Source of the DNA: a virus
Taxonomy: Duplodnaviria > Heunggongvirae > Uroviricota > Caudoviricetes
Virus record (IMG/VR): IMGVR_UViG_3300023179_004209
Coordinates: 231,832 to 295,831 of that record
DNA length: 64,000 nt
Reading direction: 5' to 3' (one strand)
A program made the translations under genes and the position numbers. This document shows positions 1 to 64,000 of this stretch, piece after piece (positions within the stretch are counted from its first letter, which is position 1; each line of letters starts with the position of its first letter). The notes under the pieces are model-generated. The model searched no databases. It was not told where the DNA came from and was given only the letters and a program-made list of their open reading frames with translations.

Positions 1-96
1 GGCAAGTGGTATTATAGGAATGTAAATAAGACTGGTTCTACATTTGTTGAGTTGACCGCTCGTGTTTGTAAGTGTGATTGATGAAATATAAAAACA

Positions 97-267
97 ATGA
101 ATGTATTTAATCAACTTGAGATAGAGGGAGAACCTTTGTTAGAGAGTTGTGATGAGTGTAATGCGTTGATTGTGAATTGGGAAACTTTGACCAATAGTTT
201 CTTGACATTTGACAATCGTGTGGTGTGTAAAAAATGTTTGAAAGAAGAATTGGATGGGCAATTATGA
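97..267 (+). CDS. small Cys-rich (CxxC...CxxC) protein, 56 aa
   Basis: ATG..TGA ORF below the 60-aa cutoff of the track; two Cys pairs; no clear promoter. Confidence 0.3.
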   Translation: MNVFNQLEIEGEPLLESCDECNALIVNWETLTNSFLTFDNRVVCKKCLKEELDGQL

Positions 268-324
268 TGAATCTATTGATTTGTTTGATTTTGTGGTTGG
301 AAGAGAAAAAGTTAAAAAAAGTTG

Positions 325-353
325 TTGACTTCCCCGAAGAAATCCTGTAAAGT
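325..353 (+). promoter_or_regulatory. early promoter TTGACT-N17-TAAAGT
   Basis: -35 TTGACT 325-330, -10 TAAAGT 348-353, ATG at 363; member of repeated promoter family. Confidence 0.7.
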
Positions 354-362
354 ATAACCACG

Positions 363-629
363 ATGAAGATCAAATTGCTTGTTCTGGTTTCTCTGGTTCT
401 GGTTGGTGCTGGTTGTGATGGTAACACCGCTGCTAAAAGCTTTGGTGGTACTATGACGGTTGACTTGGAGAAGAACCAGAAGTTGGTGAATGTAACTTGG
501 AAGGATGGTGATACTCTGTGGTATCTTACTCGTCCTGCTCGTAGTGGTGAAACTCCTGAAACTTATACTTTCAAGGAAAAGTCTTCACTTGGTATTCTTG
601 ATGGTCAGGTGATTTTGATTGAACATTGA
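363..629 (+). CDS. small lipoprotein (signal peptide + lipobox-like VGAGC)
   Basis: ORF starts 9 nt after -10; MKIKLLVLVSLVLVGAGC. Confidence 0.6.
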   Translation: MKIKLLVLVSLVLVGAGCDGNTAAKSFGGTMTVDLEKNQKLVNVTWKDGDTLWYLTRPARSGETPETYTFKEKSSLGILDGQVILIEH

Positions 630-645
630 TAAAATATTACCCACG

Positions 646-861
646 ATGAAACTTTACGCTTTTGTTGTTTTTGAAACTGGTGGCTCTGGCGGTCTTGGCC
701 ATTATGGTAATCTTGTTAAGACTGGTTATGTTACCAAGAGTATTCTTGCTAGTAATGCTAATAAGTTTAGAAACAAACGAGTTAAAGTGATGTGTTCTGG
801 TGGTTATGTTTGTTATCCCAAGCGTAAACAAATTACTACTATTATTCCATTTTCAGTTTAA
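646..861 (+). CDS. hypothetical small protein (start moved to 646)
   Basis: ATG preceded by TAAAATATTACCCACG resembling the family -10/leader; in frame with track ORF 619..861. Confidence 0.5.
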   Translation: MKLYAFVVFETGGSGGLGHYGNLVKTGYVTKSILASNANKFRNKRVKVMCSGGYVCYPKRKQITTIIPFSV

Positions 862-881
862 TAATTTTTTGAAAAAAGTTG

Positions 882-910
882 TTGACTTCCCAGAAGAACT
901 CCTGTAGGAT
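882..910 (+). promoter_or_regulatory. early promoter TTGACT-N17-TAGGAT
   Basis: TTGACT 882-887, TAGGAT 905-910, ATG at 920. Confidence 0.7.
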
Positions 911-919
911 ATATCCACG

Positions 920-1045
920 ATGAACGCCGTCATTATTATTGTTACTTTGACATTTTCAGTTTTGTATTATCTTTCAGAGCTTGAAAGTGAAAGCTTTCTT
1001 CGTGATGTGGAGAGTGCAAAACGTGATTTGCGTGACTCTAACTAA
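920..1045 (+). CDS. 41-aa hydrophobic peptide
   Basis: ATG directly after promoter in the same ATATCCACG-ATG context as other family members; membrane-like. Confidence 0.45.
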   Translation: MNAVIIIVTLTFSVLYYLSELESESFLRDVESAKRDLRDSN

Positions 1046-1049
1046 AAAA

Positions 1050-1220
1050 ATGAAAATTAATCGTGAAGAACTTGTTATCGGATATATCGCTACTTTGGTT
1101 GCGGGTGTTTTATTTGCGCTCGGTCCACTTGGAAATGATCTAACAAAAGAAATGGCTTTGTTCTTTTTTAAACTGAGCGTTATTCTGTTTGTTATCTTTA
1201 GGGTAACAAAAGAAAAATAA
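1050..1220 (+). CDS. 56-aa membrane peptide
   Basis: internal ATG of track ORF 981..1220 after the stop of the previous peptide; hydrophobic. Confidence 0.35.
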   Translation: MKINREELVIGYIATLVAGVLFALGPLGNDLTKEMALFFFKLSVILFVIFRVTKEK

Positions 1221-1241
1221 AAAAACTAAATTATTTCCACT

Positions 1242-1484
1242 ATGATTGAAGAACCGGAATTGTCAATGAAGCTTAAGACATACACGGTGGTGTTGCGTAT
1301 AAATACGCTTGAGGATGAAAATACTGAGGGTGACCCTATTATTAGTGAATATTTTCAAAGTGAGTTAGAGAAGAAAATTAGAGAAGAACATATGTTTACT
1401 GATCAAAAAGGTGGAGCTTTGTTTCTTATTTCTAGAAATGTTGAGAATATTACGATGGTTCGGTCAATCTCAGCTTTCAAATAA
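1242..1484 (+). CDS. hypothetical acidic small protein
   Basis: ORF; ATG preceded by TATTTCCACT. Confidence 0.5.
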   Translation: MIEEPELSMKLKTYTVVLRINTLEDENTEGDPIISEYFQSELEKKIREEHMFTDQKGGALFLISRNVENITMVRSISAFK

Positions 1485-1501
1485 TTTTTGAAAAAAGTTG
1501 T

Positions 1502-1529
1502 TGACTTTTTGAATGGGGTGGTGTAAAGT
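1502..1529 (+). promoter_or_regulatory. early promoter TTGACT-N16-TAAAGT
   Basis: ATG at 1539 after ATTTCCACG. Confidence 0.7.
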
Positions 1530-1538
1530 ATTTCCACG

Positions 1539-1721
1539 ATGAAACTGATTGATGTTGATAACGCCGAGGTTGAAGTGGAAGATAGTTGGCAAGAGGAATG
1601 TCCCCAATGTGGTGACACGAATGTTCAATGCCACTACATCCCAAACTGGGATGCAACTCGTTGTTATGACTGCCTGGTTAACGAAGCGATCAAGTTTCAT
1701 TATCGGGTTGAAGAAAAGTAA
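1539..1721 (+). CDS. zinc-ribbon-like small protein (CPQC...CYDC)
   Basis: ORF; 4 Cys in two pairs. Confidence 0.55.
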   Translation: MKLIDVDNAEVEVEDSWQEECPQCGDTNVQCHYIPNWDATRCYDCLVNEAIKFHYRVEEK

Positions 1722-1730
1722 AAAAAGCGG

Positions 1731-1759
1731 TTGACTTCCCAGAGGAAAACCTGTAAAGT
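1731..1759 (+). promoter_or_regulatory. early promoter TTGACT-N17-TAAAGT
   Basis: ATG at 1769 after ATTTCCACG. Confidence 0.7.
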
Positions 1760-1768
1760 ATTTCCACG

Positions 1769-2002
1769 ATGAAGAACATCAATAAGTATAACGAGCGTAT
1801 TACCAAGTATAACGAGCGTATTACCAAGAACTGGAACGACTATTGTGATAAGCTTGAAGACTATTGCCGCCGTCGGCAAACCAAGAACCGCATCGCTGCC
1901 ATCCGCAAGACCATCAAGTATGTCAAGACGGGTGAGGCTGACAAGGAACTGGCTCTTCTCCTCAACCACCAGACAAGTATGCCTAAAAAAAGTTCACGAT
2001 AA
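1769..2002 (+). CDS. basic small protein with tandem KYNERIT repeat, GC-rich 3' half
   Basis: ORF behind promoter. Confidence 0.55.
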   Translation: MKNINKYNERITKYNERITKNWNDYCDKLEDYCRRRQTKNRIAAIRKTIKYVKTGEADKELALLLNHQTSMPKKSSR

Positions 2003-2005
2003 GGC

Positions 2006-2034
2006 TTGACTTTCGGGTGTGGTGATGGTAAAGT
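2006..2034 (+). promoter_or_regulatory. early promoter TTGACT-N17-TAAAGT driving a non-coding transcript
   Basis: No ORF downstream; transcript would start near 2041 (CAGTTGATCG). Confidence 0.55.
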
Positions 2035-2040
2035 ATTTTC

Positions 2041-2200
2041 AGTTGATCGTTAGATTCTAAAAGAATTGAAAATCAACTTCAGCTAACTCAAAGAGTGCCA
2101 GTCTATGAACCTTCGGGTGCCGAGCATGGGGCGACTGGTAATGTGTTGAGGAAATGGGAACCGGACCTGCTGACCAAACAATCAAAACCGGACGATTTTT
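2041..2200 (+). ncRNA. putative small RNA 1 (unknown function)
   Basis: promoter without ORF; GC-rich hairpins (CCTTCGGGTGCCGAGCATGGGGCG); T-run near 2196. Confidence 0.3.
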
Positions 2201-2211
2201 AGAAAAAGTTC

Positions 2212-2240
2212 TTTACAAGTCGGATAGTTCGTGGTAAATT
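2212..2240 (+). promoter_or_regulatory. promoter TTTACA-N17-TAAATT (copy 1 of a duplicated 40-nt promoter)
   Basis: identical 35-nt core repeated at 2497-2525. Confidence 0.5.
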
Positions 2241-2256
2241 AAATAATAAATAAATT

Positions 2257-2463
2257 ATGAATACCCGTGGATTCTACAAAACTACTATTACGTTTGAAGT
2301 GCTCAGTTTGGAACCTATTCCTGATGGAATGAGTTTGGAAGCAATTTCAACCATCGGTCATCCTATGAGTAATCCAAAACTTTCCCGTCTACAGATGAGT
2401 GAACGGGAGATGCGTGAAGAGCTCATAAAGATGGGTCACAATCCTGATTTCTTCAAATCGTAA
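2257..2463 (+). CDS. hypothetical small protein
   Basis: ORF. Confidence 0.45.
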   Translation: MNTRGFYKTTITFEVLSLEPIPDGMSLEAISTIGHPMSNPKLSRLQMSEREMREELIKMGHNPDFFKS

Positions 2464-2496
2464 TAGTGTTAGTCGTCTGATAAGTAAAAAAAGTTC

Positions 2497-2525
2497 TTTA
2501 CAAGTCGGATAGTTCGTGGTAAGAT
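2497..2525 (+). promoter_or_regulatory. promoter TTTACA-N17-TAAGAT (copy 2) driving a non-coding transcript
   Basis: followed by TTTTCAGTTGATGG as in small RNA 1; no ORF for about 950 nt. Confidence 0.5.
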
Positions 2526-2531
2526 ATTTTC

Positions 2532-3470
2532 AGTTGATGGGACCGGAAGGAATACGACTGGAAACCCTGAAACTAAAAGATTGACGGCATAACAACTTGG
2601 GAGAATGTAAGTTAACTTCATATTGCCCACAATGATTAAACGATTGCAATTCCGTGGAAGCAAGGAGCAGTCCGGTTAACTTTAATTCGACCAATGTAGC
2701 CATCCGGTTTCAATCCGGAGAACCAAGAAATAGAGGGCAGTGGGTTACGATTCACTGATAAATACTTGGATGTCAATCAACAATTTGTTAGTTATAGATG
2801 GTATTATATGAGTAGACGGAGAATGATGCCGACACGATTGTCGGTAATCGAACAGTAGGGGTATAATACAGGCAGTTATATGCGGACATTGAAGCTAACA
2901 AACCAATTTTTTAAGTTCTTTTTATAATTTGATTGAATATCTGATATTAGCTTAATTAGAGCCGTCTGTTAATTCAGCGAGGTGTAGTATCCAATCTACA
3001 TATCAGTAAAAATCAAATTGGTTGATGAGGTTCTAGACCAATCCAACATCTATAAAGCAGAGAAATTTGGGACTCTGCCATCAACCAAATGTTTTTTAAC
3101 CAAGCAATAGAGTTAGCTATCTTGACAAAGAATCAAATGACTCTGATAACAGCGTTGGGTGCTAGCAGTAACAACAAAGATCCCAAACGGAAACAGATAA
3201 TACGATTTTTTGCTTGGTTAATTCAATTTTTGAATAATATATACAGGCGGTCATTCTAAACTGATCTGATCAATTAGTGGTGAATGGGAGGTTCAAATCC
3301 TCTGTATGTTATTCAATAGCAAGTAACAGATAGACTATAGGTGTAGCATTCGGGCAATGCGCCGGTAATTACAGGAGACTAGGTTCAATTCCTAGACACT
3401 TACAACTTGGAACAAACGGGCGTTCTTAATTGAATATCCGGTGAAATCCTGAAAACTTGTTATTTTTTTC
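2532..3470 (+). ncRNA. ORF-free region with multiple hairpins, terminator-like elements and T-arm-like motifs (one or more sRNAs)
   Basis: no ORF >60 aa on + strand. 10-bp inverted repeats at 3016-3025/3078-3087 and 3097-3106/3209-3218. T-arm-like GGAGGTTCAAATCCTC (about 3287-3302) and CTAGGTTCAATTCCTAG (about 3375-3391). Confidence 0.3.
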
Positions 3471-3479
3471 ACTTTCCCC

Positions 3480-3508
3480 TTGACTTTTTTCCACGGGTAA
3501 CTTAATAT
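3480..3508 (+). promoter_or_regulatory. promoter TTGACT-N17-TAATAT
   Basis: ATG at 3518. Confidence 0.6.
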
Positions 3509-3517
3509 ATTTTTACA

Positions 3518-3691
3518 ATGAAATACAAGATGTTTGTTCTCCTTGAAGGCAAAAAGAAATTGATTGCTAGCACCAATAATTTCAGTGATTTTCAAACTCT
3601 TATGACTGAATTTGAAAAGTTTGAAATTCAATGGGAAGTTACTGAAAATGGTGATACTGTGTTTTCTACCTTTGCTTCTGTTTTGAACTAA
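3518..3691 (+). CDS. 57-aa hypothetical protein
   Basis: ORF below track cutoff, directly behind promoter. Confidence 0.45.
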   Translation: MKYKMFVLLEGKKKLIASTNNFSDFQTLMTEFEKFEIQWEVTENGDTVFSTFASVLN

Positions 3692-3700
3692 TATAATAAT

Positions 3701-4078
3701 ATGAATTACGCTAACTTTTTTGAACTTAAGGGTAAGACTATCACTTCAATTCAAGGTAGTAACTCTGATGATGGTGATACTATTATCACTACCAGTGATG
3801 GTTCTAGTTATACTCTAACGCATATACAAGATTGTTGTGAACATGTTAGAGTGTATGGTACTGTTGGTAATATTGATGATGTACTGAATGTAGAAGTAAT
3901 TGCTGCTGAGGATACTAATCCTATGGATAATCCTAATGCACCTGACTATAAGGCTTATGATTCTTCTACTTGGACTCAATTCAGAATTGTAACCAACAAA
4001 GGAACTTTTGAAATTTGGTGGTTGGGTGAATCAAATGGATATTACAGTGAAACTGTTTCCGTAATTAAGAACTCATAA
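3701..4078 (+). CDS. hypothetical protein
   Basis: ORF. Confidence 0.55.
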   Translation: MNYANFFELKGKTITSIQGSNSDDGDTIITTSDGSSYTLTHIQDCCEHVRVYGTVGNIDDVLNVEVIAAEDTNPMDNPNAPDYKAYDSSTWTQFRIVTNKGTFEIWWLGESNGYYSETVSVIKNS

Positions 4079-4082
4079 TAAT

Positions 4083-4274
4083 ATGAAAACTGAATATGAT
4101 TATTTAATTCTAGATGCAATGTCACAGTACGGTGGTAGTTTTGTAAAGCAATTGTCTAACCTTGCTAGGGTTGCGGATGCTACAAACTTTGCAAAGCTCA
4201 AGGTTACCTTTGCAAACTATTGGGAAGAATATGACCGTTTTCTTCCTGAATCTAACCAGAAACAGACGGTTTAA
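4083..4274 (+). CDS. hypothetical small protein
   Basis: ORF. Confidence 0.45.
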   Translation: MKTEYDYLILDAMSQYGGSFVKQLSNLARVADATNFAKLKVTFANYWEEYDRFLPESNQKQTV

Positions 4275-4286
4275 ACCGTGCCAGAA

Positions 4287-4318
4287 CCGCCCAGGATCCC
4301 TTATGGGCGGTTTTGTTT
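4287..4318 (+). terminator. Rho-independent terminator CCGCCCAGG..TGGGCGG + TTTT
   Basis: GC stem 4287-4293/4304-4310 and T-run. Confidence 0.65.
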
Positions 4319-4380
4319 GTCTGGCCAGGTGTCCAGATGGTTCCCACAAACCATGACCAAAAAAAAGTTTAAAAAAAGTT

Positions 4381-4409
4381 TTGACGGAACCATTGGCGGC
4401 TAGTATCTT
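4381..4409 (+). promoter_or_regulatory. promoter TTGACG-N17-TATCTT
   Basis: ATG at 4416. Confidence 0.5.
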
Positions 4410-4415
4410 CTTTCC

Positions 4416-4718
4416 ATGGTTAATGACTCTGTTCCCTTTGTTCCCACCCGTGATGACCTGATCAGCTACATCTCTGACACCTACAAGGAGATCAACGGTT
4501 TCCGTCCCCGGCCTGTTTGGTCTGAGTTGACCTACGAGCAGCTGGACAAGTGGGGTCGTGAGTTGGCGGCTGAGGTGGTCACCTACCGTAAGCAAGAGGT
4601 TGTCCGTAACCGTATTGCCCGTGGTCTCCGCCGTGCTCAGCAACGGGCTTGGGTTGAGAAGAAACGCAGTTACTTCACTGGTTCCACTTTCACCATTGGA
4701 AATGTTGTTAACTTCTAA
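4416..4718 (+). CDS. hypothetical protein encoded by an anomalously GC-rich (about 52%) gene
   Basis: ORF; composition contrasts with the 35% GC surroundings. Confidence 0.55.
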   Translation: MVNDSVPFVPTRDDLISYISDTYKEINGFRPRPVWSELTYEQLDKWGRELAAEVVTYRKQEVVRNRIARGLRRAQQRAWVEKKRSYFTGSTFTIGNVVNF

Positions 4719-4726
4719 AAAAGTTG

Positions 4727-4755
4727 TTGACATTGGTTTGGTCATATACTAATAT
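4727..4755 (+). promoter_or_regulatory. promoter TTGACA-N17-TAATAT
   Basis: ATG at 4767. Confidence 0.55.
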
Positions 4756-4766
4756 TTAAAAACAAT

Positions 4767-5129
4767 ATGAAAAACATTGTTCATGTGATTTATCCTGATG
4801 AAGCCGTTCATTCTTTTGTGATGGAGACTGATATGGTTGTTAGTGATATTCTGGAACGGGTATTTGCTGAATGGAATCACGGTTCTGGTATGGAATCTGA
4901 ATTGTTTATCAGGTCCAAGAAACGTTCATTGAGTGTCAATGATATTGTTTGTGTTAATGGTAAATATTATTTGTGTGAGTCTTTTGGATGGAATGAAGTG
5001 ACTCCACAATTTGTTAATGAACTGGAGGAGGAAGTTAGCAATCATCCTAATAGGATTCATGGTGCTTGGTTTGCATTGAATGATGTTATGTGGGACCGTA
5101 AGAGTAAGAACAATTTGGAACTTGTATAA
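4767..5129 (+). CDS. hypothetical protein
   Basis: ORF. Confidence 0.55.
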   Translation: MKNIVHVIYPDEAVHSFVMETDMVVSDILERVFAEWNHGSGMESELFIRSKKRSLSVNDIVCVNGKYYLCESFGWNEVTPQFVNELEEEVSNHPNRIHGAWFALNDVMWDRKSKNNLELV

Positions 5130-5135
5130 AAATTT

Positions 5136-5654
5136 ATGACTATTGAAAAGACTTATAAACTGACGATTAAAGACACTGCATATTTTCTAACTGAAGAAGA
5201 AGTAACAAAACTGTATGAACAGTGTCGTAAGGCATTGAATATTGATAATGCCCCTCCATACTTTCCTAATTATCCGCCGGGTGTAAGAAAGTTTGATGAT
5301 GATAAAACCAAACCATTAAATCCTACAACACCTAGTATTCCATATCCATATGATACTTATCCGTGGTATACGCCCAAGCATCCAAATGACACAGGTCATC
5401 CATATTGGACAGGACCTACTACAACTTGTGGCACAATTAACGCAGGTTCACCTGCTACAACTTGTGGCACAATTAAAGCCGGTGAAGGCATTTGTGTGAT
5501 GGATACAAATTGGCAAACCAATCTTTGTAATACTGTAAAGTCATCTAATGATATTAATTTTATATCAGATGACATGGCGGTTCATGAAGATAATCAAAAG
5601 TGGCGTTCTTCTGTAGAAAAAGCACTAGATAAGATTAATGCTGATAAAAAGTAA
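5136..5654 (+). CDS. hypothetical protein with tandem TTCGTI(N/K)AG repeat
   Basis: ORF; internal duplication. Confidence 0.55.
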   Translation: MTIEKTYKLTIKDTAYFLTEEEVTKLYEQCRKALNIDNAPPYFPNYPPGVRKFDDDKTKPLNPTTPSIPYPYDTYPWYTPKHPNDTGHPYWTGPTTTCGTINAGSPATTCGTIKAGEGICVMDTNWQTNLCNTVKSSNDINFISDDMAVHEDNQKWRSSVEKALDKINADKK

Positions 5655-5658
5655 TAAT

Positions 5659-5955
5659 ATGAAGAAGATTTATATTGAGAAGTTGGCAGAAGTACCCGGT
5701 GGATTACCTGCTAGAAATATGGATGAACATATTATGGGTAAACCTAATTATGATAACTACAGTAGCATTCCAATTGAATACAATTTGGAGGGTGTATTGA
5801 GTTATGATATTGAGGTGGGTAAACCTGTTGTTGTAGGTAGAACCAAGCGTAATGGTGTAGAAGCTTATGGCGTGTTTAGTACATCAAGGGTAACTGAGGT
5901 GGGTAACAACTATTTCAAAACACAGAATAGTGTATATAGTTATAAGTTTTTATGA
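5659..5955 (+). CDS. hypothetical protein
   Basis: internal ATG avoiding overlap with previous gene. Confidence 0.5.
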   Translation: MKKIYIEKLAEVPGGLPARNMDEHIMGKPNYDNYSSIPIEYNLEGVLSYDIEVGKPVVVGRTKRNGVEAYGVFSTSRVTEVGNNYFKTQNSVYSYKFL

Positions 5956-6134
5956 GGGCTATTAAGATTAAAGATTTACCGGATGGACCGTGGCGTGAAT
6001 ATGCGTTAGAAGCGCAACGGCGTGGAATTGAAATAGTTGGAGATGATATATTAAATGGGACTGATATAACGCTTATTGGTGCTATTGATATGATTAGAGA
6101 GTTGACGGAGAAGATTGAAAAGAAAACTGAATAA
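5952..6134 (+). CDS. hypothetical small protein
   Basis: ORF, 4-nt overlap with neighbour. Confidence 0.45.
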   Translation: MRAIKIKDLPDGPWREYALEAQRRGIEIVGDDILNGTDITLIGAIDMIRELTEKIEKKTE

Positions 6135-6140
6135 GTTTTT

Positions 6141-6488
6141 ATGAATATTACCGCTGCTAAAGATGTTCCTAATGTAGATCAAACTAGTATTTGGAAGGGA
6201 TTTTATGAGGCGCACTTTATGAGTGGTGAAGAAATAAACCAAAAGTATCCTATATTAAATACCAAGTGGAAATATTCAAATCATAAGCCAGTAACAGGTG
6301 GTAGTGAATATGGATACTACTATTCTTATTATAGGGATTGGAGTACTGAAGTAGTGACTGATCCGTGGTATAGAAATCTTATTAATAATGGTAATCCGAT
6401 TAATAAAAGTGAAATGGAAACTGTGTTTTCTACAACCGTGGAAGGCAACAAAGTTATATTAGTAATTTATCTAAATACATACGTATGA
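6141..6488 (+). CDS. hypothetical protein
   Basis: ORF. Confidence 0.5.
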   Translation: MNITAAKDVPNVDQTSIWKGFYEAHFMSGEEINQKYPILNTKWKYSNHKPVTGGSEYGYYYSYYRDWSTEVVTDPWYRNLINNGNPINKSEMETVFSTTVEGNKVILVIYLNTYV

Positions 6489-7048
6489 TTAACTATAAAC
6501 AACATTTGATTGACCGAGCAAATAATTTGGGTGTATATGATATTGCTTCTGTGGTAATTACAGATCCACGATTTGAATTGTGGAGTGGTAGTAGCAAAGA
6601 ACATCAACATCACTATGGTATGGGTGGTTTGATACAACATACATATGAAGTAGTTGAATTGTGTATTTCTAATTATATTTTATTAAAATTAGATGTTGAC
6701 CGAACTGAATTGTATTTGAGTGCGTTATTTCACGATTGTGGCAAAATGTGGGATTATGAACCAGTTAATGAAGAATATACAAAATGGCAAGGAACTGAAC
6801 ACAAACGAACTATTCATCATATCAGTCGTAGTGCAATTACTTGGAATCAGGCGTGTGCATTTCATAATTTCAAGTATGGTAAATATGCTGATAGTGTTAC
6901 CCACAACATTTTGTCACATCACGGACATCGTGAGTGGGGAAGTCCAGTGATGCCAAAGACTAAAGCTGCGTGGTTGTTGCATTTGTGTGATGGTATCAGT
7001 GCGAGAATGAATGATGCTGACAAGTGGGATTTTGTAAAAAAGGATTAA
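6485..7048 (+). CDS. HD-domain metal-dependent phosphohydrolase
   Basis: H..HD..H..H..D series: QHTYEV, FHDCGK, SHHGHREWG, HLCDGIS. Confidence 0.7.
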   Translation: MINYKQHLIDRANNLGVYDIASVVITDPRFELWSGSSKEHQHHYGMGGLIQHTYEVVELCISNYILLKLDVDRTELYLSALFHDCGKMWDYEPVNEEYTKWQGTEHKRTIHHISRSAITWNQACAFHNFKYGKYADSVTHNILSHHGHREWGSPVMPKTKAAWLLHLCDGISARMNDADKWDFVKKD

Positions 7049-7053
7049 AACAT

Positions 7054-7512
7054 ATGATTATACATAAAGATTGTAATATTTTTGATGGTGGTGCTCAAGG
7101 CATTATACATCAGGCGAATTGTCAAAACACTATGGGTAGTGGCATTGCTAGAGAAATTCGTGCTAGATATCCGGAGGCTTATGAAGTGGATTGTCTGACA
7201 ATTGCTGGTGACTATAAGAAGTTGGGTACATTTAGTAGTGTAAAGACTAATGATGGTAAATTTGTAATTTATAATTGTTATAGTCAGTATCGTTATGGGC
7301 GTGAAAAACGTCATACCAATTATGAAGCAGTTTATACTGGATTGAGTAGTATTGAACAAAATGCAAGAGAATTGGGATTAACTACACTTAGTTTGCCATA
7401 CAATATGGGATGTATGTTGGGTGGTGGTAGTTGGCGAATTGTTAGTGTGATCATTGATGAAGTTTTCAAAGATTCCCCAATAGATTTATATATTTGCAGG
7501 TATACCCCGTAA
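7054..7512 (+). CDS. Macro domain protein (ADP-ribose binding/processing)
   Basis: IFDGGAQGIIHQANCQNTMGSGIAREIRARYPE matches the Macro-domain N-terminal signature. Confidence 0.65.
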   Translation: MIIHKDCNIFDGGAQGIIHQANCQNTMGSGIAREIRARYPEAYEVDCLTIAGDYKKLGTFSSVKTNDGKFVIYNCYSQYRYGREKRHTNYEAVYTGLSSIEQNARELGLTTLSLPYNMGCMLGGGSWRIVSVIIDEVFKDSPIDLYICRYTP

Positions 7513-7519
7513 AAAAAGG

Positions 7520-7548
7520 TTGACTTGTTTTAAACTCCGTGGTAAAGT
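7520..7548 (+). promoter_or_regulatory. promoter TTGACT-N17-TAAAGT
   Basis: consensus family member; 30-nt leader to ATG 7586. Confidence 0.65.
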
Positions 7549-7585
7549 AGTGGAGTAATAAGAAACAACTAAAAAATAAAAAATT

Positions 7586-8197
7586 ATGGGATGTGACATT
7601 CATTTGTATATTGAGTATAAGTCTAAAGATGGATATGATCCTGCATGGCAAGGTTTTGGGGGAAATATTAATCCCGGCCGTAATTACGCAATGTTTGCAT
7701 TGATGGCAGATGTTCGTAACTATTATAGTGACGGAAAATTGCCTGTTTTGGTTGAACGCCGTGGTATGCCTGATGATGCGGGTTATACTGCAACGGATGA
7801 TAACCGAATCTATATTAGTGAAACTAAAAGTGAGGACTATGTTTCTATGGAAACTGCTAAGCGTTGGGTTAAGTCAGGCAGTAGCAAGTTCATCAACGAT
7901 AAGGATGGAAATCCAATTTGGGTTACTAATCCTGATGCACATAGTCATAGTTGGTTGACAACCAGTGAGTTTGAGAGTGTTATCAACAAGTATCTTGAAT
8001 TGGAAGCTGGTTGGCATAAAGTGCGTGTTGAGGAACATAACAAAATGGTTAAGGAAGAGAATATTCAGCCTGATAGTTGGGCTTATGCTCCTCCCTCTAT
8101 GGTTGATGAACCAGAGTATCAAGTTGTATTGGCTAGTTTGAAACGGTTTGAGGAACTTGGATATGATGCTCGTATTGTGTTTTGGTTTGACAACTGA
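7586..8197 (+). CDS. hypothetical protein
   Basis: ORF. Confidence 0.55.
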   Translation: MGCDIHLYIEYKSKDGYDPAWQGFGGNINPGRNYAMFALMADVRNYYSDGKLPVLVERRGMPDDAGYTATDDNRIYISETKSEDYVSMETAKRWVKSGSSKFINDKDGNPIWVTNPDAHSHSWLTTSEFESVINKYLELEAGWHKVRVEEHNKMVKEENIQPDSWAYAPPSMVDEPEYQVVLASLKRFEELGYDARIVFWFDN

Positions 8198-8339
8198 TTT
8201 ATATGAATCTAAAATGGGTGGAAGAAATACAACCAGTATTGGAAGAACAAGAGTTTATTTCTGGTATGCTTGAAATTGCTGAACAAAATGGCATCCGTTG
8301 TTGGGAATGGTGGTTAGAAGAAAAAGAAGAAGAATAATT

Positions 8340-8612
8340 ATGAAATTCAAAGTAAGTTATTACGATTATGACACTGATAAATATGTAACGAAGGATTGTG
8401 ATAGGATGGATTTTTCTAATGGAGAATTTTATTTTTATCCTGTAGATAATCCTGTTAAGATTTATAAGGGTATAGGTATTGACCATCCTAAAGTTAGTAT
8501 TCATCAAAACAATGATCGTATAAAAATTCATATTACAGGGTATCAATATATTATGGGAGAAGGTGGTTACGAAAGAACTGAAACTATTATTGAAAATGTA
8601 AGGGAAGATTGA
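8340..8612 (+). CDS. hypothetical protein
   Basis: internal ATG of track ORF 8298..8612. Confidence 0.5.
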   Translation: MKFKVSYYDYDTDKYVTKDCDRMDFSNGEFYFYPVDNPVKIYKGIGIDHPKVSIHQNNDRIKIHITGYQYIMGEGGYERTETIIENVRED

Positions 8613-8613
8613 T

Positions 8614-8892
8614 ATGAATAAAAAATTAGAATTAATGGTAGAATTAATGTATGTAATGGGACAATTTGGCAAAAACTTGACCGCAGAAAAAACTGCGGAA
8701 ATTATAGAACGAGATGGTAGTGTTGTTACAGGTTTTGTTGTGACTGACAAATATGGTAATGTTGGCATCATTGACAAAGGTGCGGTAAAATGGATTGACA
8801 AAGCTAAATTTTATGGTATGATGCATAATGAAATTGAATTTAACGGAGATGATTTGGTGAAGAGTGTAGAATCATTTGCTAAGACTATATGA
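8614..8892 (+). CDS. hypothetical protein; C-terminal 20 aa paralogous to N-terminus of 11442..11786
   Basis: ORF; EIEFNGDDLVKSVESFAKTI. Confidence 0.5.
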   Translation: MNKKLELMVELMYVMGQFGKNLTAEKTAEIIERDGSVVTGFVVTDKYGNVGIIDKGAVKWIDKAKFYGMMHNEIEFNGDDLVKSVESFAKTI

Positions 8893-9065
8893 AGTATCAA
8901 ATTATAGAAAGATTTGCGTGGTATTTTCCAGATAATGATATTGAAGTAAGCGTTTATCGTAAACAAAGTTATTTTCGTAGATTTATTATGTGGTTGTTTT
9001 TTGATGCTGAACTACGGACCTACTACAAGACACTTGACACTTGTAAGGTAAAAAAAGGTTGATAT
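8889..9065 (+). CDS. 58-aa hypothetical protein
   Basis: ORF below track cutoff, ATGA overlap. Confidence 0.3.
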
Positions 9066-9293
9066 ATGACTAAGAATGAGTTATTGAGTGCTTATAACAA
9101 GGTGTTGGCTGAGAATGTTGAATTACAGAATCAATTGGATTGGTATAAAAATTATGCTGATAGGTTGGTAGAACATAAGGATATGGTATGTTTACCGGCG
9201 GATTTGAAGAATTTGCGTGAAAGCAATCTAAAGTTGGCAACTGAGAATGAAGAGTTGAAGAAACTTATTATGGATAAGTGGTATGAAGATTAA
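9066..9293 (+). CDS. coiled-coil small protein
   Basis: ORF. Confidence 0.5.
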   Translation: MTKNELLSAYNKVLAENVELQNQLDWYKNYADRLVEHKDMVCLPADLKNLRESNLKLATENEELKKLIMDKWYED

Positions 9294-9558
9294 AGTTAAG
9301 AATATTAAGATTCCCAAATGTTTTCCGTATAAGGACTATACTTGTAAAGTTGATCGCCATAAATTTCACGCTAATTTATTTGAAGATAATGGTGGAGAGT
9401 TATCTGCAAAGATTGGTAGAGAGTTATATCTTGTCAAAGAAAATGGTAAATTGGAAGATTGGATTGATGAGGCTATGGAGATGAGTGATTTTTATCATAA
9501 TCTGGTTGACTTTCTAAAAGAAGTAAAGTATATTCATAACCAAGAGAAAAATGACTAA
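9283..9558 (+). CDS. hypothetical protein
   Basis: ORF. Confidence 0.5.
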   Translation: MKIKVKNIKIPKCFPYKDYTCKVDRHKFHANLFEDNGGELSAKIGRELYLVKENGKLEDWIDEAMEMSDFYHNLVDFLKEVKYIHNQEKND

Positions 9559-9913
9559 CGAAGAAATCAATAAAATTATTGCTGAATTTCGTGGGTGGGT
9601 GGAATATCATCCAACTCCAGAAAGCATATCCAAAGGATATCCTAGTTATTCTTATTGGACACCTCCGAGGGATTCAAAACAATTTGCTGAAAACTGGGGT
9701 AAATTAGAAATGGATTATCCGCCAGATTATTGTAATGATTTGAATGCAATGCATGACGCAGAAAATACACTAAATGATGATCAACAATATGAGTATGCTT
9801 ATGTGCTTGATGATTTGATTAAAAATCGTTCTTGTGAATTTGATTTGATTCACGCTTCTGCACGAATGCGAGCAGAAACTTTTGTAAGAACAATTAGTAA
9901 ATGGAAAGAATAG
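9551..9913 (+). CDS. hypothetical protein
   Basis: ORF. Confidence 0.5.
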   Translation: MTNEEINKIIAEFRGWVEYHPTPESISKGYPSYSYWTPPRDSKQFAENWGKLEMDYPPDYCNDLNAMHDAENTLNDDQQYEYAYVLDDLIKNRSCEFDLIHASARMRAETFVRTISKWKE

Positions 9914-10041
9914 TATGATTAAACAAACAAAAAAACATAGATTTTATGCGTGGTTACTTAAACATTTGATTTTGCCAAAATGTCTAAGAATGAGGCTTAT
10001 TAAAAAAGTAAGTGACACTGCTCAATATTGAATGTCAACAA

Positions 10042-10064
10042 CCCCTAGGATAAAGCCATAGGGG
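10042..10064. repeat. IS end hairpin CCCCTAGG-ATAAAG-CCATAGGGG (right end, overlaps tnpB stop)
   Basis: 8-bp stem with A bulge; near-identical copy at 11323-11345. Confidence 0.6.
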
Positions 10065-11211
10065 CTTGTAATGCTGTTGCTTTCACAACAGGCTTACATA
10101 CATTTGGCTGGTTGACGACAGCCTGCCCGTAAGTCAGGTAATTAGTCTGTGATACGGGAAGTTTGGACAATTTAGCAATATTGATTGCCGCATTAATGTC
10201 CGCATCATAAATAAGTCCATTCTTAGAGTAAAATCTACAACCTCTTCTTTCTCCATCACGATTTCCAGTTACACTATCAATCTGTGATGTATAATAAGGG
10301 CGAACTAGTAGAACCAATTTACCTTGATTCTCTGCCTTATAGCTTATTACTCTACGAAGTTCAAATATTGGAACTTGTCCAATTGAACGCTTATTTTGAT
10401 ATTTATTTTTTTTCTTTTTTATACCGACAAGATTTTCAAGCACGATTGTATCTGCTTCTGTGTTTAAAACTTCATTAGCAATCAAATGTGTTTGATTTCT
10501 ATTTTTGTTAGATTCTTTATGTTTTAACTTACGAAGATGTCTTCTGGCACTTTTAGTGCTTTTGGATTTGAGACTATCTTTTAAATGTCTCAATCTACGC
10601 TTATCTCCATTAAACTTTCTATCAATAATTATTCTACCATCACTACAAGCTGCATTACGACGAATGCCGATATCTACTCCTAAAGCGAGTTTTTGTTTTA
10701 ATGGTTCTTTAGGTTTATTATCAAATGTAAATGATATAAATAATTTACCATCATTTTCATAAATTAGAGGATCTGTATATTCATATTTGTCCAATAATTC
10801 CTTTAGTTTAGGATACACTACAAATTTAAATGATTGTCTTCCAGAAGTAGTAGTTATACGGATTGAATATTTATCAGTTTTGTTTTTTGAATAAAGTCTT
10901 TTATCTAAACGCATGGAAAGGTTTTTCTTTTCAATTGATTTTTTTAATCTGTGTTTATTTGACTTTGTAGATTTATAACTTGATAAACATTCTTGTTCTG
11001 CTTTAATAATAACTTGTGATGGTATATTTGGATATTGTTTTCTAATGTTATTATAAACTTTAGAATGTAAAACTAACAAACTATTTTTTGTTTCATTGAA
11101 TTGATGTTGTGAAGCAAAATTAAATACAACTTTATGCATTTCAAGAATTGACTTTAAACTATCAAAGTCTTCTTGATTTTTCATTAAAAGTTGTGTATTA
11201 TATGATATCAC
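10045..11211 (-). CDS. tnpB: TnpB (OrfB) RuvC-like RNA-guided nuclease family protein
   Basis: RuvC-I GVDIGIRRNAA, RuvC-II IVLENLVG, RuvC-III YDADINAAINIAK; zinc-finger Cys mostly lost. Confidence 0.75.
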   Translation of the reverse strand: MISYNTQLLMKNQEDFDSLKSILEMHKVVFNFASQHQFNETKNSLLVLHSKVYNNIRKQYPNIPSQVIIKAEQECLSSYKSTKSNKHRLKKSIEKKNLSMRLDKRLYSKNKTDKYSIRITTTSGRQSFKFVVYPKLKELLDKYEYTDPLIYENDGKLFISFTFDNKPKEPLKQKLALGVDIGIRRNAACSDGRIIIDRKFNGDKRRLRHLKDSLKSKSTKSARRHLRKLKHKESNKNRNQTHLIANEVLNTEADTIVLENLVGIKKKKNKYQNKRSIGQVPIFELRRVISYKAENQGKLVLLVRPYYTSQIDSVTGNRDGERRGCRFYSKNGLIYDADINAAINIAKLSKLPVSQTNYLTYGQAVVNQPNVCKPVVKATALQAPMALS

Positions 11212-11322
11212 TTCATATAAATATACACTATAAATACAAAAAGTGAAAAATAATGAAAAATATTTTTGTGGTTGACAAAATCAAGCGGTCAATGTATATT
11301 GATTACATAGTCGGAATTCCTC

Positions 11323-11345
11323 CCCCTAGGCTAAAGCCATAGGGG
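11323..11345. repeat. IS end hairpin CCCCTAGG-CTAAAG-CCATAGGGG (left end)
   Basis: same palindrome as 10042-10064. Confidence 0.6.
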
Positions 11346-11441
11346 TTTCCTTCCTCCAAAAAATATGAAGAAGAATGGTGGTGGATTGGATATAGTGATG
11401 GTGTGGATGATTATTCCAGAACTTTACATTTATAAAATAAT

Positions 11442-11786
11442 ATGAACAATAAAGAAATAGAATTTAATGTTGATGATTTAGTAAAAAGCGTTGAATCACT
11501 TGCTCAACATATAAAAAATGTACATTACGAAATGTATTATTTAAAAGAAGATTTGAACGAATATAAAAAAATAAACGAACTACAGCATAGGCTTATGAAA
11601 AACGCTGAAGAACGAGGTATAAAAAAAGGACTTCAAGAATCTCAAGAAGAATTACAAAAATATAAATCATTTGTAAATTCATTGCTTAGTCCCGAAGAAT
11701 ATGGTTATGCTGTTAGTGCTGAAGTGCGTGATCAAGCACGAATTTTGCTGGGTATGAAGCCAGTTGAAAGTAAATTAAAGAAATAA
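11442..11786 (+). CDS. coiled-coil protein; N-terminal EIEFNVDDLVKSVES motif
   Basis: ORF. Confidence 0.5.
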   Translation: MNNKEIEFNVDDLVKSVESLAQHIKNVHYEMYYLKEDLNEYKKINELQHRLMKNAEERGIKKGLQESQEELQKYKSFVNSLLSPEEYGYAVSAEVRDQARILLGMKPVESKLKK

Positions 11787-11787
11787 T

Positions 11788-12006
11788 ATGAATACAAAGT
11801 ATATAAGTATATATCCGCAATGGCATTGTAGAAATGGTGGTGGATTATTTGTTGGAATACGATTTCAATTTCCAGTGACTAACTATGATAGTGAAGCATT
11901 TGCTTCTAACCATACTTATAGTTGTTTACGCTTGACATTGGGACTATTAGTGTTTAGTATCAATGTAGAGGTAAAATACAATTATATTAAAATGTTACCC
12001 CAATGA
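11788..12006 (+). CDS. hypothetical small protein
   Basis: ORF. Confidence 0.4.
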   Translation: MNTKYISIYPQWHCRNGGGLFVGIRFQFPVTNYDSEAFASNHTYSCLRLTLGLLVFSINVEVKYNYIKMLPQ

Positions 12007-12350
12007 AATATGTTAAACTAATTGCCAAGCCTGATACTTGGTTTAAGGCGGGAACAGAAGCGTTTGATTACGACTGCTTTGGCAAACGAATTACGCTTGA
12101 GTCATACAATAAATGGCTCAAATCAGGCAGTATCTTGGCTAGAGGTATTCATATCTATGAAGATGGTGTTGAAGCTGAAGATGGTGAATTGTGCGGTATT
12201 GATGAATTTGATGTTGAAGTAGTTGAAGAAGAAAGGTTGATACAGACTAATCAAGTTGATGTTATGATTGAAATGGCAAAAGATTCTGACAAATTAGAGA
12301 GTGAGAATTTTATTGCAAAAGCAGCATTAAAAAATAATAACGAGGAATAA
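12003..12350 (+). CDS. acidic hypothetical protein
   Basis: ORF. Confidence 0.5.
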   Translation: MKYVKLIAKPDTWFKAGTEAFDYDCFGKRITLESYNKWLKSGSILARGIHIYEDGVEAEDGELCGIDEFDVEVVEEERLIQTNQVDVMIEMAKDSDKLESENFIAKAALKNNNEE

Positions 12351-12355
12351 TTAAT

Positions 12356-12688
12356 ATGATTTGTACCGCTAAACATCCTAATGATTATCATTTATTGACT
12401 CGACCAAAGATGAATGTTAAAATCTATGATTGTCAATGCAATGTGGTAGCGAATATAGAGGGAAATCTATCGTTAGATCTAATAGAGGACATTTATTCTA
12501 AAGAAGGACCACAGGCTGCAAAAGATGTTTGGTGGGAAACCTATTTGTGGATAAAAGAACAAGAGGCGATACAATATAAAGAAAAAGATATTCCGTGGCC
12601 TAAGCCATTAGATCCTCCAACTACTACTGCTGAGGCAGAAGCCAGACAAAGAAGGTTTGAAGATAATATCAGGTATATTCAAGGTTAA
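12356..12688 (+). CDS. hypothetical protein
   Basis: ORF. Confidence 0.5.
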   Translation: MICTAKHPNDYHLLTRPKMNVKIYDCQCNVVANIEGNLSLDLIEDIYSKEGPQAAKDVWWETYLWIKEQEAIQYKEKDIPWPKPLDPPTTTAEAEARQRRFEDNIRYIQG

Positions 12689-12695
12689 TATTCAA

Positions 12696-12932
12696 ATGAA
12701 AAATAGTTGTAAGCATCAGAGACTAGTAGAAGTAAAAACTCCCGTATATAATCATTATACTGGTGATGAATCTGTTGATATAAGTTGGGAATGGGAAGAT
12801 ACTTTTAAAGATATAGATTTGCATAGGTATAAATGCACACAATGTGGTGAAATTGGTTATTACTCAGGTGCTGCTGAAAATTACTATACCAAAGGAATCA
12901 AAAATCCTATGTTGGGACCAAGTTATGAATGA
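12696..12932 (+). CDS. zinc-ribbon small protein (CxxC)
   Basis: internal ATG of track ORF. Confidence 0.45.
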   Translation: MKNSCKHQRLVEVKTPVYNHYTGDESVDISWEWEDTFKDIDLHRYKCTQCGEIGYYSGAAENYYTKGIKNPMLGPSYE

Positions 12933-13299
12933 AGAAGAATTTGATATAAAGGACGATAGACGGACATACTATTACAACATTTTTGGCAAGATGGAACCAG
13001 ACTATGAAAGTATGTGTGCTTATTTATTGGATGAAGGTGTATTGTTTGTAAGTTCAGCAATCAGTAAACACAATGGTAAAGATTGTTTGGCATTGTATGT
13101 ATTAATTAATGATTATTTTGTACCCGCTTCAGATGGTGAAGAAGTAACATACGATGAATTGCCAAAGTTGTATGAATTGTATAAAGAAAAACAATGGGAT
13201 GGCGTGTCTCAATTTGTAGCAGATAAACGAGGTATTCCAAACATTTACTGGAAAGATAAAGGTAGCGCATTTCAGAAAAAAGTTGGGAATGAAAAATAA
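12925..13299 (+). CDS. hypothetical protein
   Basis: ATGAATGA overlap start. Confidence 0.5.
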   Translation: MNEEEFDIKDDRRTYYYNIFGKMEPDYESMCAYLLDEGVLFVSSAISKHNGKDCLALYVLINDYFVPASDGEEVTYDELPKLYELYKEKQWDGVSQFVADKRGIPNIYWKDKGSAFQKKVGNEK

Positions 13300-13338
13300 G
13301 TCTTGACTTAGTAATATATCAGTGATATATGTATTGAT

Positions 13339-13803
13339 ATGAACCGAAGAAAATTTATTACATCAACCGCACTTGCATTGCCATCCGTAGCAGTGTTTGG
13401 TGCAATATCAACGCAACCAGAAATGAATATGCTTTATAGAAAGCGTGATTTCATTTTTAATAGTGAAACCACGACTTATAGAAGTGCTACCAGTCTTTAT
13501 TCTAATGAGGATATGACGGAGTGGTGTAATAAGAATGGTTTGTATTATGCTAAAAATGATGAACTAAATAAACAACTTTTTAAACATCAAATAAATGACG
13601 ACTTAGTTTTTATGGATAAACATTTGTTTGATAGAGATAAGTCACTTAGTTATATAAAGTGTTATATAAATGGAAATGAACGCCAATTCTGGCATAAAGG
13701 TTATAAGCGTGTAGTAATAGACATTTTTACAACAGATGATAAAGAAATTTATTATTGGCCACAAAATAGTGTTGTGATTAGTTGTGTCTTTGGTGAAGCA
13801 TAA
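13339..13803 (+). CDS. secreted protein with Tat-like signal (RRKFITSTALALPSVAVFGA)
   Basis: twin-Arg motif and hydrophobic core. Confidence 0.55.
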   Translation: MNRRKFITSTALALPSVAVFGAISTQPEMNMLYRKRDFIFNSETTTYRSATSLYSNEDMTEWCNKNGLYYAKNDELNKQLFKHQINDDLVFMDKHLFDRDKSLSYIKCYINGNERQFWHKGYKRVVIDIFTTDDKEIYYWPQNSVVISCVFGEA

Positions 13804-13819
13804 TTTTTCAAAAAAGCTG

Positions 13820-13848
13820 TTGACTTCTGCGGAGGATTGGTGTAGGAT
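13820..13848 (+). promoter_or_regulatory. promoter TTGACT-N17-TAGGAT
   Basis: ATG at 13858 after ATATCCAAG. Confidence 0.65.
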
Positions 13849-13857
13849 ATATCCAAG

Positions 13858-13944
13858 ATGAATATTGAATTCCTAGCGGAAAATGCGGCGATGTTGGGAA
13901 TGATTCTGGGGATTGTTCTCATTTTGTGGATTGAAAATATTTAA
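13858..13944 (+). CDS. 28-aa hydrophobic peptide
   Basis: ATG in canonical position behind promoter. Confidence 0.3.
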   Translation: MNIEFLAENAAMLGMILGIVLILWIENI

Positions 13945-13953
13945 CAAAAGCTG

Positions 13954-13982
13954 TTGACTGATTAAGTAAAAAACAAATAAAA
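13954..13982 (+). promoter_or_regulatory. promoter TTGACT with weak -10
   Basis: GCTGTTGACT as in 13815-13825. Confidence 0.35.
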
Positions 13983-13984
13983 TT

Positions 13985-14114
13985 GTATCTTTTGTTAAGT
14001 TGTATATAGTTAATATTACAGGCTTCATTTCCTGTTCTAAAATTTAGCAGCCCTACTGCTAATATTAAAAAAGCCCCCAAGCTTTCCCTGATAGGCCCAC
14101 TATCAGGGTTTTTC
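13985..14114 (+). ncRNA. putative small RNA ending in a terminator
   Basis: hairpin AGCAGCCCTACTGCT, then terminator; no ORF. Confidence 0.3.
14086..14114 (+). terminator. Rho-independent terminator CCCTGATAG..TATCAGGG + TTTTT
   Basis: 8-bp stem and T-run. Confidence 0.65.
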
Positions 14115-14722
14115 ATTTTTATTTCAAATATATTTTTGTTTTTGTTGACGGCTAGATATTTATATACATAGCAATTTTGATTATCTCAATGTGGGCCATT
14201 GTATATGAGTCAAAATTCAATTGGAGCGGTAGAATAAAAAATGACCTGTATCTTGCTAACCGGAGATACTTGAATCAGACCGACCAGTCCAAAGCTCACG
14301 CAACAGAGCATAAAAATAAGAAAGTTAATTACTTTTCCTGAATACAATTTACCGGCCGTGATTAGAAATAATCAGAATATACTATTGTTGGTGTAAAATG
14401 TCTTTCATTATTTATGAATTGACGCACCGTGGAGTTTTGAGGTAGGCGTTCTCCCGCATATAGATGTAATAGATAGTATTGAGTTGCATAGCATCAGCTA
14501 TGGTTAATAGACTCTGTTATGTTGCGCATAGAACCTGTGTAGGACAGGGATCATATCCTACAGACGGCAGATATACATTATTGCAAACTACTATGATACA
14601 TATTTATACCTAGCAATAGGTGAATTGTATTCAGTAGTTTGCAAATCCGGCAGATGGAAGTTTGCCTAGCGGTTCAAATATAAATAAAGCGCTGTAACTT
14701 AATAAAATACTTATAGCATATT

Positions 14723-14983
14723 ATGACGCAGCAATTTAAAACATATACCAATAGTATTACCACTTTAATTGACGCAAACAATTATATACAACAAAAATAC
14801 GGAACTAATGCAATGTTAGAAGAAGTTGTTGTTGATGGTAAAACTAAATATCAATTTTGTAATATCCCCTCCGTCAAAAATTATCCCCATAAATTAAAAA
14901 ATGTTACATCTGCAATGAATGTATTGTTTGCGCATGAAAGAGGTTGGATTGCTTATAACAAAAATCTCAAAAATTCCAATTGA
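14723..14983 (+). CDS. hypothetical protein
   Basis: ORF; stop lies in the next -35. Confidence 0.5.
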   Translation: MTQQFKTYTNSITTLIDANNYIQQKYGTNAMLEEVVVDGKTKYQFCNIPSVKNYPHKLKNVTSAMNVLFAHERGWIAYNKNLKNSN

Positions 14984-15008
14984 CTTTCTATAAATTTGGT
15001 GGTAAACT
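14980..15008 (+). promoter_or_regulatory. promoter TTGACT-N17-TAAACT
   Basis: family member, repeated at 15211 and 15458. Confidence 0.6.
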
Positions 15009-15031
15009 TAAAAAGTAAAGTAAGTTAAACT

Positions 15032-15214
15032 ATGAACAATTGTAGAGTAATTTTGTTGCTTTTTGGTGGAGTTTATGTTCGTGTGGAATTCGGACCAAAA
15101 GATTTTGAAATTCAAGCGTTCAAAGAATTTCAAGACAAAGAAGAACAATTGTTCTTTTATCAGTGTGTATTGAACTATCTCAATGCCGAATGGATTAGTC
15201 TAAAAAGTTGTTGA
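15032..15214 (+). CDS. hypothetical small protein
   Basis: ORF; stop codon is the TGA inside the next TTGACT. Confidence 0.45.
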   Translation: MNNCRVILLLFGGVYVRVEFGPKDFEIQAFKEFQDKEEQLFFYQCVLNYLNAEWISLKSC

Positions 15215-15239
15215 CTTCTTATAAAGTGTGTGGTAAACT
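15211..15239 (+). promoter_or_regulatory. promoter TTGACT-N17-TAAACT
   Basis: near-identical to 14980 and 15458 copies. Confidence 0.6.
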
Positions 15240-15257
15240 TAAAAAGTAAATTAAACT

Positions 15258-15449
15258 ATGAATAAGAAATATCTTCTGTTCGCTGGCAATAGTCGCACTA
15301 CTGGGTGGGATGGGTTTATTGGAAAATTTGATTCTGAAAATGATGCCTACAAATTTCTTATCAGTCAGGATAACTTTGATTATGATTGGGCTGAAATTGT
15401 TGATATTGAACAGCTGAAGGTGGTTTGGACCGAAAGTGGAATGGACTAA
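15258..15449 (+). CDS. hypothetical small protein
   Basis: ORF. Confidence 0.5.
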   Translation: MNKKYLLFAGNSRTTGWDGFIGKFDSENDAYKFLISQDNFDYDWAEIVDIEQLKVVWTESGMD

Positions 15450-15457
15450 AAGATCAT

Positions 15458-15486
15458 TTGACTTGTTATAAAGTGTGTGGTAAAGT
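15458..15486 (+). promoter_or_regulatory. promoter TTGACT-N17-TAAAGT
   Basis: family member. Confidence 0.6.
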
Positions 15487-15492
15487 AGAGTT

Positions 15493-15624
15493 ATGTTAAA
15501 ATTCAAACTTACATTAATTTCAGGCTTGGTTGTTGAACATTTTTCAGATACTATGATTCAAGCAATTAAGTATGTGGAACATAGATTTGAAACAAGTGTG
15601 GTAAAAGCTGAAAAGGTAAACTAA
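15493..15624 (+). CDS. 43-aa hypothetical peptide
   Basis: first ATG after promoter, below track cutoff. Confidence 0.25.
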   Translation: MLKFKLTLISGLVVEHFSDTMIQAIKYVEHRFETSVVKAEKVN

Positions 15625-15625
15625 T

Positions 15626-15997
15626 ATGACACGGCAAATTAAATTTAGAGTATACAATAACAAACAAAACAAATGGGTTCACGGACCTGGCAATGAAGTG
15701 AATTTGTTTGGAGAAACAATTTTGTTTGGGGCATTTATGAATAATGTTCCTACAGAAGAATTGAATGATTGCGTTGCACTAGAATACACTGGCTTAACTG
15801 ATAAAAATGGTAAAGAAATTTACGAGGGTGATATTATTCATTTAAAATTTGGTGAGTTAAATGCCAACCTTGTGGTAAAGTGGGATAAATATATGGGCTT
15901 GAAATACCATAATGGAGGATGGACTTCTATGGTGCATGTTAATACCCACGGAGAAGTAATTGGCAATATTTTTGAACATAGTGAACTATTAAACTAA
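15626..15997 (+). CDS. YopX-like phage protein (paralog 1)
   Basis: YTGLTDKNGKEIYEGDII motif typical of the YopX family. Confidence 0.45.
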   Translation: MTRQIKFRVYNNKQNKWVHGPGNEVNLFGETILFGAFMNNVPTEELNDCVALEYTGLTDKNGKEIYEGDIIHLKFGELNANLVVKWDKYMGLKYHNGGWTSMVHVNTHGEVIGNIFEHSELLN

Positions 15998-15998
15998 T

Positions 15999-16430
15999 AT
16001 GAACAGACCAATTAAATTTAGAGTTTGGCTACCGTCACTAAATAAATTTGGTAGTGACAATAGTGTTTTTATGGATTGTTATGGTAAACTATATGGCGTT
16101 ACCAGACCCAGTTTAGTTGATGATTCACGAAGTATTGTCAACATTGGCCAATTCAAAGAATTTAGCGGACATACAATTCAATGGTATACTGGCTTAACTG
16201 ATAGCAACGATAAAGAAATTTACGAAGGTGATATTCTAATGTATAAGTCTGGTTCTATACCTACAACAGGTGTAATAGGACAAGTATTATATGAAGCTGA
16301 TGAAGGCGGTTATATCTTTCAATGGGAACGAAAAGGACCAAATCAACATCATATCAACCTAAATTGTGATGTAGCATTTGAGTCCGTCATTGTTGGCAAT
16401 ATTTTTGAACAAAGTGAACTATTAAAATGA
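15999..16430 (+). CDS. YopX-like phage protein (paralog 2)
   Basis: YTGLTDSNDKEIYEGDIL; shared C-terminal GNIFE(H/Q)SELL. Confidence 0.45.
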   Translation: MNRPIKFRVWLPSLNKFGSDNSVFMDCYGKLYGVTRPSLVDDSRSIVNIGQFKEFSGHTIQWYTGLTDSNDKEIYEGDILMYKSGSIPTTGVIGQVLYEADEGGYIFQWERKGPNQHHINLNCDVAFESVIVGNIFEQSELLK

Positions 16431-16629
16431 TTGTTTTAATTACTTATCTTGATAAAGAAACAAATACCAAAATGGTGAGTCACGGATACAATACAGAAAC
16501 CGATGAACTTGTTGTTTTGCCAAATTCTCCACTGCGTGAATTTGATTATTCATTTGATTCAGTGCATAGAGAGTATATACTAAACTAATCTTACGATAAT
16601 CTTCTGATAAACAAACACAATCTACCGAT

Positions 16630-17085
16630 ATGAATAAAAATATTAAAACCTGCCCAAATTGTGACGCATATGAAGTAAAAGGTGAATATCATTCTCTTTT
16701 TGGATGCGGTTCTTACTACTCTGATATGCGAATGGGAACGCCTACAATTACAGAGAAACGAGAAGGTTATAGATTTCACGAAACACTACAGTGCGCTCAT
16801 AACAGAATCGCAGTCTTAAATATTAGACTGCGTAAAGTTGAAGAATATGTTAAAAAACAAACAGAAGTTCCAGAAGTTCCAAAACAAACACTAAAAAGTC
16901 TTGAGGAACATAATAACAAAGCATATAACACTTTTGCCGCAGTCAATAACCTCAACTCTGGCTTTGCTTGTCCAAAGTGTGGAGAAGAATTGTATTATTC
17001 TAATCCCAATGTTATGTTGACAACATATCCTCCTAAACGAGGTGTGCAGTGTAACAAGTGCAATCATACAGATTATGTATACTAA
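16630..17085 (+). CDS. Cys-rich (multiple CxxC) protein
   Basis: ORF with 4 CxxC pairs. Confidence 0.5.
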   Translation: MNKNIKTCPNCDAYEVKGEYHSLFGCGSYYSDMRMGTPTITEKREGYRFHETLQCAHNRIAVLNIRLRKVEEYVKKQTEVPEVPKQTLKSLEEHNNKAYNTFAAVNNLNSGFACPKCGEELYYSNPNVMLTTYPPKRGVQCNKCNHTDYVY

Positions 17086-17087
17086 TT

Positions 17088-17468
17088 ATGAATGAAGCAT
17101 ATATATTTACCATCATTTTAATTGCTGTAGCAGTAATAGCAGTTATTGCATTTATTGTCGGCGTAATAGTAAAATACAAACAAAATAAAGATAACGCAAA
17201 CAAAAAGAAAGTATATATCAGTGATCTAGTAATCACATACTGCGGTGTAGGCACTGCACTAATGAACAAAAGAACAATCTCTTATAGAGATGTAACTGCT
17301 GAAGGTGCTCTAAAATCCAGACAAAAACAACAAGAGATGGCTAATAAAGCACATCAAACATTAGCAACATTATCAGATACAGATATTTTCAATTTTGAAG
17401 GTATTGTTGTAATTCACAAAAATCAATTCATTGCAATTGAACAAGGAACACATACTGAATATGAGTGA
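17088..17468 (+). CDS. membrane protein (N-terminal TM helix)
   Basis: internal ATG; hydrophobic IFTIILIAVAVIAVIAFIVGVIV. Confidence 0.5.
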   Translation: MNEAYIFTIILIAVAVIAVIAFIVGVIVKYKQNKDNANKKKVYISDLVITYCGVGTALMNKRTISYRDVTAEGALKSRQKQQEMANKAHQTLATLSDTDIFNFEGIVVIHKNQFIAIEQGTHTEYE

Positions 17469-17757
17469 TGAGATTAAATCAAGTTGGATTATTATTGAAA
17501 ATGATGATGTTTCTGTTTCAACTATTACACATCTTGCCAAATTATCTGGTTTAGCTAAATCATATTCTGAAGCAAAAAGTTTAATAAAAAGTGGGGGGTT
17601 ATACCTGAATAATAAAAAAATATCTGATATTAATAGAGAAATATCTACAGATGACTTATTATATAATAAATACATTTTGTTACGAAAAGGAAAATCAAAC
17701 TATTTTATATTCAAATTAAATCAAGATGAAACCTCAATGGCCAACACTGCAAGATAG
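17461..17757 (+). CDS. hypothetical protein
   Basis: internal ATG of track ORF. Confidence 0.45.
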   Translation: MSDEIKSSWIIIENDDVSVSTITHLAKLSGLAKSYSEAKSLIKSGGLYLNNKKISDINREISTDDLLYNKYILLRKGKSNYFIFKLNQDETSMANTAR

Positions 17758-17911
17758 ACTAAATCATCCATTAAAAGATGAACTTACAGCTTTACATCAA
17801 CTAAAACAAGTGTTACCATTGTCAAAACAAGCACAAAAATTATATGATAAACTATCTAAAAAATCTATTCAAGAAACCAGAAACAACGCCGGTAGAACAA
17901 CCGAAGAATAA
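17726..17911 (+). CDS. hypothetical small protein (overlaps neighbours)
   Basis: ORF only. Confidence 0.25.
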   Translation: MKPQWPTLQDRLNHPLKDELTALHQLKQVLPLSKQAQKLYDKLSKKSIQETRNNAGRTTEE

Positions 17912-18218
17912 ATATTATTTAGCTAAATATAGATCCAATGTATCTTTACATATTACCTACAATCAACTAGATACAGATGGTTATCACGAATACCGACAAT
18001 ATGAAAATATTGAAAGTGACGATAATGTGGTTTTTCTTGAACAAAAAAATAAATCAATTAAAGCATATCAAGAGGTAATTTCAAATATTAATGAACAACT
18101 AAAAGACAATTCAAGTGAATATATTATGGTGCAAAAAGTATTTCTTTTCAAAAAATCTGACTTTGTTAATGCAAAAATTATAATCAAAGATAATGACCTA
18201 TATGAATCTACCAACTAA
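17844..18218 (+). CDS. hypothetical protein
   Basis: ORF only. Confidence 0.35.
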   Translation: MINYLKNLFKKPETTPVEQPKNKYYLAKYRSNVSLHITYNQLDTDGYHEYRQYENIESDDNVVFLEQKNKSIKAYQEVISNINEQLKDNSSEYIMVQKVFLFKKSDFVNAKIIIKDNDLYESTN

Positions 18219-18873
18219 ACAACCTATTGATTCAGATAAAAAAGAAAAGTTAATTATCTTAAAAAAAGAGATAATTGATTGTTTACAGAAATCAAAGAAT
18301 TTTAAATTGATAAAAGAATATAAGAAAAAATTGACAGAACAATTCTTGTTAGAAGAAGGAGAGGAATTATTAAACAAACTTAAAAAATTAAGAGAACCAA
18401 AACCAAAAAAAGTTGGGTATGGCGTTATTGGTTCTTCAAAGTTAATTATATTAGAAAATAATCCTAAAAAAGGATATAAACTTAATGTTGGAGACAGATA
18501 TAAAGGTGAATATATTGGTAGAATTGGTGATATAGAATATCTGTGTAGTATTTCCGATCATTTAGACAAAATTTCTCGCACAGAAGAAAAATCTACAGAA
18601 AATCAAGTAATTGAAGGACAGATATTTTATCTTGCTAAATTATCAGATACAAATAGTGAAATATACAACATCGTTCAACGATATGTAAACTTTACAAGTA
18701 CATATGGATACGATAAAGATGAAGCCAAAAAAATAAAAGCGGAATGTATAAAAGAAATCAAAGAAATTTATGTGGCTAAAATTGTTAAAAATTATGATGT
18801 TACAAGAATTTCTGAATGGAATCAATACTCAAGAGTAGCTCAAAGAACTACAAAAAATAGATACAGAGGATAA
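18202..18873 (+). CDS. K/E-rich hypothetical protein, N-terminus MNLPTKQP
   Basis: start moved to MNLPTKQP, which is also the N-terminus of the next gene. Confidence 0.5.
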   Translation: MNLPTKQPIDSDKKEKLIILKKEIIDCLQKSKNFKLIKEYKKKLTEQFLLEEGEELLNKLKKLREPKPKKVGYGVIGSSKLIILENNPKKGYKLNVGDRYKGEYIGRIGDIEYLCSISDHLDKISRTEEKSTENQVIEGQIFYLAKLSDTNSEIYNIVQRYVNFTSTYGYDKDEAKKIKAECIKEIKEIYVAKIVKNYDVTRISEWNQYSRVAQRTTKNRYRG

Positions 18874-18878
18874 TTAGT

Positions 18879-19061
18879 ATGAATCTACCAACTAAACAAC
18901 CAGATGTAATTGAACTAACCAAGTCAATCAGAGAAATACACTATCAACTACAATTAGACTACCAAGCTCTAATGTTGAAAGCCACTACTCTACAAGCAGA
19001 AAATGAAGAACTAAAAGAAAGATTGGCTAAAATTGCAGAGAAAATCCAACTTGACATCTAA
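18879..19061 (+). CDS. coiled-coil small protein, N-terminus MNLPTKQP
   Basis: ORF. Confidence 0.45.
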   Translation: MNLPTKQPDVIELTKSIREIHYQLQLDYQALMLKATTLQAENEELKERLAKIAEKIQLDI

Positions 19062-19084
19062 AAAAGTTGTGGTATATTCATAAT

Positions 19085-19327
19085 ATGAAATTATATTCCA
19101 AAAAGAATAAAGAAGATCTATTTGATAGATTTGACATTGATATCCATTTTCCAATATTCAAATGGGGAACAAATTCAGGAAATGAATGGGTAAACGATTT
19201 TCCAACTAAATACATTGATATCAAATTTGATACACAATTAGTCTATAGAAAAGATGTTACCTGGACTTATTTTGAATTGTTGTTTTTAGGATTTGGCTTT
19301 ACTATCACTAAACAAAATAGTTACTAA
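19085..19327 (+). CDS. hypothetical protein
   Basis: internal ATG. Confidence 0.45.
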   Translation: MKLYSKKNKEDLFDRFDIDIHFPIFKWGTNSGNEWVNDFPTKYIDIKFDTQLVYRKDVTWTYFELLFLGFGFTITKQNSY

Positions 19328-19451
19328 AAAATATATGAATAAAAACAAATTAAATCTTAGAGAATTGTTAACAGATTGCTTGAGTGGATTCTTCTGTGGT
19401 GTTCTACTTTATAGCATAATTCTCTGGTTAAAACGATAATACAAACAATAT

Positions 19452-19898
19452 ATGAAATACAGAATTTGGAGCAAAAACGCACAGTGTTATACTCACGAAC
19501 CCTGTTACCCAGGTTCATCACTACATTGTGCATCAAACTATTACCTAGATAGTGATGGTAACATTGTTGACTTTGTAACAACTATTGGTGGTAATCAAGA
19601 CGATGCATCAAAATGTGATGTAGACCAAGAAGCTTATACTATTGAACTATGTACAGGCTTCAAAGCCACTAATGGTGAATATCTGTATGTAAATGATTTG
19701 GTAGAATTTCCGTTGGGTATTAAGACAAGTAAAGGTAAGATAATTTACGACCACTTTTGCTTTTGGATAGTTGAAAAACAAGGCGGCGTACTTAAGTTTG
19801 ACCAAAAGCCGTATACTTATTTGGGTAATTACAACAAGAATCCAGAAATCATCAATGCTCCAATCAAAATTGATAATGGTAATATAGGAGGACATTAA
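19452..19898 (+). CDS. hypothetical protein (possible distant YopX-like)
   Basis: ORF; TNGEYLYVNDLVEF. Confidence 0.45.
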   Translation: MKYRIWSKNAQCYTHEPCYPGSSLHCASNYYLDSDGNIVDFVTTIGGNQDDASKCDVDQEAYTIELCTGFKATNGEYLYVNDLVEFPLGIKTSKGKIIYDHFCFWIVEKQGGVLKFDQKPYTYLGNYNKNPEIINAPIKIDNGNIGGH

Positions 19899-19901
19899 TA
19901 T

Positions 19902-20132
19902 ATGAAATGTATCAAACGAGGAAGACCACCTGAACATAGAATTTGGCACGGAGAATGTCATAATTGTAATTCTGTATTTGAGGCACTTGAAGGTGAACTA
20001 ACTAACATAGAAAACGATTTTAGTTTATGCAAAGAAAATGCCAGATTTGCAAGAGCTATGTGTGAAATATGTAAGAGTAACTTTGTTCTTTATCCAGTAA
20101 AAGCAAACGCACGAGATTTCTATAATAAATGA
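19902..20132 (+). CDS. zinc-finger small protein (CxxC/HxxC)
   Basis: ORF. Confidence 0.45.
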   Translation: MKCIKRGRPPEHRIWHGECHNCNSVFEALEGELTNIENDFSLCKENARFARAMCEICKSNFVLYPVKANARDFYNK

Positions 20133-20232
20133 ATACCAACATTAAATCTGAACAACCCTATACCAGATACTTTTTAACCAACTCAAAAACAAAAGTAGCT
20201 AAAGTAAGAATTGTTCTATTATATAAAACAAA

Positions 20233-20679
20233 ATGAGAGACTTCATTTACAGAATTTGGGACATCAAACAAAAGAAGTATACTATGACCGCTTCACTATA
20301 TGGATGTGAAGGTCTTAGTCATCTTACTCAATGCTTTAACCGCAATGAATCTATCATTGAACAATACACTGGTTTACATGATAGTAAAGGTAACAGAATC
20401 TTTGAGGGAGATATTTTATACTTTGTTGGTAGATATATTTACACAGAACCAGTAGAAGTTATCTATTATGGATCTTCATATGGATGTATAACACATGATG
20501 AACGTGGTGTTCTAAAAGAATATACAGAACTAAATCACATAGTTCAACAATATCATCCAGAAGTTATTGGTAATAGACATCAACTGCCTTGTAAACCAGA
20601 CCACAACGGCGAGTGTATCCATTGCGACTGCTGGTTGTCCGATTGTCCACTTTTGAAAAAAAGTTCCGAAAGCCATTGA
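20233..20679 (+). CDS. YopX-like phage protein (paralog 3) with Cys-rich tail
   Basis: YTGLHDSKGNRIFEGDILYF. Confidence 0.45.
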   Translation: MRDFIYRIWDIKQKKYTMTASLYGCEGLSHLTQCFNRNESIIEQYTGLHDSKGNRIFEGDILYFVGRYIYTEPVEVIYYGSSYGCITHDERGVLKEYTELNHIVQQYHPEVIGNRHQLPCKPDHNGECIHCDCWLSDCPLLKKSSESH

Positions 20680-20704
20680 CTTTTTAGAAAAAGTCTGCGA
20701 TACT
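20676..20704 (+). promoter_or_regulatory. promoter TTGACT-N17-GATACT
   Basis: ATG at 20714; -35 overlaps the previous stop codon. Confidence 0.5.
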
Positions 20705-20713
20705 CTTATCAAG

Positions 20714-20899
20714 ATGAAACACGAAGGTAAGACGATTGAACCGAGGGATATCGTTAAGGCCAACGCTGAAATCTATCGTAACAACGAGTTGATTCGGATG
20801 GAAAAAGAAAACTACAATCGTTGGCTTGCTGTCCATACTGATGAAAAGACCAAGAAAAATCATCCCGACAAAAATGACTTTTTTAATTATGAAAACTGA
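20714..20899 (+). CDS. hypothetical small protein
   Basis: ORF. Confidence 0.45.
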   Translation: MKHEGKTIEPRDIVKANAEIYRNNELIRMEKENYNRWLAVHTDEKTKKNHPDKNDFFNYEN

Positions 20900-21071
20900 T
20901 GAATTTGTTCCGTTCAAGGTTTCAGAAAATATTGACAATTCAACCCCATTCATTGCTCTGAGTGATACTTATCCAAACGACAAGTTTGAACTTTGGACCA
21001 AGGAAAATTGGGAAGAAATGAAAGAAAAAAATTCTGAAAAAAGCGTTGACAGTTTCAAGTCTCTCTGGTAA
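20889..21071 (+). CDS. hypothetical small protein
   Basis: internal ATG; stop inside next promoter spacer. Confidence 0.4.
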   Translation: MKTDEFVPFKVSENIDNSTPFIALSDTYPNDKFELWTKENWEEMKEKNSEKSVDSFKSLW

Positions 21072-21074
21072 AGT
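21046..21074 (+). promoter_or_regulatory. promoter TTGACA-N17-TAAAGT
   Basis: family member; about 45-nt leader. Confidence 0.6.
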
Positions 21075-21120
21075 ATAAAAACAATAAGTTAAACAACAAA
21101 ACATAAAAAATAAAACAAAT

Positions 21121-21402
21121 ATGAAGGATACTACACTCAAGCAGCTCGTTCGTGACCGCAATGGCGATCCCCGTGGTATGGTGATTGCAACCGTGATTAA
21201 TAACACTGTCCGGTTTGGTTGGAGTTATACCAATACCAAGGCGGGTGACCGATTCAATAAGCAAAAGGCATTTGTTATTGCAACTGGTCGTGCTGAAAAG
21301 GGTTGGGGTGTTAATGTTAATGTTCCTCATCGTGTTGGTAAGGTTCTCGGTGAGATGGCTGACCGTTCCGTTCGTTATTACAAGGGTGTTCCCCTCGCTT
21401 AA
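21121..21402 (+). CDS. hypothetical protein, relatively GC-rich
   Basis: ORF. Confidence 0.55.
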   Translation: MKDTTLKQLVRDRNGDPRGMVIATVINNTVRFGWSYTNTKAGDRFNKQKAFVIATGRAEKGWGVNVNVPHRVGKVLGEMADRSVRYYKGVPLA

Positions 21403-21468
21403 TTATTCATCATAAAAAGGTTTAGGGTAATCCTTCCTTTCACAAAACCCCATTTAATTTATACTATT

Positions 21469-21657
21469 ATGGTTGATCTACTAAAATATATATCCGAAGG
21501 AATTACAAATTATCTAATCTTCATATTCACTATTCTGTTTCTATATATCTTTATAGTTGCAATTATCAATGTGTTTTTCAATAAGTTGATTGTAGCCATC
21601 GTTGCGGCCGCAGAAGTGATCAAGTCCAAGAACAAAAAATCTTCCAACGAAGACTGA
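21469..21657 (+). CDS. small membrane protein
   Basis: ORF with long hydrophobic stretch. Confidence 0.45.
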   Translation: MVDLLKYISEGITNYLIFIFTILFLYIFIVAIINVFFNKLIVAIVAAAEVIKSKNKKSSNED

Positions 21658-21677
21658 AAAAAAGTTTGCAGAGAGGC

Positions 21678-21706
21678 TTGACTCTACCCCCACCTTCCCC
21701 TATACT
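21678..21706 (+). promoter_or_regulatory. promoter TTGACT-N17-TATACT
   Basis: ATG at 21716 after CTGTTCCTACG. Confidence 0.6.
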
Positions 21707-21715
21707 GTTCCTACG

Positions 21716-23092
21716 ATGAATTTGAACTTTGAAGGTCTCCTTGAACCGCAGAAAAATCACTGCCTCAACCTCCTCTCCAGTCTCTTCACCAACGGATTTG
21801 CATTCGATGCAAGTCCCACTGGCACCGGCAAAACCTACTGTGCGTCATGGGTCGCCAAGAACTACGGTGCTTCCGTTGTAGTTCTCTGTCCCAAGAGTGT
21901 TCAAAAGAACTGGTTTGACACTCTCAAGAGCTTTGGTGTAGATAATCCTATCGTTATGACTTTTGAACGATTGGTTCGTGGTAATACTGAGTATTACAGT
22001 TTCAATATGAGTGATTATCTTAATCGTAAGACTATTTGGAAGTCTGAAGGTATTGAAGTTAACTTCCCCAAGAATAGTCTGGTTATTCTGGATGAAGTAC
22101 ATAAGTGTAAAGGTAAAAAGAGTCTTGCCGGTGAATGTCTTATTGCACTTAAGAATGCTGGATACAAGTTGTTGATGCTTAGTGCCAGTGCTGCTACCAA
22201 TGTTACTGAAATGAAGGCATTTGGTTATGCCACTCTTCTTCATAATGGTTATGGATATTTTGATTTCTGTAAGGATAACGGTGTTGATTTCAACCGTTTT
22301 GGTGCAATGAGTTGGGATGCAGATGCTCGTAAGTGTAAGGATGGTATGCTTCGTATCCATAACACTCTGTATAACACTGTTAATTGTGCCAGCCGAATGA
22401 ATCGTAAGGATTTTGGTGATATCTTCCCAGATAACCAAGTTATTGCCGATTCTTTTGATCTTGGTTCCAATACTTCTAAGTTGAAGTCTGTTTATGCCGA
22501 AATGGAATATGAGTTGATGAATTTGGAGGAGGATTCCAAGGAATATAGTGAACACGTTTTCGCTATTATTATGAAAGCTCGTCGTAATAGTGAAATTCTC
22601 AAGGTTCCTTCTATGGTCAACTGGATTATTGATATGTACCGTGAGGGTATTAGTCCTGTCGTGTTTGTTAATTTCACTGAAACTTTGGAAGCTATTGAAA
22701 AGCGTCTCATTGAATCTGGTGAGTTTACTGGTAAGATCAGTAAGATTGTTGGTGGTCAGTCTCCTAAGACTCGTAATAATGAGATTGAAAACTTCCAGAA
22801 GGATATTACCCGTGTTTGTTTGGTGATGATTCCCGCTGGTGCTGCTAGTGTTAGTCTTCATGACTTGAATGGTAATTATCCCCGTCATACACTGATTAAT
22901 CCTAGTTACAGTGCTATTAACACTCTTCAATCACTTGGTCGTTGTCATCGTGTTAATGGTAAGACTCCGGTGATTCAACGATTCTTCTTTGCTGAAGGTG
23001 TTGAAATTGAACAAAAGATGCGTCAACGAGTTAGTTTGCGTCTGACCAATCTGGATTGTTTGAATGATGGTGATTTTGCTATTAACAATTAA
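21716..23092 (+). CDS. SF2 DExH-box helicase
   Basis: motif I SPTGTGKT, II ILDEVHK, III SASAAT, VI QSLGRCHR. Confidence 0.75.
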   Translation: MNLNFEGLLEPQKNHCLNLLSSLFTNGFAFDASPTGTGKTYCASWVAKNYGASVVVLCPKSVQKNWFDTLKSFGVDNPIVMTFERLVRGNTEYYSFNMSDYLNRKTIWKSEGIEVNFPKNSLVILDEVHKCKGKKSLAGECLIALKNAGYKLLMLSASAATNVTEMKAFGYATLLHNGYGYFDFCKDNGVDFNRFGAMSWDADARKCKDGMLRIHNTLYNTVNCASRMNRKDFGDIFPDNQVIADSFDLGSNTSKLKSVYAEMEYELMNLEEDSKEYSEHVFAIIMKARRNSEILKVPSMVNWIIDMYREGISPVVFVNFTETLEAIEKRLIESGEFTGKISKIVGGQSPKTRNNEIENFQKDITRVCLVMIPAGAASVSLHDLNGNYPRHTLINPSYSAINTLQSLGRCHRVNGKTPVIQRFFFAEGVEIEQKMRQRVSLRLTNLDCLNDGDFAINN

Positions 23093-23105
23093 TTTATAAA
23101 ATAAC

Positions 23106-23372
23106 ATGAATACCACTCTGATTCCTGTCCGATACAACACTAACCGAAATGTCGCTGTTAATCGGTTGGTTGAAAATAATATCGTTGTCAATCTTGAAAA
23201 CAAAGACGACATTAAATCCAATATTGATCATTATCTGTTTAATGAGTTTTACACTTATGTACTTGTGAAGTTCAATAATACCATGTATATTTGTGAACCT
23301 ATTTCTGTTGAAAACAGGGAATATAGTCGTCGTACAATTAACTGGCATCCTTATGCCGATAAACTTAAATAA
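23106..23372 (+). CDS. hypothetical protein
   Basis: ORF. Confidence 0.5.
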   Translation: MNTTLIPVRYNTNRNVAVNRLVENNIVVNLENKDDIKSNIDHYLFNEFYTYVLVKFNNTMYICEPISVENREYSRRTINWHPYADKLK

Positions 23373-23377
23373 ACATT

Positions 23378-23566
23378 ATGGGAAGAGAAACAATTAAAGA
23401 TGGTAAGATGAATGTAGTTGGTTATGTAGATAAGACCTGTCACGGTACACGAATCAGTGACCGTAACAACAACTACAAAGGGTCATACTACACTAAATCC
23501 AATACCACGGTAGATAAAAGTGGTAAGATTGTAGGTAAAGGCAATCAAACGTTCAGACTCATCTAG
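23378..23566 (+). CDS. hypothetical small protein
   Basis: ORF. Confidence 0.45.
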   Translation: MGRETIKDGKMNVVGYVDKTCHGTRISDRNNNYKGSYYTKSNTTVDKSGKIVGKGNQTFRLI

Positions 23567-23573
23567 TAACACC

Positions 23574-23604
23574 CCCTCAATAATTAACCTTATTGAGGGT
23601 TTTC
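23574..23604 (+). terminator. Rho-independent terminator CCCTCAATA..TATTGAGGG + TTTT
   Basis: 9-bp stem and T-run. Confidence 0.65.
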
Positions 23605-23688
23605 ATTTATAGGGGGGGAGGGGTACCCCCAATAAATAAATAATAAAAAATTAATTGGTTAGATTGTTTGCTTATATTTATAAGCAAT

Positions 23689-24033
23689 ATGACTAAAGAA
23701 CAATTAAAATCATTGATTAGAGAATGTGTTTGCGAAATCCAACAATCATTGGAAGAAAAGAAACAAAAGAAAAAGGAAGCTCCTAAAGCACCAGAACCAA
23801 AAGCTGCAGCAAAACCAGCTCCAGTAAAGAAATTGGTAAAGAAACCAGTTAAAAAGAATTTGGCAAAGGTAGCACCACCAAAGGATAAATTGACCACATT
23901 TGACGCAGTTCAATTGGCAAGAAGAGCAGCTGATGCAGAAAAGAGAGGCAACAAACAAGCTGCTAAGGATTTGAACTTGGCTAAGCAAGCAGCTAACTAT
24001 ATGTTAAAGACTGGTAAGACCAAGGTAGATTAA
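23689..24033 (+). CDS. histone-H1-like Lys/Ala/Pro-rich DNA-binding protein with propeptide-like N-terminus MTKEQLKSLIRE
   Basis: KAPEPKAAAKPAPVKKLVKKPVKK low-complexity basic region; start adjusted to ATG after TATATTTATA. Confidence 0.55.
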   Translation: MTKEQLKSLIRECVCEIQQSLEEKKQKKKEAPKAPEPKAAAKPAPVKKLVKKPVKKNLAKVAPPKDKLTTFDAVQLARRAADAEKRGNKQAAKDLNLAKQAANYMLKTGKTKVD

Positions 24034-24057
24034 TTTCGTTTATATTCATATTGTTTA

Positions 24058-24089
24058 CCGCTTAGATTTAAAAGTCTAAGCGGTTTTTT
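24058..24089 (+). terminator. Rho-independent terminator
   Basis: CCGCTTAGA..TCTAAGCGG + TTTTTT. Confidence 0.7.
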
Positions 24090-24215
24090 ATTATTTATAA
24101 TAAGTCCTGTTTTTATTACTATATTTATATAAACTAAAAATTGACATTGTTCTGTTTCCATAATTTGTTATTAATTTTAATTGTCAATAAATGTAACAAT
24201 AAAAGGAAATAAATT

Positions 24216-25991
24216 ATGGCAATCAATATTTTTACACATATACGTAGAGGTTTATATGATAATGTTTACAATTGTATAGAAAAAGAAAAGGTGGATGTCA
24301 ATCAAAGAGATGATGACACTGGCAATCCACCACTGGTTGTTGCGGTAGAAGAAAACCAAATAGAAATAGTCAGATTACTATTAAACCACGGTGCTGATGC
24401 CAATTGTAAAGATTGGACCAGTAAAAATACCGCATTGGATGTAGCTGAACAAAAAGGTTTCAAAAATATTGCAGAAGTATTACAACAAAGAGGTGCAAAA
24501 TACAGTAGTGGTAGTAGTTTCCATTTAGCTGCAAAGAATGGTGATATCGTTTCTATCGAAGAAATGTTGAATAAAGGATGTGATATCAATGAAGTTGACG
24601 CAGGTAAAGGTTGGACTGCTCTACATTACGCTGTTAATTATGGACAAAAACACTTGGTTGAATATTTGATTATAAGAGGTGCAGATGTCAACAAGAAAGA
24701 TTTCTTGGGTAAAAACAATCCTATTGATGTATTATCCAACACCAATAGAGGTGAAATTGTTAAATTATTGAATAAATACGGTGCTAAATCCGCAGGTGGT
24801 GTTAGTATTCATTTCTGCGCAGAAACTGGTGATTTTGAAGGTGTACAATCATTCTTTGATAAAGATGGTAAAGTTAATGGTAGAGATGAAAAGAATGGAT
24901 GGATGCCATTACATTATGCCGTTAACGCTAACGATGTTGATATGGTGGAGTTTTTGGTACATTTGGGAGCAAATGTTAACGGTGCAGATTTTAAAGGTGA
25001 AATTGCTCCGTTAGACATTGCATTCAAGACTGGGAATGTAGAAATGCAAACATATCTACAATCCAAAGGTGCGCAAAGAAAGAAGAAACATGATACTGGT
25101 GGTGGTGGCAAAGATGTAACCATCTATATTACAGAAGAAGTCAAGAAACAAATTGCAATGTTTATTGAAAAGCGTGAAAAAGAAGAAGCTGCAATAAAGA
25201 AACATGAAGAAGAACAAACTGCAAAAGAACCTAAAAAGAAAGATGCACCAGCTAAGAAAATTAACTGGAAAGATTTCTTGAAACTTAAAGATATTCCAGT
25301 TGTAGAAAAGAAAGAAGAAAAGAAGGTAGAAGTGGTTAAACCCGTCAAACAAATTGTCAAGAAAGTTGAACAAGTTGATATAGAAGTTAAATCCAGTAGA
25401 TTACAATTGGATGTTGAACAAGAAGGTTACATATTCTTCATGGACATTGTTGCTTATAGTAAGAAAACAACTGATGAACAAAAGAAAGCTTGTAAAGATT
25501 TGGGTGCATTGGTTAAGTCTACAATGCAATATAAAACCGCTAATGCTCTTGAAAAGTTAATTATATTACCTACTGGTGACGGTATGGTATTGGGATTCTT
25601 TACTTATTTGGAAGATGCAATGAATTGTGCTATTGCTATAGCTAAAGCAGTAAAGGATAGACCAGATTTACAAATGAGAATGGGTGTACATTGTGGATCA
25701 GTAATTCCAATGGAAGACATCAATGGTAATCTTAACATTAGTGGTGACGGTATTAATTATGCTCAAAGAGTAATGGATGCGGGTGAAAGTAATCATTTAT
25801 TGGTTAGTTCAGCAGTAATGTTAAAGTATGACCGACCACCATATGTTTTGGTAAACGATCTGGGAGATGTAGTTGTAAAACATGGTGTAGTGATGCATTT
25901 GTATAGTTTACATGGTAGTGACTTTGGCAATAAAGCATTTCCATCTAGTAGAGTGAAGAAGGCAGAACCTACTGATTCAATCAAAAAATAG
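24216..25991 (+). CDS. ankyrin-repeat protein fused to class III nucleotidyl cyclase homology domain
   Basis: about 8 ANK repeats (GADANCKD, TALHYAV, PLHYAV...). K/E-rich linker. CHD motifs FFMDIVAYS, PTGDGMV, MRMGVHCGSV, SGDGINYAQRV. Confidence 0.65.
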   Translation: MAINIFTHIRRGLYDNVYNCIEKEKVDVNQRDDDTGNPPLVVAVEENQIEIVRLLLNHGADANCKDWTSKNTALDVAEQKGFKNIAEVLQQRGAKYSSGSSFHLAAKNGDIVSIEEMLNKGCDINEVDAGKGWTALHYAVNYGQKHLVEYLIIRGADVNKKDFLGKNNPIDVLSNTNRGEIVKLLNKYGAKSAGGVSIHFCAETGDFEGVQSFFDKDGKVNGRDEKNGWMPLHYAVNANDVDMVEFLVHLGANVNGADFKGEIAPLDIAFKTGNVEMQTYLQSKGAQRKKKHDTGGGGKDVTIYITEEVKKQIAMFIEKREKEEAAIKKHEEEQTAKEPKKKDAPAKKINWKDFLKLKDIPVVEKKEEKKVEVVKPVKQIVKKVEQVDIEVKSSRLQLDVEQEGYIFFMDIVAYSKKTTDEQKKACKDLGALVKSTMQYKTANALEKLIILPTGDGMVLGFFTYLEDAMNCAIAIAKAVKDRPDLQMRMGVHCGSVIPMEDINGNLNISGDGINYAQRVMDAGESNHLLVSSAVMLKYDRPPYVLVNDLGDVVVKHGVVMHLYSLHGSDFGNKAFPSSRVKKAEPTDSIKK

Positions 25992-26025
25992 TATATATTA
26001 GTAGATACGGTCATATTTATAATGT

Positions 26026-27453
26026 ATGACCGTATCTGAATTAAAATCATTAATAAAAGAAGTATTACTTGAAGCAGTACCATTTGATAAATCAACTGAT
26101 ATTGAATACGGACTAAAAGCCAAGTATGATGAATTGGGCGATTATACATTTGGTGTAGAATTTGAATTTGAACCTGTTGTAGAAGAACAGAATTTATCAA
26201 TGGATCAAATCATAGAAAAGTTGTCAGAGTTGATGGGATCATCATACCGTTATGATAATGGATTAACTGACGCATATAATTCGTGGGTTGAAGAACAAAG
26301 AAAAGAAGCGGCTTGGAAATGGAACCGATATGGAACCATTGATAATATTGATAGATATGATGAAGAATATGGTCCAATGAGTGTAGATACATTTGATAGT
26401 AGTGTTCCAGAACCAGAAAGAAATGATTTTGATAGTGATGATGAATACAATGAAGCATATGAAAAATATGATGAAGTAAGAAATGAAATAGACAGTGAAT
26501 ATGATCGTTGGGAAAGAAGAAATCGAGGTGATTATGTTGATGAATATTTAAGACTTTTAGCAAGAAGTGGAGAATGGACTGATTTTATTCCAGATAGTGA
26601 AATGACTGTAACTGATATGGAAAATGGTATTGATTCTGCGTATAACTTATTAGATAGTTTGGGTGAAGATGTAAGAAAAGATGATAAACCAGATAAAAAT
26701 ACATGGGCAGTAGGAGAAGACGGACCAAATGTTGAAATAAGAAGCAGACATATGAGACAAACTGGTCATGATTTTAATATTATTTCCAAAGTAGGAAATT
26801 GGGTAAGTGATCAAGCAACACACGGTAAAACTGGGATGCATATTCATATAGGAGTTCCAAGTGATTTTGATATGTTTGATGTATTGGCAATGAGTACATT
26901 GGTTGATGAAAAAGCTATTAAATCTGAAGTAGCCATGGATAGAGATTTTAACAGTTTTGCTAAATTGAGAAGAAGTTTGAGTAACGCAATTTATAACAGA
27001 ATTCATGAATACATGCGTAGACAATCTGAAAATGTACCAAAATCTTTTATTCTTACAAACGCACAAATGAAAGAAATATTATCTGGATTTGATCGTAATC
27101 ATGGTACAAATATTGCAGCATTTAGTGAACATAAAACAATTGAATTTAGATATTTGGGATCTGATATGGCAGATCAAGTATTAAAGTGGATATCTTATTT
27201 CTTGTTGTTACCTCGTATTGCTAAGAGTAGAAATCAGATAAAATTGGATACTATTTATAATGAACAAATAGTAGCTACCAGATTACCAGGCAAGATTAAA
27301 TTTGATTTGTTTAAGACTGATGAACCAAGAACTAGTGTTCCAATGCCAAAAGAACCTGCAGATTTAATCAAACAAAAAGCATTTGAATTACCAAGCAAAT
27401 TGGATATTGCGAAACAACAAGCTGCGGTTAAAAAACAATCGGGAACACAATAA
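26026..27453 (+). CDS. acidic protein with propeptide-like N-terminus MTVSELKSLIKE
   Basis: ORF; D/E-rich first half. Confidence 0.55.
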   Translation: MTVSELKSLIKEVLLEAVPFDKSTDIEYGLKAKYDELGDYTFGVEFEFEPVVEEQNLSMDQIIEKLSELMGSSYRYDNGLTDAYNSWVEEQRKEAAWKWNRYGTIDNIDRYDEEYGPMSVDTFDSSVPEPERNDFDSDDEYNEAYEKYDEVRNEIDSEYDRWERRNRGDYVDEYLRLLARSGEWTDFIPDSEMTVTDMENGIDSAYNLLDSLGEDVRKDDKPDKNTWAVGEDGPNVEIRSRHMRQTGHDFNIISKVGNWVSDQATHGKTGMHIHIGVPSDFDMFDVLAMSTLVDEKAIKSEVAMDRDFNSFAKLRRSLSNAIYNRIHEYMRRQSENVPKSFILTNAQMKEILSGFDRNHGTNIAAFSEHKTIEFRYLGSDMADQVLKWISYFLLLPRIAKSRNQIKLDTIYNEQIVATRLPGKIKFDLFKTDEPRTSVPMPKEPADLIKQKAFELPSKLDIAKQQAAVKKQSGTQ

Positions 27454-27472
27454 TTCTTATATTTATAACAAT

Positions 27473-28936
27473 ATGACATTGTTTGAACATATTTTGATTG
27501 AAGGTAGAGTGGATGATTTTAAGAATTTATTAAAAAATAAGTTCAGCATTGATTATGTTCAAAAGATTATCAATAGAGATACCAGCAAAAACCATAAGAA
27601 TTTGTTATGGATTGGTAAGATACTAAAAACAGAACCAGATATCAATGAAGAAGATTTGTTTAAAAATCTGGAAATATTCAACAAAGTAGCATCATCCACT
27701 GATTTGTATAGTTTTAAAGAGTATAGTACATTTTTGAGTTTCTTACAAAAGAAAAGTAAAGAAGTACAAATGGGTAAGATGGCTCAAATCAAAGCTGGTT
27801 CACGTACAATTAAAGATGATAAAAGATGGTTGGTAGTTGCACCAGAAACACATGATGCAAGTAGATATTTTGGTGGTGGTACCAGCTGGTGTATCAGTAC
27901 AAGCAATGATAGATACTGGAAAGATTATTATTATGCACAAACCATAGTAATGATTAAAGATAGAAGTAAGAAACCAGACAATGACTTGTTCAAAGTTGCC
28001 ATTGTTGGTAATGCCTATGAACAACTTTGGGATACTAGTTTTAGTGATAAGATAGATAAAATCAGAGAATTATCAAAACATGTAGATTTATATAATGTCA
28101 ATGACAATAAATTAAGTGGTGACCAAAAAATTAATTATTTAGGACAATTACCAGAAGATTTAATTGAAGACTTGATGAATTATTTTAATGATGATGATGT
28201 CTATGAAAGACAAACCAATCATTATTATGAACTTGCAAGAGAAAGATATGATGAAGGTGGTAAAGAAGAACTTTTGAAATCATTGTTTAATACTACGGTA
28301 GCGTATTTTGATGCGGATGTTGATTTTCATGCAGATGATTTTGGTGATTTAATGAGCAGACAATTTGCAGATGAAATTCAAGACGGTAATTGGGATGAAT
28401 TTTTAAGTGAACTATGGGGTGCATGTATAACTTATCAAGGTGTAGAGGATGATTCTTTTTATGCTGAAGTAAATACAAGAAATTTCAAAAACTTGATAAG
28501 TGATACCAGTTATGATTTAAATACCTATCTTGATTTAGCCAAAGAAGTATTGAAAAATGAGGATATATCAAATATGGATAACATCATAAAAGATGCGTTG
28601 ATTAAAACATCTGATAATGGTGATCCATATACTGTAATTAAAAGACAAGCAAATCAATTAAAAGATACAAATTATAATGATATAATATTATCATCATTAA
28701 ATGCATATAATGCAAAAAATAATCCTACTTTTATTCAAGGTCAGAGATCTTTGGGACCAGAATTTATGGGTATTGTAAATAAATTTAAACCAAAGAACAT
28801 TGAGGATGTAATTAAAGTGTTGAGTATCAATCCTAGAGCAAAGGATATGATTGATCAGATACAAAGATACAGAAGAGATTTGTATGAATCCAAGAAAAAG
28901 CGGACAATTAAATATAGAGATTTTTACAAATTATGA
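27473..28936 (+). CDS. hypothetical protein (N-terminus MTLFEHILIE)
   Basis: start moved to ATG after TATATTTATAACAAT to avoid 70-nt overlap. Confidence 0.5.
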   Translation: MTLFEHILIEGRVDDFKNLLKNKFSIDYVQKIINRDTSKNHKNLLWIGKILKTEPDINEEDLFKNLEIFNKVASSTDLYSFKEYSTFLSFLQKKSKEVQMGKMAQIKAGSRTIKDDKRWLVVAPETHDASRYFGGGTSWCISTSNDRYWKDYYYAQTIVMIKDRSKKPDNDLFKVAIVGNAYEQLWDTSFSDKIDKIRELSKHVDLYNVNDNKLSGDQKINYLGQLPEDLIEDLMNYFNDDDVYERQTNHYYELARERYDEGGKEELLKSLFNTTVAYFDADVDFHADDFGDLMSRQFADEIQDGNWDEFLSELWGACITYQGVEDDSFYAEVNTRNFKNLISDTSYDLNTYLDLAKEVLKNEDISNMDNIIKDALIKTSDNGDPYTVIKRQANQLKDTNYNDIILSSLNAYNAKNNPTFIQGQRSLGPEFMGIVNKFKPKNIEDVIKVLSINPRAKDMIDQIQRYRRDLYESKKKRTIKYRDFYKL

Positions 28937-29874
28937 ATAACGAAGGTATATCATTGATTGATACAAAGAAAGGTATTCCCAGATTAAATTTTAGATTTGA
29001 CAAAGATTATCCTGAAGATTTTATATCAATTGGTTCTGGAAAGTTCATCCAAAAAAGAACTGGTGATATTAATTTAATTTATTTGGCTCATAAATTCATG
29101 AGTGAAAAAGAGGTGATGGATCAATTGTCATTTTATATAAATCAAACAGACATTAATGCAAATCCTACCATTAATGCTAAAATTGCTAGATACCCAGATT
29201 TATTTTTCACATATAAAAAAGAAATAAGAAAAGCAATTAAAAACTTAAGTGCTACTGATTATATATCATTTACTGGTAAAAATATAGAACATGTTAAAAC
29301 AATGATACATAGAGGTATACTTGATTTTAACAATAGAATAAACTATGTTAAAGATTATGATTTGATTATTACTGTTCCTAGTCAAGCTCCGTTAAATCAA
29401 ATGATAATTAATGAATTTAAGAGTTATATAAATCCAGAAAAAACTTTGGTAATAGATGACTTTTTATTAAAAAACCGTGTTAAAGATATTAGATGGGATA
29501 ACAATGAATATTTGGAAGTAGAAGAAAGAGAAGGAAAAAATCCTGATCAAATTGCCAAAGTAAGAAAAATGAGAGATATTATGTTGAAAAGTATATATTC
29601 AAAAGGCAATCTAAATAAAGACTTTCAAGTAAAGATGGTAACCAAATCCAGTTTAAGAAGATATTTTCATAAGTTCATGCACATTAATGATAAACTAGAT
29701 GAACAATTATTTTTAAAGATTAACAATGGTAAAATACTAATTATTGATGATAGCTTTGGTTCAGGAGTAACTATGAAAGAATCATCAAGAGCGATTAAAC
29801 ATTTAAATCCTAAAACAGTTGACGCATTCATTCTGCTCCACGATTACGCACCAACAGCTAAAAAAACTGGTTGA
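28933..29874 (+). CDS. hypothetical protein
   Basis: ORF. Confidence 0.55.
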   Translation: MNNEGISLIDTKKGIPRLNFRFDKDYPEDFISIGSGKFIQKRTGDINLIYLAHKFMSEKEVMDQLSFYINQTDINANPTINAKIARYPDLFFTYKKEIRKAIKNLSATDYISFTGKNIEHVKTMIHRGILDFNNRINYVKDYDLIITVPSQAPLNQMIINEFKSYINPEKTLVIDDFLLKNRVKDIRWDNNEYLEVEEREGKNPDQIAKVRKMRDIMLKSIYSKGNLNKDFQVKMVTKSSLRRYFHKFMHINDKLDEQLFLKINNGKILIIDDSFGSGVTMKESSRAIKHLNPKTVDAFILLHDYAPTAKKTG

Positions 29875-29898
29875 CTTTTAAAAAAAGTATGTTAAAGT
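29871..29898 (+). promoter_or_regulatory. promoter TTGACT-N16-TAAAGT
   Basis: -35 overlaps stop of previous gene. Confidence 0.5.
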
Positions 29899-29906
29899 AA
29901 AAAAGT

Positions 29907-30086
29907 ATGAAGAACACTACAAATACATTGATTGAAAATCTAAAGAAACAAATCAAACTCCGTAAAGAAACACATACAGAATATGGTTATTTATATGCAA
30001 TTAAAACAGTCGCTGATGCAATTCTGCCATATGATGCTAGCAAATCTATTAAGCCAGCTATTATTCCTTCAGAATTTAACTTCTAA
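29907..30086 (+). CDS. 59-aa hypothetical protein
   Basis: first ATG after promoter; below track cutoff. Confidence 0.3.
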   Translation: MKNTTNTLIENLKKQIKLRKETHTEYGYLYAIKTVADAILPYDASKSIKPAIIPSEFNF

Positions 30087-30185
30087 ACTTTTCTGAATTA
30101 AAATTAACAGGAAGATTTTATAAAAACTAATTATTAAGCGCAACAAGCGCATTGAATAATTTTAAATATAATATTAATATAGAAT

Positions 30186-30329
30186 ATGGGAAAGAGCTAT
30201 AAAGACAAGTATAAGCGCAACAATAGTTTTGATAAACGCAGCAAGCGCATTAAGCAGGGAAAATCTAAATTTAAGTTTTCTGTAGAAGATGTTGGTAAGA
30301 AGCCAGTTTGGGATGATGAACAGGAGTAA
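30186..30329 (+). CDS. 47-aa highly basic (K/R-rich) peptide
   Basis: ORF below cutoff; flanked by AAGCGCAACAA repeats. Confidence 0.25.
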   Translation: MGKSYKDKYKRNNSFDKRSKRIKQGKSKFKFSVEDVGKKPVWDDEQE

Positions 30330-30402
30330 TTATATACTTGACAACTTACTAATTTTGTTATAGTATTGTAACGTAATATAAACTTAATATACAGAAATTA
30401 AA

Positions 30403-30717
30403 ATGGATACATTTACAGGATCGGTTGATGCGTTATTAGACCATTGTTCAAAACTAGATATCAAAGAAGTTGAAGAACAAATTAAATTAGATGAAAAACA
30501 AGAATGTCTCTCTATTATTATGAGAGATTGTGATTGTTCCCTTGAGGAAGCGGAACAAATTTATAATGATATTGCGTTAAATGAAGTAAAAGATACAATT
30601 GATCAATTGGTAAAAGAAGGAATTGTAGAAGTATCTGGATATAATGATGATGGTGAACCGTTGTTTACATTAACAGAACTTGGACGACAAATTCAAAAAG
30701 AACTAGGAAATAAGTAA
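30403..30717 (+). CDS. acidic hypothetical protein
   Basis: ORF followed by terminator. Confidence 0.5.
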   Translation: MDTFTGSVDALLDHCSKLDIKEVEEQIKLDEKQECLSIIMRDCDCSLEEAEQIYNDIALNEVKDTIDQLVKEGIVEVSGYNDDGEPLFTLTELGRQIQKELGNK

Positions 30718-30723
30718 ACTTTA

Positions 30724-30751
30724 ACCCGCTTAATATTAAGCGGGTTTTTTA
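30724..30751 (+). terminator. Rho-independent terminator ACCCGCTTAAT..ATTAAGCGGGT + TTTTTT
   Basis: perfect 11-bp palindrome and T-run. Confidence 0.75.
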
Positions 30752-30776
30752 TTATATTCATAATATTTATACAGAT

Positions 30777-32114
30777 ATGGATAAGAACTTAAAGAATGTA
30801 ATTTTAAAATTGGTCGAAGAAGTAATGACTGAAGCTCCTGCACCAGTTATTGAACCACCAACCAAACCAGCAGAAAGACCACCTGCTCCATCCAAGCCAG
30901 ATAAAAGACCCAATCCATTAAAACCAACAAAACCTGGCATTGCACCAAGACCAAAGGCTTTAAGTCACGATGTACAAGCATTCTTAAATCAAAGAAAGGG
31001 TTTAACTGAAAAAATTGATACGGGTGAGGATATACCAGATTTTATTGATCCAAGCAAAAGAGCCAAAATTGAAAATGAAAAGGACTATGTAGAACAAATT
31101 CTACCAGATTTAGGTCCAGAAGCAGATAGATATTTAGAAATTATTACCAGTGAAAGTTATCAACAAAATGTAAAAAGAGTAGCTTACTATCTTGGTATTA
31201 GTGTAGGTGAAATTCAATCCAAGTTTCCAAACTATCCAACAATGGTTATGTTGGCATTTAAAACACTAAATGATATCAAAAGAGCAGAATCTAGTTTAAA
31301 GAAACAATTAGAACAAATTGCAGTAGATGTAGTATTAGATTTACCAGAAAATAAGTTTATTAAACAATTAGTAGAAGATGGTGACATTATCGTTGATGCC
31401 AAATTAGGCAATGCTGACTTAACAAAAGCAGTTACCGCAGACAAAATGGATGAAGAAATGGATAATGGTCTAACAGTTGCAGAAAATCTTAATATGCAAC
31501 TGAACACTATGTTGAGTGGTGACACTGATGGTAAATTAAGAAGAACATTGGCTAACTATATGACACAAGGTGATGCAGTAAATAAATTATTCTTATTTAA
31601 TACTGTTTCAGATAAGTTAGATACAATGAGTCCAAATCTATCAAAAAAATACGGTGTATTAGCCGCAATTACACAAATAGGATATTATTTAACGCCGGAT
31701 TTTCCAATTACAAGTGATATCGTAAATATGGCTGCTGTAGGCAGTGAACAAGTGGTTCCAACTGGTGATAAATATACAATCAAAGCCAGAGCAATGACAT
31801 TTCCTTATCTAGTACATGAATTGGTAAAAGGAATTGGTGATTATATCAGTATGGATGTTGCTTCACAAGAAGAATTGGATACTGAAACAATGGACGATGA
31901 AATCAAACAGATTATGGCAGGTCCAGCATTGGAAATGAAGTTGAGAAAGTTGATTCCAGCCGATAAAATTGAATATTTGCCTATAATCAAGAAACTATTT
32001 TATAAGTTGCCAATTGAAACCATCAAGGATATATTACTTGGAGGTATGAAAGCTCAATCTTTCATGAACGGTTTGATAAAACAAGCCGAAGAAAGCATGG
32101 AAGATGTAGATTAA
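30777..32114 (+). CDS. protein with propeptide-like N-terminus (MDKNLKNVILKLVEE) and Pro-rich linker
   Basis: ORF; PAPVIEPPTKPAERPPAPSKPDKRPNPLKPTKPGIAPRPK. Confidence 0.55.
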   Translation: MDKNLKNVILKLVEEVMTEAPAPVIEPPTKPAERPPAPSKPDKRPNPLKPTKPGIAPRPKALSHDVQAFLNQRKGLTEKIDTGEDIPDFIDPSKRAKIENEKDYVEQILPDLGPEADRYLEIITSESYQQNVKRVAYYLGISVGEIQSKFPNYPTMVMLAFKTLNDIKRAESSLKKQLEQIAVDVVLDLPENKFIKQLVEDGDIIVDAKLGNADLTKAVTADKMDEEMDNGLTVAENLNMQLNTMLSGDTDGKLRRTLANYMTQGDAVNKLFLFNTVSDKLDTMSPNLSKKYGVLAAITQIGYYLTPDFPITSDIVNMAAVGSEQVVPTGDKYTIKARAMTFPYLVHELVKGIGDYISMDVASQEELDTETMDDEIKQIMAGPALEMKLRKLIPADKIEYLPIIKKLFYKLPIETIKDILLGGMKAQSFMNGLIKQAEESMEDVD

Positions 32115-32119
32115 AATGA

Positions 32120-32419
32120 ATGAAATTCAATCATCAATATTTGGGATATGAATCAGAAGAACAAAGAGATTTATATTCTTGTAATATATTAGATGATTAT
32201 GGAGTTCATGTTGGGTTTTGTAAGTATTATAAACCGTTGTTAGAGTTTGAAACGGTTTATATTGAATTCATTAATATAACTTATGAACACCGTAGAAGAG
32301 GTCATGCAACCGCAATGGTTAAAGAACTTCAACGAATGTATTATTTGAAATGGGATGGTAGATTAAGTGTAGACGGTAGGAAGTGGTATAATTCATTGAT
32401 GGAAAGACAAATAGTATAA
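32120..32419 (+). CDS. small GNAT-like acetyltransferase (tentative)
   Basis: HRRRGHATAMVKEL resembles GNAT motif A. Confidence 0.35.
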   Translation: MKFNHQYLGYESEEQRDLYSCNILDDYGVHVGFCKYYKPLLEFETVYIEFINITYEHRRRGHATAMVKELQRMYYLKWDGRLSVDGRKWYNSLMERQIV

Positions 32420-32431
32420 TATTTATACTAC

Positions 32432-33199
32432 ATGAAAGTCATCAAAGGAGACGTAAACTTAGATTGTTTAAATTTGAGAGAAATACCGGAAATTATCAAG
32501 GATGTTTCAATTGAAGGATCATTAAGTTTATATAATAACAATTTGCGTAGTCTTAAAAATTGTCCTAAAAAAATTATACGTCATTTAAATGTGGCTAATA
32601 ATAGAAGTTTACGTTCATTGGTTGGTGGACCAGAAGAAGTAGGTGCTATTGATGTACATAATTGTAATCTAACAAGTTTAGAAGGATTTCCAAAGATAGT
32701 TAAATCTGGCAATTTTTTAGGTGGTCGTGTAGATGTTAGTGGTAACAAATTGACTTCATTGGTTGGTTTACCAGAAGAATTGTCGGAGTTAGTGATATAT
32801 AATAATCCTGGTCTTAAAACATTGCAGGGTTGTCCTAAAATTATCCGTGGTGGTTTTGAAGCATTATGGTTACCAATTACCAATATGATTGGCGGTCCAA
32901 CTGTAATATATGATGATTTGTTGTTGTATGATACAGAAATAAATTCGTTGGAAGGATTTCCAAAAAAAGTTGGTGGCAACATTTTTCTAGGCAATACACC
33001 ACTTGGTAGTATATTATTTCCTAACAGAGTAACACCAGAAACAAAGAAAAAATCTGAGGAATTAATAAATAAAATACACAGTATATGTGATATTGGAGGT
33101 GGTATATACAGAACTGCAGATGATATTGAAGAAGAAAATCCAGAAATAGAAATGGATGATTATGAACCAGATGAATATGGAGGATTTCGCAGAGTATGA
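32432..33199 (+). CDS. LRR protein paralog 1 (LPX-type 20-22-aa repeats NxLTSLxGxP)
   Basis: about 9 repeats, e.g. NNLRSLKNCPKKI, CNLTSLEGFPKIV, NKLTSLVGLPEEL. Confidence 0.6.
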   Translation: MKVIKGDVNLDCLNLREIPEIIKDVSIEGSLSLYNNNLRSLKNCPKKIIRHLNVANNRSLRSLVGGPEEVGAIDVHNCNLTSLEGFPKIVKSGNFLGGRVDVSGNKLTSLVGLPEELSELVIYNNPGLKTLQGCPKIIRGGFEALWLPITNMIGGPTVIYDDLLLYDTEINSLEGFPKKVGGNIFLGNTPLGSILFPNRVTPETKKKSEELINKIHSICDIGGGIYRTADDIEEENPEIEMDDYEPDEYGGFRRV

Positions 33200-33921
33200 A
33201 ACGCAAACATTTTTATGATAATGTAGAATTAGATCATCTATTTCTAAAAGAAATACCAGATAATATTGCAATGTATGCGTGTCATGGTTTATATGATATA
33301 TCTGATAATAAACTTACATCATTAAAAAATTGTCCGTCATTTGTAAAAGATAATTTTAATTGCAGCCTTAATAACTTAACATCATTAAGAGATGGTCCAC
33401 AAGAAGTTCAAGGAAGTTATAATTGTGCTGATAATAAAATAACATCATTGGATGGTATTGCAAAAATTATTGGAGGAGGTGTAGATGTATCATATAATCA
33501 ATTGTCATCATTACAAGGTATTCCAACACTAAAATCTAATAGATTATTAAAAGTGAGTGATAATAAAATTACAAGTTTGATTGGATATGGATTTGAGTCA
33601 ATTGAATTTAGTTCATTTGATGTAACCTCAAATAAATTAACATCATTGGCAGGTAGTCCATATAGAGTGAATGCAAATTATGAATGTGATGCTAATCCAA
33701 TTGAAAACTTTGTGGGTGGTCCTAAATTTGTTGGAAGAAATTTTTATGCAACAAGTTTACGAAGTTTAAAATCAATTGAAGGATTACCACATGTAATTGA
33801 AGGTAGATTATTTATCAGTATGATTGATATGCGTAGAATATTTCCTGGTCTTGCTGACGGAAACATAATAAAAGAAATTAGATCTATCAGCAACATTATT
33901 GGTGGTATAGCTACAATATAA
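33196..33921 (+). CDS. LRR protein paralog 2
   Basis: NKLTSLKNCPSFV, NNLTSLRDGPQEV, NKITSLDGIAKII... Confidence 0.6.
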   Translation: MKRKHFYDNVELDHLFLKEIPDNIAMYACHGLYDISDNKLTSLKNCPSFVKDNFNCSLNNLTSLRDGPQEVQGSYNCADNKITSLDGIAKIIGGGVDVSYNQLSSLQGIPTLKSNRLLKVSDNKITSLIGYGFESIEFSSFDVTSNKLTSLAGSPYRVNANYECDANPIENFVGGPKFVGRNFYATSLRSLKSIEGLPHVIEGRLFISMIDMRRIFPGLADGNIIKEIRSISNIIGGIATI

Positions 33922-33925
33922 AATT

Positions 33926-34657
33926 ATGAAAAAAATAGAAGGATATGTAGATTTAAGTGATTATGACTTCAAAGAAGTACCGTCAATATTAAATGATGTT
34001 AGTATTGAAGGTATTCTAAATATAGCTGATAATCGCATAAAAAATTTAAACAACTTTCCTTTAAATTGTGAATCTGTTTATTTGTCAGGAAATCCATTAA
34101 CTAGTTTAGTTGGTATAAAACAAAAGTATATAAGGGATTTGGAAGCAAGTAGAACAAAGATTCAAAATTTGGAAGGATGTCCTGAAATTGTATCACAACT
34201 TTTAATAAAAAACTGTGCATCATTTAATAGTTTAAAAGGAACTTTAAAAGAAATCTCAGGTCAACCCGCATATTTGACTATAAGAGGTACTTCATTACAA
34301 ACATTAGAATATTGTCCAAAAACAAATAATAATGTTAGTTTTCGTCTTGATTTTAATAAAATAACATCATTAGTTGGTCTGCCAAATAAATGTCGTGATC
34401 TACATATCAGTGATAATAACTTAACTAGTCTAGTTGGATGTCCTCAACATATCAAGGGTGATTTTTATTGTAATAATAACAATTTGAAAACATTTGACGG
34501 ATTTCCCAAAGTAGTTGAAGGTATCATATATATGACACTTTCACCTATGTATGACAATCCATTGATGATGCAATCATATTATTTTGAAAAAGAAATTAGA
34601 AAAAGATGTAAAGTTTATGGTATATCATTGACTGAACCAAAAAATGTACAAATTTAA
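33926..34657 (+). CDS. LRR protein paralog 3
   Basis: same repeat type; N-terminal DFKEVPSILNDVSIEG shared with paralogs 1 and 4. Confidence 0.6.
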   Translation: MKKIEGYVDLSDYDFKEVPSILNDVSIEGILNIADNRIKNLNNFPLNCESVYLSGNPLTSLVGIKQKYIRDLEASRTKIQNLEGCPEIVSQLLIKNCASFNSLKGTLKEISGQPAYLTIRGTSLQTLEYCPKTNNNVSFRLDFNKITSLVGLPNKCRDLHISDNNLTSLVGCPQHIKGDFYCNNNNLKTFDGFPKVVEGIIYMTLSPMYDNPLMMQSYYFEKEIRKRCKVYGISLTEPKNVQI

Positions 34658-34668
34658 TAACTGATAAT

Positions 34669-35349
34669 ATGGGAAAATATATAAAAGGAGATGTAACATT
34701 ATCTGGACTTCATTTAAAGAAGCTGCCTGAAATATTAAAGGATTTAACAATTGAAGGCAGTATATTTTTGAGTGGAAATCAGCTCACTACATTAGAAAAT
34801 TTCCCGGAACTTGTAACGGAAAATATAATGTTAGGTTCAAATCCATTGGTTAGTTTAAAAGGTATAAAACAAACCGCTGTATCAACATTATCCATAGATA
34901 ACGGTAAATTTAGTAATTTGGAAGGATGTCCATCACACATTAATAAATTAAATATAGTGGGTAATAGTAACTTAAAAAGTCTAAAGGGACTTGCACCTCA
35001 TTTAATATCTTTAAAAATTATAGGTACACCATTGCAAACAATGGAATATTGCAATCAAAATATTCACGGTACATATCATCTTGAATTTAATTTATTAAAA
35101 TCTCTGGTTGGAATGCCAAAACAATGTAGAGAACTAAAAATAGGATTCAATCAATTAGAAAATTTTATTGGTGCTCCTGAAGTTGTACTTGGAGATTTTC
35201 AATGTTATCATAATCCAATACTATCATTGGAAGGATTTCCAAAATATGCAAAAAGAGTGATTATTAATAATTTTATGAAAGACAGAGAACTTACAAGAAG
35301 AGATGTAGCAAGAGTGTGTGAAGCAGAAGAAATTGTCATTTCAGTATAA
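34669..35349 (+). CDS. LRR protein paralog 4
   Basis: LHLKKLPEILKDLTIEGS; NQLTTLENFPELV etc. Confidence 0.6.
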   Translation: MGKYIKGDVTLSGLHLKKLPEILKDLTIEGSIFLSGNQLTTLENFPELVTENIMLGSNPLVSLKGIKQTAVSTLSIDNGKFSNLEGCPSHINKLNIVGNSNLKSLKGLAPHLISLKIIGTPLQTMEYCNQNIHGTYHLEFNLLKSLVGMPKQCRELKIGFNQLENFIGAPEVVLGDFQCYHNPILSLEGFPKYAKRVIINNFMKDRELTRRDVARVCEAEEIVISV

Positions 35350-35380
35350 TAATAAATTTCAAACTAATATTTATAAACAT

Positions 35381-36334
35381 ATGAAACAACTATTGACAGA
35401 AGCCAATCTAACAAATTTTTCAGAATTACTAACTGCCATTAACAAAGTATTGGACAACAAAGACATTCCACAATTTGCTGGTAGTGAAACCAATAAAGTA
35501 AGAGATTGGTTTGTAAAACAATATGTAAAAGCAATCAAAGAAGATGAAGTTGACCTACAATCATCCATCACACCACACAAATATAGTGAAGGTGAACCAG
35601 AATGGATGAATAAATCTGACATCATGGACTTTAGTGGTGAATTACCAGAAGATGTAGTTGATGAAATTGGTCATACAGTAGACTATTTTGCTACACTTGA
35701 CGCAAATGACTTGAGAAAAATCTACAAAGAACCATATAGAGTCATCAAACAAAAGGTACAAGAATGGGACAGAGAATTGGCATCAACATCAACTGATACC
35801 AAGAAGGAAGATAATCTAAAGAAAACCTTAGTCAAGGGTACTGATTATAAGATTATCAAGGAAGTATCTGGATTAAAGTGGGTAAAACTACTTACACCAA
35901 AATCAAAAGATGTTGAAGGTGATGTAATGGGACATTGTGTAGGTGGTGAAGGTTATGAAAACAGAGACATTTATTCATTATGGGATAATAGAGATAGATC
36001 TCATGTGACTATTGAAGCTGATGATAACAGAAAGACTATTCAACAAATCAAGGGTAAACAAAATAGAGAACCAGTTGAAAAATATCAACCAGCTTGTGTT
36101 GAATTCGTGGCTAATGCAATGTTGCAAGGATACAGAGTACAAGGTGACGGTGAAAACATTGGTATGATCAAACATAACAGTGAATATCACTTTGATGAAT
36201 TAAATGTATTACCAGAAAAATTCAGAAACAAAGAAATATTTAGAACTTGGGTAGATAAAATTTTCCCAACTGAAATATTCCCTAAACAACAAAAAGCTAT
36301 TGCTGATATTGCAAAAAGAATTGTTGAAGTATAA
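35381..36334 (+). CDS. hypothetical protein (N-terminus MKQLLTE)
   Basis: start moved to ATG after TAATATTTATAAACAT. Confidence 0.5.
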   Translation: MKQLLTEANLTNFSELLTAINKVLDNKDIPQFAGSETNKVRDWFVKQYVKAIKEDEVDLQSSITPHKYSEGEPEWMNKSDIMDFSGELPEDVVDEIGHTVDYFATLDANDLRKIYKEPYRVIKQKVQEWDRELASTSTDTKKEDNLKKTLVKGTDYKIIKEVSGLKWVKLLTPKSKDVEGDVMGHCVGGEGYENRDIYSLWDNRDRSHVTIEADDNRKTIQQIKGKQNREPVEKYQPACVEFVANAMLQGYRVQGDGENIGMIKHNSEYHFDELNVLPEKFRNKEIFRTWVDKIFPTEIFPKQQKAIADIAKRIVEV

Positions 36335-36378
36335 TATAATTAATTTGTTATGTTTGTATAATAATATATAATATTGTT

Positions 36379-36759
36379 ATGCATATACAATATCAGACCG
36401 TAACATTAGAAGGAATAAAGAAAACCGCAGATATAATGTATGGTATATACGAAATGGAGCATTCTGACAATGCTCCATTTAAGCGTTGGGTATGGACCGA
36501 TAGTGTATTTGGTGGGGTGTTACAAAAAATAGATACTATTGATTTTAGAATCAAGAGTCCTATTGACAATCTTTTAATAGTAAATGATAGTGTAAAGTTT
36601 TATCTTAAAAAGGATATACTCTGTAATTTGAGAATAGTAACTACTAACTATACAGAGTTAAAGATGAAATTGGATGAAAAATATAAAATAGATAATGACC
36701 CGAGAGATTTAGGAATTCTTATATTTGGTGTTAGCATTGGTTCATCTGAATTATTCTAA
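36379..36759 (+). CDS. hypothetical protein
   Basis: ORF. Confidence 0.5.
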   Translation: MHIQYQTVTLEGIKKTADIMYGIYEMEHSDNAPFKRWVWTDSVFGGVLQKIDTIDFRIKSPIDNLLIVNDSVKFYLKKDILCNLRIVTTNYTELKMKLDEKYKIDNDPRDLGILIFGVSIGSSELF

Positions 36760-36791
36760 TTTAATAATAAATCTATCATATTTATATCTAT

Positions 36792-37640
36792 ATGATTAAA
36801 TTGATAGATTTACTAAATGAAACGCCTATAGGTACATATACAACCATAGGTGACTTTGAAAAAGGTGCATCATATAAAGATCCAAGAGATAGAGCATCTG
36901 TTAGTCATCCAGTAACAGTACAAAAAGTCAAGGATATGTTGAAAAATACAATTGTTGACTTTGATTTTTACTTTGTTAACAAGCCTGGATTAAGACAATT
37001 TAGTGAAAAAGGTAAAGTACCATATGAATTCATTTTCAAACCAGTTCCAGAAGGTTTAGGATTGACACACGAAGAATTGGGTGATAGAAGTATAAACAGT
37101 GATAATATCACTGTATTCTTTGTAAGTAATACCGCTGCGGATAAAATTCCAATGACTGCGTGGACTATTGTTCATAGAGTTGGTCACGCAATGAATAGAA
37201 CACCACAGTTTCAAGAATATACAAACTGGTTGGATAAACAATTTGATGAATTACTTGCTTTGTATGGTAAACAAAAAGTAAATACCAGATATAGTTTTGG
37301 TGATAATGATTATAAAAGATCAAGAGTTTATGATTTAGCTAAGGGTAGATTATTCAATCATATAGGTACAATGCGTAGTGCTAGAGAAGGTAGAATACAT
37401 CTTAGACCATATGAATTTTACTATGAATTGTTTGTACAATATTTGAAAGACGGTGAAATTAAATTCAATCCATTGACCAAAAACATTTTGGTTGGTTATG
37501 GACCATATGGTAGTAAAAGTATTGCTTATACACAAAATTTAGCTGACGCACAAGAACATTTAAATATGATTGCAAATACAATACCATATTATGTTGAAGA
37601 TGTATTGAGAGCGAATGCTGGTGATATATTTGTAATGTAA
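36792..37640 (+). CDS. protein with N-terminal decapeptide MIKLIDLLNE (propeptide candidate 1)
   Basis: ORF; shares only the first 10 aa with the next three genes. Confidence 0.6.
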   Translation: MIKLIDLLNETPIGTYTTIGDFEKGASYKDPRDRASVSHPVTVQKVKDMLKNTIVDFDFYFVNKPGLRQFSEKGKVPYEFIFKPVPEGLGLTHEELGDRSINSDNITVFFVSNTAADKIPMTAWTIVHRVGHAMNRTPQFQEYTNWLDKQFDELLALYGKQKVNTRYSFGDNDYKRSRVYDLAKGRLFNHIGTMRSAREGRIHLRPYEFYYELFVQYLKDGEIKFNPLTKNILVGYGPYGSKSIAYTQNLADAQEHLNMIANTIPYYVEDVLRANAGDIFVM

Positions 37641-37641
37641 T

Positions 37642-37983
37642 ATGATTAAATTGATTGACATATTATTTGAAAATAAGGGTAACTATGTTTATCATTTGAC
37701 TAAGTTATCTAATTTAGACAGTATTAAAAAACACGGATTAAGACCTGCTATACCTGTCGATATGGATACTGAAGAAGAAGGTGTTTATTTATTTAAAACT
37801 GAAGAAGATGCGGAAGATGCATTACAAAATTGGTATGGTGATAGATACGATGATACAGAAGAGTTTGCAATATTGACCATAAAGACAGATGGTTTGAGAT
37901 TATTTTCAACATTAGCAGACTATGAATATGTTTCTTATGAAACAATACCGTCGTCAAATATAGTTAATATGGAAAAAATATGA
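37642..37983 (+). CDS. protein with N-terminal MIKLIDILFE (propeptide candidate 2)
   Basis: ORF. Confidence 0.6.
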   Translation: MIKLIDILFENKGNYVYHLTKLSNLDSIKKHGLRPAIPVDMDTEEEGVYLFKTEEDAEDALQNWYGDRYDDTEEFAILTIKTDGLRLFSTLADYEYVSYETIPSSNIVNMEKI

Positions 37984-38519
37984 TTAAACTCAAAGACATA
38001 TTGAAAGAGACAATCAATGATAGTATTGATTATGGATATCATTATACCAGCAAGAAAAATTATGAAAAGATAAAGACTGAAGGGTTGAAAATAAATCAGT
38101 CTATGCATATGACACTCAGAAATAATGAATGGATGTTAGATGCTTATGGTAAGATTCCTATATTTTTGGGTACAAAACCTCTTACACAATATGGTCCAAG
38201 AATACCAGTAGGTAGTGAATATGATTGGGTTTTATTAAAAGTAGATGTAAATGGTCTTGATATTTCTGCGGATATTGGTACAATGATTGACTTTGGTGCA
38301 TATATTGAAAAGGATGGTTTTTGGTTCAAACAAAAACCTTTTTGGTTAAATGATACTGAATTTAATTATGATGATTTGCAAGGCAGTGATAAATTGGATT
38401 TATATAAAGTAATAAGACAAACAAAATCGTTTGTAGTATTAGAAGATATAAGTTTGGATAGAATAAAACAGATAGATTATAAAGGAAAACTTTCAATCAA
38501 AAACTTTTTTAATATATAA
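37980..38519 (+). CDS. protein with N-terminal MIKLKDILKE (propeptide candidate 3)
   Basis: ORF. Confidence 0.6.
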   Translation: MIKLKDILKETINDSIDYGYHYTSKKNYEKIKTEGLKINQSMHMTLRNNEWMLDAYGKIPIFLGTKPLTQYGPRIPVGSEYDWVLLKVDVNGLDISADIGTMIDFGAYIEKDGFWFKQKPFWLNDTEFNYDDLQGSDKLDLYKVIRQTKSFVVLEDISLDRIKQIDYKGKLSIKNFFNI

Positions 38520-39019
38520 TGATTAAATTATCTCAATTAATAAATGAATTAAAATTGACAAATGATATGCGTATTCATATGTCAAAGAATCCATTTGAAT
38601 TGGAACAAAGAACATTCAAACAAAACATTGGAATGAAACCATTTGGATTTTGGTATGGTTTTGGTAGTGAATGGATTGACTGGACACGAAGTGAAGTGCC
38701 GGATTGGGTTGGTAAATACATTTATAGTGTTGATATTGGAAATTCCAATGTATTACAGATAAATACCCATATGGAATTGATGCAATTTAACCGTGAATAT
38801 CAATCCAATATAAGTGGTATTGGACATAGAAGACTAGAAGGTGAAGTAATTGACTGGAAAAAAGTTGCTGATAAGTATGATGGTATAGAAATCAATCCAT
38901 ATCAATTTGAAGCTAGATATCAATATTTATGGTATTATGGTTGGGATATTGCAAGTGGGTGTATATGGAATTTAAAGAATGTTAAACTAAAGTTGTTAAC
39001 TGATAAAGGAATAGAATGA
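38519..39019 (+). CDS. protein with N-terminal MIKLSQLINE (propeptide candidate 4)
   Basis: ORF. Confidence 0.6.
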   Translation: MIKLSQLINELKLTNDMRIHMSKNPFELEQRTFKQNIGMKPFGFWYGFGSEWIDWTRSEVPDWVGKYIYSVDIGNSNVLQINTHMELMQFNREYQSNISGIGHRRLEGEVIDWKKVADKYDGIEINPYQFEARYQYLWYYGWDIASGCIWNLKNVKLKLLTDKGIE

Positions 39020-39537
39020 ACTTGATTACAGAAAATAGACACAGTGAATTTGGTTGTTTAATGGCTATAGTTGAACCAACCAGAGGACCACACATCATTA
39101 AATTTGGTAAAACAATAGTACCACCACAAATTCTTTATACTGATCCAAATGATAGTAGCTATGGTTATGATGATGAACCACACATTACAGCTAAGTATGG
39201 TTATTCTCCTGACTTAACAAGAGCTAATTTAGCCACCATTCTACAAGGTATCAAACCATTTATTGTTAAACTTACTGGTTTAACCCAATTTCAAAATGAA
39301 AAGTATGATGTAGTCAAGTTTGATGTAGAAAAGAATGAGATATTATCTGAAATAAGACGAAGATGCGATTGTTATAAGAATGAGGATAAATACCCAGATT
39401 ACAAACCACATATGACATTGGCTTATGTACAAAAAGGTAAGTTTCCTCATATTAAAGAAGGATTAAACATATCTGTACCAGTCACCAGATTCAAATATAG
39501 TGGTCAAGACGGTAAAAAATTATACATCAATTTGTAA
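39016..39537 (+). CDS. 2H phosphoesterase superfamily protein (LigT / cyclic phosphodiesterase-like)
   Basis: two H-x-T-x motifs (EPHITAKY and KPHMTLAY) about 85 aa apart. Confidence 0.6.
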   Translation: MNLITENRHSEFGCLMAIVEPTRGPHIIKFGKTIVPPQILYTDPNDSSYGYDDEPHITAKYGYSPDLTRANLATILQGIKPFIVKLTGLTQFQNEKYDVVKFDVEKNEILSEIRRRCDCYKNEDKYPDYKPHMTLAYVQKGKFPHIKEGLNISVPVTRFKYSGQDGKKLYINL

Positions 39538-39586
39538 TATATAAAAAGTGCTCGTTTTAATTATAAAAAGTATATTTATAATTACT

Positions 39587-40543
39587 ATGAGCAAGTTTCT
39601 ATCACTAATTGTATTTTCGTTGTTTTTGATTGGTTGTACGACAACAATTAAGCCAGGACAACAAGTGAGCACTGCGCAAGATGCGGTTGCCAAACAAGAA
39701 AAGAAAATTGATCAAACATATGATGATTTGGTCAAGAATGACAAGCATAAAAGAGTACAAACATCTGTATTAGCTCAAGGTATTCAATATTCGTTACAAC
39801 AAGTAACCAATGCACCAATTCAAGTAGAAACTGCTAAGAATCTTAATGAAAGAGTTATCAGTATAGTTGGTTCACCACATTTAGACGAAATCAAAAGAAT
39901 CAAAGCTACAATCGACTTATTAAATTCATCATTGGCCGAAGAAAGAAAGAAGGGTGAAGAATTGTTGGGTCAAAGAGATGTTATCATTGATAAGTTACAG
40001 AAGGAAAAGAATGAATTAAAAGACAAATATGATGACCAACTTTGGCAAATGACTGATAAAGCCAAAGAAGTTGCAAAAGAATCTGATGCAAAACAAGCTA
40101 CTATTGATAGTATGAGTGGTATGTTTGGTCTTAATGCAGTTTTCTGGGGTCTTAAAAAGTTTTTCTTTAGTTGTTTAACCGCAATCATTATATTTGTTGT
40201 AGTATTTGCTTTATTAAGAATACTAGCAAGTGTACATCCAGCAGCTGGTGCAGCATTTAGTATATTCAACATGCTTGGTTCTGGAATCTTGAGTTTGGTT
40301 AAAGGATTAACACCAAAAGCATTTGAATTGGCTAATTTTGCATCAAAAGATAAGGTTGATGAATATAAGTCACCACTTACTAAGATAGTTGATGTAATTC
40401 AAGAACTCAAGGAAAAACAAAAAGAATCTCCTGAAAGAGTATATCCATTGACCGAAGTATTAAAGAGATTTGACAAAGAAATGGATAGCACTGAAAAAGA
40501 CTTGATTGATGATATTCTAAAAGAACAAAAATGGATTAAATAA
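39587..40543 (+). CDS. lipoprotein / membrane protein with coiled-coil region
   Basis: MSKFLSLIVFSLFLIGC lipobox; internal TM segments. Confidence 0.55.
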   Translation: MSKFLSLIVFSLFLIGCTTTIKPGQQVSTAQDAVAKQEKKIDQTYDDLVKNDKHKRVQTSVLAQGIQYSLQQVTNAPIQVETAKNLNERVISIVGSPHLDEIKRIKATIDLLNSSLAEERKKGEELLGQRDVIIDKLQKEKNELKDKYDDQLWQMTDKAKEVAKESDAKQATIDSMSGMFGLNAVFWGLKKFFFSCLTAIIIFVVVFALLRILASVHPAAGAAFSIFNMLGSGILSLVKGLTPKAFELANFASKDKVDEYKSPLTKIVDVIQELKEKQKESPERVYPLTEVLKRFDKEMDSTEKDLIDDILKEQKWIK

Positions 40544-40546
40544 TTT

Positions 40547-40927
40547 ATGGACACTAATACTATACACACTATTTCGCAACAAGTTTTGGAAAACACTGCT
40601 CAAGATATGACAGGCAAATATGTCTGGATGTTCTTGGCTGGTTTAGTTGTATTGATGTTTAAATCAAGCATTGAAAAGTTAGCCGCAGCATTATTTATGT
40701 TTATTGGTTCTGACTATAAAGAAGATGATGTTGTATATGTTGACGGCAAGCCTGGCAGAATTGTTCGTGTAGGACTAACTAAAACAGTTTTCTTTATTTA
40801 TGATGTCGTAGACGGCAAAGTTGTTAGCGGTAATAAATTGGTAGTTCAAAACGAAAGACTCGCAGGTCTTAATATTGAAAAACCTTTACCTAACTTGGAC
40901 CTTAGTAGGTTCAAGAAAAATGACTAA
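40547..40927 (+). CDS. membrane protein (1 TM)
   Basis: YVWMFLAGLVVLMF hydrophobic helix. Confidence 0.5.
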   Translation: MDTNTIHTISQQVLENTAQDMTGKYVWMFLAGLVVLMFKSSIEKLAAALFMFIGSDYKEDDVVYVDGKPGRIVRVGLTKTVFFIYDVVDGKVVSGNKLVVQNERLAGLNIEKPLPNLDLSRFKKND

Positions 40928-40929
40928 CA

Positions 40930-41571
40930 ATGTTAAAATCATTATTATCACTACTATTAACTACAACAATATTTGCAGCGGAATTTGAATCGGTAAATTA
41001 TTATACAAAGAATTACCTATTTGACGCTCAAATATATTCTGTCAATACTTTCGTATCCGAAAACACACTTAGCCATCAACTAGGTGATTTTACGCCGCAT
41101 CTTGACTATGTACAATACCAAGGTTTGGATAAATATAAAGAAAGTGACTTTGGATTTGGTAGTGAATATAAACTAACAGATAAACTAAATTTGGATGTAG
41201 GTAGTTGGTATTACTATTATTACAGTGCAGGTGACCATTATTTTGAACCATACGCATCATTAACTTATGATTGGATAGTATCACCAACATTATATTTTAG
41301 TATGATAACATACAATAATACACCTAGAGCAACAATAAGCTTTGATTATAACAAAGATTTTAATGAAAAGCTGCATTTGAATGTAAGACCAGTGATTGGT
41401 ACTGCAGACTATGATGTAAGATATGGTTATTATGGTATAGTATTTGGTTTGGATTACAATGTAAATAAGAATTTTACATTGTTTACTGTTACAGAAGTTG
41501 ATAAACCTTTTAGTTCACCTGACGATAGTATCGTATACACTTATTCATTTGGAATCAAATTATCCCTATGA
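40930..41571 (+). CDS. secreted Tyr-rich beta-rich protein (possible outer-membrane protein)
   Basis: signal peptide MLKSLLSLLLTTTIFAA; alternating aromatic pattern. Confidence 0.5.
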   Translation: MLKSLLSLLLTTTIFAAEFESVNYYTKNYLFDAQIYSVNTFVSENTLSHQLGDFTPHLDYVQYQGLDKYKESDFGFGSEYKLTDKLNLDVGSWYYYYYSAGDHYFEPYASLTYDWIVSPTLYFSMITYNNTPRATISFDYNKDFNEKLHLNVRPVIGTADYDVRYGYYGIVFGLDYNVNKNFTLFTVTEVDKPFSSPDDSIVYTYSFGIKLSL

Positions 41572-43007
41572 AATTTCTTAAATTCAATTTGAGATTCGCA
41601 TTATCTACCAGCACACTATTCATTTTAGTGTTGGTAAGTATGGTATATTTCTTTTTGTTAATATTTGCAATTGAAGATATTGCAAAGAATAGTTTGAAAA
41701 GAAGTTTAAATACCTCGGTGAATATTTGTAGCAGTATTCTTGACCCAAATGAAATTGAAAAGTTAACTGAATATGAACAAGAAAAAAGCGAAGTATTTAT
41801 CAATTACAGAAAGTCTATCAAAGAAATAAAGAAAGAAGTAGAAGATATTAAATTTGTTTATATTGTAAGACAAACGGGTACAAATATCACTTATATAATA
41901 GATTGTGGTGATGATGTATCCGAACAAGCTAAATTGGGTGAAATATATGATGATGCGGGTGATGGATTGAAAGAATTATTTAACAATCCAGTTGAAGGTG
42001 TAACATTTGAGAAAGAATATTATACAGACAAGTGGGGTACATTTTTATCCGCATATAAACCAATATTTAAAAACGGTAAAATCATATATGCAGTTTGCAG
42101 TGATATCAAGTCAGTTGATGTTGAAAAGTATATATCAAATTATAAAAAGAAGTTTACTTGTGCATTTTTTACATTGTTAATTGTTATATTTCCAATCATA
42201 TGTTGGATAACAAATATGATTAGAAGACCACTTAATAAGTTAAGAGATGAAATTCTCAAGTTAAAAGATTTGGATGTAGATGAACATATTGATTTTAAGA
42301 GTAGTATCAGTGAAGTAAATGATATGATTGACGCAACTGATAAGGTAAAAACTGGTTTAAGATCATTTTCAAAGTATGTACCTGACAAGGTTGTAAAACA
42401 ATTGATAAGTCAAGGTAAGGATGCAAAAATTGGTGGGGAAAAAGAATATGTAACAATACTATTTAGTGACATTGAAGGATTTACAAGTATATCTGAAAAC
42501 AATGATACTCAAGAAGTTGTAACTGCATTAAATGAATATTTTGATATCTATGTACATTGTTTGGAAGAAAGTGGTGCAACTGTTGATAAATTCATTGGTG
42601 ACGCTGTAATGTCATTTTGGAATGCACCAAGTAAAGTTGAAAACCATGAATTTATTGCGGTCAAAACTGCAATGGAAATTGTCAAAGAAATTAATAAATT
42701 GAATCAAAAATGGAAAACTGAAGGTAAGAAATTTACATTCAAAACCAGAATAGGTATCAATTCTGGTGAAGTTATTGTCGGTAATATTGGTTCGACAAAC
42801 CGTATCAATTATACTGTTACTGGTGATCCTGTTAATTTGGCATCAAGATTAGAAGCGTCAAATAAACAATACAATACAACAATTTTAGTAAGTGAATCTG
42901 TTTATAATAAAACAAAAGAGTCAATTGATTATAATTATATTGACACAGTGAAGGTAAAAGGAAAAGAAATATATGTAAAAGTATATCAACCCGTTAAACT
43001 CAAGTAA
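41568..43007 (+). CDS. transmembrane sensor class III adenylyl/guanylyl cyclase
   Basis: TM1, about 150-aa extracytoplasmic domain, TM2, linker, then CHD. CHD motifs FSDIEGFTSISE, KFIGDAVMSFWNAP, RIGINSGEVIVGNIGS, TVTGDPVNLASRLE. Confidence 0.75.
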   Translation: MKFLKFNLRFALSTSTLFILVLVSMVYFFLLIFAIEDIAKNSLKRSLNTSVNICSSILDPNEIEKLTEYEQEKSEVFINYRKSIKEIKKEVEDIKFVYIVRQTGTNITYIIDCGDDVSEQAKLGEIYDDAGDGLKELFNNPVEGVTFEKEYYTDKWGTFLSAYKPIFKNGKIIYAVCSDIKSVDVEKYISNYKKKFTCAFFTLLIVIFPIICWITNMIRRPLNKLRDEILKLKDLDVDEHIDFKSSISEVNDMIDATDKVKTGLRSFSKYVPDKVVKQLISQGKDAKIGGEKEYVTILFSDIEGFTSISENNDTQEVVTALNEYFDIYVHCLEESGATVDKFIGDAVMSFWNAPSKVENHEFIAVKTAMEIVKEINKLNQKWKTEGKKFTFKTRIGINSGEVIVGNIGSTNRINYTVTGDPVNLASRLEASNKQYNTTILVSESVYNKTKESIDYNYIDTVKVKGKEIYVKVYQPVKLK

Positions 43008-43013
43008 CAAATT

Positions 43014-43790
43014 ATGAAATTCGCAACACCAAGAAGTATTAAAAATACATCATTACAACTATTCAACAAACACGATGAAAGATTATTAGTACTTTACGAT
43101 TACTTGATTAACATTTGTAATTATGGTGATGACAAATATCATAGACTAGAAACAAAATATCACGATTTGTATCATTTTTTAACGAGTACATCTGTATTTC
43201 TTGATGTATATGTTAGTATTGTCAATAAAAATATCATTAAATTAAATGAACAAGATTTCTTTTGCGGTGTTGTTGCTACAATGTATCATGATATAGGATT
43301 TTTAAAGTTAAAAGAAGATGAAAATGGAACGGGGGCACAATATATTAATACACATGTAGAAAGAGGATGTCACTTTATAGGTAATAATTTTGACGGTATA
43401 TTAACTGAAGAAGAAAAGAGTAGAATTTGTAATTTAATAATGGTAACGGATTATTTTAAAAAGGTAGAGAATTTAGAAATAGACCATGTTGGTGCTTGTG
43501 TTGCTTTGGGTGATTGGTTGAGTCAAATGGGTGATGAACAATATGTAGAAAAATTAAGTAAATTGTATCAAGAATTTGATGAATTTCAGAAATATCACAA
43601 TTTGAATATGTACAATGGATTGCAAGATTTGATAAGCAAAACACCAGGATTTTGGTATAAATTGGTTAAACCATTGCTTGATAGTAAATTTTATGCGTTA
43701 TATGAGTACACATCCAGTAACTATATTGTAATGATTGAAAATAATATCAACCGATTAGTTAAAGAATATAACTTAAATTATGTAATCTAA
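43014..43790 (+). CDS. HD-domain phosphohydrolase
   Basis: LYHFLTS..MYHDIGF HD motif; downstream His/Asp. Confidence 0.55.
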   Translation: MKFATPRSIKNTSLQLFNKHDERLLVLYDYLINICNYGDDKYHRLETKYHDLYHFLTSTSVFLDVYVSIVNKNIIKLNEQDFFCGVVATMYHDIGFLKLKEDENGTGAQYINTHVERGCHFIGNNFDGILTEEEKSRICNLIMVTDYFKKVENLEIDHVGACVALGDWLSQMGDEQYVEKLSKLYQEFDEFQKYHNLNMYNGLQDLISKTPGFWYKLVKPLLDSKFYALYEYTSSNYIVMIENNINRLVKEYNLNYVI

Positions 43791-44105
43791 GTTCTCATCA
43801 CATCTTTCAAACACACATTTAATATTTTCAGGCTTTCTTCTAAATCTACCCAATTTAGGGTGTTCACTACTATACACAGTCAATCGTTGACAAGATAGTG
43901 CATATCCTATCAAATCTCTGCTCAATCCATTTCTTTCGTGGGTTACTATCATATAGTTTTCATCTGGTACATCCAATTCAAATGTAGTTACTATTCTATA
44001 TGTCTTTTTAACGCTTTTGGGTTGTAACGGTTGATTTTCCATACTCAAATATATAATATTAAATTTAGTATAAAAACAATTATAAATCCTATTTATGTAT
44101 AACAA
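43773..44105 (-). CDS. hypothetical protein on minus strand
   Basis: ORF convergent with HD gene; start may be at internal MENQ. Confidence 0.45.
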   Translation of the reverse strand: MLYINRIYNCFYTKFNIIYLSMENQPLQPKSVKKTYRIVTTFELDVPDENYMIVTHERNGLSRDLIGYALSCQRLTVYSSEHPKLGRFRRKPENIKCVFERCDENLDYII

Positions 44106-44116
44106 AGGAATATTAT

Positions 44117-44347
44117 ATGAGACAAATCGGAGGAATTGTTAGTTTGAAACCAATCGGAGTTATGTCAAATAACCCAGGCATGAGTGCAGGTCAAATTGAA
44201 GCAAATCAACTTGCTGCAGAACAAAGACAAGCACAACAACAAGCCAGAGTTGACGCATTGGTTGATAAATTGGCACAACAACATCAAGCCAATCAAATGA
44301 AACCAATTGATCCAGGCGCAACAAAAAGATGGTCTGTAAAATATTAA
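44117..44347 (+). CDS. Gln/Ala-rich small protein
   Basis: ORF. Confidence 0.45.
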   Translation: MRQIGGIVSLKPIGVMSNNPGMSAGQIEANQLAAEQRQAQQQARVDALVDKLAQQHQANQMKPIDPGATKRWSVKY

Positions 44348-44369
44348 TTTATAAAATAGTAACTGTTAT

Positions 44370-44795
44370 ATGGGCAAAGTATCTTTAAGTAATAAAATTG
44401 CAGAAGAGCCACCACCAGTAAAAAAGAAAATAATGTTGCCTGTTCTTACTAAAAAAGAATGGATTACATTCATATCATATAGCATTTGTTTGCCAACTAT
44501 TGGTATTTTTATTGGTTATCTTTTATTCAAAGATATAAAAACAGACAATTCTCTTAATATATTACAAAACGAATTGAATGTAAAACTACAAACAACATCC
44601 AAACAATTAAACAAAATTGACGACGAAGATTTATATAAAGTTGTAATGGAAAAAAAAGGTAAGAAAATAGAAGAATTAAAAGAACAGTTAAACGATATAG
44701 AACAATTCAAGATTAAACAATCAAACGAAGTAGTACAATTCGTAAATAATAAAAAAGATGAATTAAAAAAGAAAGAAATCTTATATCACAGATAA
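44370..44795 (+). CDS. membrane-anchored coiled-coil protein
   Basis: TM CLPTIGIFIGYLLF. Confidence 0.5.
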   Translation: MGKVSLSNKIAEEPPPVKKKIMLPVLTKKEWITFISYSICLPTIGIFIGYLLFKDIKTDNSLNILQNELNVKLQTTSKQLNKIDDEDLYKVVMEKKGKKIEELKEQLNDIEQFKIKQSNEVVQFVNNKKDELKKKEILYHR

Positions 44796-44804
44796 TTATA
44801 GTAT

Positions 44805-45170
44805 ATGGACTTAATAACTAAATTCTTAACTCTACATAATCAATTGAAGGTTTACCATTGGCAAACTGACAGCTATGCACAACACCAAGCTTTCGGTGGT
44901 GCTTATGATGAATTCACAGGATTGATTGACCAATTCATTGAAGAATTCATGGGTAAATATTCAAGAATAATGAATAAAGAAGGATTCAAAGCAGTATCAT
45001 CTAACATCACTGATAAAGATCCAGAGAAATTCATTGAAGAATATATAACATTCCTCATTGTTGAATTGCCTAAAGGTCTAAGTGAAAAAGACACAAACTT
45101 ATTAAACATAAGAGATGAAATGTTGGGCGAATTACAAAAACTCAAATACCTACTCACACTAAATAAATAA
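44805..45170 (+). CDS. hypothetical protein
   Basis: ORF followed by terminator. Confidence 0.5.
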   Translation: MDLITKFLTLHNQLKVYHWQTDSYAQHQAFGGAYDEFTGLIDQFIEEFMGKYSRIMNKEGFKAVSSNITDKDPEKFIEEYITFLIVELPKGLSEKDTNLLNIRDEMLGELQKLKYLLTLNK

Positions 45171-45196
45171 CACTAGAATACAATAAAAAATTTCTA

Positions 45197-45232
45197 AGTC
45201 TGAGTAGGATAAAACTTACTCAGACTTTTTTA
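45197..45232 (+). terminator. Rho-independent terminator AGTCTGAGTA..TACTCAGACT + TTTTT
   Basis: 10-bp stem. Confidence 0.75.
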
Positions 45233-45266
45233 TTGACAAAATTAACCGTCAAACTATCATAACCAT

Positions 45267-45470
45267 ATGAAAATCAAAATGTTAAAAAATATTGATGTAG
45301 ACATTGACAAAACCAAACTCCAAGAAGTTTGGCCAAAATATCTCCACCGCAATGATGTTTTTAATGTTGACAAAATTGAAACCATCTGCGAAGATAAAGT
45401 CAATCTGGTACTAGACAACGGAGATGTCCTACTTGAAGTACCAAACAAGTCATTCACTCCAGTTTTTTAA
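45267..45470 (+). CDS. hypothetical small protein
   Basis: ORF. Confidence 0.45.
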   Translation: MKIKMLKNIDVDIDKTKLQEVWPKYLHRNDVFNVDKIETICEDKVNLVLDNGDVLLEVPNKSFTPVF

Positions 45471-45478
45471 AAAAAGTG

Positions 45479-45507
45479 TTGACTACGATCAGTTTCAATG
45501 GTAAATT
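45479..45507 (+). promoter_or_regulatory. promoter TTGACT-N17-TAAATT for tRNA-Arg
   Basis: immediately upstream of tRNA. Confidence 0.55.
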
Positions 45508-45530
45508 GATCATGTTCTTTAAATCATAAT

Positions 45531-45606
45531 GTCCCTATAGCTCAAACGGATAGAGCATCTGCCTTCTAAGCAGATGATCCAGGTTCGATTCCTGGTGGGG
45601 ATACCA
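45531..45606 (+). tRNA. tRNA-Arg (anticodon TCT)
   Basis: hand-folded cloverleaf. Acceptor GTCCCTA/TGGGGAT with wobbles; D-stem GCTC/GAGC; anticodon arm TCTGC-CTTCTAA-GCAGA; T-arm CCAGG-TTCGATT-CCTGG; A+CCA. Confidence 0.7.
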
Positions 45607-45668
45607 TTTTTTGAACATATTTATAAATTTGTATATATTTATATGTTCAAACTTCTCTAAAAAAGAAG

Positions 45669-45696
45669 TTGATTCTTTGAAAATTTGCGGTAAGAT
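45669..45696 (+). promoter_or_regulatory. promoter TTGATT-N17-TAAGAT followed by the AGTAGTAAGT..GTTCTTT motif
   Basis: one of four promoters in the RNA cluster followed by GTAGTAAGT. Confidence 0.45.
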
Positions 45697-45823
45697 AAAG
45701 AAGTAGTAAGTAATTTGTTCTTTCAGCATGGTGGGAGAAGCACTCCTCTAGAACATCTTCGTATGGCGGAACTGCCTTGACCTTTAATCAAAGGGGGTCA
45801 CCAACGAAAGAAACAAATTACTG

Positions 45824-45852
45824 TTGACAAAAGAATAAATCGTGGTAAGATA
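45824..45852 (+). promoter_or_regulatory. promoter TTGACA-N17-TAAGAT followed by AGTAGTAAGTTCTTTAAAA
   Basis: as above. Confidence 0.5.
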
Positions 45853-45936
45853 AAAAAGTAGTAAGTTCTTTAAAATAAAAATATGAAAGTAAAGGATTAC
45901 TAATCTTTTGCTTATAATGTATAATATATATTCTAT

Positions 45937-46368
45937 ATGGAACATAGTAAACAAAAAGGCAATTTAGGATTTTCTGCAACTCTCAAAGAATTACATAAAC
46001 TTGGATATAATGTATTTACTGAAGTTGGAGATTACTCTAAAATAGATATGATAGTTGAGGTAAAGAATAAATTAATTAAACTTCAAGTTAAATACATTAC
46101 GGATTCAAATGGAAAAGTAACTTTAAACTTACAAAAAAGTGGACCAAATGGGTATAGATACAAGTATACAGAACTTGATATAGATTTGTTCAGTATTTAC
46201 TTACCTACTTTAGATAAAGTAATTTTTGTACCTGCTAAATTAGCTTGTAAGAATACTAAAGCATTTAGCATTAGATTTAATGAAAGTAAAAATCATCAAA
46301 GTAAACATATTAATTATATAAGTGAATTTGAAGATTTAAATAAAACACTAAACAATTTAGTTCTTTAA
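45937..46368 (+). CDS. hypothetical protein embedded in the tRNA cluster
   Basis: ORF; stop codon lies within the GTTCTTTAAAA motif. Confidence 0.5.
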   Translation: MEHSKQKGNLGFSATLKELHKLGYNVFTEVGDYSKIDMIVEVKNKLIKLQVKYITDSNGKVTLNLQKSGPNGYRYKYTELDIDLFSIYLPTLDKVIFVPAKLACKNTKAFSIRFNESKNHQSKHINYISEFEDLNKTLNNLVL

Positions 46369-46375
46369 AATTTAT

Positions 46376-46451
46376 GGGATTGTAGCTCAATTGGCAGAGC
46401 AGTTCGCTTTTAACGAATTGGTTGACGGTTCAAGTCCGTCCGGTCCCACCA
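46376..46451 (+). tRNA. tRNA-Lys (anticodon TTT)
   Basis: GGGATTG..CGGTCCC acceptor; anticodon loop CTTTTAA; T-arm GACGG-TTCAAGT-CCGTC; A+CCA. Confidence 0.7.
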
Positions 46452-46457
46452 TTTAAT

Positions 46458-46532
46458 GGCGTTATCGTCTATCGGCTAGGACACTGGACTTTCACTCCGG
46501 TAAGAGGGGTTCGATTCCCCTTAACGCTACCA
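46458..46532 (+). tRNA. tRNA-Glu (anticodon TTC)
   Basis: GGCGTTA..TAACGCT acceptor; anticodon loop CTTTCAC; T-arm GGGG-TTCGATT-CCCC. Confidence 0.65.
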
Positions 46533-46721
46533 TTTTGTTTGTCCGTTGCTTAAAAGAAACGGAATGGTGGAGGGTAAATAACCAAAACACCCCTAGAGTT
46601 GGAAGTTCTCTTAAAAAACTTCTTGGTTGCGGGGATGAGTCATGGTATACTTTGTTTGTTGGGTGGACAAAGTATTCAATAAACACACCCAACACAATTT
46701 ATATAGTTCTTTAAAATTCAA

Positions 46722-46878
46722 TAGCTGGCGGCAGGTTAGATCTGGGGGTGGCTCATAACCATTCATTAAGTAGGTGCGATTCCTATGCTTCAGCAACCAT
46801 TTGAATGGCTGGGGTTTCAGCAAACGACGAATCCTCATAAGGTTTGTTAAGTGGGGGCAGCACCCATACCAGCTACCA
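46722..46878 (+). ncRNA. tRNA-like / mini tmRNA-like element (acceptor-like stem + T-like arm + CCA; internal GCA AAC GAC GAA TCC TCA TAA)
   Basis: 5' TAGCTGG pairs with 3' CCAGCTA followed by CCA; hairpin GTGGG-GGCAGCA-CCCAT; exact 12-mer of canonical tmRNA tag start at 46820. Confidence 0.3.
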
Positions 46879-46970
46879 TTTACGCCCGGAGAATATCCGA
46901 TCAATACGCAACACGGAAAGAAACCTCCTCTAAAGGGAAACTTGCTAGTAGCGGGCGACGATTTTAGATG

Positions 46971-46998
46971 TTGACAAAACATCAATGTGTGATAAGAT
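46971..46998 (+). promoter_or_regulatory. promoter TTGACA-N16-TAAGAT
   Basis: drives short RNA ending at terminator 47109-47141. Confidence 0.5.
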
Positions 46999-47004
46999 GA
47001 TTTT

Positions 47005-47141
47005 AAGGTTAGTTGAGTCCGTTACCTTAGATTAAAAACTCAACAGTGTTTGATCAGAGCTTCTATAATAAATGATCTCTCGACCAGTAGATAGCTGGTT
47101 ACATTTTCAGTGGTTTTGAAGATAAAACCACTCGGATTTTT
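47005..47141 (+). ncRNA. putative small RNA between promoter and terminator
   Basis: hairpin GTTGAGT..ACTCAAC and terminator hairpin AGTGGTTTT..AAAACCACT + TTTTT; no ORF. Confidence 0.4.
47109..47141 (+). terminator. Rho-independent terminator
   Basis: 9-bp stem + CGGATTTTT. Confidence 0.6.
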
Positions 47142-47166
47142 AGTTAGTTCTTTAACAAAACAATTT

Positions 47167-47252
47167 GCGGGGTGTCAGAAGTCTGGTATCTGGCTACGCT
47201 CATAACGTAGTGCCATTTGGCCTCGGAGGTTCAAATCCTCCCCCCGCTACCA
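47167..47252 (+). tRNA. long-variable-arm tRNA with anticodon CAT (identity uncertain)
   Basis: D-stem CAGA/TCTG; anticodon arm CTACG-CTCATAA-CGTAG; 14-nt variable arm; T-arm GGAGG-TTCAAAT-CCTCC; 6-bp acceptor GCGGGG/CCCCGC; ends ..TACCA. Confidence 0.5.
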
Positions 47253-47258
47253 TTTAGT

Positions 47259-47350
47259 GGCCTCAAGATGTAAGGTGCATGGGGAGACTTATAATCTCTA
47301 TAATCGCTCGATTGGCGTTCTGGGCAGTTCGATTCTGCATGAGGCTACCA
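47259..47350 (+). tRNA. type II tRNA, Leu/Tyr-like body with anticodon loop CTTATAA (apparent anticodon TAT)
   Basis: acceptor GGCCTCA/TGAGGCT; anticodon stem GGAGA/TCTCT; long variable arm; T-loop TTCGATT; A+CCA. Confidence 0.5.
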
Positions 47351-47529
47351 TTTTTGATCGTGTAATGGAATTAGACATACGGATGATGGGTAGCACAAAG
47401 TTACGTTACTTGGAGTGGTTTCCAAGTGTAGTTGAAGCAAATTGTGTCCATCAGACGGGTGCTAGATATAGTCTAACCAACCTTGAAACTAGTTGTGGGT
47501 ATTCCAGTCCCACCACGATCACATTTTAC

Positions 47530-47613
47530 GGGTGTGTGATGTAATGGCAGCCATGCAGCACTCAAAATGCTGTGGAGAAATCCGTGGGGGTTCAAGTCCC
47601 TCCATACCCACCA
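47530..47613 (+). tRNA. tRNA-Leu (anticodon CAA)
   Basis: acceptor GGGTGTG/CATACCC; anticodon arm CAGCA-CTCAAAA-TGCTG; long variable arm; T-loop TTCAAGT; A+CCA. Confidence 0.6.
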
Positions 47614-47660
47614 TTTTTATTGTTCATTGAAAATTAGTAGACGCAAAGTAATTTGTATTT

Positions 47661-48350
47661 ATGTCTTCCAAAATACTACTTATTAGTATGAAAAAGATAG
47701 ATATACAAGAGTTAACAATTGCAACAAAAACATCTATATCATACGCTGAAGTTTTAAAAAAGTTAAGACTGAAGCAAAGTGGTTCAATGCAAAGTCGTAT
47801 TAAGAACGAGATTAAAAATCTTGGACTAGATATTAGTCACTTTACTGGACAAGCGTGGTGTAGAGGTAAAAATTCTTATCAAGACAAAAGAATAAGAAAC
47901 AAATATTCTGATGAAATTATTTTTACTGAAAATAGTAATGTTTCAAACGTTGTAGTAAAAAACAGATTGAAGTCAAATCCAAATTATATACATAAATGTG
48001 AATTATGTTCTATTAAAGAGTGGTATGACCCGTTTGAAAACAAAATCAAACCAGTAAATTTAGAACTTGACCATATAAATGGCAATGAAAGAGATAACAG
48101 AAAAGAAAATTTAAGATTGATTTGTTCTAATTGTCATAGTTTTACTCCTACATATAAAGGGAGAAACATTAATAAAACTTTTAGAAATGGTGAAAAGAAA
48201 ATATCTGATGATGTTTTGATAGAACAATTAAAAACAAAAAACATAAGACAAACTTTAATTTCAGTTGGAATGTCTGCTTCTGGTGAAAATTATGAAAGAT
48301 GTAAAATTTTGAAAAACCAGTTGACAACAAAGAATGATGTGGTAAGATGA
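47661..48350 (+). CDS. HNH homing endonuclease inserted between tRNA genes
   Basis: ELDHINGNERDNRKENLRLICSNCHSF HNH motif. Confidence 0.7.
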   Translation: MSSKILLISMKKIDIQELTIATKTSISYAEVLKKLRLKQSGSMQSRIKNEIKNLGLDISHFTGQAWCRGKNSYQDKRIRNKYSDEIIFTENSNVSNVVVKNRLKSNPNYIHKCELCSIKEWYDPFENKIKPVNLELDHINGNERDNRKENLRLICSNCHSFTPTYKGRNINKTFRNGEKKISDDVLIEQLKTKNIRQTLISVGMSASGENYERCKILKNQLTTKNDVVR

Positions 48351-48351
48351 A
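48323..48351 (+). promoter_or_regulatory. promoter TTGACA-N17-TAAGAT inside the 3' end of the HNH gene, followed by AGTAGTAAGT..GTTCTTTAAAA
   Basis: same architecture as 45824 promoter. Confidence 0.5.
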
Positions 48352-48387
48352 AGAGTAGTAAGTGATGGTTCTTTAAAAACTTTTAGT

Positions 48388-48476
48388 GGGCAAGTGGCGA
48401 AATTGGAGAACCGCAAGGGACTTAAAATCCCTTACATTAGAAACGCTGTGGGTTCGAATCCCACCTTGCCTACCAT
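48388..48476 (+). tRNA. tRNA-Leu (anticodon TAA)
   Basis: acceptor GGGCAAG/CTTGCCT; anticodon arm AGGGA-CTTAAAA-TCCCT; long variable arm; T-arm GTGGG-TTCGAAT-CCCAC; A+CCA. Confidence 0.65.
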
Positions 48477-48499
48477 TTTTTGATAGTTCTTTAACAATT

Positions 48500-48810
48500 T
48501 AAGATAGTGGCGGAACAACAATTAGTTTAGTTGTAACGCACAATATATGGCGTTGAAAAACGTTGTATATTGGTTGGAGTAAGAATCATGGAGGGTAAGT
48601 CTATGGAGAATTTGAGGTCGTTCAACCTCAAATTTGAGCGTATCGGGACCGTAGCTAAAATTTAAATGATAAATCGTAGCCCGTTGTGGGGAAAACAAAA
48701 TCCCATCAGTCATCAACACAAGGAGTAATTACCCGTGTGGACTGTGGATGAATAACCAGTCATGATTAAGAAACTTGGAGGTAATCATTAGTCCTTCCTA
48801 TTTTGATTTA
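48500..48810 (+). ncRNA. uncharacterized structured non-coding segment
   Basis: no ORF; hairpins GAGGTCGTTCAACCTC, CGTTGAAAAACG; preceded by GTTCTTTAACA motif. Confidence 0.25.
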
Positions 48811-48814
48811 ATAT

Positions 48815-48887
48815 GCGGGTCAAGTGTAAAGAGAGCACGTTAGTCTACCAGACTAAAAGGCGAAATGCAAAGTTCGGACCCGCTCCA
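48815..48887 (+). ncRNA. tRNA-like RNA lacking an anticodon loop
   Basis: 7-bp acceptor GCGGGTC/GACCCGC + T + CCA. D-like hairpin GTG/CAC. Middle arm is 6-7-bp stem TTAGTCT/AGACTAA with 3-5-nt loop. T-like hairpin CGAA/TTCG. Confidence 0.35.
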
Positions 48888-48897
48888 TTTTAGTAAT

Positions 48898-48990
48898 GGC
48901 TCTGTGATGTATGGTGCATGGGCAGACTTATAATCTGTATAATCCCTAGATTTGGGTGCTGATAGGGTTCAATTCCCTACGGAGCCACCA
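48898..48990 (+). tRNA. type II tRNA paralog of 47259..47350, anticodon loop CTTATAA (apparent anticodon TAT)
   Basis: acceptor GGCTCTG/CGGAGCC; anticodon stem GCAGA/TCTGT; about 24-nt variable region; T-arm TAGGG-TTCAATT-CCCTA; A+CCA. Confidence 0.5.
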
Positions 48991-49000
48991 TTTTAAATAT

Positions 49001-49112
49001 GGATCAATAGCTCAATTGGTTAGAGCGAAGAACTCTTTCTCTGCTTATAAACTAAAAGTATAAGTAGGAAATAATTCTTGGGTTATCGGTTCAAGTCCGG
49101 TTTGATCCACCA
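49001..49112 (+). tRNA. tRNA gene with about 35-nt insertion in the anticodon loop (possibly CAT anticodon after removal)
   Basis: acceptor GGATCAA/TTGATCC + A + CCA. D-arm GCTC-AATTGGTTA-GAGC. Anticodon stem AAGAA/TTCTT encloses 42 nt beginning CT and ending AA. T-arm ATCGG-TTCAAGT-CCGGT. Confidence 0.5.
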
Positions 49113-49115
49113 TCT

Positions 49116-49655
49116 TTAAAGATTAATTAATCCACCGTGTAATTCTCCATGACAGTTTCTGCATACAAGAATACACTTGTCAAGTTCAGTTTTTAATTTG
49201 TCAAAAGAATATGTTCTTAAATCGGAAATAGAATATTCTTTTTCGTTTGGATTGGTATGATGAAAATCCAATGATCCTATGTATTTATTATAACCACAAA
49301 AAACACATTTACCGCCTTTCATATCAACACATTTTTCCTTTAATTCTTTTTGCTTTTTATAAGCAATTTCATCATTACATTTTTTACACCAACTATGTAT
49401 TTTTCCATTTGAACTTATATAGAAATTATTTTTGTTTAATTCTTTTTGAGATTTACATTTTGGACATATTTTCAATTCAATTCCATTTTCATTTTTAATA
49501 ATTTCTTTTTTTCTAGTTTTATATATTGGTTTTGTTTTTAATCCAAATTTTTTCAACCAATGCCTGACTGTGGTTTGTCCTTTTCCTATACTTTTTGCAA
49601 TTTGATGCGTTGATAGTCCTTGTTCAATCATTAATGTCAAATCAGATTCATTCAT
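49116..49655 (-). CDS. HNH endonuclease with N-terminal HTH
   Basis: CRNCHGELHGG, FHHTNPNEKE, multiple CxxC; HTH QIAKSIGKGQTTVRHWLKKFG. Confidence 0.65.
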   Translation of the reverse strand: MNESDLTLMIEQGLSTHQIAKSIGKGQTTVRHWLKKFGLKTKPIYKTRKKEIIKNENGIELKICPKCKSQKELNKNNFYISSNGKIHSWCKKCNDEIAYKKQKELKEKCVDMKGGKCVFCGYNKYIGSLDFHHTNPNEKEYSISDLRTYSFDKLKTELDKCILVCRNCHGELHGGLINL

Positions 49656-49730
49656 AGTTCAATAAAGTTATATTTTACATTTATAAATATAAATGAACTA
49701 ATTGAAAATCGTTAAAATTATTCAATAAAA

Positions 49731-49760
49731 AACCCCGTCATTAATTTGACGGGGTTTATT
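49731..49760 (-). terminator. Rho-independent terminator (strong on minus strand)
   Basis: CCCCGTCA..TGACGGGG with A-run before and T-run on complement. Confidence 0.65.
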
Positions 49761-49771
49761 GCTTTATATGA

Positions 49772-50395
49772 TTAAGGATTGATTGGATCTGGTGGTGTAG
49801 GAGACATGATTGTTAATGTTGCTGGATTGCTTGTTACGGTTTGACCGTTGTTTCCAGAAACGATAACTGTATAAGAACCTGCGTCACTTTCTTGAACACT
49901 TGCAATTGTATAAGTTGAATTAGTAGCATCAACTATATTTGTACCATCTTTAGTCCATTGGTAAGATAGATCTGATGGACCACTTGCAACCACAGTAAAT
50001 GTTAATGATGAACCAGTTGGAACTGCTTGATTAGCTGGTTGTTGTACAATTGAAGGTGGCAACCAAGGTAGAGGTAGAATTACTACTGGTGGATTGATTT
50101 GATTATCAATTTGATTTTGAACATTGGTTTCGTAACTATTTTTTTGTTCAGTACCCATCGAATCCCAAACCCATCCAAGAACTTGATCTTGAGTTAATTG
50201 GTTATAAGGAGTAAATTGTGAACCAGAATGATATGTTACTCCTGTTGCGCCATAAACTCTACCATTATATGTGATATTATTTACTGTTTCGGAACCAACG
50301 CAGTCCCAATGAACTGTAAATACTACATCTGTGTTTTGTTCATATGTAGGATAACATTCTAATGTTCCCACTCTCCAATTAATTGTTGCGCTCAT
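49772..50395 (-). CDS. protein with C-terminal Ig-like domain (N-terminal domain paralogous to next gene)
   Basis: TGSSLTFTVVASGPSDLSYQWTKDG..DAGSYTVIVSGNNG I-set-like pattern. Confidence 0.55.
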   Translation of the reverse strand: MSATINWRVGTLECYPTYEQNTDVVFTVHWDCVGSETVNNITYNGRVYGATGVTYHSGSQFTPYNQLTQDQVLGWVWDSMGTEQKNSYETNVQNQIDNQINPPVVILPLPWLPPSIVQQPANQAVPTGSSLTFTVVASGPSDLSYQWTKDGTNIVDATNSTYTIASVQESDAGSYTVIVSGNNGQTVTSNPATLTIMSPTPPDPINP

Positions 50396-50409
50396 ATTAT
50401 TTTATTAAA

Positions 50410-50793
50410 TTAAGGTTGTACACTACCAGTTGATTGCCATGGTAGAGGTAAGTTTACGATTGTAGGATTGATCATTTGTTGAACTTGATCGGTAACATAA
50501 TTATCGATTGCATCTTTTTGAGATCCGATTTGTCCAAATACCCATCCCATAACAATTTGATTTGTTAGTTGGCTGAATGGAACAAAGCTACCACTATCCC
50601 ATGATCCACTATTTAATGTTAATTCTGTAGTATTTGGGTAGTATGTTTTTACTTCGCTTCCACTTTGTGGTCCTACTTGAGCTATACCAGAACCGATACA
50701 ACTCCATCCTACTTTAACTACTACATCTGTATATTGATCGTATTGAGTATAACATTGTATACTGTCAACATTGTAATTGATTGTTACTGCCAT
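50410..50793 (-). CDS. paralog of N-terminal domain of 49772..50395
   Basis: MAVTINYNVDSIQCY vs MSATINWRVGTLECY; shared VILPLPW motif. Confidence 0.5.
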   Translation of the reverse strand: MAVTINYNVDSIQCYTQYDQYTDVVVKVGWSCIGSGIAQVGPQSGSEVKTYYPNTTELTLNSGSWDSGSFVPFSQLTNQIVMGWVFGQIGSQKDAIDNYVTDQVQQMINPTIVNLPLPWQSTGSVQP

Positions 50794-50880
50794 AAATTAT
50801 AAAATTCCTTTCGGCATATAAATATTGACAAAAGTTCAAATCGTGTTAGTATTTAATAACAATTAATAAATATAAACTAT

Positions 50881-51120
50881 ATGGCACACTTTGTAAAACT
50901 ATCGGTATTGGATCCTGGTCATGATGATATGGAAAATCAGAACAATAGAAAATATAATCCACAATTAATTAATTTGGATATGGTAATTAATGTAGAACAA
51001 TCTAAAGTTCACAGTTTAATTTTTACCAAGAATAATTTGACGCATCCGATTAGAGTGAGAGAGAGTCTTGATGAGATTCTTTCTTTGTCACGGGGATGTA
51101 ATAAAGTTTTGAATGGATAA
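50881..51120 (+). CDS. hypothetical small protein
   Basis: ORF; divergent promoter region 50800-50880. Confidence 0.45.
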   Translation: MAHFVKLSVLDPGHDDMENQNNRKYNPQLINLDMVINVEQSKVHSLIFTKNNLTHPIRVRESLDEILSLSRGCNKVLNG

Positions 51121-51129
51121 ATACTATAT

Positions 51130-51444
51130 ATGAGTATGATAAAAAAGTTTTTTAAAACAGTTATTAATAAGTTTGGTTGTGATGAGTGTCATAATAAGGA
51201 ATTATTGATGGCTGTTTTGGAGAGTAATAAACAACAAATTGAAAGGTTAAATAATATTATGTCAGCACTAACTAATCTACAAGACGCATTGAATCGTTTG
51301 ACTACCGCAACTGATACTGCAGTAACAGTATTGAACACTCCACATCCAACCGAAGAAGCACTACAAGCTGCTGCTGATTTGGTAAATTCACAAGCTGCTC
51401 GTTTGGAAGCTGCTAGTGATAACGATCCAACTACTGTAGCCTAA
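51130..51444 (+). CDS. hypothetical protein
   Basis: ORF. Confidence 0.5.
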   Translation: MSMIKKFFKTVINKFGCDECHNKELLMAVLESNKQQIERLNNIMSALTNLQDALNRLTTATDTAVTVLNTPHPTEEALQAAADLVNSQAARLEAASDNDPTTVA

Positions 51445-51453
51445 TTTATAGTT

Positions 51454-51705
51454 ATGTTTGGATCAACAGAAGGACAGAGACCGCAACAGAAACTAAGTGT
51501 AAAAGACACCAGTGAAGTTGTATGTGATACTTGTAAAGGTAATGTGTTTAGTGAAGGAATGTTTTTACGAAAGGTAAGTGCTTTACTTACTGGACAACCA
51601 AAAGATTCATATCTTCCTATTGCTACATTTTACTGTGTCAAGTGTCATACAGTTAATGATTGTTTTATTCCAGAGGAATTGAAGAATAAGATTCAATTGA
51701 TTTAA
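51454..51705 (+). CDS. zinc-ribbon small protein
   Basis: CDTCKG..CVKCH. Confidence 0.5.
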   Translation: MFGSTEGQRPQQKLSVKDTSEVVCDTCKGNVFSEGMFLRKVSALLTGQPKDSYLPIATFYCVKCHTVNDCFIPEELKNKIQLI

Positions 51706-51726
51706 TTGTAATATAAGTAGAGTATA

Positions 51727-51760
51727 ACCCCTACAGATTTTAATGTCTGTGGGGTTTTTT
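51727..51760 (+). terminator. Rho-independent terminator
   Basis: CCCCTACAGA..TCTGTGGGG + TTTTTT. Confidence 0.7.
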
Positions 51761-51776
51761 ATTTATATTTATAGAT

Positions 51777-52172
51777 ATGGATGCTGATATAAAGAAAGAA
51801 TTTATGACATTGTTACCCGAATTATTTGCGGTAATAAAGAATAAATTGAATTTGCAAACAACCCCTAAGATAATCTTGAAAAAAGATCAAGACAATTCAA
51901 ACAATATCTTGGGTAAAACTGCTTACTACAATCCAGCAGACAAAAGTATTACTTTATTCATTCTAGATCGTCATCCAAAAGATATACTTAGATCATTTGC
52001 ACATGAATGTGTTCATTTGTATCAACATGAAAACAATATGTATGGTATTGGTGAAAATGAATCTGGTGATACTCATTATGCTCAAAATGATACTGAATTG
52101 AGAAAAGCTGAAAAACAAGCATATCTCCTTGGAAATATGATGTTTCGTGATTGGGAAGACAGTAAGAAGTAA
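51777..52172 (+). CDS. HExxH-motif protein (putative small metallopeptidase-like)
   Basis: FAHECVHLYQH. Confidence 0.35.
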   Translation: MDADIKKEFMTLLPELFAVIKNKLNLQTTPKIILKKDQDNSNNILGKTAYYNPADKSITLFILDRHPKDILRSFAHECVHLYQHENNMYGIGENESGDTHYAQNDTELRKAEKQAYLLGNMMFRDWEDSKK

Positions 52173-52379
52173 TTAATACATTATTACTTTTACCATTGGA
52201 ATTAAATCTTTTACAAAACCTTCGTCAATTAAGTATTGTGCAATTCTGTCAATTTGAGGTTTGATATCCTTGAATTTGGTACCGTCTCTGTTATGAACCT
52301 TAATTAACTTTTCATCTTCAATTGTAACTTCAATTCCATAAAAGATTCCGTCCACAATTTTAGATTTTTGCTTTTTCAT
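52173..52379 (-). CDS. hypothetical small protein on minus strand
   Basis: ORF. Confidence 0.4.
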   Translation of the reverse strand: MKKQKSKIVDGIFYGIEVTIEDEKLIKVHNRDGTKFKDIKPQIDRIAQYLIDEGFVKDLIPMVKVIMY

Positions 52380-52470
52380 AGGTTTTAGTTCACTTATATA
52401 AATATCAAATGTAATCTTTAATAGTTCTTTTAATTTGACATTTTAATATTTTATAGTATAGTCTAAATAT

Positions 52471-53037
52471 ATGGATCTTGACGCTAAAAAAATCAACGAA
52501 AGCTTAGAAAAAGCTGAAGCTACTGAATTGAAACCTTGGTACAGAACCAATAAGTATGGTGATTGGATATTGGACCACCTTGCCTATGGATGGCGTATCT
52601 ATTACAGATATTATGATGTAAAACGATGGATTATTAGTACCTATCAACGAATTCGTTATGGTGTAAGTGATAGTGAATGTTGGAGTTTGGACTGGACATT
52701 TACGAATTTTATTCTACCCAGACTAAAACATTTCAAGAAAATCAATGTTCATACACATCCACCTGATATTACATATGAACAGTGGCACCAAATCTTGGAT
52801 GAACTGATTTGGACATTTGAATATATGCATGATGAAGAAAAGTTCAATCCAATGCCTCCGGTTATGTATGTGCGTCTTGGTAACATGGATGATTACTTTA
52901 AAAATATTAACCGTGAAAAAACACCAGAACAAAAACAAGCTTGGGCTGAATATCTGAAGAAAAATGAAGAACTAGAAGAACGTCGTAAAAAAGGAATGCA
53001 ATTGTTCGTAAAATATTATCAACAACTATGGGATTAA
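52471..53037 (+). CDS. hypothetical protein
   Basis: ORF. Confidence 0.5.
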   Translation: MDLDAKKINESLEKAEATELKPWYRTNKYGDWILDHLAYGWRIYYRYYDVKRWIISTYQRIRYGVSDSECWSLDWTFTNFILPRLKHFKKINVHTHPPDITYEQWHQILDELIWTFEYMHDEEKFNPMPPVMYVRLGNMDDYFKNINREKTPEQKQAWAEYLKKNEELEERRKKGMQLFVKYYQQLWD

Positions 53038-53546
53038 ATTATACACCTCCAGATTGGAACGAATGGTTTTTGCAAGGAGTTTATTGGGTTGCAAGTAAAT
53101 CCAAAGATCCCAAAACTAAGATTGGTGCTCTTATTGTAAAAGATAAACGAATCATTTCAACAGGATACAATGGTATTCCTATTGGAGTAGATGATAAAAA
53201 TGAATTACGACATGAAAGACCAGAAAAATACAAATGGTATGAACACGGTGAACGCAATGCGATTTATGCTGCTGCTAAATATGGCATTGATACAAACGGA
53301 TCGATATTATACACCAATGCTTTGCCATGTGCTGATTGTGCTAGGGGTATAATTCAAAGTGGTATCAAATGTGTTTATATACACCAACAATTCAATGATT
53401 TGTGTAATTCAACACAAAGAGAACAATGGAAAGGACATGACAATGCTACTTTCACAATGTTCAATGAATCTGGAATAGAAATTCATACAATTGATAGAAT
53501 TTTGGGATGTAAAGCATATTTTGACGGAAAAGTGTTTGACATTTAA
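53028..53546 (+). CDS. dCMP deaminase (cytidine/deoxycytidylate deaminase family)
   Basis: HGERNA and PCADCA zinc-binding motifs. Confidence 0.75.
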   Translation: MGLNYTPPDWNEWFLQGVYWVASKSKDPKTKIGALIVKDKRIISTGYNGIPIGVDDKNELRHERPEKYKWYEHGERNAIYAAAKYGIDTNGSILYTNALPCADCARGIIQSGIKCVYIHQQFNDLCNSTQREQWKGHDNATFTMFNESGIEIHTIDRILGCKAYFDGKVFDI

Positions 53547-53569
53547 AAAAAGTGTGATAGTCTGTTCAT

Positions 53570-53782
53570 ATGATCAACAATAACGAACTGTTCGCTAAGG
53601 TACTGGCTGAAAATCCTCTTCCTTATCGTTTTGGCGACAAGGTAAACACTAACCGTGGTATTGGTTATATCAGTGGTTATAATTTCAAGGACCGTGAAAA
53701 GACTTGGAAGTTTACTATTCGTCCTTATGGATTGCCTAATTATTATATTGATGTTGAAACCGTATATGGAAAGGTAGACTAA
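53570..53782 (+). CDS. hypothetical small protein
   Basis: ORF. Confidence 0.45.
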   Translation: MINNNELFAKVLAENPLPYRFGDKVNTNRGIGYISGYNFKDREKTWKFTIRPYGLPNYYIDVETVYGKVD

Positions 53783-53786
53783 GTTT

Positions 53787-53948
53787 ATGGAATTTGAATC
53801 AAATACAGATATTCTAAGAGATTTAATGGATCAACTTCACACTTTACACAAAGAAAATGCTAGGTTGATGCAAAAGATTGAAGCGTTAGAAAAACATAAT
53901 GAGGAATTGAATCGTAAGTTGAAGAGTATTCAAGCATTATTTCTATGA
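53787..53948 (+). CDS. 53-aa coiled-coil peptide
   Basis: ORF below cutoff. Confidence 0.3.
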   Translation: MEFESNTDILRDLMDQLHTLHKENARLMQKIEALEKHNEELNRKLKSIQALFL

Positions 53949-54115
53949 AATTATTTTTAGTATTTTTTATTAATTTGGCACTATCGTTGGGTACAAGTAT
54001 ATTGCTTTATAAGTCATTTAAAGTGGATGTATCACCTACAATTATTTCTATTGGATTGATTGTTGCGTATATGTTTTTACCACAACGATTTCATGATTGG
54101 ATTGCTGAAAAATGA
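53945..54115 (+). CDS. 56-aa membrane peptide
   Basis: ORF below cutoff, ATGA overlaps. Confidence 0.3.
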   Translation: MKLFLVFFINLALSLGTSILLYKSFKVDVSPTIISIGLIVAYMFLPQRFHDWIAEK

Positions 54116-54357
54116 ATATTAGACCATCACAATGTTTTGAATGTGAGACTGGTACATACAAAGATGTAAATGTCAATTATTTCTCACAATTAAGCGGGGG
54201 AAGAAGTCTTGTAACTAAAGATGTAACAATTCAACGGTGTGATACTTGTGGTGCTGAAATCTTAGATTCTAAAGCGTCTAAGATAATTGAATCAAATATT
54301 GAACGTAATTTTCCAGGTTATTATGAACGTACACGTTCCAGAAGAGTTGAAAAATAA
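54112..54357 (+). CDS. zinc-ribbon small protein
   Basis: CFECETG..CDTCGAE. Confidence 0.5.
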   Translation: MNIRPSQCFECETGTYKDVNVNYFSQLSGGRSLVTKDVTIQRCDTCGAEILDSKASKIIESNIERNFPGYYERTRSRRVEK

Positions 54358-54367
54358 ATATCCATAT

Positions 54368-54523
54368 ATGGAATTTAGGGGTAAACAGCGTCAATTAAAT
54401 GATAGAACAGTGATTGAAACGTACAATCCTGCAACTAATCAGACATTTTTCTATAGCTTTGATGAAGACTTTTTTTGGTTTCCCGGTCAAATTCCAGACT
54501 ACAAACTTCCAAAAGTGTCTTGA
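54368..54523 (+). CDS. hypothetical small protein
   Basis: internal ATG. Confidence 0.35.
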   Translation: MEFRGKQRQLNDRTVIETYNPATNQTFFYSFDEDFFWFPGQIPDYKLPKVS

Positions 54524-54548
54524 CTTGTTATAAAGTGTGTGGTAATCT
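54520..54548 (+). promoter_or_regulatory. promoter TTGACT-N17-TAATCT
   Basis: CTTGACTTGTTATAAAGTGTGTGGTAA identical core to 15458 promoter. Confidence 0.6.
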
Positions 54549-54554
54549 AGACTT

Positions 54555-55076
54555 ATGAATGAACAAACCTATATGAAGCTTGGTGATGTCGTGAAACGTC
54601 CTGTTTTTGATGTAAAAAACATCAACCGTGAAAATCCTCGTTTCAAACATCTGGTGGATAGTTACCAGAAGTGGAATAGTGATAATGATATTGATGAACC
54701 TCGTTCAACATATGAAAATGATATTATTGAATGTCTTGGTCAATATGATTTGGATGGATTTGCACTTGCTCAACATTTGAAGGACTATGTGTATGTTGAG
54801 CCTGATAGTGAACTTGTCCATATTCTGGATGATGTTCTTTTTGTCAAGAGTTCACTTGAACGAGAAATGTTGAGTCAATGGGTTAAGGAAAACTTCTTGA
54901 CCATTCCAGATGATGTAGTTGGTAAGAAGGTTAATGCAAAACAAGGTTTTCGTAAGTATGAGAATCACTACATTACTGGAATTAAGCCAGAAACTTATCA
55001 AGTAACTGTTAGTGATAATCCTAAGAAATACGGTGGTTATATTGTTGGGTTTGAAAATGTAACTTTTGTTGACTAA
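54555..55076 (+). CDS. hypothetical protein
   Basis: ORF behind promoter. Confidence 0.55.
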   Translation: MNEQTYMKLGDVVKRPVFDVKNINRENPRFKHLVDSYQKWNSDNDIDEPRSTYENDIIECLGQYDLDGFALAQHLKDYVYVEPDSELVHILDDVLFVKSSLEREMLSQWVKENFLTIPDDVVGKKVNAKQGFRKYENHYITGIKPETYQVTVSDNPKKYGGYIVGFENVTFVD

Positions 55077-55302
55077 TATGAATGTAGGACAATTGATTGA
55101 ACAATTAAAGAATTACCCGCAGGATTTACGGGTGGTTGTTCGTGGTTATGAAGGTGGATACAATGATGTAGACACATTTGAAACGCTCAATCTTGTGCTT
55201 AACTACTATGATGAATGGTACTATGGTAAACATGAGGATGTTTCATCCATCTTTAATGAAGAAGTTAAAGCTAATGCTGTTGATGCATTACAAATTGGAT
55301 AG
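55066..55302 (+). CDS. hypothetical small protein
   Basis: ORF. Confidence 0.45.
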   Translation: MLTNMNVGQLIEQLKNYPQDLRVVVRGYEGGYNDVDTFETLNLVLNYYDEWYYGKHEDVSSIFNEEVKANAVDALQIG

Positions 55303-55303
55303 A

Positions 55304-55642
55304 ATGAACGTTAAGGATACATCCATAATTCCCAATGGAGATTATTGTTATACTTGGATTGAAGTTCCAAGTGAAAGTAACAACTATCGTGGTAAGGTAA
55401 AACAATGTCCTTATTATGATTGTAAGAACATCAATGGTGTAGAATTTCCTTGGTGTAATTATTTAGAATTGGGTGGCACTCCCGGTGATAAAAAATGGAA
55501 GGGTTGGGAAGATCATAACAAAGCAGATGAAGTTCTTACAGAACACTTTGGAAGCAAAGAAAAAATGGAAGAAAAACTGCCTTTGTTTCTACTATTTGAT
55601 AGTTGCAAAGAATGTGGCGTAAATGCTGAAGATGAACCTTGA
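55304..55642 (+). CDS. Cys-rich hypothetical protein
   Basis: internal ATG. Confidence 0.45.
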   Translation: MNVKDTSIIPNGDYCYTWIEVPSESNNYRGKVKQCPYYDCKNINGVEFPWCNYLELGGTPGDKKWKGWEDHNKADEVLTEHFGSKEKMEEKLPLFLLFDSCKECGVNAEDEP

Positions 55643-55666
55643 CTTTCTTTAAAGTCATGGTAAATT
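55639..55666 (+). promoter_or_regulatory. promoter TTGACT-N16-TAAATT
   Basis: ATG at 55673. Confidence 0.55.
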
Positions 55667-55672
55667 GATTGT

Positions 55673-56764
55673 ATGAAGATTGACATTCAAAAGGTTGACC
55701 TCACCCAATTTATGGTGCATGAACATTCACTTAATGGTGAAATTGTCCAGTTGATTCAGCCCCAACATATTGGCACTAAATGGCATCAAGACAACAAGCA
55801 TATGCGTAGTGTAATTGTGAATTATGCAGGTGAAGTTATCAGTGCAGGTTTTCCTAAGTTTACCAACTGGGGTGAGAATCCTGATCACTTTCCTGTTCCT
55901 AATTCATTGAAGCATTGCACCGTTGTTGAAAAGCTTGATGGTTCATTGTTGATTGTTAGTAAGTATAATGGTCAATATATTCTACGTACCCGTGGAACTG
56001 TTGATGCTTCTACTATGGCTAATGGTCATGAACTTGAAATTTTCAAGAACACTATTTTATCCAAGTTGGCTGATAACAATGATACTTGGGATTATTCAGT
56101 GCTTTTTGAGTGGTTGTCTCCTATCAACAAGATTGTTTTGAACTACGGTGATGAACCTTCTTGGAGATTGATTGGGTTTATTAACCACATCAACTATTCA
56201 CTTGCACAACAAGATATGTTGGACGCTATGGCTAAGAAGTATGGATTTGATCGTCCTCCTACCTATACTTTTTCTGATGTTCAAGATCTGTTAAAGGATG
56301 TTGACCAATGGAGAGGTAAGGAAGGTGTAGTTGTTTATTCAAAGAATGACCAAATGCTTCACAAGGTAAAGGGTGCTTGGTATCTTGCTCTACATCATAT
56401 GAAGAGCGAGTTGTCAAACATTGAGAAGGTTATAGATGTATGGTTGGAACAGAGTATGCCTGACTATCAGACTTTCTATAGTTATATCTTTACCACCTTT
56501 GATTACGAATTGGCTGAACAGTGCCGTGGTATGATTAGCCGTATTTGTGATGCTAAGAAGGAAGTGGATATGATTGTGGTTGGTATGAATGAATTTGTGA
56601 ATAACAGACTCAAGACTCTACCTACTCGTAAGTTACAGGCTGAACAAGTAATTTCAGCTTATGGTAATACTAATAGAGCTTCATTTTTGTTCAAGTTGCT
56701 TGATGGTAAGTCGTTAGGCAAAGAAGAATATAAGAAGTTACTATTTCAAGTATTGAAAAACTAA
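55673..56764 (+). CDS. ATP-dependent RNA ligase, T4 Rnl1-like
   Basis: motif I EKLDGSLL (KxDGS as in T4 RnlA KEDGSL); later EGVVVYSK and HKVKGAWY. Confidence 0.6.
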   Translation: MKIDIQKVDLTQFMVHEHSLNGEIVQLIQPQHIGTKWHQDNKHMRSVIVNYAGEVISAGFPKFTNWGENPDHFPVPNSLKHCTVVEKLDGSLLIVSKYNGQYILRTRGTVDASTMANGHELEIFKNTILSKLADNNDTWDYSVLFEWLSPINKIVLNYGDEPSWRLIGFINHINYSLAQQDMLDAMAKKYGFDRPPTYTFSDVQDLLKDVDQWRGKEGVVVYSKNDQMLHKVKGAWYLALHHMKSELSNIEKVIDVWLEQSMPDYQTFYSYIFTTFDYELAEQCRGMISRICDAKKEVDMIVVGMNEFVNNRLKTLPTRKLQAEQVISAYGNTNRASFLFKLLDGKSLGKEEYKKLLFQVLKN

Positions 56765-56771
56765 AACAATA

Positions 56772-56805
56772 CCCTACTAATTAAAATAAATTGGTAGGGT
56801 TTTTT
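56772..56805 (+). terminator. Rho-independent terminator
   Basis: CCCTAC..GTAGGG + TTTTTT. Confidence 0.65.
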
Positions 56806-56868
56806 CTTGCATATGTATGTATGATAGTCAATAGTGGCTATCATAACACACAAACACAAAGGAAAAAT

Positions 56869-57084
56869 ATGGCAGATAATAATAAAACTCCCTACGAATT
56901 GCGTTGGGAAATTCTAAAAGAAATGATCGGTATTACCAGAGAAGAGTGGGCTACCAAAAAAGAGTTAGCTCAATACAACGCCGAAAAAAGTGGTAAATCA
57001 CTTGAATATATCGGTGATATTCCATTACACGATGCGTTGCAGCGTGCAGAAAATGTATATACATCGTTTATTTGTAAGAAGTAA
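56869..57084 (+). CDS. hypothetical small protein
   Basis: ATG behind SD-like AAAGGAAAAAT. Confidence 0.45.
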   Translation: MADNNKTPYELRWEILKEMIGITREEWATKKELAQYNAEKSGKSLEYIGDIPLHDALQRAENVYTSFICKK

Positions 57085-57106
57085 TCATTTAAAGAACTAA
57101 CAATGA

Positions 57107-57137
57107 CCCCCACTATTAATTTAGTGGGGGTTTTTTA
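57107..57137 (+). terminator. Rho-independent terminator CCCCCACTA..TAGTGGGGG (copy 1 of 3)
   Basis: near-identical copies at 58312 and 59206. Confidence 0.75.
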
Positions 57138-57161
57138 TTTTTTGTATATATTTATAATGAT

Positions 57162-58283
57162 ATGAGTAAACTACTTAATGAAACATTTCAAAAACATTTA
57201 GGACTTCTTAAAAAGAAACTTAATGAAGCAGGTCAATATGAATTACCTTTAAGTGGTGATACACAGTCAACTAATGATCTTAGTTCTGAAGTCAAGGATG
57301 AGTTTTGGAATAATTTTCAAAAGATGTCAGTTAAAGATTTCGTAGATAAATATGGAAAAAAATTTTCAGATCCTAAATTTCATGCATTTATAAGTGCAGG
57401 ATTGGGTGATAAAATAAATGATGAAGGTTTTGAAGTAACACAAGTTTCGCCATTGGTTACCACATTATCACCTACACAGAGGGAAATTGGATTTGGTAAT
57501 AGTTTAAATGATTTGATAAAAGCAACATACAATGAAAGTGTTCAATTAGAAGAACTTGATAATATGTTAAAAGGCAAAAATGTCAAATTAAAAGCAAAAA
57601 CAGGTGAAGTACCAATAGTAATTTTTAATAATAAATATATAATAGATGGACATCATAGATGGAGTAAAATTTATTGTGCTAACAAAACCGCAACAGTATT
57701 TTGTTTGAATTTTGAATGTCCGGCTTTAAAAAATGATCCTTCAATGGCATTAAAAGCGTTTCATTTAGCAATTGCTAAAATGTTAAAAAATTCTCCAACT
57801 GAAAATAAATCCGGTAAAAATTTATTTGAATCAAATAGAAATGAAGTATATCAATATATTTATGAAATATTAGTTTTACCACATAACAAAGCATTTTTAG
57901 ATGTATACAAAAAACATAGTAATCTTATAAATCCAAACTTAAATGAAGCGGAACAACTAGATTTGATTGATCCAGAAACAACATTAAATTCAAAAACATT
58001 GAAGTATGTAGATCCATTTGCAAAAACAGTTTCATTGTATATTTCTGATAATGCTGCAGCTTTAATAGGTAATAGTAAGCCTGCTACTGATACACCAAGA
58101 AGTCATATGCCTCAAACTGATAAAGCACCAGGATATGAAGATGCATTAGAAAAAGGTGAAATTAATTTCTTACCTGATAAAGTTACTGAAAAAATGGTCA
58201 ATGAAACATTTCAAAGACATTTGACTCTTCTTCACAAGAAGTTGAATTTAAATGAAAATGTAGACATCAATAACATACAATAA
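57162..58283 (+). CDS. protein with N-terminal MSKLLNETFQKHLGLLKKKLNE motif repeated near its own C-terminus
   Basis: ORF; C-terminal KMVNETFQRHLTLLHKKLNLNE. Confidence 0.55.
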   Translation: MSKLLNETFQKHLGLLKKKLNEAGQYELPLSGDTQSTNDLSSEVKDEFWNNFQKMSVKDFVDKYGKKFSDPKFHAFISAGLGDKINDEGFEVTQVSPLVTTLSPTQREIGFGNSLNDLIKATYNESVQLEELDNMLKGKNVKLKAKTGEVPIVIFNNKYIIDGHHRWSKIYCANKTATVFCLNFECPALKNDPSMALKAFHLAIAKMLKNSPTENKSGKNLFESNRNEVYQYIYEILVLPHNKAFLDVYKKHSNLINPNLNEAEQLDLIDPETTLNSKTLKYVDPFAKTVSLYISDNAAALIGNSKPATDTPRSHMPQTDKAPGYEDALEKGEINFLPDKVTEKMVNETFQRHLTLLHKKLNLNENVDINNIQ

Positions 58284-58311
58284 ATTGTAATTTAAAATAT
58301 TAATCAATAAC

Positions 58312-58340
58312 CCCCACTATTAATTTAGTGGGGTTTTTAT
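58312..58340 (+). terminator. Rho-independent terminator (copy 2)
   Basis: CCCCACTA..TAGTGGGG + TTTTT. Confidence 0.75.
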
Positions 58341-58386
58341 TTTTTGTATATATTTATATTTAACACAAAGGAAAAATTTTAAACAT

Positions 58387-59181
58387 ATGAGTGATAAACT
58401 AAACGAAACATTTCAAAAGCATCTTAAATTGCTTCACGAACACTTAAATATAAATGAAGCATATGGTGACCCTGCGCATCTTGATTGGGCTATGAGAGAT
58501 CCAGGTGAAAGACCTGATTGGGATCCTGATGGACTAACAGGAATAAAACAACCATCATCATATAGACCTGCACGAAATTACGATCCCGAAGAAGAAAAAA
58601 GAAATCAATTCAATAAAACTGTAGCAGGTGTTGCTAGAAATATGGGAGTTAACGGTTATGATTTAGTAAGATATTTAAATCAAATTAAACAAGACGGTAA
58701 AAAAGATTGGGAAACAACGGATGAATTAAATCCAGATAAGGATAGACAAATTTACGGACACGATAATTTTGACAAAGCTGCGTTTAAAAGATGGTTAGAG
58801 AGAGATAAAGAAGAATCAGAAAGAAATTATAAAGCCCGACAAGAAAAAGATAAACTAGAAGCACCATCCAGAGAAATTAATTCTGCAGCTGAAGCTATTA
58901 GTTCAGATATGACTCAGTTAATACATAGTATAGGTTTAATTAAATGGCAAGTATTTAAATTAAAAAGTTACGAAGGAAAACTTAAGTATTTAAGTGATCA
59001 TTTTGAAAAAAATGAAGATAAACTAAAAAATGATACATTCAAATACACAAGCGGCTATGAAGATCTTAAACCATACTTTGATAAGTATTCTGAAAACGAT
59101 CAAAAAGCTAAACTTATATTACTCGCAGCAATTAAAAAGAGTGAAAAATCATGGGCTGCTAGAGGATTTTTTGAACAATAA
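58387..59181 (+). CDS. protein with N-terminal MSDKLNETFQKHLKLLHEHLN motif
   Basis: ORF. Confidence 0.55.
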   Translation: MSDKLNETFQKHLKLLHEHLNINEAYGDPAHLDWAMRDPGERPDWDPDGLTGIKQPSSYRPARNYDPEEEKRNQFNKTVAGVARNMGVNGYDLVRYLNQIKQDGKKDWETTDELNPDKDRQIYGHDNFDKAAFKRWLERDKEESERNYKARQEKDKLEAPSREINSAAEAISSDMTQLIHSIGLIKWQVFKLKSYEGKLKYLSDHFEKNEDKLKNDTFKYTSGYEDLKPYFDKYSENDQKAKLILLAAIKKSEKSWAARGFFEQ

Positions 59182-59205
59182 ACTTATAAAATATTGAATC
59201 AATAA

Positions 59206-59232
59206 CCCCGCTATTAATTTAGTGGGGTTTTT
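59206..59232 (+). terminator. Rho-independent terminator (copy 3)
   Basis: CCCCGCTA..TAGTGGGG + TTTTTT. Confidence 0.75.
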
Positions 59233-59258
59233 TATTTTAAGTGGATATTTATATTGAT

Positions 59259-59645
59259 ATGACCAAGACACAATTGAAACAATTGATAAAAGAGTGTTTA
59301 AATGAAATTGATTTTGCACCTGGTTTTAGACCAACACATGATTTAACCATAGTTTCAACTGTTACTGGTAGTGATGTAGATGATTTAAAAACTTATATAT
59401 TAGAATTACATAGAGTTTTAAAAGCTAATTTTGGTAATGATGTACAGTTTGAAGAAAAATTAAAAATGTCTATGTTGTCAAACGGAGATAAAAAAATTGA
59501 AACCACATTCACTATTATTGATATAATTGATGATTTAATGTCAAAAACAGTAAGAGAAAATCTACAATATATACATGAACAATTAACAATGTGGTCAATA
59601 AATCAAGATTTAGTAATAGACTTTACTTTCAAGATTAAAAAATAG
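59259..59645 (+). CDS. protein with propeptide-like N-terminus MTKTQLKQLIKE
   Basis: start adjusted to ATG after TATTTATATTGAT. Confidence 0.5.
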   Translation: MTKTQLKQLIKECLNEIDFAPGFRPTHDLTIVSTVTGSDVDDLKTYILELHRVLKANFGNDVQFEEKLKMSMLSNGDKKIETTFTIIDIIDDLMSKTVRENLQYIHEQLTMWSINQDLVIDFTFKIKK

Positions 59646-59650
59646 ATAAG

Positions 59651-59686
59651 AAAAAACCCCACCGTTAAAAGTGGGGTTATTTGTTT
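59651..59686. terminator. bidirectional Rho-independent terminator
   Basis: AAAAAA-CCCCAC..GTGGGG-TTATTTGTTTG between convergent genes. Confidence 0.65.
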
Positions 59687-59687
59687 G

Positions 59688-60005
59688 TTAGTTCTTCTTT
59701 GGTTTTGTTGGTCTATCACCATCTTTTGATGGACCATCATGTTTTGGACCTCTTGGACCACCTGGTGGTGGACCAAAACTTCTCAAAGTCTTACGATCAT
59801 CATCACTGACCTTGGTGCGTTCTTCCTTGTCCAACTTACCGTCTTTGTTTGCGTCATATTTAGCAATTAATTCAGCACGTTGCTTCTTTTGTTCCTCAGT
59901 CAACTTTGGACGGGGAGGACGGCCTTCACCTGGAGGTGGACCTTTTGGACCTTCTTGAGCATTTAGGGTAAATGCTGCGGCTAATACTAATAGATACTTA
60001 TACAT
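59688..60005 (-). CDS. secreted EF-hand calcium-binding protein
   Basis: signal peptide MYKYLLVLAAAFTLNA; canonical 12-residue loop DANKDGKLDKEE; Pro/Gly-rich flanks. Confidence 0.6.
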   Translation of the reverse strand: MYKYLLVLAAAFTLNAQEGPKGPPPGEGRPPRPKLTEEQKKQRAELIAKYDANKDGKLDKEERTKVSDDDRKTLRSFGPPPGGPRGPKHDGPSKDGDRPTKPKKN

Positions 60006-60140
60006 ATATTTTCCTTTCGTTTAGTAACCACCATAGATTACACTCTATACATAACATATTACATACCCATAACAAACATCTTTTACACCTCCTTTACAAT
60101 TTTCTATTGACTTTATAACAACTTATGTTACAGTAACAAC

Positions 60141-60596
60141 ATGAGTACAATTTATATCGCCGTTGGATTGCCTGGAAGCGGTAAATCCACATACGCAAAG
60201 AACTTTATTAAAGGAAAAGACATTGAATACCTAAGTAGTGATGAATTACGAGCTGTATTTGGTAAAAGTGAAGAAGATCAAACGGTGACTCCACTTGTTT
60301 TTGGTCACATCAAAAGAAAGGTTGACGAATTTCTAAAAGATGGTAAAAATGTATTGGTTGATGCAACCAGTGTAAACCGTAGAGAACGATCTGATTACAT
60401 CAACACCGCAAAGAAATATGGCGCAAAAGTAATTGCTCTTGTTTTCAAGATGGATCGTGCTGGTTTGATTACACGAAATCAAAAGAGAGGTCAAGAAGGT
60501 GGCAGAGTTGTACCTGATTGGGTTATTGATAAGATGTTAACAAAGTATGAAGAACCTTCTACCAGTGAAGGTATTGATGAAATAATTTATGTTTGA
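60141..60596 (+). CDS. P-loop polynucleotide 5'-kinase (Pnkp kinase-domain-like)
   Basis: Walker A GLPGSGKST; size and context with phosphoesterase and RNA ligase. Confidence 0.6.
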   Translation: MSTIYIAVGLPGSGKSTYAKNFIKGKDIEYLSSDELRAVFGKSEEDQTVTPLVFGHIKRKVDEFLKDGKNVLVDATSVNRRERSDYINTAKKYGAKVIALVFKMDRAGLITRNQKRGQEGGRVVPDWVIDKMLTKYEEPSTSEGIDEIIYV

Positions 60597-61233
60597 AAGA
60601 CCACTAAAACTTATTCATAATGATGATCACCGTGTGTATTTCACCAGTGATACTCATTTTAACCATGATAAGGCTTTTATTTATGAAGCCCGTGGTTATA
60701 AAAACCGTTATGAACACAATGATGCTTTGATTGCAAAGATCAATGAAGTGGTGCGTCCAGAAGATACACTGTTTCATCTTGGTGATTTTTGTCTGAATAT
60801 TACTCCGCCTGAATTTGAATCGATTCTTAGTAGAATTAACTGCAATAACATTGCTTATATTTGGGGCAACCATAATAGTTGTATTCGTAGAGTCTATGAA
60901 GATTCGGTAACAACTCAATATGGTAGGGATGTGGAAGTATATCCATATGCAATTGGTAAACTCACTTATCTGGGTTATTACAAGGAAGTGATCGTAAATG
61001 GTCATATGATTGTTATACATCATTTTCCCCACCAAATTTGGAATCAAATGCAAAAGAATGCTTGGCAATTGAGTGGACATAGCCACTACACCAATCCAAC
61101 CACTCAAGTAGAATATCCAGACAATAAAATTCTGGATGTTGGTTGGGATGGTCACGGTAAACCGTTGTCATTTCCAGAGATTCAGAAGATAATGATGAAT
61201 AAAAATCATATCAAGCATGATAAACATCATTAA
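60589..61233 (+). CDS. calcineurin-like metallophosphoesterase (Pnkp phosphatase-domain-like)
   Basis: SDTHFNHD, HLGDF, WGNHN, HH, GHSH motif series. Confidence 0.6.
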   Translation: MFERPLKLIHNDDHRVYFTSDTHFNHDKAFIYEARGYKNRYEHNDALIAKINEVVRPEDTLFHLGDFCLNITPPEFESILSRINCNNIAYIWGNHNSCIRRVYEDSVTTQYGRDVEVYPYAIGKLTYLGYYKEVIVNGHMIVIHHFPHQIWNQMQKNAWQLSGHSHYTNPTTQVEYPDNKILDVGWDGHGKPLSFPEIQKIMMNKNHIKHDKHH

Positions 61234-61241
61234 AAATACAA

Positions 61242-61270
61242 ATCCTCTCCGTAAAAAGAGAGGATTTTTT
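61242..61270 (+). terminator. Rho-independent terminator
   Basis: ATCCTCTC..GAGAGGAT + TTTTTT. Confidence 0.75.
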
Positions 61271-61272
61271 GT

Positions 61273-61300
61273 TGACTTTCTATAAAACCCGTGGTAGATT
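61273..61300 (+). promoter_or_regulatory. promoter TTGACT-N16-TAGATT
   Basis: TTGACTTTCTATAAAACCCGTGGTAGATT; ATG 61310. Confidence 0.6.
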
Positions 61301-61309
61301 GAGTTCGTT

Positions 61310-61786
61310 ATGTCAAAACCATACATTCACGCTCAAAGTTCCGTCCGTAAATTCGGCGGTAAACCAGAAGATTATGAACCCATACACGCTTTTATGGATT
61401 GTAGTAAGGGTGCAATTGCGGATAACCGACATCGTGCTCTAACACACAATAGTTGGTTTCTTAGTAATATTCTGGAACGAGTAAAATTTGCCAATAGTGG
61501 ACCAGAAACCAGTGATCATCGTTTTCCTACCATTATCAATAGTGATGGACGTAGTGTGAGTGTACGGGACATTGGTGAACAACATTGTTTGGAAGACTTT
61601 GCTAATAAGTTTATTCCTTCAGCACAAGATTATCTGGCTGAAATGGAGTTCAAGAGTTGGATGCAGAATGGCATTTCACATCCTCCTAGCTTTGTCAAGA
61701 TTGATGAAGGTCGTAAATCCCGTGCTAAAAATGGTTTGACTTCTAAAACTTTCGGTGGTAGTATCAAAAATGTAATTGGAGATTAA
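61310..61786 (+). CDS. hypothetical protein
   Basis: ORF behind promoter. Confidence 0.55.
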   Translation: MSKPYIHAQSSVRKFGGKPEDYEPIHAFMDCSKGAIADNRHRALTHNSWFLSNILERVKFANSGPETSDHRFPTIINSDGRSVSVRDIGEQHCLEDFANKFIPSAQDYLAEMEFKSWMQNGISHPPSFVKIDEGRKSRAKNGLTSKTFGGSIKNVIGD

Positions 61787-61799
61787 TAAAACAAAACAT

Positions 61800-62186
61800 A
61801 TGAAAGAATCACTTAAGAAAATTGAAGAGCTAAAGAATCAACTCAACACAGTTAAGTCAGAACTCCAGAATGAGTTTAAGGCTGAACTAAAGAAGATCTT
61901 TGTTGATAATCCTACACTGGACAGCATTGAGATGTATCTTAATAACCACGAATTTAACGATGGTGGCGCAACCTCATTCTATATTGGATATGAAGATCTC
62001 AAGATTGTAGTAGAAGGTGAAGAAGTTGAACGTGAGTGGGATAATGCAACGAAGGAATATAAACCAAATCCAGTGCTTGAATCACTAATTGAACTTTTTG
62101 GTGATGTTCAGTGTATCCATGAAGACCTATATGGTGATGAATATGAACATCTATCTATTACCCGTGAGGACGTTCTAAACTATTAA
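61800..62186 (+). CDS. hypothetical protein
   Basis: internal ATG. Confidence 0.5.
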   Translation: MKESLKKIEELKNQLNTVKSELQNEFKAELKKIFVDNPTLDSIEMYLNNHEFNDGGATSFYIGYEDLKIVVEGEEVEREWDNATKEYKPNPVLESLIELFGDVQCIHEDLYGDEYEHLSITREDVLNY

Positions 62187-62189
62187 TAT

Positions 62190-62579
62190 ATGAGTACATA
62201 TCGTAGAGCCACATTACAGGATTTAGCCAAACTTGGTTATGTTCCTAATGCACAAAAGTATAGTGAACATATTGCGTTTGCCAAGAAGTATTATCCTCCT
62301 GAGGCAACCACAATGGTTATGGTAGTTCATAGTGAGTACAATGATAGTACCTATGATAATAGTTTTCAGTATATCATTGTATATGACACGGAGGGTAATG
62401 AACTTCCTCCATTGAAGAAGACTGCCAAGGAATGTCGTGAACATTGGACTACTGAGTATCTGCCTATTCCAAACACAAGCCACGGTCATTATGGTGCATC
62501 TGAATCAGATGAACCTTTGGAAGATGTAGTTATTCCATTAACCTCAGAAGTTCCAGAACTTTATATCAAGGAGAATTAA
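62190..62579 (+). CDS. hypothetical protein
   Basis: ORF. Confidence 0.5.
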   Translation: MSTYRRATLQDLAKLGYVPNAQKYSEHIAFAKKYYPPEATTMVMVVHSEYNDSTYDNSFQYIIVYDTEGNELPPLKKTAKECREHWTTEYLPIPNTSHGHYGASESDEPLEDVVIPLTSEVPELYIKEN

Positions 62580-62582
62580 TAT

Positions 62583-62819
62583 ATGTTTAGTAATAAAAAT
62601 ATTGTAAAGTATTGTGCAAAGTATTTTGTTCTTTTGACGGTGGGTGCTTACGTTTTTAACACATCCGTAATATTCATTAATCAAAAGAGTGACGTTGCAA
62701 ATCTTATCGGGTCCGCACTTTTTGCTGGACTTTTCGTTGGGACGCTGTTAATCTTAAAAAGTGATGTGACCAAGTTGGTCAAGAACATCAACAAAACTGA
62801 AAATAAAGAAAATGAATAA
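62583..62819 (+). CDS. small membrane protein (2 TM)
   Basis: hydrophobic segments. Confidence 0.45.
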   Translation: MFSNKNIVKYCAKYFVLLTVGAYVFNTSVIFINQKSDVANLIGSALFAGLFVGTLLILKSDVTKLVKNINKTENKENE

Positions 62820-63717
62820 GAAAATCGTTAGTCTGATTGCTAGTGTCGTCGCCATCGCCGCCTTTACTGGTTGTGATCGGGTTGAACCGGGATATGTTGG
62901 TATTAAGGTGAACCAGTGGGGTAGTCAGAAAGGAGTCAATGATTTTCCGTTGGTTACTGGTGGTGTGTTCTACAACCCCATCACTGAGGACATCTACAAG
63001 TTCCCAACCTTTATGCAAAATGCTGTGTGGGATCGTGAACGTGGTAGTAAGGAAAGTCCCGGTGATGACAGTGTGACCTTTAATAGTATTGAAGGTGCTG
63101 TTGTTAATGCTGACATTGCTCTTGCTTATACGTTTGTGGCAGAGAAAGTTCCTCAGATCTTTGTTGAATTCCGTCAGTCACCAGAGATTATTACTCATGG
63201 ATTTATGCGAAATGAGATTAATAACGCATTCAACCGTGTTGCTAGTACCATGAAGGCTAGTGATATCTTTGGTGAGAGAAAGCAGTACCTTCTTGACAAT
63301 GTTAAGAGTAATCTTAACGCACAACTTGGTCCCAAGGGATTTAGGTTTGAATTGATCAGTTTCCATGGTGGTCTTCGTGTTGATCAGAGTGTTCAGACCC
63401 GTATCAACGCAGTCCTAGAGGCTAGTCAAAAGGCTATTGAAGCTGAAACCAAGGTTCGTCAAAGTAAGGCTGAGGCGGATCAAGTGATTGAAAAGGCCCG
63501 TGGTGAGAAGGAAAGTAACATTGCTAAGGCAGAGGGTGAAGCACGTAGTATTGCTCTTAAGGCAGAAGCACAGTCCAAGGCTAACTTGGTTTTGGCTCAG
63601 TCTCTAACCCCGGCACTGGTTCAGTATGAAGCTCTTCAGAGGTGGGATGGTAAGTTGCCGGTATATAATGGAGGTGGTGTTGTACCGTTCGTTAACATTG
63701 GAAACACCAACCGATAA
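62812..63717 (+). CDS. SPFH/band-7 domain lipoprotein (HflK/C-prohibitin-like)
   Basis: lipobox AAFTGC; C-terminal Ala/Glu/Lys-rich coiled coil QVIEKARGEKESNIAKAEGEARSIALKAEAQSKANLVLAQ. Confidence 0.55.
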   Translation: MNKKIVSLIASVVAIAAFTGCDRVEPGYVGIKVNQWGSQKGVNDFPLVTGGVFYNPITEDIYKFPTFMQNAVWDRERGSKESPGDDSVTFNSIEGAVVNADIALAYTFVAEKVPQIFVEFRQSPEIITHGFMRNEINNAFNRVASTMKASDIFGERKQYLLDNVKSNLNAQLGPKGFRFELISFHGGLRVDQSVQTRINAVLEASQKAIEAETKVRQSKAEADQVIEKARGEKESNIAKAEGEARSIALKAEAQSKANLVLAQSLTPALVQYEALQRWDGKLPVYNGGGVVPFVNIGNTNR

Positions 63718-63738
63718 GTGGTAGGAAAAGTGGAGAAA

Positions 63739-63766
63739 CCCGTCAGAGAAATCTGTCGGGTTTTTT
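63739..63766 (+). terminator. Rho-independent terminator
   Basis: CCCGTCAGA..TCTGTCGGG + TTTTTT. Confidence 0.7.
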
Positions 63767-63796
63767 GTTGACTTCGTATAAACCGTATGGTAGATT
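63767..63796 (+). promoter_or_regulatory. promoter TTGACT-N17-TAGATT
   Basis: same core as 61273 promoter; SD-like AAGGAG in leader. Confidence 0.6.
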
Positions 63797-63819
63797 TAAG
63801 GAGTAATTGAAAGGATAAA

Positions 63820-64000
63820 ATGACTACTGAACGTAAATTGGCTAGTGTTGTTAAGATTGTTGACATTCAACCTATTCCGGGTGCTGATGCTATTGTAGTG
63901 GCTACCGTTAAGGGTTGGAAGGTTGTAGTAAAGGTTAATGAATACAAGGTGGGTGATTTGGCTGTTTATTATGAGATTGACAGCTTTTTGCCTATTCGTC
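63820..64000 (+). CDS. partial gene; N-terminal OB-fold tRNA-binding (Myf/EMAP-II/CsaA-like) domain
   Basis: LASVVKIVDIQPIPGADAIVVATVKGWKVVVKVNEYKVGDLAVYYEIDS pattern; runs off window. Confidence 0.4.
   Translation, partial: MTTERKLASVVKIVDIQPIPGADAIVVATVKGWKVVVKVNEYKVGDLAVYYEIDSFLPIR

What the first reader, a model, noticed from the sequence alone, without database searches (positions are those of the whole stretch)
6485..7512. Adjacent HD-domain hydrolase and Macro domain genes in the early region
The HD protein (FHDCGK, SHHGH, HLCDGIS) is followed within 5 nt by a Macro domain protein (GGAQGIIHQANCQNTMGSGIAREI). Macro domains bind or hydrolyse ADP-ribose and derivatives. HD enzymes cleave phosphoester bonds in nucleotides. 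Together as early genes they could reverse host ADP-ribosylation or destroy NAD-derived immune signals (for example Thoeris gcADPR, or ADPR-based signals).
Basis: inference. Interest (0 to 1): 0.55.

Follow-up and report, generated by a model that had tools for sequence, protein, structure and literature searches.

The report
Unlinked phage Macro and HD enzymes
Two real phage enzyme genes sit side by side: an ADP-ribose-processing Macro domain of a type already known to counter bacterial NAD-based immunity, and a stripped-down YhaM-like HD nuclease/phosphodiesterase. Their adjacency looks like an accident of a mosaic gene block, not a two-gene system.

Summary
A 187-aa HD protein (6485-7048) is followed after 5 nt by a 152-aa Macro protein (true start 7054, end 7512). 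Both pass Pfam thresholds and give confident structure models.

The Macro protein belongs to the large phage family that includes Adpp, the Poa1p-like ADPR-1''-phosphate phosphatase that lets NARP1 phages beat the aRES defence. It is 36% identical to the tested Vibrio phage Gary enzyme, and the catalytic His is conserved. It shares the H..N...N...Q active-site signature with SCO6735, a stand-alone enzyme that removes DarT-made ADP-ribose from DNA. It lacks the catalytic Lys of DarG, TARG1 and AdfM. The 64-kb window contains no Adps, Namat, Nampt or Nmnat gene.

The HD protein is a YhaM-type HD domain with all six metal ligands but no OB domain. It has no known link to ADP-ribose.

The pairing is not conserved. 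The closest syntenic relative has HD but lacks the Macro cassette. A related phage carries both orthologues about 25 kb apart. Of 57 HD loci, 0 have Macro adjacent and 7 have it within 10 kb. About 3,000 cultured-phage records have the Macro protein and essentially none has this HD. Verdict: two independent accessory genes, of modest interest.

The parts
6485..7048 (+). Gene for a stand-alone YhaM-type HD-domain metal-dependent phosphohydrolase (187 aa) with no OB domain
   Evidence: Pfam HD 6.8e-8. The best NCBIfam hit is YhaM positions 147-285 of 314, at 53 bits against a cut-off of 460. PDB sequence hits are YhaM only: 9h3f at 1.4e-13 for the single protein and 9.1e-18 for the profile. In Foldseek, 9h3f is the only significant match (E 2.2e-8, TM 0.79) and all other HD enzymes score TM <= 0.5. 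H52, H83, D84, H145, H146 and D169 are invariant in 31 homologues. By my reading of the and 43 alignments they align with YhaM metal ligands H163, H193, D194, H250, H251 and D274 (PMC12107432).
7054..7512 (+). Gene for a stand-alone ALC1-like macrodomain (152 aa) of the Adpp / Poa1p / SCO6735 'H-x-x-N ... N-x-x-x-Q' type
   Evidence: Pfam Macro 7.2e-6; phrog_335 9.5e-41; PADLOC DarG 3.8e-15 over the macro part only. BLASTP gives 36% identity to Gary Adpp (E 7e-24) and 40% to the Pakpunavirus NARP1-associated macro (E 2e-29), against 29% over 85 aa to PhiKZ AdfM. N22, N74 and Q78 are invariant and H19 is present in at least 90% of the 29 homologues. Foldseek top hits are TARG1, DarG and Poa1p at TM about 0.8.
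7042..8337 (+). 1.3-kb cassette (Macro gene plus the next ORF) that is missing from the closest syntenic relative
   Evidence: By blastn, window 6484-7041 matches L029 4796-5374 (85%) and window 8338-9062 matches L029 5783-6510 (93%). The stretch between has no counterpart in L029, which instead has about 0.4 kb holding an unrelated 120-aa ORF.
7586..8197 (+). 203-aa ORF of unknown function that travels with the Macro gene in near-identical contigs
   Evidence: 95% identical copies lie directly downstream of Macro in L015, L016 and L017. It is absent from L001/L029. It matches phrog_10141 (unknown function) at 2.5e-18 and has no Pfam or PADLOC hit.
4767..7512 (+). Tightly packed seven-gene block whose last two genes are HD and Macro; probably one transcription unit
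   Evidence: Inter-gene gaps are 6, -17, -4, 6, -4 and 5 nt, followed by a 73-nt gap after Macro. Promoter-like sites lie at 4727-4755 and 7520-7548, but the promoter-like count in the region is not above the shuffled controls.

Best explanation
These are two independent accessory enzymes that happen to be neighbours at the end of a mosaic, probably co-transcribed block of small phage genes.

(1) The Macro protein is a stand-alone ALC1-like macrodomain hydrolase of the Adpp / Poa1p / SCO6735 type. It binds ADP-ribose through its two Gly-rich loops and acts at the C1'' position, using H19, N22 and Q78 rather than a catalytic lysine. Its most likely reaction is dephosphorylation of ADPR-1''-phosphate to ADPR. 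That would undo the product of RES-type NAD+ phosphorolysis (aRES defence) and feed an NAD+ reconstitution pathway that, if present, lies outside this window. Removing ADP-ribose from thymidine in DNA (anti-DarT2) is a realistic second or alternative activity.

(2) The HD protein is the catalytic ring domain of a YhaM-type binuclear-metal phosphodiesterase without the OB substrate-binding domain. It most likely trims 3' ends of ssDNA, RNA or short oligonucleotides for nucleotide scavenging or nucleic-acid processing.

Shown here: domain identities, active-site residues, homology ranks and lack of linkage. Inferred: substrates and biological roles.
For: Macro:
- Closest characterised relatives by pairwise score are NARP1-associated Adpp proteins (E 7e-24 and 2e-29). 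They share the motif string HQxNC..TMGSGIA..PEAYEAD..GD..KLG..NxYxQY..GCxLxGG.
- The only residue mutated in Adpp (H24A, which abolishes anti-aRES activity) corresponds to window H19.
- Purified Gary Adpp converts ADPR-1P to ADPR.
- SCO6735 H24, N27, N81 and Q85 align with the family's H, N, N and Q. Q85A kills SCO6735, which cleaves dT-ADPr DNA and protects from DarT.
- Fold: TARG1, DarG and Poa1p at TM about 0.8.

HD:
- Hits are YhaM only, by both sequence and fold.
- All six metal ligands are invariant.
- The 120 best of 694 homologues are 176-233 aa, so the OB-less form is the family norm.

Independence:
- L001/L029 (HD 80% identical at protein level, flanks syntenic) lacks the Macro cassette.
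- Contig Ga0102976_1002766 has the HD orthologue at about 41.5 kb and the Macro orthologue at about 67.5 kb.
- 0 of 57 IMG/VR HD loci have Macro adjacent; 7 of 57 have it within 10 kb, at 1-8.7 kb and in either order.
- 2,985 cultured-phage records have the Macro protein, against 12 weak (25-34% identity) hits for HD.
- HD neighbourhoods vary: DnaE fragments, a NadE-like gene, DNA ligase, PRPS-like genes.
Against: - Adpp works only together with Adps and Namat: inactivating any of the three genes abolished anti-aRES activity. No Adps, Namat, Nampt or Nmnat homologue exists in this 64-kb window. The proposed phosphatase role therefore needs either NARP1 elsewhere in the genome (relatives are 105-188 kb, so much is unseen) or a different use of the activity.
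- With the family profile, DarG macrodomains outrank Poa1p in the PDB. NCBIfam and PADLOC also name DarG first. A DNA substrate therefore cannot be ranked much lower.
- The two genes are probably co-transcribed and are kept together in three near-identical contigs. Macro lies within 10 kb of HD in about four lineages, which may be slightly more than chance; no formal null was computed.
- No activity was measured for either protein.
- In YhaM, loss of OB function strongly reduces ssDNA binding. An OB-less enzyme may therefore prefer small substrates that I cannot name.
Confidence: 0.6

Rival explanations
1. The Macro protein is primarily an anti-DarT2 factor. It would be a stand-alone DNA ADP-ribosyl glycohydrolase that strips ADP-ribose from thymidines on phage ssDNA, with the function of AdfM/DarG2 but the lysine-free, water-activating mechanism of SCO6735. 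The HD protein is unrelated to this role.
For: - With the family profile, the best PDB hits are the DarG macrodomains (5m3i 4.7e-16; 5m31 1.7e-14), ahead of TARG1, SCO6735 and Poa1p.
- The NCBIfam DarG antitoxin model (4.7e-11) and the PADLOC DarG model (3.8e-15) are the only hits in those libraries.
- hhalign to PhiKZ AdfM gives 97% probability.
- The H/N/N/Q signature equals SCO6735's H24/N27/N81/Q85. SCO6735 hydrolyses dT-ADPr DNA with high turnover, protects from DarT, and even inhibits DarT by binding.
- A related phage carries this Macro protein about 6 kb from a NADAR gene, the enzyme class that reverses DarT1 guanine ADP-ribosylation.
Against: - By my count on the and 48 alignments, the catalytic Lys of DarG2 and AdfM (K80, K78) is replaced by an invariant Gln.
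- Pairwise similarity to AdfM is weak (29% over 85 aa, E 3e-6) compared with Adpp (E 7e-24 to 2e-29).
- The only tested phage member of this clade is a small-molecule phosphatase.
- SCO6735 residue K34, mutated in that study, is Ser29 here by my residue count. The electropositive DNA channel emphasised for SCO6735 was not examined.
Confidence: 0.25
2. One reading: HD and Macro form a two-enzyme unit acting sequentially on one ADP-ribose-derived molecule. For example, HD would open or cleave a cyclic or phosphodiester ADPR derivative (ADPR-1'',2''-cyclic phosphate, gcADPR), and Macro would then remove the remaining 1''-substituent, destroying an immune signal or toxic NAD+ breakdown product.
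For: - A 5-nt gap and probable co-transcription.
- The arrangement is retained in L015 and L016.
- Macro lies within 10 kb of HD in 7 of 57 loci.
- HD genes often lie near NAD-related genes: Nampt, NUDIX and NadE in L021, a NadE-like gene in L025, and PRPS/Adps-like genes in L047, L048, L049 and L071.
- In yeast the Poa1p step follows a cyclic phosphodiesterase step (established knowledge; also summarised in PMC9503650).
Against: - L015 and L016 are about 97% identical in DNA over the shared HD-Macro-ORF203 stretch, so they are not independent evidence.
- The syntenic relative L001/L029 keeps HD without Macro.
- Orthologues lie about 25 kb apart on one contig.
- No HD locus has Macro adjacent.
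- About 3,000 Macro-bearing cultured-phage records lack this HD.
- The HD fold matches only YhaM, a nucleic-acid 3'-exonuclease. It does not match the cyclic-nucleotide phosphodiesterase HD families PgpH or HD-GYP (TM <= 0.46).
- Tight spacing is the rule for every gene in the block.
Confidence: 0.08
3. The HD protein is itself an anti-defence enzyme that degrades oligonucleotide second messengers (linear or cyclic oligoadenylates, cyclic di- or trinucleotides) or other nucleotide alarm signals. It would use the YhaM-type active site freed from the OB domain. The Macro protein is unrelated.
For: - Loss of the OB domain, which YhaM needs for ssDNA binding, would suit small substrates.
- The family is strongly conserved: 39 invariant columns across 31 sequences down to 52% identity.
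- It is restricted to large viral contigs, sitting in accessory regions that also hold Tad3, NARP2-like, NADAR and Macro genes.
- The distant HD structures that were hit include c-di-AMP and c-di-GMP phosphodiesterases.
Against: - Those structural matches are weak (TM 0.36-0.46, E > 0.05).
- In other phages the gene sits in replication or nucleotide-metabolism contexts: DnaE, DNA ligase, dCMP deaminase.
- There is no significant PADLOC or PHROG functional hit.
- No experimental precedent was found.
Confidence: 0.1

Closest known systems
Adpp (ADPR-1''-phosphate phosphatase of the NARP1-AP pathway; Vibrio phage Gary KNV71_gp137; bioRxiv 10.64898/2026.01.28.702374)
   Same: It is a stand-alone phage macrodomain of about 155 aa with 36% identity (E 7e-24). 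Identity is 40% to the Pakpunavirus NARP1-associated members. It shares the motif string, the catalytic His (H24 = H19) and the N-x-Y-x-Q motif.
   Different: Adpp sits inside an Adps-Adpp-Namat operon and needs both partners to counter aRES. Here no Adps or Namat gene is found in 64 kb, and the upstream neighbour is an HD gene. Most homologues in cultured phages (e.g. phi92 gp185) are likewise outside NARP1.
SCO6735 of Streptomyces coelicolor (PDB 5e3b; PMC9411070)
   Same: It is a stand-alone ALC1-like macrodomain with the same H..N...N...Q signature, with Gln in place of the catalytic Lys. The family profile hits it at 1.9e-12.
   Different: It is a bacterial housekeeping or antitoxin-like enzyme acting on dT-ADPr DNA and Glu-ADPr protein. 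Sequence similarity to the window family is low (one family member, P0231, scores E 0.005). K34, which was mutated in that study, is Ser here.
DarG2 macrodomain and phage AdfM (PhiKZ gp104; PMC13309987)
   Same: Same fold and class (TM about 0.8), a conserved Asn (N22), and, for AdfM, a stand-alone phage macrodomain with an anti-defence role.
   Different: The catalytic Lys (K80 in DarG2, K78 in AdfM) is an invariant Gln here. There is no C-terminal DarT-binding domain. Identity to AdfM is only 29% over 85 aa.
Yeast Poa1p (PDB 6lfq)
   Same: It shares the N-terminal H-x-x-N-C-x-x-[S/T]-x-G-x-G-I-A motif (by my reading of the Poa1p rows, Poa1p H23 and S30 correspond to window H19 and T26) and the fold (TM 0.8). 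It is an ADPR-1''-phosphate phosphatase.
   Different: It is a eukaryotic tRNA-splicing by-product enzyme. The C-terminal half is poorly alignable, and it has no Gln at the Q78 position.
YhaM / Cbf1 3'-5' exonuclease (PDB 9h3f, 9o7t; PMC12107432)
   Same: The HD ring domain aligns over about 150-170 residues with all six metal ligands and flanking motifs (SHHG..EWGSP, D..SARMN). It is the only significant fold match.
   Different: The N-terminal OB domain (YhaM residues 20-90) is absent. The score is 53 bits against a 460-bit equivalog cut-off, with 25% identity. It is phage-encoded. The oligomeric state and substrate are unknown.

Membership tests
Macro domain superfamily (Pfam PF01661) | Profile match above the curated threshold and a macro alpha/beta fold | tested here: met
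   26.4 bits against a cut-off of 22. Model pLDDT is 92. Foldseek matches TARG1, DarG and Poa1p at TM 0.76-0.81.
Macro domain superfamily (Pfam PF01661) | Gly-rich ADP-ribose/diphosphate-binding loops | tested here: met
   M27-G28-S-G30-I-A32 and G119-C-M-L-G123-G124-G125 are present. G30 and G124 are invariant, and G28 and G119 are at least 90% conserved in the family.
Adpp (NARP1-AP phosphatase) | Sequence homology to the tested Vibrio phage Gary enzyme, with the Poa1p-like catalytic His | tested here: met
   36% identity over 136 aa, E 7e-24. Gary H24 (H24A is inactivating) aligns with window H19.
Adpp (NARP1-AP phosphatase) | Encoded within or next to a NARP1 operon (Adps + Namat) | tested here: not met
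   tblastn with two Adps and two Namat references (plus Nampt and Nmnat) finds nothing in the 64-kb window at E <= 0.01. The same search does detect them in L020, L021 and L030. The rest of the genome is unseen.
Adpp (NARP1-AP phosphatase) | Converts ADPR-1''-phosphate to ADPR | not testable with these tools
   Needs an enzyme assay (LC-MS, as).
DarG2 / AdfM DNA ADP-ribosyl glycohydrolases | Active-site Asn (Taq DarG2 N22) | tested here: met
   Window N22 aligns with Taq N22 and is invariant in the family.
DarG2 / AdfM DNA ADP-ribosyl glycohydrolases | Catalytic Lys (Taq K80, PhiKZ AdfM K78, TARG1 K84) | tested here: not met
   This position is Q78, invariant in 29 homologues and in all Adpp-type sequences aligned.
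DarG2 antitoxin (full length) | C-terminal DarT-binding domain | tested here: not met
   The protein is 152 aa. It covers PADLOC DarG profile positions 1-142 of 329 and NCBIfam positions 4-144 of 338, at 42.6 bits against a cut-off of 250.
SCO6735-type lysine-free ALC1-like macrodomains | H24 / N27 / Q85 active-site signature in a stand-alone protein | tested here: met
   A direct alignment of family member P0231 to 5e3b maps H24, N27, N81 and Q85 onto the family's H, N, N and Q, which are window H19, N22, N74 and Q78.
SCO6735-type lysine-free ALC1-like macrodomains | Hydrolyses thymidine-linked ADP-ribose on ssDNA | not testable with these tools
   Needs an assay on a DarT2-modified oligonucleotide.
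YhaM 3'-5' exonuclease | HD domain with the extended binuclear metal site (H163, H193, D194, H250, H251, D274) | tested here: met
   By my residue count on the and 43 alignments, the equivalents are H52, H83, D84, H145, H146 and D169. All six are invariant in 31 homologues.
YhaM 3'-5' exonuclease | N-terminal OB-fold nucleic-acid-binding domain | tested here: not met
   The protein aligns only to YhaM residues about 124-287. It is 187 aa, and the 120 best homologues are 176-233 aa.
YhaM 3'-5' exonuclease | NCBIfam equivalog score | tested here: not met
   53.4 bits against a cut-off of 460.
YhaM 3'-5' exonuclease | Mn2+-dependent 3'-exonuclease activity and hexameric ring | not testable with these tools
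   Needs biochemistry. No multimer prediction was run.
   There are no sequence hits. By fold, 1xx7 scores TM 0.40-0.51, SAMHD1 scores TM <= 0.45, and all E values exceed 0.05.

The most novel reading that the evidence does not exclude
The HD and Macro proteins cooperate in a NARP-independent two-step route. The OB-less YhaM-type HD enzyme would hydrolyse a cyclic or phosphodiester ADP-ribose derivative (for example ADPR-1'',2''-cyclic phosphate or a Thoeris-type cyclic ADPR), and the Adpp-type Macro protein would then remove the remaining 1''-substituent. That would make this a new phage module for destroying NAD-derived immune molecules.

A weaker variant is that the HD family alone is a new class of phage enzyme that degrades nucleotide immune signals.
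Probability: 0.06. Interest if true: 0.7.

Novelty: new member of a known kind. Interest (0 to 1): 0.3.

Why it matters
The Macro gene adds one more member to a very large phage family (about 3,000 cultured-phage records), one branch of which was recently shown to defeat RES-type NAD+ depletion.

The useful point for specialists is that this copy, like most of the family, lies outside any NARP1 operon. The tested enzyme is useless against aRES without NARP1. What the 'orphan' Adpp-like macrodomains do therefore remains open. Candidate roles are ADPR-1''P detoxification, DNA de-ADP-ribosylation as with SCO6735, or something else.

The shared H..N...N...Q signature between Adpp and SCO6735 suggests that one active site may serve both a small-molecule and a DNA substrate, which is directly testable.

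The HD protein marks an uncharacterised, strongly conserved family of OB-less YhaM-type enzymes in large environmental phages. It is of modest interest for phage nucleotide metabolism.

The adjacency itself should not be used as guilt-by-association evidence.

Tried and rejected
- Megablast of 4 kb around the locus against 50,697 phage records found no match, so no annotated close relative exists.
- I first leaned towards a DarG2/AdfM-type anti-DarT assignment, based on the NCBIfam, PADLOC and PDB profile hits. I down-ranked it after finding the catalytic Lys replaced by an invariant Gln and much stronger similarity to Adpp.
- I looked for NARP1 or NARP2 genes in the window, including the candidate ORFs 27383-28936 and 28933-29874 (weak PRTase hit). 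tblastn with Adps, Namat, Nampt and Nmnat references found nothing, and PHROGs gave no NAD-related annotation.
- I checked whether NARP3 could explain the recurrent NadE-like neighbour of HD. NARP3 is PnuC + NadR, so it is irrelevant.
- I searched for a conserved partner of the HD gene in 57 + 6 loci and found none. The neighbours differ between lineages.
- Literature searches for new YhaM/Cbf1 activities or phage YhaM-like proteins found nothing beyond 3'-exonuclease on RNA and ssDNA.
- The BFVD fold search gave only weak, unannotated HD matches.
- The promoter/terminator scan was uninformative, with counts at shuffle level.
- The 1.84-billion-protein representative search, the genome contigs and metagenome scans, and the third homologue search were not used.
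Full report
**1. What is in the sequence**

ORF listing and direct reading confirm two same-strand genes.

- The HD gene runs 6485-7048 (187 aa).
- The Macro reading frame is open from 7024. Its credible start is ATG 7054, preceded by AAGGA nine nt upstream, and it ends at 7512 (152 aa).
- The HD stop codon and the Macro ATG are 5 nt apart.
- Both domains exceed Pfam's curated thresholds: HD 33.3 bits and Macro 26.4 bits, each against a cut-off of 22.
- Both give high-confidence AlphaFold models, with pLDDT 93.8 and 92.2.

The window is a low-GC (about 32%) phage-like genome. It has eight tRNA genes and nearly all genes on one strand. It has no close DNA relative among 50,697 deposited phage records. 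The 5-nt spacing is not special. HD and Macro are the last two genes of a seven-gene block (4767-7512) whose gaps are 6, -17, -4, 6, -4 and 5 nt, and a 73-nt gap follows.

**2. The Macro protein**

Library searches give these matches:

- phrog_335 'phosphatase' at 9.5e-41;
- NCBIfam DarG at 4.7e-11, far below its cut-off;
- PADLOC DarG at 3.8e-15, over the macrodomain part only.

A 29-member family alignment shows N22, N74, Y76, Q78 and G124 as invariant, and H19 in at least 90% of sequences. With that profile the best solved structures are:

- the DarG macrodomains (5m3i 4.7e-16; 5m31 1.7e-14);
- then TARG1;
- then SCO6735;
- then Poa1p.

Foldseek agrees, with TM about 0.8. In those alignments, by my count, Taq DarG2 N22 equals window N22. 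The catalytic K80 in 'NFPTKK' aligns with window Q78 in 'NCYSQY'. The same holds for K78 of PhiKZ AdfM, the first described phage macrodomain anti-DarT factor. The protein therefore fails a defining feature of the DarG2/AdfM/TARG1 catalytic type.

**3. Two experimentally studied relatives share the Gln**

*SCO6735.* This is a stand-alone bacterial macrodomain with Gln85 at the Lys position.

- Q85A abolishes its activity.
- It hydrolyses thymidine-linked ADP-ribose on DNA.
- It protects against DarT.

A direct alignment of family member P0231 with 5e3b maps SCO6735 H24, N27, N81 and Q85 onto the family's H, N, N and Q. These are window H19, N22, N74 and Q78.

*Adpp.* A January 2026 preprint shows that the RES-domain defence aRES breaks NAD+ into nicotinamide and ADPR-1''-phosphate. 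The phage NAD+ reconstitution pathway NARP1 cannot use that product. About 15% of NARP1 operons carry a Poa1p-like Macro-domain phosphatase, Adpp, which converts ADPR-1P to ADPR and restores counter-defence. Inactivating any of the three genes abolishes the effect.

The sequences in that paper's Table S1 carry the same motif string as the window protein. Pairwise comparisons rank as follows:

| Comparison | Identity | E-value |
|---|---|---|
| Window Macro vs Gary Adpp (tested enzyme) | 36% over 136 aa | 7e-24 |
| Window Macro vs Pakpunavirus NARP1-associated form | 40% over 142 aa | 2e-29 |
| Window Macro vs PhiKZ AdfM | 29% over 85 aa | 3e-6 |

The single Adpp residue mutated (H24A) corresponds to window H19. 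By homology, the window protein is therefore an Adpp-type macrodomain.

**4. The caveat on the Adpp assignment**

Adpp needs Adps and Namat. tblastn with Adps, Namat, Nampt and Nmnat references finds nothing in the 64-kb window. It does find a full NARP1-AP operon in Pseudomonas phage vB_PseuGesM_254 (L020) and an Nampt in a related environmental phage (L021/L030).

phi92 gp185, a typical cultured-phage homologue, is also not next to NARP1. The family is present in 2,985 phage records, whereas the preprint counts roughly 130 NARP1-linked copies (15% of 859 operons). Most members are therefore 'orphans' whose physiological substrate is not established.

I rank ADPR-1''P phosphatase first. NARP1 may lie in the unseen remainder of a genome whose relatives are 105-188 kb. 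DNA de-ADP-ribosylation (an anti-DarT2 role with the SCO6735 mechanism) is a serious second.

**5. The HD protein**

Every line of evidence points to one family.

- NCBIfam's best hit is YhaM positions 147-285 of 314.
- The only PDB sequence hits are YhaM and Cbf1: 9h3f at 1.4e-13 for the single sequence and 9.1e-18 for the profile.
- The only significant fold match is 9h3f (E 2.2e-8, TM 0.79).
- PgpH, OxsA, the YfbR-like 1xx7, HD-GYP and SAMHD1 all score TM <= 0.5.

B. subtilis YhaM is a Mn2+-dependent 3'-exonuclease of ssDNA and RNA. Its HD domain forms a hexameric ring with two metals held by H163, H193, D194, H250, H251 and D274. Its N-terminal OB domain is needed for ssDNA binding. By my reading of the alignments, the window equivalents are H52, H83, D84, H145, H146 and D169. 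All six are invariant across 31 homologues.

The phage protein lacks the OB domain, as do the 120 best of 694 homologues, which are 176-233 aa. These come from metagenomes, and 57 relatives lie on IMG/VR viral contigs of 14-406 kb. Cultured phages have essentially no counterpart, with only 12 records at 25-34% identity. The viral structure library gives only weak, unannotated matches.

I infer a YhaM-like phosphodiesterase acting on 3' ends or short oligonucleotides. There is no evidence of an ADP-ribose link.

**6. Is the pair a unit?**

No evidence says so, and several results say otherwise.

- Contigs L015 and L016 (Macro protein 98% identical; about 97% DNA identity over the shared stretch) keep HD-Macro-ORF203, but they are the same lineage.
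- The closest syntenic relative, L001/L029, has HD at 80% protein identity and flanking genes at 80-100%. Immediately after the HD stop codon it has an unrelated 0.4-kb segment where the window has the 1.3-kb Macro + ORF203 cassette.
- On contig Ga0102976_1002766 (187.8 kb) the HD orthologue (78%) lies at about 41.5 kb and the Macro orthologue (76%) at about 67.5 kb.
- Of 57 IMG/VR loci holding an HD homologue with up to 10 kb on each side, none has Macro adjacent. Seven loci, from about four lineages, have it 1-8.7 kb away, on either side.
- The roughly 3,000 cultured-phage records with the Macro protein lack this HD.

HD's own neighbours vary: split DnaE genes, a NadE-like gene, DNA ligase, dCMP deaminase, PRPS-like genes and SPFH. 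The 7-of-57 figure may reflect the general clustering of accessory and anti-defence genes. The related phage has Nampt, NUDIX, NadE, Tad3, NADAR and Macro genes within about 40 kb. I did not compute a formal null.

**7. Verdict**

The Macro protein very probably is an ADP-ribose-derivative hydrolase with a role in NAD-centred phage-host conflict, and it belongs to a kind already described. The HD protein is an unrelated YhaM-type enzyme, and the adjacency is a lineage-specific accident of cassette exchange in a mosaic gene block.

The remaining interest lies in two open questions. One is what orphan Adpp-type, SCO6735-like macrodomains do without NARP1. The other is what the conserved OB-less YhaM-type HD family does in large phages.

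Noticed in passing
window 10045-11211 (- strand); compare L015 3586-4785: This is a TnpB / IS605 OrfB (Cas12f-like) gene, the only large minus-strand ORF in the region. Window 10033-11781 has no counterpart in the syntenic relative L029. The near-identical contig L015 carries a TnpB at a different site and on the other strand. IS elements therefore appear to be moving within this phage lineage.
   Followed up: partly
window 24216-25991 and 41568-43007: Two phage proteins carry class III adenylate/guanylate cyclase domains. One (591 aa) has N-terminal ankyrin repeats and a weak C-terminal cyclase match. The other (479 aa) has a strong cyclase domain (5.8e-27). Nucleotide cyclases in a phage are unusual and may manipulate host signalling.
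   Followed up: no
window 26026-29874: Three consecutive genes: an Amidoligase_2-domain protein (475 aa), a 517-aa protein of unknown function (phrog_17056), and a 313-aa protein with a weak phosphoribosyltransferase match. They are not Adps or Namat (no tblastn hit). The function is unexplained.
   Followed up: partly
window 45531-48990: A cluster of eight tRNA genes (Arg-tct, Lys-ttt, Glu-ttc, Met, two Ile-tat, Leu-caa, Leu-taa). Several are unusually long (84-93 nt). An HNH endonuclease gene (47661-48350) is embedded in the cluster.
   Followed up: no
window 55673-56764, 53028-53546, 49772-50395 (-): A T4 Rnl1-type RNA ligase, a dCMP/cytidine deaminase, and a minus-strand protein with DUF7936 plus an immunoglobulin-like domain.
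   Followed up: no
L021 and L011 (both from contig Ga0102976_1002766, 187.8 kb): A related environmental phage concentrates counter-defence and NAD genes within about 40 kb: NUDIX, Nampt (42% to KVP40), NAD synthase, the HD gene, Tad3, then NUDIX, a dual-specificity phosphatase-like gene, NADAR, a nucleoside deoxyribosyltransferase, two glycosyltransferases and the Macro gene.
   Followed up: partly
L025/L026 6001-7414; L021 7839-10564: A NAD synthase (PF02540)-like gene lies immediately downstream of the HD gene in L025/L026 and 1.2 kb upstream of it in L021. PRPS/Adps-like genes lie 2.6-3.7 kb downstream of HD in L047, L048, L049 and L071, with no Namat nearby. This is a weak recurrent association of HD with NAD/PRPP metabolism that I could not interpret.
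   Followed up: partly
L019 2707-3423 (phage phi92 gp185): The phi92-type homologue is 238 aa. It has an N-terminal extension of about 85 residues that is absent from the window protein and from the Adpp sequences. It follows genes annotated 'hydrolase' and 'putative orotate phosphoribosyltransferase', which gave no Adps or Namat hit.
   Followed up: no
window 7586-8197: A 203-aa ORF (phrog_10141, unknown function) is gained and lost together with the Macro gene as one cassette. A promoter-like site (TTGACT-17-TAAAGT, 7520-7548) lies between the two genes.
   Followed up: partly

Follow-up and report, generated by a model that had tools for sequence, protein, structure and literature searches.

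A tnpA-less IS605-like insertion sequence in an uncultured freshwater phage, with a predicted omega RNA and plausible homing into related phages

Main finding

An uncultured freshwater phage carries a non-autonomous element of the IS200/IS605 family with an IS605-like layout, 1331 bp in length, on the minus strand and antisense to the phage genes. It occupies positions 10034–11364 of the window, meaning the whole 64-kb stretch of DNA analysed, to which all coordinates refer. The element is very probably a tnpA-less derivative of an IS605-like insertion sequence that encodes a predicted omega RNA and could plausibly home into related phages. It adds a new instance to an already known type of system.

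Borders and layout of the element

10034–11364, minus strand: complete non-autonomous element (left end, tnpB, right end); borders from homology to copies L001, L003, L005 and L006
11365–11369, minus strand: TTCAT pentanucleotide, presumably cleaved by TnpA and read as TAM by TnpB; plus-strand ATGAA, the start codon of a 26-aa ORF

The initial annotation had described a TnpB-only IS200/IS605 unit at 10030–11365. The unit is real, with its borders corrected to 10034–11364 and TTCAT (11369–11365) placed outside. Homology to L001, a copy from a different viral contig that is 99.2% identical, and to copies L003, L005 and L006 stops at these positions, and IS-less relatives break exactly there. Ten contigs carry the element at the identical site. 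Its order is the TAM-like TTCAT, the left end with its hairpin, tnpB, and the right end with its hairpin, terminating ...GTTGAC at 10034. As is a hallmark of the family, there are no terminal inverted repeats and no target-site duplication, the flanks ...TTCTTCAT and ATTCAATATT... not being duplicated.

The tnpB gene

10045–11211, minus strand: coding sequence of tnpB, starting at GTG 11211 (388 aa) or at ATG 11184 (379 aa); from ORF reading, profiles and alignments
10672–10674, 10435–10437 and 10198–10200, minus strand: RuvC residues Asp, Glu and Asp within tnpB

Gene callers report the 379-aa product from the internal ATG 11184, and this exact protein is recorded in 41 metagenome-assembly blocks. 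Conservation of the N-terminal (M)I[ST]YNT in most homologues favors the upstream GTG start. Profile searches placed the ORF in TnpB, as had been claimed, and not outside it: NF040570 (NCBIfam guided_TnpB) reached 128.2 bits (cut-off 100) and PF07282 (TNB domain) 49.6 bits (cut-off 26.3), while PF01385, at 29.3 bits, fell slightly below its cut-off of 30.5.

The RuvC-I, -II and -III motifs read earlier in the 388-aa minus-strand ORF (GVDIGIRRNAA, IVLENL and YDADINAAINIAK) are all present. In the numbering of the 379-aa product, the D-E-D triad is D171, E250 and D329, in GVDIG, LEN and DADIN motifs; the ISDra2 TnpB residues matching these motifs are presumably D191/E278/D361. All three motifs align to the catalytic region of ISDra2 TnpB (8bf8), to which the similarity is remote (E = 2e-7).

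Subterminal hairpins and left-end interior

11323–11345, minus strand: left-end subterminal hairpin CCCCTA-T-GGC-TTTA-GCC-TAGGGG; from palindrome count and compensatory changes
10042–10064, minus strand: right-end subterminal hairpin, also the last omega-RNA helix and coding for the TnpB C-terminus ...LQAPMALS*
11212–11322, minus strand: left-end interior between hairpin and tnpB; holds a TGTCAA/TTGACA box; tnpA position in siblings

The palindrome CCCCTAGG-M-TAAAG-CCATAGGGG was found exactly twice in the 64 kb (10042–10064 and 11323–11345), with 0 expected from 100 shuffles, which bears out the two imperfect copies first noticed on either side of the ORF. Their description as the subterminal hairpins of a mobile unit also holds. 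The L001 copy has unrelated flanks and shares only 10030–11371 with the window, and the stems of both end hairpins covary across copies; compensatory changes in the left-end stem include CCGCTATCCCTTTAGGGTAGCGG and CCTCTTCGGCTTTAGCCAAGAGG. The distance from the element's border to the hairpin is 19 nt on the left and 8 nt on the right.

In the left-end interior, the TGTCAA/TTGACA box (11272–11277) is unchanged in 13 left ends. On the plus strand, a promoter-like site, TTGACA-17-TATATT (11272–11300; promoter scan 11/12), points outward to the flanking phage genes. This site may be left from the tnpA side and may keep the downstream genes transcribed. In the L004 copy, about 430 bp with tnpA correspond to the gap between window positions 11267 and 11310.

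Omega RNA and guide

10034–10168, minus strand: predicted omega-RNA scaffold, with helices from 10158 to the right-end hairpin and the 3′ tail UUGUUGAC; from RNAalifold, covariation and a covariance model
10014–10033, minus strand: predicted guide-encoding flank 5′-ATTCAATATTGAGCAGTGTC-3′ directly beyond the right end; from the right-end border and the same 20 nt 3′ of TTCAT in 31 IS-less relatives

A predicted omega-RNA scaffold, from about 10158 to 10034 and overlapping the 3′ end of tnpB, is strongly supported. An overlapping RNA had been proposed at 10045–10200; covariation backs the overlap, with the extent corrected. RNAalifold gave 24 pairs in six helices, 18 of them with compensatory changes. 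In the alignment 97% of cells were paired, as against 30–46% with slid partners, and the covariation score was 0.619 compared with 0.06–0.12 in slid controls. The minimum-free-energy fold of the window sequence contains the same helices (z = −3.3). The covariance-model search suggested in the initial annotation scored 130 bits at the scaffold and nothing comparable elsewhere in the window. An Rfam scan returned tRNAs only, with no omega-RNA family match.

With 10034 (...GTTGAC) as the last position of the right end, the guide flank is predicted to run from 10033 to about 10014, some 10 nt further out than the 10020–10042 first suggested. The guide differs at each site, being simply the right-end flank of each copy. 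Self-targeting was considered and rejected: apart from the right-end junction, which has TTGAC instead of TTCAT, nothing in the window comes close to matching TAM plus guide.

Unoccupied sites and flanking genes

9915–10031, plus strand: 38-aa ORF in the flank, with a stop codon 2 nt short of the insertion point; the guide comes from the 3′ end of this ORF; from sequence, with the gene called in L019/L178
11365–11787, plus strand: passenger genes (26-aa ORF 11365–11445 and 114-aa gene 11442–11786), filling the stretch from the left end to the rejoining point of IS-less contigs

In 31 related IS-less metagenome contigs with flanks 93–99% identical, window position 10033 is joined directly to 11785. 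This junction recreates TTCAT followed by a perfect 20-nt match to the guide, and with such a site in IS-less relatives the element could plausibly copy itself into them. In L179, the 26-aa and 114-aa genes are present and the IS is absent.

A search for the empty site in related phages, which had been proposed as a check, was answered in part: IS-less relatives break at the borders, but the exact empty joint (38-aa ORF adjoining 26-aa ORF) was absent from the viral and metagenome contigs searched. Nor did IMG/VR yield an IS placed between the 38-aa gene and the 72-aa gene. Given these two results, recombination between two IS copies, and not insertion here, may have produced the present arrangement. 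Exact-protein look-up gave no record of the 38-aa ORF, and the contigs that it returned for the 120-aa flanking gene all stop before the insertion site.

The element had also been said to lie between two genes with a shared 20-aa motif. The motif is genuine (56 of 81 aligned DNA columns identical between 8818–8892 and 11446–11520), but a distance of 2.6 kb separates the genes, which are not the element's immediate neighbours. The motif forms a short conserved module at gene boundaries, itself used as an insertion site by a sister copy in other phages. Its interpretation as a target-site duplication was rejected, as the copies are about 70% identical in DNA and separated by that distance.

Insertion next to start codons

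In 16 distinct left ends, TTCAT stands 4–6 nt ahead of TTGGAGG; another four left ends have TTCAC instead. A start codon adjoins the insertion in 14/16 left-end flanks. As TTCAT is the reverse complement of ATGAA, insertions fall exactly upstream of start codons and no ORF is broken. The association may reflect survivorship rather than targeting, since insertions inside genes would kill the phage. A TAM that is also a start codon suggests how a transposon colonises genomes with almost no intergenic space.

Absence of tnpA and evidence of mobility

The reported absence of tnpA was confirmed by phmmer, which found no Y1 (HUH) tnpA ORF in the 64-kb window and recovered tnpA at other loci as a positive control. 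Sibling copies in viral contigs L040, L004/L038, L042, L057 and L081 have tnpA adjacent to tnpB and divergent from it, with PF01797 (Y1_Tnp) scores of 118–123 bits. The window copy, which lacks a gene that its siblings possess, is thus a non-autonomous member. A 97%-identical copy occupies a third insertion site (L026–L034). In the sibling L002, the left-end hairpin is lost, while tnpB and the right end are kept.

Distribution

Close relatives were found in viral or metagenome contigs only, and the cellular genomes and cultured phages searched held no close homologue. Megablast of window 9000–12500 found no match among cultured phage genomes, and tblastn of TnpB against them reached 27% identity at best. 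In cellular genomes, a single-protein scan found nothing; the best match of an alignment-seeded scan, at 58% identity, came from a 2.6-kb contig assigned to a Woesearchaeota bin, and those that followed were at ≤38%. The claim of virus restriction rests on these cellular scans, which were pattern-seeded and covered one genome per species.

Proposed homing between phages

Established IS200/IS605 and TnpB biology is the basis for the TnpA, omega-RNA-processing and cutting steps proposed here. An autonomous copy, resident in the same phage or in one that co-infects, would provide TnpA in trans, and this TnpA would transfer the element, in single-stranded form, to a position 3′ of TTCAT. The tnpB mRNA would be processed to an omega RNA whose last 16–20 nt or so are the flank ATTCAATATTGAGCAGTGTC, and the TnpB–omega RNA complex would cut TTCAT plus ATTCAATATTGAGCAGTGTC, i.e., the unoccupied site. 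On co-infection, the IS-bearing genome would serve as the template for repairing the break in an IS-less one. Repair would copy the element together with the adjoining 26-aa and 114-aa genes, amounting to homing with co-conversion.

A broader reading is put forward tentatively, as a possibility short of probable. The virus-restricted finger-less TnpB lineage would operate between co-infecting phages as a gene drive guided by RNA, cutting IS-less relatives at gene-start TAMs and being copied in with its passenger genes (26-aa and 114-aa). IS605 elements would thus drive the shuffling of modules at gene boundaries, and through its start-codon TAM and outward promoter the element would be adapted to packed phage genomes.

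Alternatively, the locus might be a domesticated, immobile phage nuclease, in which TnpB and its RNA form a fixed weapon against host DNA or rival phages, with the hairpins as remnants. A window without tnpA, close relatives confined to viral contigs, a guide that matches competing relatives, and a sibling (L002) that has kept tnpB and the right end without the left-end hairpin are all compatible with such a role. Nevertheless, a fixed weapon accords poorly with the 99.2% copy in an unrelated context and the 97% copy at a third site, or with the existence of autonomous tnpA-bearing siblings. The left-end hairpins, which have no role in the RNA, stay paired through compensatory changes, TTCAT beside the left end is conserved, and the guide is whatever flanks the right end and differs per site. 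Domestication is therefore considered unlikely.

Absence of the zinc finger

A C4 zinc finger between RuvC-II and RuvC-III is a membership feature of TnpB and is absent here. All four canonical Cys positions are substituted (QIDSVTG ... FYSKNG), and the single surviving Cys (RRGCRF) sits off them. The initial annotation had counted one Cys correctly and had called the finger degenerate. It is not degenerating: identical replacements (D-S-x-T/S-G and S/A-K-x-G) are found in all 18 aligned sequences (68–92% identity), in which the D-E-D residues are invariant. Uniform absence across these relatives indicates a lineage trait and not decay. TnpB branches without the finger, e.g., RIIIr-4, have been described, some of them virus-enriched (Altae-Tran et al. 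2023, PMC10691335), so that the finger is typical of TnpB rather than strictly defining. Loss of the C4 finger as a lineage trait is shared with those branches. Membership of RIIIr-4 itself was rejected: there the RuvC-III Asp is replaced by His (PMC10691335), whereas here the DADxN motif retains the Asp, aligned with the RuvC-III Asp of ISDra2.

Loss of the finger might instead have killed the nuclease, leaving an inactive relic with a decaying gene. Apart from the four missing zinc-coordinating Cys, low structure-model confidence in the zinc-finger region is in keeping with this; the AlphaFold2 model, built from 18 close sequences, has a mean pLDDT of 65, falling below 50 at residues 294–379, and is uninformative on the finger-less C-terminal domain. 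Decay is made very unlikely by the same replacements in all 18 sequences, by more than 130 further invariant columns besides D, E and D, by the 702 full-length homologues found, by the intact ORF with its exact protein in 41 assembly blocks, and by the published branches in which the finger is missing throughout (PMC10691335). Retained nuclease activity is assumed here from conservation alone.

Phage-encoded TnpB-derived repressors are known (bioRxiv 10.1101/2023.11.30.569447), but a TldR-type RNA-guided repressor, i.e., a TnpB relative binding DNA without cutting, is scarcely credible for a protein with all of the catalytic D/E/D residues present and invariant, a guide taken from a transposon flank and not a promoter, and transposon ends at multiple insertion sites. 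A compact protein (379–388 aa) from a lineage that, as sampled, is entirely finger-less with its catalytic site in place bears on the role of the finger and on miniaturised editors.

Comparison with known systems

IS605 and IS608 of Helicobacter pylori and ISDra2 of Deinococcus radiodurans are the reference IS200/IS605 elements with TnpB. Insertion is 3′ of a fixed short sequence, TTAC in IS608 and TTGAT in ISDra2, as it is here with TTCAT. The element shares with all three the subterminal imperfect hairpins at both ends and the lack of inverted repeats and target duplication. As in the reference elements, tnpB is on the right side and is overlapped at its 3′ end by the predicted omega RNA, which also covers the right end, while the flank provides the guide; as in IS605, tnpA of the sibling copies is divergent from tnpB. 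In contrast to IS605, IS608 and ISDra2, the element has no tnpA and no C4 zinc finger, and its TAM doubles as a start codon. Moreover, unlike the reference elements, its close relatives were found in viral or metagenome contigs only.

TnpB-driven gene drive by insertion sequences has been described in plasmids (bioRxiv 10.1101/2025.02.20.638934). A review of ‘transposon non-restorative homing’ treats phages as a theoretical case, homing having been shown in bacterial chromosomes and plasmids (PMC13565253). In common with both, the guide is aimed at the unoccupied allele in a co-resident replicon, and spread would have no need of TnpA. Unlike the plasmid case, the replicons are co-circulating phage genomes, and the process would be known here only from coexisting occupied and target-bearing alleles. 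The IS-bearing phage and its 31 co-circulating relatives with the exact TAM and 20-nt target form a natural allele pair. With flanks 93–99% identical in these relatives, homing, co-conversion of passengers and competition between phages become directly testable, and the locus offers a natural setting for testing TnpB homing between phages.

The arrangement also resembles that of the free-standing homing endonucleases of T-even phages, such as SegF and SegB, in that conserved phage genes flank the gene for a nuclease, the expected target is a related phage without that gene, and neighbouring genes would be co-converted. It differs from these endonucleases in that recognition would be by an RNA guide and TAM rather than by protein, and in that transposon ends are kept.

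Borders and ends of the element

The insertion is a genuine, well-delimited tnpB-only unit of the IS605 family in an uncultured phage. A copy with 99.2% DNA identity on the IMG/VR contig L001 has only the stretch 10030-11371 in common with the window, and homology to the more distant copies in loci L003, L005 and L006 stops at the same borders. On the tnpB-sense strand, the aligned left ends read ...TTCAT, border, ATTTTTTGGAGGAAGGAAA, hairpin, tnpB, and the right ends ...TTACAAG, second hairpin, T(T/A)GTTGAC, border, variable flank. This layout sets the element at 1331 bp, with the following features:

10034-11364, minus strand: the element
11369-11365, minus strand: TTCAT, just outside the left end
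10042-10064 and 11323-11345: 23-nt imperfect palindromes
about 10158 to 10034, minus strand: omega-RNA scaffold, predicted from covariation and fold

Comparison revealed no target duplication at the flanks. The palindrome pair noticed in the initial annotation occurs exactly twice in the window, with zero expected by chance. Other copies preserve the hairpin, CCCCTA-T-GGC-TTTA-GCC-TAGGGG with one T unpaired, by compensatory substitutions in its two stems, at left and right ends alike. The identical protein is found at the identical site in 10 further contigs, and P0001, a 97%-identical protein, occupies a third site in 9 contigs.

Several variant ends were seen. A sub-group of left ends (L003:8687, L003:9210, L058:2810, L094:2146) is preceded by TTCAC in place of TTCAT. 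The left-end hairpin of a 92%-identical tnpB copy has been deleted between its flanking GGAGGAA repeats (L002:5890-5960). This copy, in a related phage whose contig is common to L036 and L040, retains tnpB and the right end; it could no longer be excised by TnpA, and its guide RNA could still be made. Solo units of about 55 nt (L048:~5080-5134, L003:~9200-9254), comprising TTCAT, a left-end terminus, one hairpin and a GTTGAC/GTTGAT right-end terminus, resemble either products of tnpB deletion between the two hairpins or minimal elements of a hairpin-only kind.

Autonomous siblings

A phmmer search with an IS608 TnpA sequence found no Y1 ORF in the window, in keeping with the earlier statement that tnpA is absent; the same query recovered Y1 transposase ORFs in many of the fetched loci, a positive control. 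In viral loci with closely related TnpBs, the interval from the left end to tnpB has an opposite-strand ORF of 139-153 aa.

Loci with an ORF in the tnpA position, and identity of their TnpB to that of the window
L004 and L038: 80%
L040: 75%
L042: 73%
L057: 69%
L081: more distant

All four of these ORFs scanned against Pfam (L040, L004, L057, L042) matched PF01797 (Y1_Tnp) with 118-123 bits. The sibling layout, with tnpA divergent from tnpB, is IS605-like. The window copy is missing the approximately 430 bp that hold tnpA in L004 and is therefore a non-autonomous derivative. L040 and L002 lie on one 54-kb contig with stretches 86-97% identical to window 13323-14965. This contig thus comes from a related phage, so at least one such phage has both an autonomous and a tnpB-only copy.

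Insertion at a start codon

Read on the other strand, the TTCAT beside the left end is ATGAA. Of the distinct left ends with TTCAT, 14 of 16 lie directly against an opposite-strand ORF that starts with ATG and has 25 codons or more, and four further left ends are preceded by TTCAC, corresponding to a GTG start on the other strand. In the window, 34 of the 103 plus-strand ORFs begin with ATGAA, and only 34 of 295 plus-strand ATGAA sites are gene starts. The insertion point is 2 nt past the stop of a 38-aa ORF (9915-10031, plus strand) and immediately before the start of a 26-aa ORF (11365-11445, plus strand), which overlaps the next gene by ATGA. The start-codon association could reflect either targeting or the survival of harmless insertions.

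Shine-Dalgarno-like motifs precede 13 of the 103 plus-strand ORFs in the window and are no commoner than in random sequence, which points to a host without reliance on Shine-Dalgarno-led initiation. With these motifs at background, the A-rich terminus of the left end may be an acceptable substitute for the native leader. Thirteen left ends share an unvarying TGTCAA/TTGACA box; in the window, this box belongs to an 11/12 promoter-like site that points outward to the genes beside the element and is plausibly the former tnpA promoter.

Predicted omega RNA and guide

An alignment was made of 32 elements on viral contigs, over their final 180 nt; their TnpBs are 37-99% identical to that of the window. 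RNAalifold predicted six helices with 24 pairs, 18 of them with compensatory double changes. Standard pairs fill 97% of cells on the predicted structure versus 30-46% after the 3' partners have been shifted by 1-3 columns, and the covariation score is 0.619 versus 0.06-0.12 for the shifted controls. None of 500 shuffles reached the observed values. Four helices fall in the sequence that encodes the TnpB C-terminal tail, and the last two are the right-end hairpin. The minimum-free-energy fold of the scaffold in the window reproduces these helices (-48 kcal/mol, z = -3.3). The alignment was also used to build a covariance model, which scored 130 bits at the scaffold and 18 bits at the left-end hairpin, with nothing convincing in the rest of the window; no matching family was found in Rfam. 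The proposal of an omega RNA at the 3' end of tnpB is thereby supported.

The guide, previously put at about 10020-10042, had been placed some 10 nt too far inward. Because characterised TnpB systems take the flank 3' of the right end, the predicted guide is 5'-ATTCAATATTGAGCAGTGTC-3', from 10033 to 10014 on the minus strand.

Unoccupied sites and the guide target

The comparison with related phages yielded sites without the element. Contig L179 has the 26-aa gene and the adjoining 114-aa gene (11442-11786, plus strand) without the element, and its identity to the window starts exactly at ATGAA, 11365. A scan of metagenomes for TTCAT, the presumed TAM, plus 14 nt of guide complement gave 53 matches, of which 22 were chance matches in unrelated DNA and 31 were relatives. 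In these relatives, the 38-aa ORF runs at its 3' end straight into ATGAAT..., which in 27 of them starts a homologue of the 72-aa gene lying at 11788 in the window. On the minus strand, their junctions read TTCAT and then a perfect 20-nt match to the guide. On the right-end side, flanking identity to the window is 93-98% over at least 110-150 nt; for the flank in the 72-aa gene it is 98-99% in the 12 nearest contigs and 80-92% in the remainder. Within the window there is no second target, the sole near match being the right-end junction, with TTGAC for TTCAT.

Compared with the 31 relatives, the window has 1752 bp extra, consisting of the element and the two genes of 26 and 114 aa. A precise junction between the 38-aa and 26-aa ORFs was not found in viral or metagenome contigs, nor was the element directly between the 38-aa and 72-aa genes in IMG/VR. 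The present arrangement may therefore stem from recombination between copies at two sites, homing with co-conversion, or an unsampled ancestor. The neighbourhood (window 9900-12000 compared with L016-L025, L175-L184 and L188-L239) is highly mosaic; contigs with high-identity immediate flanks carry different genes a few hundred bases off, and several assemblies break right beside the element.

A second site was recognized at window 8740-8892, which has both flanks of the site of the 97%-identical sister element (loci L026-L034) at near identity. The L026 flanks are ...KWIDKAKFYGMMQG beside the right end and MNKDIEFNGDDLVKSVESFA... beside the left end, and the window ORF 8614-8892 reads ...KWIDKAKFYGMMHNEIEFNGDDLVKSVESFAKTI, making it a slightly rearranged version of that site without the element. 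ATGAA is kept and a few nucleotides beside it differ, so the TAM-proximal end of the sister element's target is altered.

The motif noted earlier as shared between the flanking genes is real and is a 19-aa N-terminal module, NK[DE]IEFN[GV]DDLVKSVES[FL]A, placed at the start of two genes that have nothing else in common and at the end of a third:

window 11446-11520: head of the 114-aa gene, the remainder of which is unrelated to the L026 gene
window 8818-8892
L026:4638-5015

Since the genes are otherwise unrelated, the module is read as a conserved gene-boundary segment next to insertion targets, not a duplication made by the element. It looks like a short conserved boundary at which modules of genes are swapped.

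Genome context

The window has a G+C content of 32.8%, and 103 of 128 crude ORFs are on the plus strand; tnpB runs antisense to these. Assignment to a virus is based on PHROG/Pfam matches, gene organization and the IMG/VR membership of relatives. The matches include helicase, T4-type RNA ligase 1, HD, Macro and SPFH domains, ankyrin repeats and two nucleotide cyclase domains; no capsid or terminase was found among the window proteins tested. Seven tRNA genes cluster at 45531-49109. At 85-109 nt, three of the tRNA matches are long enough to suggest introns or extended variable arms. The two proteins with class III cyclase domains are encoded at 24216-25991 (PF00211, a weak 22.5 bits) and 41568-43007 (PF00211, 94.9 bits), the former fused to ankyrin repeats, an unusual phage cargo. 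Four tandem paralogous genes of about 226-255 aa with leucine-rich-repeat-like periodicity occupy 32432-35349; the first has no Pfam match.

The TnpB protein and its lineage

The 388-aa ORF (GTG start, minus strand, 10045-11211) was confirmed. Gene callers in public assemblies use an internal ATG at 11184, giving 379 aa, and an identical protein is on record in 41 metagenome assembly blocks, most of them freshwater. Because most homologues keep the peptide (M)I[ST]YNT upstream of this ATG, the real product is probably the longer form. The ORF matched NCBIfam NF040570 (RNA-guided endonuclease TnpB; 128.2 bits, curated cut-off 100), Pfam PF07282 (Cas12f1-like TNB domain; 49.6 bits, cut-off 26.3) and PHROG 506 (annotated transposase). 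Among solved structures, TnpB and Cas12f proteins are closest. In an AlphaFold2 model made from a shallow alignment, pLDDT fell below 50 for residues 294-379, and the model was set aside.

GVDIG, LEN and DADIN align with the catalytic motifs of ISDra2 TnpB (8bf8), which we take to be D191, E278 and D361. In the same alignment all four zinc-finger cysteines are replaced, the first CxxC by D-S-V-T and the second by S-K-N-(G). The finger had been called degenerate; the canonical cysteines are indeed gone, but the identical replacements recur in every one of 18 aligned homologues (68-92% identity), across which the catalytic triad and over 130 further columns do not vary. The loss is therefore a lineage trait and not decay, and the TnpB lineage is finger-less and under purifying selection.

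A protein search gave 702 homologues, the best 120 of which are all at least 67% identical. IMG/VR contains 60 loci, with two or three copies on several contigs. In a pattern-seeded scan of 185,579 prokaryotic species, one genome each, the nearest match (58% identity) came from a 2.6-kb contig assigned by binning to Woesearchaeota; those ranked after it were at most 38% identical and mostly archaeal. Cultured phage genomes gave no close relative (best match at most 27%). Within the limits of pattern-seeded scans, the lineage appears to be known only from uncultured viruses.

The element is probably active. Its interest lies in the finger-less TnpB lineage with apparent restriction to viruses, in the start-codon TAM, and in its natural coexistence with relatives bearing the exact RNA-guided target, which makes TnpB homing between phages directly testable. 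Loss of the C4 finger is known for some large TnpB branches, and RIIIr-4 is a named finger-less clade with His instead of the RuvC-III Asp (PMC10691335). The window TnpB, in contrast, keeps this Asp, which rules out membership of RIIIr-4.

Follow-up and report, generated by a model that had tools for sequence, protein, structure and literature searches.

A start-codon-adjacent motif across the phage genome

The window, by which we mean the whole 64,000-nt stretch analysed here (~32% GC), forms with its 18 kb of flanks the ~82 kb of readable DNA of this phage. An AT-rich 8-mer, TATTTATA, recurs in it at the heads of genes (Table 1). Both strands together hold 29 copies, compared with 12.2 ± 3.2 in dinucleotide shuffles, and 0 of 100 shuffles reach 29. 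Split by strand there are 21 copies (+) and 8 (-), where Markov models of order 1 to 4 give 4.9–6.9 per strand; the form TATTTATA-N3-6-ATG occurs 11 times on the plus strand and 0 times on the minus strand (expected 0.5–0.7, model maximum 4). Non-coding DNA accounts for 10.7% of the window yet holds 23 of the 29 copies (binomial p = 1e-17). An unbiased k-mer count over the 30 nt 5' of starts returns TATTTATA as the most enriched 8-mer (17 of 172 ORFs, ~20-fold), so that its frequency clearly exceeds the background.

An A precedes the 8-mer in 22 of 27 aligned sites. Apart from this A, the information profile of the 27 sites contains nothing above 0.65 bit upstream of the box; the lack of a -35 element agrees with the comparison that the initial annotation drew with T4 late promoters. 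The spacer to the ATG is tight, 3–6 nt in adjoining sites with a mode of 4–5 nt, and in each of the 15 motif-adjacent genes the start codon is ATG and the spacer is too short for a Shine-Dalgarno (SD) sequence. Start codons of the 11 motif-N3-6-ATG genes agree with public gene calls in 10 cases; for the eleventh, 39587, a lipoprotein signal peptide favours the longer start. The phage as a whole is SD-poor and AT-rich.

The initial annotation had listed 11 genes with the motif 2–8 nt upstream of the start and had tied the motif to a block at 23.7–39 kb. Ten of them (23689, 26026, 27473, 30777, 32432, 35381, 36792, 51777, 57162, and 59259) do have it 3–6 nt before the ATG; at 58387 the distance is 28 nt. 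The list lacks 39587, just beyond its range. The restriction to the block does not hold: the motif also precedes minus-strand genes (50824, 49689, 52404, 11236/11223) and recurs in the flanks (-6803, -5130, 66665, 72747).

Table 1. Positions of the motif and of class I promoters in the window, with the genes they precede.
Feature	Position	Strand	Context
Motif (class II), cttaTATTTATA	23675..23682	+	6 nt before ATG 23689 (114 aa, N-terminus MTKEQLKSLIRE)
Motif, two copies	24092-24099, 24122-24129	+	immediately past terminator 24057-24084; 116 and 86 nt before ankyrin-cyclase gene 24216 (leader with AAAGGAAA)
Motif	26014..26021	+	4 nt before ATG 26026 (amidoligase-like, N-terminus MTVSELKSLIKE)
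Motif	27460..27467	+	5 nt before ATG 27473 (487 aa)
Motif	30764..30771	+	5 nt before ATG 30777 (445 aa); 18 nt past terminator 30723-30746
Motif	32420..32427	+	4 nt before ATG 32432, which opens a tandem array of four LRR-like paralogues
Motif	35368..35375	+	5 nt before ATG 35381 (PcfJ-like)
Motif	36779..36786	+	5 nt before ATG 36792, first of four 'MIKL...' paralogues
Motif	39573..39580	+	6 nt before ATG 39587 (lipoprotein-like, 318 aa)
Motif, two overlapping copies	51760..51773	+	9 and 3 nt before ATG 51777; directly past terminator 51729-51754
Motif	57149..57156	+	5 nt before ATG 57162; 17 nt past terminator 57105-57132
Motif	58351..58358	+	28 nt before ATG 58387; leader has SD-like AAAGGAAAA; after terminator 58312-58333
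Motif	59246..59253	+	5 nt before ATG 59259 (N-terminus MTKTQLKQLIKE); after terminator 59204-59229
Motif	50817..50824	-	23 nt before gene starting 50793; leader has GAAAGGAA
Motif	49682..49689	-	26 nt before HNH-like gene starting 49655; after minus-strand terminator 49757-49730
Motif	52397..52404	-	17 nt before minus-strand gene starting 52379
Motif, two copies	11216..11236	-	upstream of IS200/605-type transposase gene (10045-11184/11211)
Motif, two copies	45618..45643	+	inside inverted repeat just after tRNA-Arg; role uncertain
Class I, TTGACT-N16-TAAATT	55639..55666	+	ends 6 nt before ATG 55673 (RNA ligase 1)
Class I-like	21678, 52435, 53536, 54520, 60107, 61272
Class I-like	45479, 45824, 46971, 48321		before tRNAs

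Relatives retain the motif at eight orthologous sites, including some with diverged flanks. The site before 23689 is conserved in one relative (L002); at the site before 30777, conservation with another (L003) begins at the motif and the sequence upstream of it is unrelated. At 72759, in the flank, 11 of 12 distinct relatives have it. The motif is a non-random, intergenic, gene-co-oriented, conserved, and promoter-like element.

A second promoter class (class I) is sigma70-like, TTGACTT-N16/17-TAnnnT, and ends 6–9 nt before ATGs, its -10 box stopping 6 nt (eight genes) or 8–9 nt (seven genes) short of the start codon. Sites with a clear upstream TTGAC element number 39 on the plus strand and 3 on the minus strand. 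Class I precedes genes for dCMP deaminase, RnlA, PNK, Rnl2, SpoU, and a helicase, as well as tRNAs. Because its geometry is the same as that of the motif, leaders that are short or missing seem to be usual throughout the phage and not a peculiarity of the motif.

Genes behind the motif

By gene content, the two classes divide: virion and putatively capsid-targeted proteins stand behind the motif, early-type genes behind the TTGACTT class. The association with propeptide-like N-termini proposed in the initial annotation is strong, with an odds ratio of 21 (p = 5e-6) for capsid-targeting-like N-termini as defined by a post hoc regular expression; such N-termini have a precedent in T4 (PMC9026906). 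The assignment to a late, virion-associated class also finds support, both here and in relatives. In this phage, the motif leads an operon for a phrog_1645 virion protein, and the minus-strand operon behind 50817..50824 runs on into an Ig/Hoc-like protein (49772-50395). Among relatives, it leads a tail fibre gene in L177, tail fibre, tail tube, and tape-measure-like genes in L158, and baseplate operons in L288, L368, and Flavobacterium phage immuto. Many motif-led genes of this phage encode enzymes or effectors (amidoligase, PcfJ-like, LRR, DNA ligase) and not classic structural proteins.

A gp55-like sigma factor in related phages

The search for a gp55-like late sigma factor, which the initial annotation had pointed to, succeeded in related motif-using phages and failed in the phage itself: no sigma-like or RNA polymerase (RNAP) gene was found in the window, the 18 kb of flanks, or the loci of the closest (SpoU-group) relatives. 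The link between motif and sigma factor therefore rests on family-level relatives. There, a gp55-like sigma co-occurs with the motif, and a gp55 HMM matches ORFs in loci that had originally been found solely by motif scanning. The protein is 230–310 aa long and matches the PHROG family 'late sigma transcription factor' (E = 1e-4). gp55 is its best structural match and its sole PDB sequence match, although the sequence similarity is weak (hhalign probability 26–73%; PDB E = 0.018). The structure model includes a helical domain at the C-terminus, and the matches found by Foldseek are mainly two-domain sigma factors, so the sigma may make a -35-like contact.

We compiled 80 loci around the sigma gene and a second set of 80 around a neighbouring PhoH-like gene; about half of the latter also hold the sigma gene. 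Motif-N2-7-ATG occurs 58 times in gene orientation versus 4 on the opposite strand in the sigma-centred set, and 126 versus 15 times in the PhoH-like-centred set. In L288, L368, and immuto, the sigma gene lies directly upstream of the motif-led baseplate operon. L288 is on the same contig as L177, which shares its tail-fibre operon and a DHFR-TS block with the group of this phage. The sigma family counts at least 7,973 homologues, and its clade more than 570 IMG/VR contigs, some of 200–480 kb. A cultured member, immuto, infects Flavobacterium; there the leader at the orthologous site is 13 nt long, and the locus as a whole shows no enrichment of the 7-mer.

Relationship to T4 late promoters and proposed mechanism

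In T4, gp55 works with gp33 and the gp45 clamp, and late mRNAs carry SD-containing leaders; the box described here adjoins the start codon instead. The two systems share an 8-bp AT-rich box in the -10 region, without a -35 element, before virion or capsid-targeted genes. The resemblance to the T4 late promoter noted in the initial annotation stands in part: TATTTATA is the exact reverse complement of T4 TATAAATA and, in gene orientation, is identical to it at 6 of 8 positions, but with 8 copies on the coding strand against 6.4–7.4 expected, TATAAATA itself shows no enrichment, so the box is a variant and not the canonical one. Its central bases are TT where T4 has AA, and an extra A precedes it; the relatives' sigma is longer than gp55, with the added C-terminal domain. 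T4-like phages offer parallels for such drift, in that the gp55-type box varies between lineages (CTAAATA in Aeh1; A/T at -13 in RB49, KVP40, and S-PM2) while position and function are kept, but none is described with a TATTTATA core or a position abutting the start codon (PMC1524935).

With a probability of roughly 70%, we consider (A)TATTTATA to be a -35-less promoter used by a phage gp55-like sigma with the host RNAP core to drive late, virion-associated genes; we infer the pairing of sigma and motif, the timing, and the start sites. The motif would represent the -10 region of a promoter class that is specific to the phage and lacks a -35 box, recognised by host core polymerase carrying the phage-encoded, T4 gp55-like sigma. 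Its targets would be capsid-targeted ('propeptide') proteins, virion proteins, and decoration proteins, together with the tail-fibre, tail-tube, and baseplate operons of relatives. This 'late' class could also be middle-to-late. Since the T4 8-mer lies at -13 to -6 (PMC1524935) and the modal spacer here is 4–5 nt, transcription would start at or near the ATG: at its A in the T4 register, or up to ~3 nt upstream in the flavobacterial register of -12 to -5. The register must flex, because a 4-nt spacer in the strict T4 register places the start inside the ATG. The mRNA from which the first cistron is translated would then be leaderless or nearly so.

Alternative explanations

An ordinary host-type box, for instance a (T)ATATTTA variant of the Bacteroidota sigmaA -7 element TAnnTTTG, read by host holoenzyme throughout infection and not late-specific, is unlikely but is the alternative that survives best. 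In flavobacteria, the sigmaA -7 box TAnnTTTG occupies -12 to -5, with TTTG at -33 (PMC9723704). At ~45% of the motif sites, the two bases ahead of the core yield TATATTTA, in agreement with TAnnTTTG at 7 of 8 positions; the phage shares the SD-poor, AT-rich character of Bacteroidota, and a member of the sigma family infects Flavobacterium. Against this, a search of the 27 sites for TAnnTTTG with TTTG 19–21 nt upstream shows that the G is never present, an A standing in its place followed by a further conserved TA, and that there is no upstream TTG-like signal at the -33 position. The TTGAC class, moreover, occurs separately before early-type genes and tRNAs, and the classes split by gene function.

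We regard it as improbable that the motif acts at the RNA level, as an A/U-rich translation enhancer or ribosome recruiter or as a RegA-like repressor operator. The tightly fixed 3–6 nt between motif and AUG and the few SD sequences used by the phage would suit such a role. Six sites, however, lie 6–18 nt past intrinsic terminators, at the heads of operons, and upstream transcripts would therefore rarely contain the motif. At least seven copies are 17–116 nt away from the start codon, and the leaders of several of these have an SD-like AAAGGAA of their own. Orthologues of 36792 (in L002 and L003) and of 59259, 90–95% identical, lack the motif where they lie inside operons, so translation does not depend on it. 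The exact 9-mer is also unlike degenerate A/U enhancers, and the -10 boxes of class I have the same geometry.

A promoter for a phage-encoded RNAP, single-subunit or of the phiKZ/AR9 multisubunit type, seems slightly more improbable again. Virion-RNAP promoters of the AR9/phiKZ group are likewise exact AT-rich blocks with the start fixed a few nucleotides downstream (AAATATATATTAT-N6-G, TSS 6 nt downstream; PMC5312081), and the phage is large, with contigs of 161 kb and 42 kb that have equal coverage. Those promoters, however, serve early genes through a phage multisubunit RNAP, and in both of these TSS-mapped jumbo phages leaderless transcripts are absent, with leaders of 31–40 nt in phiKZ and 26–491 nt in AR9. 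No RNAP-like gene was found either in the loci of relatives or in the ~82 kb read for this phage; the motif-bearing relatives carry the gp55-like sigma instead, and the presence of canonical sigma70-like promoters suggests that the host RNAP is used.

An artefact of AT-rich composition and the common T-ATG-A start context is rejected, despite the ~32% GC and the T at -1 in 71% of all genes, because the counts already refute it: the motif is 3–4-fold above an order-4 Markov model and its ATG-linked form more than 15-fold, its strand asymmetry and intergenic concentration are marked, and it is kept where flanks diverge.

Implications and possible leaderless transcription

A broader picture, to which we would give rather less than even odds, is of a very large clade of AT-rich aquatic myoviruses, essentially unannotated, whose divergent gp55-like sigma reads (A)TATTTAT(A/T); in the lineage of the window, both early and late promoters would be fused to start codons. 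Most primary transcripts would then be leaderless, a phage-wide strategy unlike that of the TSS-mapped jumbo phages and possibly unlike that of the host; in flavobacteria just 5.5% of mRNAs are leaderless (PMC9723704). The late promoter and a ~12-codon capsid-targeting leader would then form a portable cassette, one that would place ankyrin-cyclase, amidoligase, LRR, PcfJ-like, and ParB-like effectors under late control and have their products loaded into the capsid for injection.

Leaderless mRNAs have precedents in lambda cI transcribed from PRM and in the middle and late transcripts of Thermus phage P23-45. Actinobacterial leaderless genes have TANNNT ~7 nt before the start, a geometry used to predict them. 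These systems share with the phage a -10-type box fixed 5–9 nt before the ATG and the lack of an SD sequence; the difference is that here two promoter classes of one large phage show the pattern.

A start-codon-proximal motif on the coding strand

The 8-mer TATTTATA occurs 29 times in the window, compared with 12.2 ± 3.2 times in shuffled sequences, and 21 of the copies lie on the coding strand, where Markov models of order 1-4 predict 5-7. Non-coding DNA, only 10.7% of the window, holds 23 of the 29 (p = 1e-17), and a k-mer count made without a prior ranked the same sequence first among 8-mers enriched in the 30-nt stretch upstream of start codons. The arrangement TATTTATA-N3-6-ATG is found 11 times on the plus strand and never on the minus strand (expected 0.5-0.7); the few minus-strand genes have minus-strand copies upstream. 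The initial annotation, which placed the motif before start codons, is thus upheld, and its site list stands apart from gene 58387, whose site is 28 nt away; 39587 is an additional site.

The motif had also been likened to the T4 late promoter. TATTTATA is the reverse complement of the T4 box TATAAATA and, in gene orientation, also matches it at six of eight positions, but TATAAATA itself shows no coding-strand enrichment in the window; the interpretation is supported, with the box as a variant. Variants are known, such as CTAAATA in the T4-like phage Aeh1 (PMC1524935), although none of the T4-like late boxes described has the TATTTATA core or abuts the start codon. A literature search on TATTTATA with 'promoter' and 'phage' returned nothing relevant. 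In an alignment of 27 intergenic sites the 8-mer is invariant, the preceding base is A in 22, and other positions are unconserved; the lack of any -35-like element bears out the proposal of a T4-like promoter without one.

Five TATTTATA-N3-4-ATG sites on one strand within 9.8 kb were also seen in a 296-kb contig without detectable homology to the window (IMGVR_UViG_3300044633_000899, 91.9-101.7 kb). The proteins behind them begin MNLQ and are without known function.

The motif as a probable promoter rather than an RNA signal

Motif and ATG are separated by 4 nt in five genes, 5 nt in six, 6 nt in two, and 7 and 9 nt in one each, and a second group has the motif 17-44 nt away. Where the distance is large, AAAGGAA is often found in the leader (24216, 58387, 50793, 56869). 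That the motif functions at varying distances where an SD-like sequence is present favours a promoter over a signal in the RNA. Strong intrinsic terminators lie 6-18 nt upstream of six motif sites, so a new transcript has to start there. Three of these six units are near-identical cassettes of the form CCCC(A/G)CTATTAATTTAGTGGGG-T-run-TATTTATA and look like a duplicated regulatory module.

Comparison with relatives agrees with this assignment. Orthologues of 36792 and 59259 (86-95% identical) are without the motif when inside an operon, whereas the motif is kept at eight other orthologous sites; among these, AATATTTATA at 72759 is kept in 11 of 12 distinct relatives, and in one related locus (L003) similarity to the window begins exactly at the motif. 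An archaeal TATA box was rejected because the motif lies too near ATG and sigma70-like promoters are present, and a poxvirus or ASFV-type late motif because tRNAs, tail genes and intrinsic terminators clearly mark the window as tailed-phage DNA.

Features of the window phage (positions on window coordinates; negative values lie in the left flank)
Feature	Position	Strand	Remark
sigma70-like (class I) promoters, examples	21678, 45233, 52435, 53536, 54520, 55639, 60107, 61272	+
class I promoters, tRNA-linked	45479, 45824, 46971, 48321	+
two tandem TATTTATA copies	86 and 116 nt before gene 24216
terminator-promoter cassettes	57105-57156, 58312-58358, 59204-59253		~50 bp, near-identical
M(T)K..LK.LI(K/R)E N-termini	23689, 26026, 30777, 59259, 36792-39019; flank -6788
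M(T)K..LK.LI(K/R)E N-terminus, flank	-7121	-
tandem paralogue runs	32432-35349, 36792-39019		four members each
genes sharing LNETFQKHL.LL	57162-58283, 58387-59181		N-terminal
IS200/605-type (TnpB-like) transposase	10045-11211	-	two TATTTATA copies upstream
HNH endonuclease gene	47661-48350		inside tRNA cluster
unusually long tRNA calls	47259-47350, 48898-48990, 49001-49109, 47166-47252		87-109 nt

Two promoter classes and predicted leaderless genes

A second promoter class, sigma70-like and here termed class I, also ends just before start codons. TTGAC[TA]-N15-18-TAnnnT occurs 39 times on the plus strand and 3 times on the minus strand (7 expected), and is followed by ATG within 4-10 nt 20 times, against 1.2 expected. 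In many cases the DNA upstream is A-rich and TG precedes the -10 box, so that the fuller pattern reads (A-rich)-TTGAC(T/A)TT-N16/17-(TG)nTAnnnT. Downstream are small ORFs, a dCMP deaminase operon, RNA ligases 1 and 2, a PNK-like kinase, SpoU, a helicase and tRNAs. Early-type genes have class I in place of the motif, and the DNA ligase gene has both.

In class I, the gap between the -10 hexamer and ATG is 6 nt in 8 genes and 8-9 nt in 7; at the usual sigma70 start distance, transcription would begin on the A of ATG or 2-3 nt upstream of it. When the T4 register (late box at -13 to -6; PMC1524935) is applied to the TATTTATA class, a 5-nt spacer puts the predicted +1 on the A of ATG, and the flavobacterial register (box at -12 to -5; PMC9723704) predicts a 3-nt leader. 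From the geometry of both classes we infer leaderless or near-leaderless first cistrons. The very short leaders that had been proposed for motif genes are therefore predicted here as well, but they are not special to the motif, since class I genes are alike; the near-absence of leaders would be a phage-wide property. Such genes would differ from those of two jumbo phages with mapped start sites, AR9, in which leaders span 26-491 nt, and phiKZ, with leaders of 31-40 nt and no leaderless transcripts. Late transcripts of Thermus phage P23-45 are leaderless. In flavobacteria, leaderless mRNAs amount to only 5.5% (PMC9723704). If the predicted start sites are right, this is a large phage with much of its genome expressed from leaderless mRNAs, which would raise the question of how host ribosomes handle them and of possible selective translation for the phage.

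Genes throughout the window and its flanks start in the context T-ATG-A; of those not adjacent to promoters, 71% have T at -1, and the share with A at +4 is likewise 71%. An SD-like AAGGA is found in a minority of genes only.

Virion-associated and capsid-targeting-like proteins follow the motif

The N-terminus M(T)K..LK.LI(K/R)E is found in 8 of 15 motif-led proteins compared with 7 of 137 others (OR 21, p = 5e-6, with a post hoc regex), in line with the earlier observation that motif and propeptide-like N-termini coincide. These N-termini resemble the capsid-targeting propeptides of T4, in which cleavage follows (L/I)xE (PMC9026906). Promoter and capsid-targeting-like leader form one shared DNA cassette, which suggests how such phages recruit and deliver injected effectors. 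The cargo joined to these leaders is diverse: one protein is rich in Lys, Ala and Pro, one is amidoligase-like, and one is Pro-rich and 445 aa long.

A late, virion-associated class had been proposed for these genes, and their content supports it, with the timing predicted. One motif-led operon holds a phrog_1645 virion structural protein (E = 3e-73), whose homologues in cyanophages are annotated as virion proteins, and another motif-led operon protein is Ig/Hoc-like. In a relative, L177, TATTTATA-N4-ATG precedes a tail-fibre gene; in L158 and L178, which form a more distant group, it abuts genes for a 2002-aa collagen-like tail fibre, a 1135-aa tape-measure-like protein and a 409-aa adaptor-like protein, and lies 20 nt upstream of a tail-tube gene.

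Two tandem runs of paralogues stand behind single motif sites, one of LRR-like proteins of ~230-255 aa and the other of proteins starting MIKL. Two neighbouring genes have the N-terminal peptide LNETFQKHL.LL in common; the first of them, 57162-58283, repeats it near the C-terminus and contains an IIDGHHRW (ParB/Srx-like) motif.

A gp55-like sigma factor in related phages

The readable phage sequence comprises ~82 kb, that is, the window extended by 8.8 kb on its left side and 9.7 kb on its right by way of ENA contigs. The gp55-like sigma anticipated by the initial annotation was not found in these 82 kb by PHROG scans of nearly all ORFs of at least 70 aa, tblastn with T4 gp55, and an HMM of seven gp55 proteins, but one was found in relatives. 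Run over 2.3 Mb of loci, the HMM matched ORFs in two loci included only for their match to the motif pattern; the collection-wide motif scan behind them listed mostly chance matches and included the sigma-bearing clade by luck. The resulting family comprises proteins of 230-310 aa that share an invariant KA(Y/F)SYF and, towards the C-terminus, a FNKKALYIYIRE motif; among the matches listed, 8 of 119 motif-scan loci have a member. Its PHROG match is 'late sigma transcription factor' (E = 1e-4), and there is a sub-threshold match to Pfam Sigma70_r2. T4 gp55 is the sole sequence hit in the PDB (E = 0.018, over nearly the full length), and a Foldseek search with a predicted model retrieved sigma factors almost exclusively, with weak E-values. 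Of the family's members, which number at least 7,973, nearly all bear the label 'hypothetical'.

Motif and sigma-like gene occur together. The ATG-linked motif was counted on the gene strand and on the opposite strand in two sets of 80 loci. In the first, of sigma-bearing IMG/VR loci, it is found 58 and 4 times, respectively; in the second, where the loci centre on the adjoining PhoH-like gene and about half contain the sigma gene too, 126 and 15 times. The sigma-like gene is flanked on one side by the PhoH-like gene and on the other by a baseplate operon that includes a gp25-type wedge protein, and the first gene of that operon has the motif or a one-base variant upstream (caaTATTTATAgtcATG in L288, TATTTATT-N4-ATG in L368, and similar in L087 and L230). 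Two cultured phages carry a family member, Flavobacterium phage vB_FspM_immuto and Microcystis phage Mel-JY01. The former has gATATTTATA 13 nt upstream of gp117, the head of a baseplate-to-tail-fibre operon directly after the sigma-like gp118.

L288 and L177 are parts of the same IMG/VR contig, which has tail-fibre operon genes in common with the left flank of the window phage and a DHFR-TS-small-gene block in common with its closest relatives. Sigma loci such as L230 have only a sugar epimerase in common with the window group.

The best-supported reading of these sequences is a T4-like two-stage programme, in agreement with the first interpretation. Host-type TTGACTT promoters would serve early functions, and an (A)TATTTATA promoter that lacks a -35 element and is recognised by a divergent gp55-like sigma would serve late, virion-associated, capsid-targeted proteins; the sigma partner is proposed from the relatives, where alone the gene was found. 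This provides a testable promoter-sigma pair for widespread uncultured large phages whose late regulator is now annotated 'hypothetical protein', with immuto as a cultured entry point, and a motif usable for calling late operons and true start codons in such genomes.

The phage, its relatives and its host

The source is a large uncultured myovirus-type phage. The window has a GC content of ~32%, is coding nearly all on the plus strand, and encodes a tRNA cluster, RNA ligase 1, a Band_7 protein, a helicase, an ankyrin-cyclase, amidoligase-like and PcfJ-like proteins, homing endonucleases and an IS200/605-type transposase. Proteins identical to those of the window are found on ENA metagenome contigs, 161 kb and 42 kb long, that have equal coverage. 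Megablast of 11.5 kb against cultured phages gave no match, and tblastn with RnlA, Band_7, rIIA and the virion protein gave distant hits only, with no close cultured relative. IMG/VR relatives at 77-90% protein identity are common, on contigs of up to 171 kb, and encode rIIA, tail fibres, NAMPT and thymidylate synthase (TS).

Walking outward through these relatives led repeatedly to rearranged copies of one accessory region (SpoU, NAMPT, TS and an inverted helicase block). The close relatives L137, L156 and L133/L190 (SpoU 77-90% identical) have the same gene blocks as the window in different order and orientation, with the virion/tail-fibre operon adjoining SpoU and the helicase block inverted, a sign that the accessory half of these genomes is often rearranged. 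L053 and L118, at first sight relatives, have only single mobile genes in common with the window and were set aside.

Low SD use, AT-richness and a Flavobacterium phage relative suggest a Bacteroidota host for the window phage; as a counterpoint, the class I promoters look like canonical sigma70 promoters. A host search with the TnpB-like transposase and RnlA across 185,579 species genomes found nothing, including no close homologue of the transposase. In contigs L371-L373, which carry a sigma homologue (P0200), a 112-aa phage protein ~1 kb upstream of the sigma gene matches Pfam GldL_N. GldL is a Bacteroidota gliding/T9SS protein, and the match hints at a Bacteroidota host for this branch of the sigma-bearing clade.

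Several tRNA calls in the window are unusually long and may have introns or be miscalls. ARAGORN and Rfam disagree on some, among them two 'tRNA-Ile(tat)' calls with the anticodon at position 32, and the 109-nt tRNA was detected by Rfam only.
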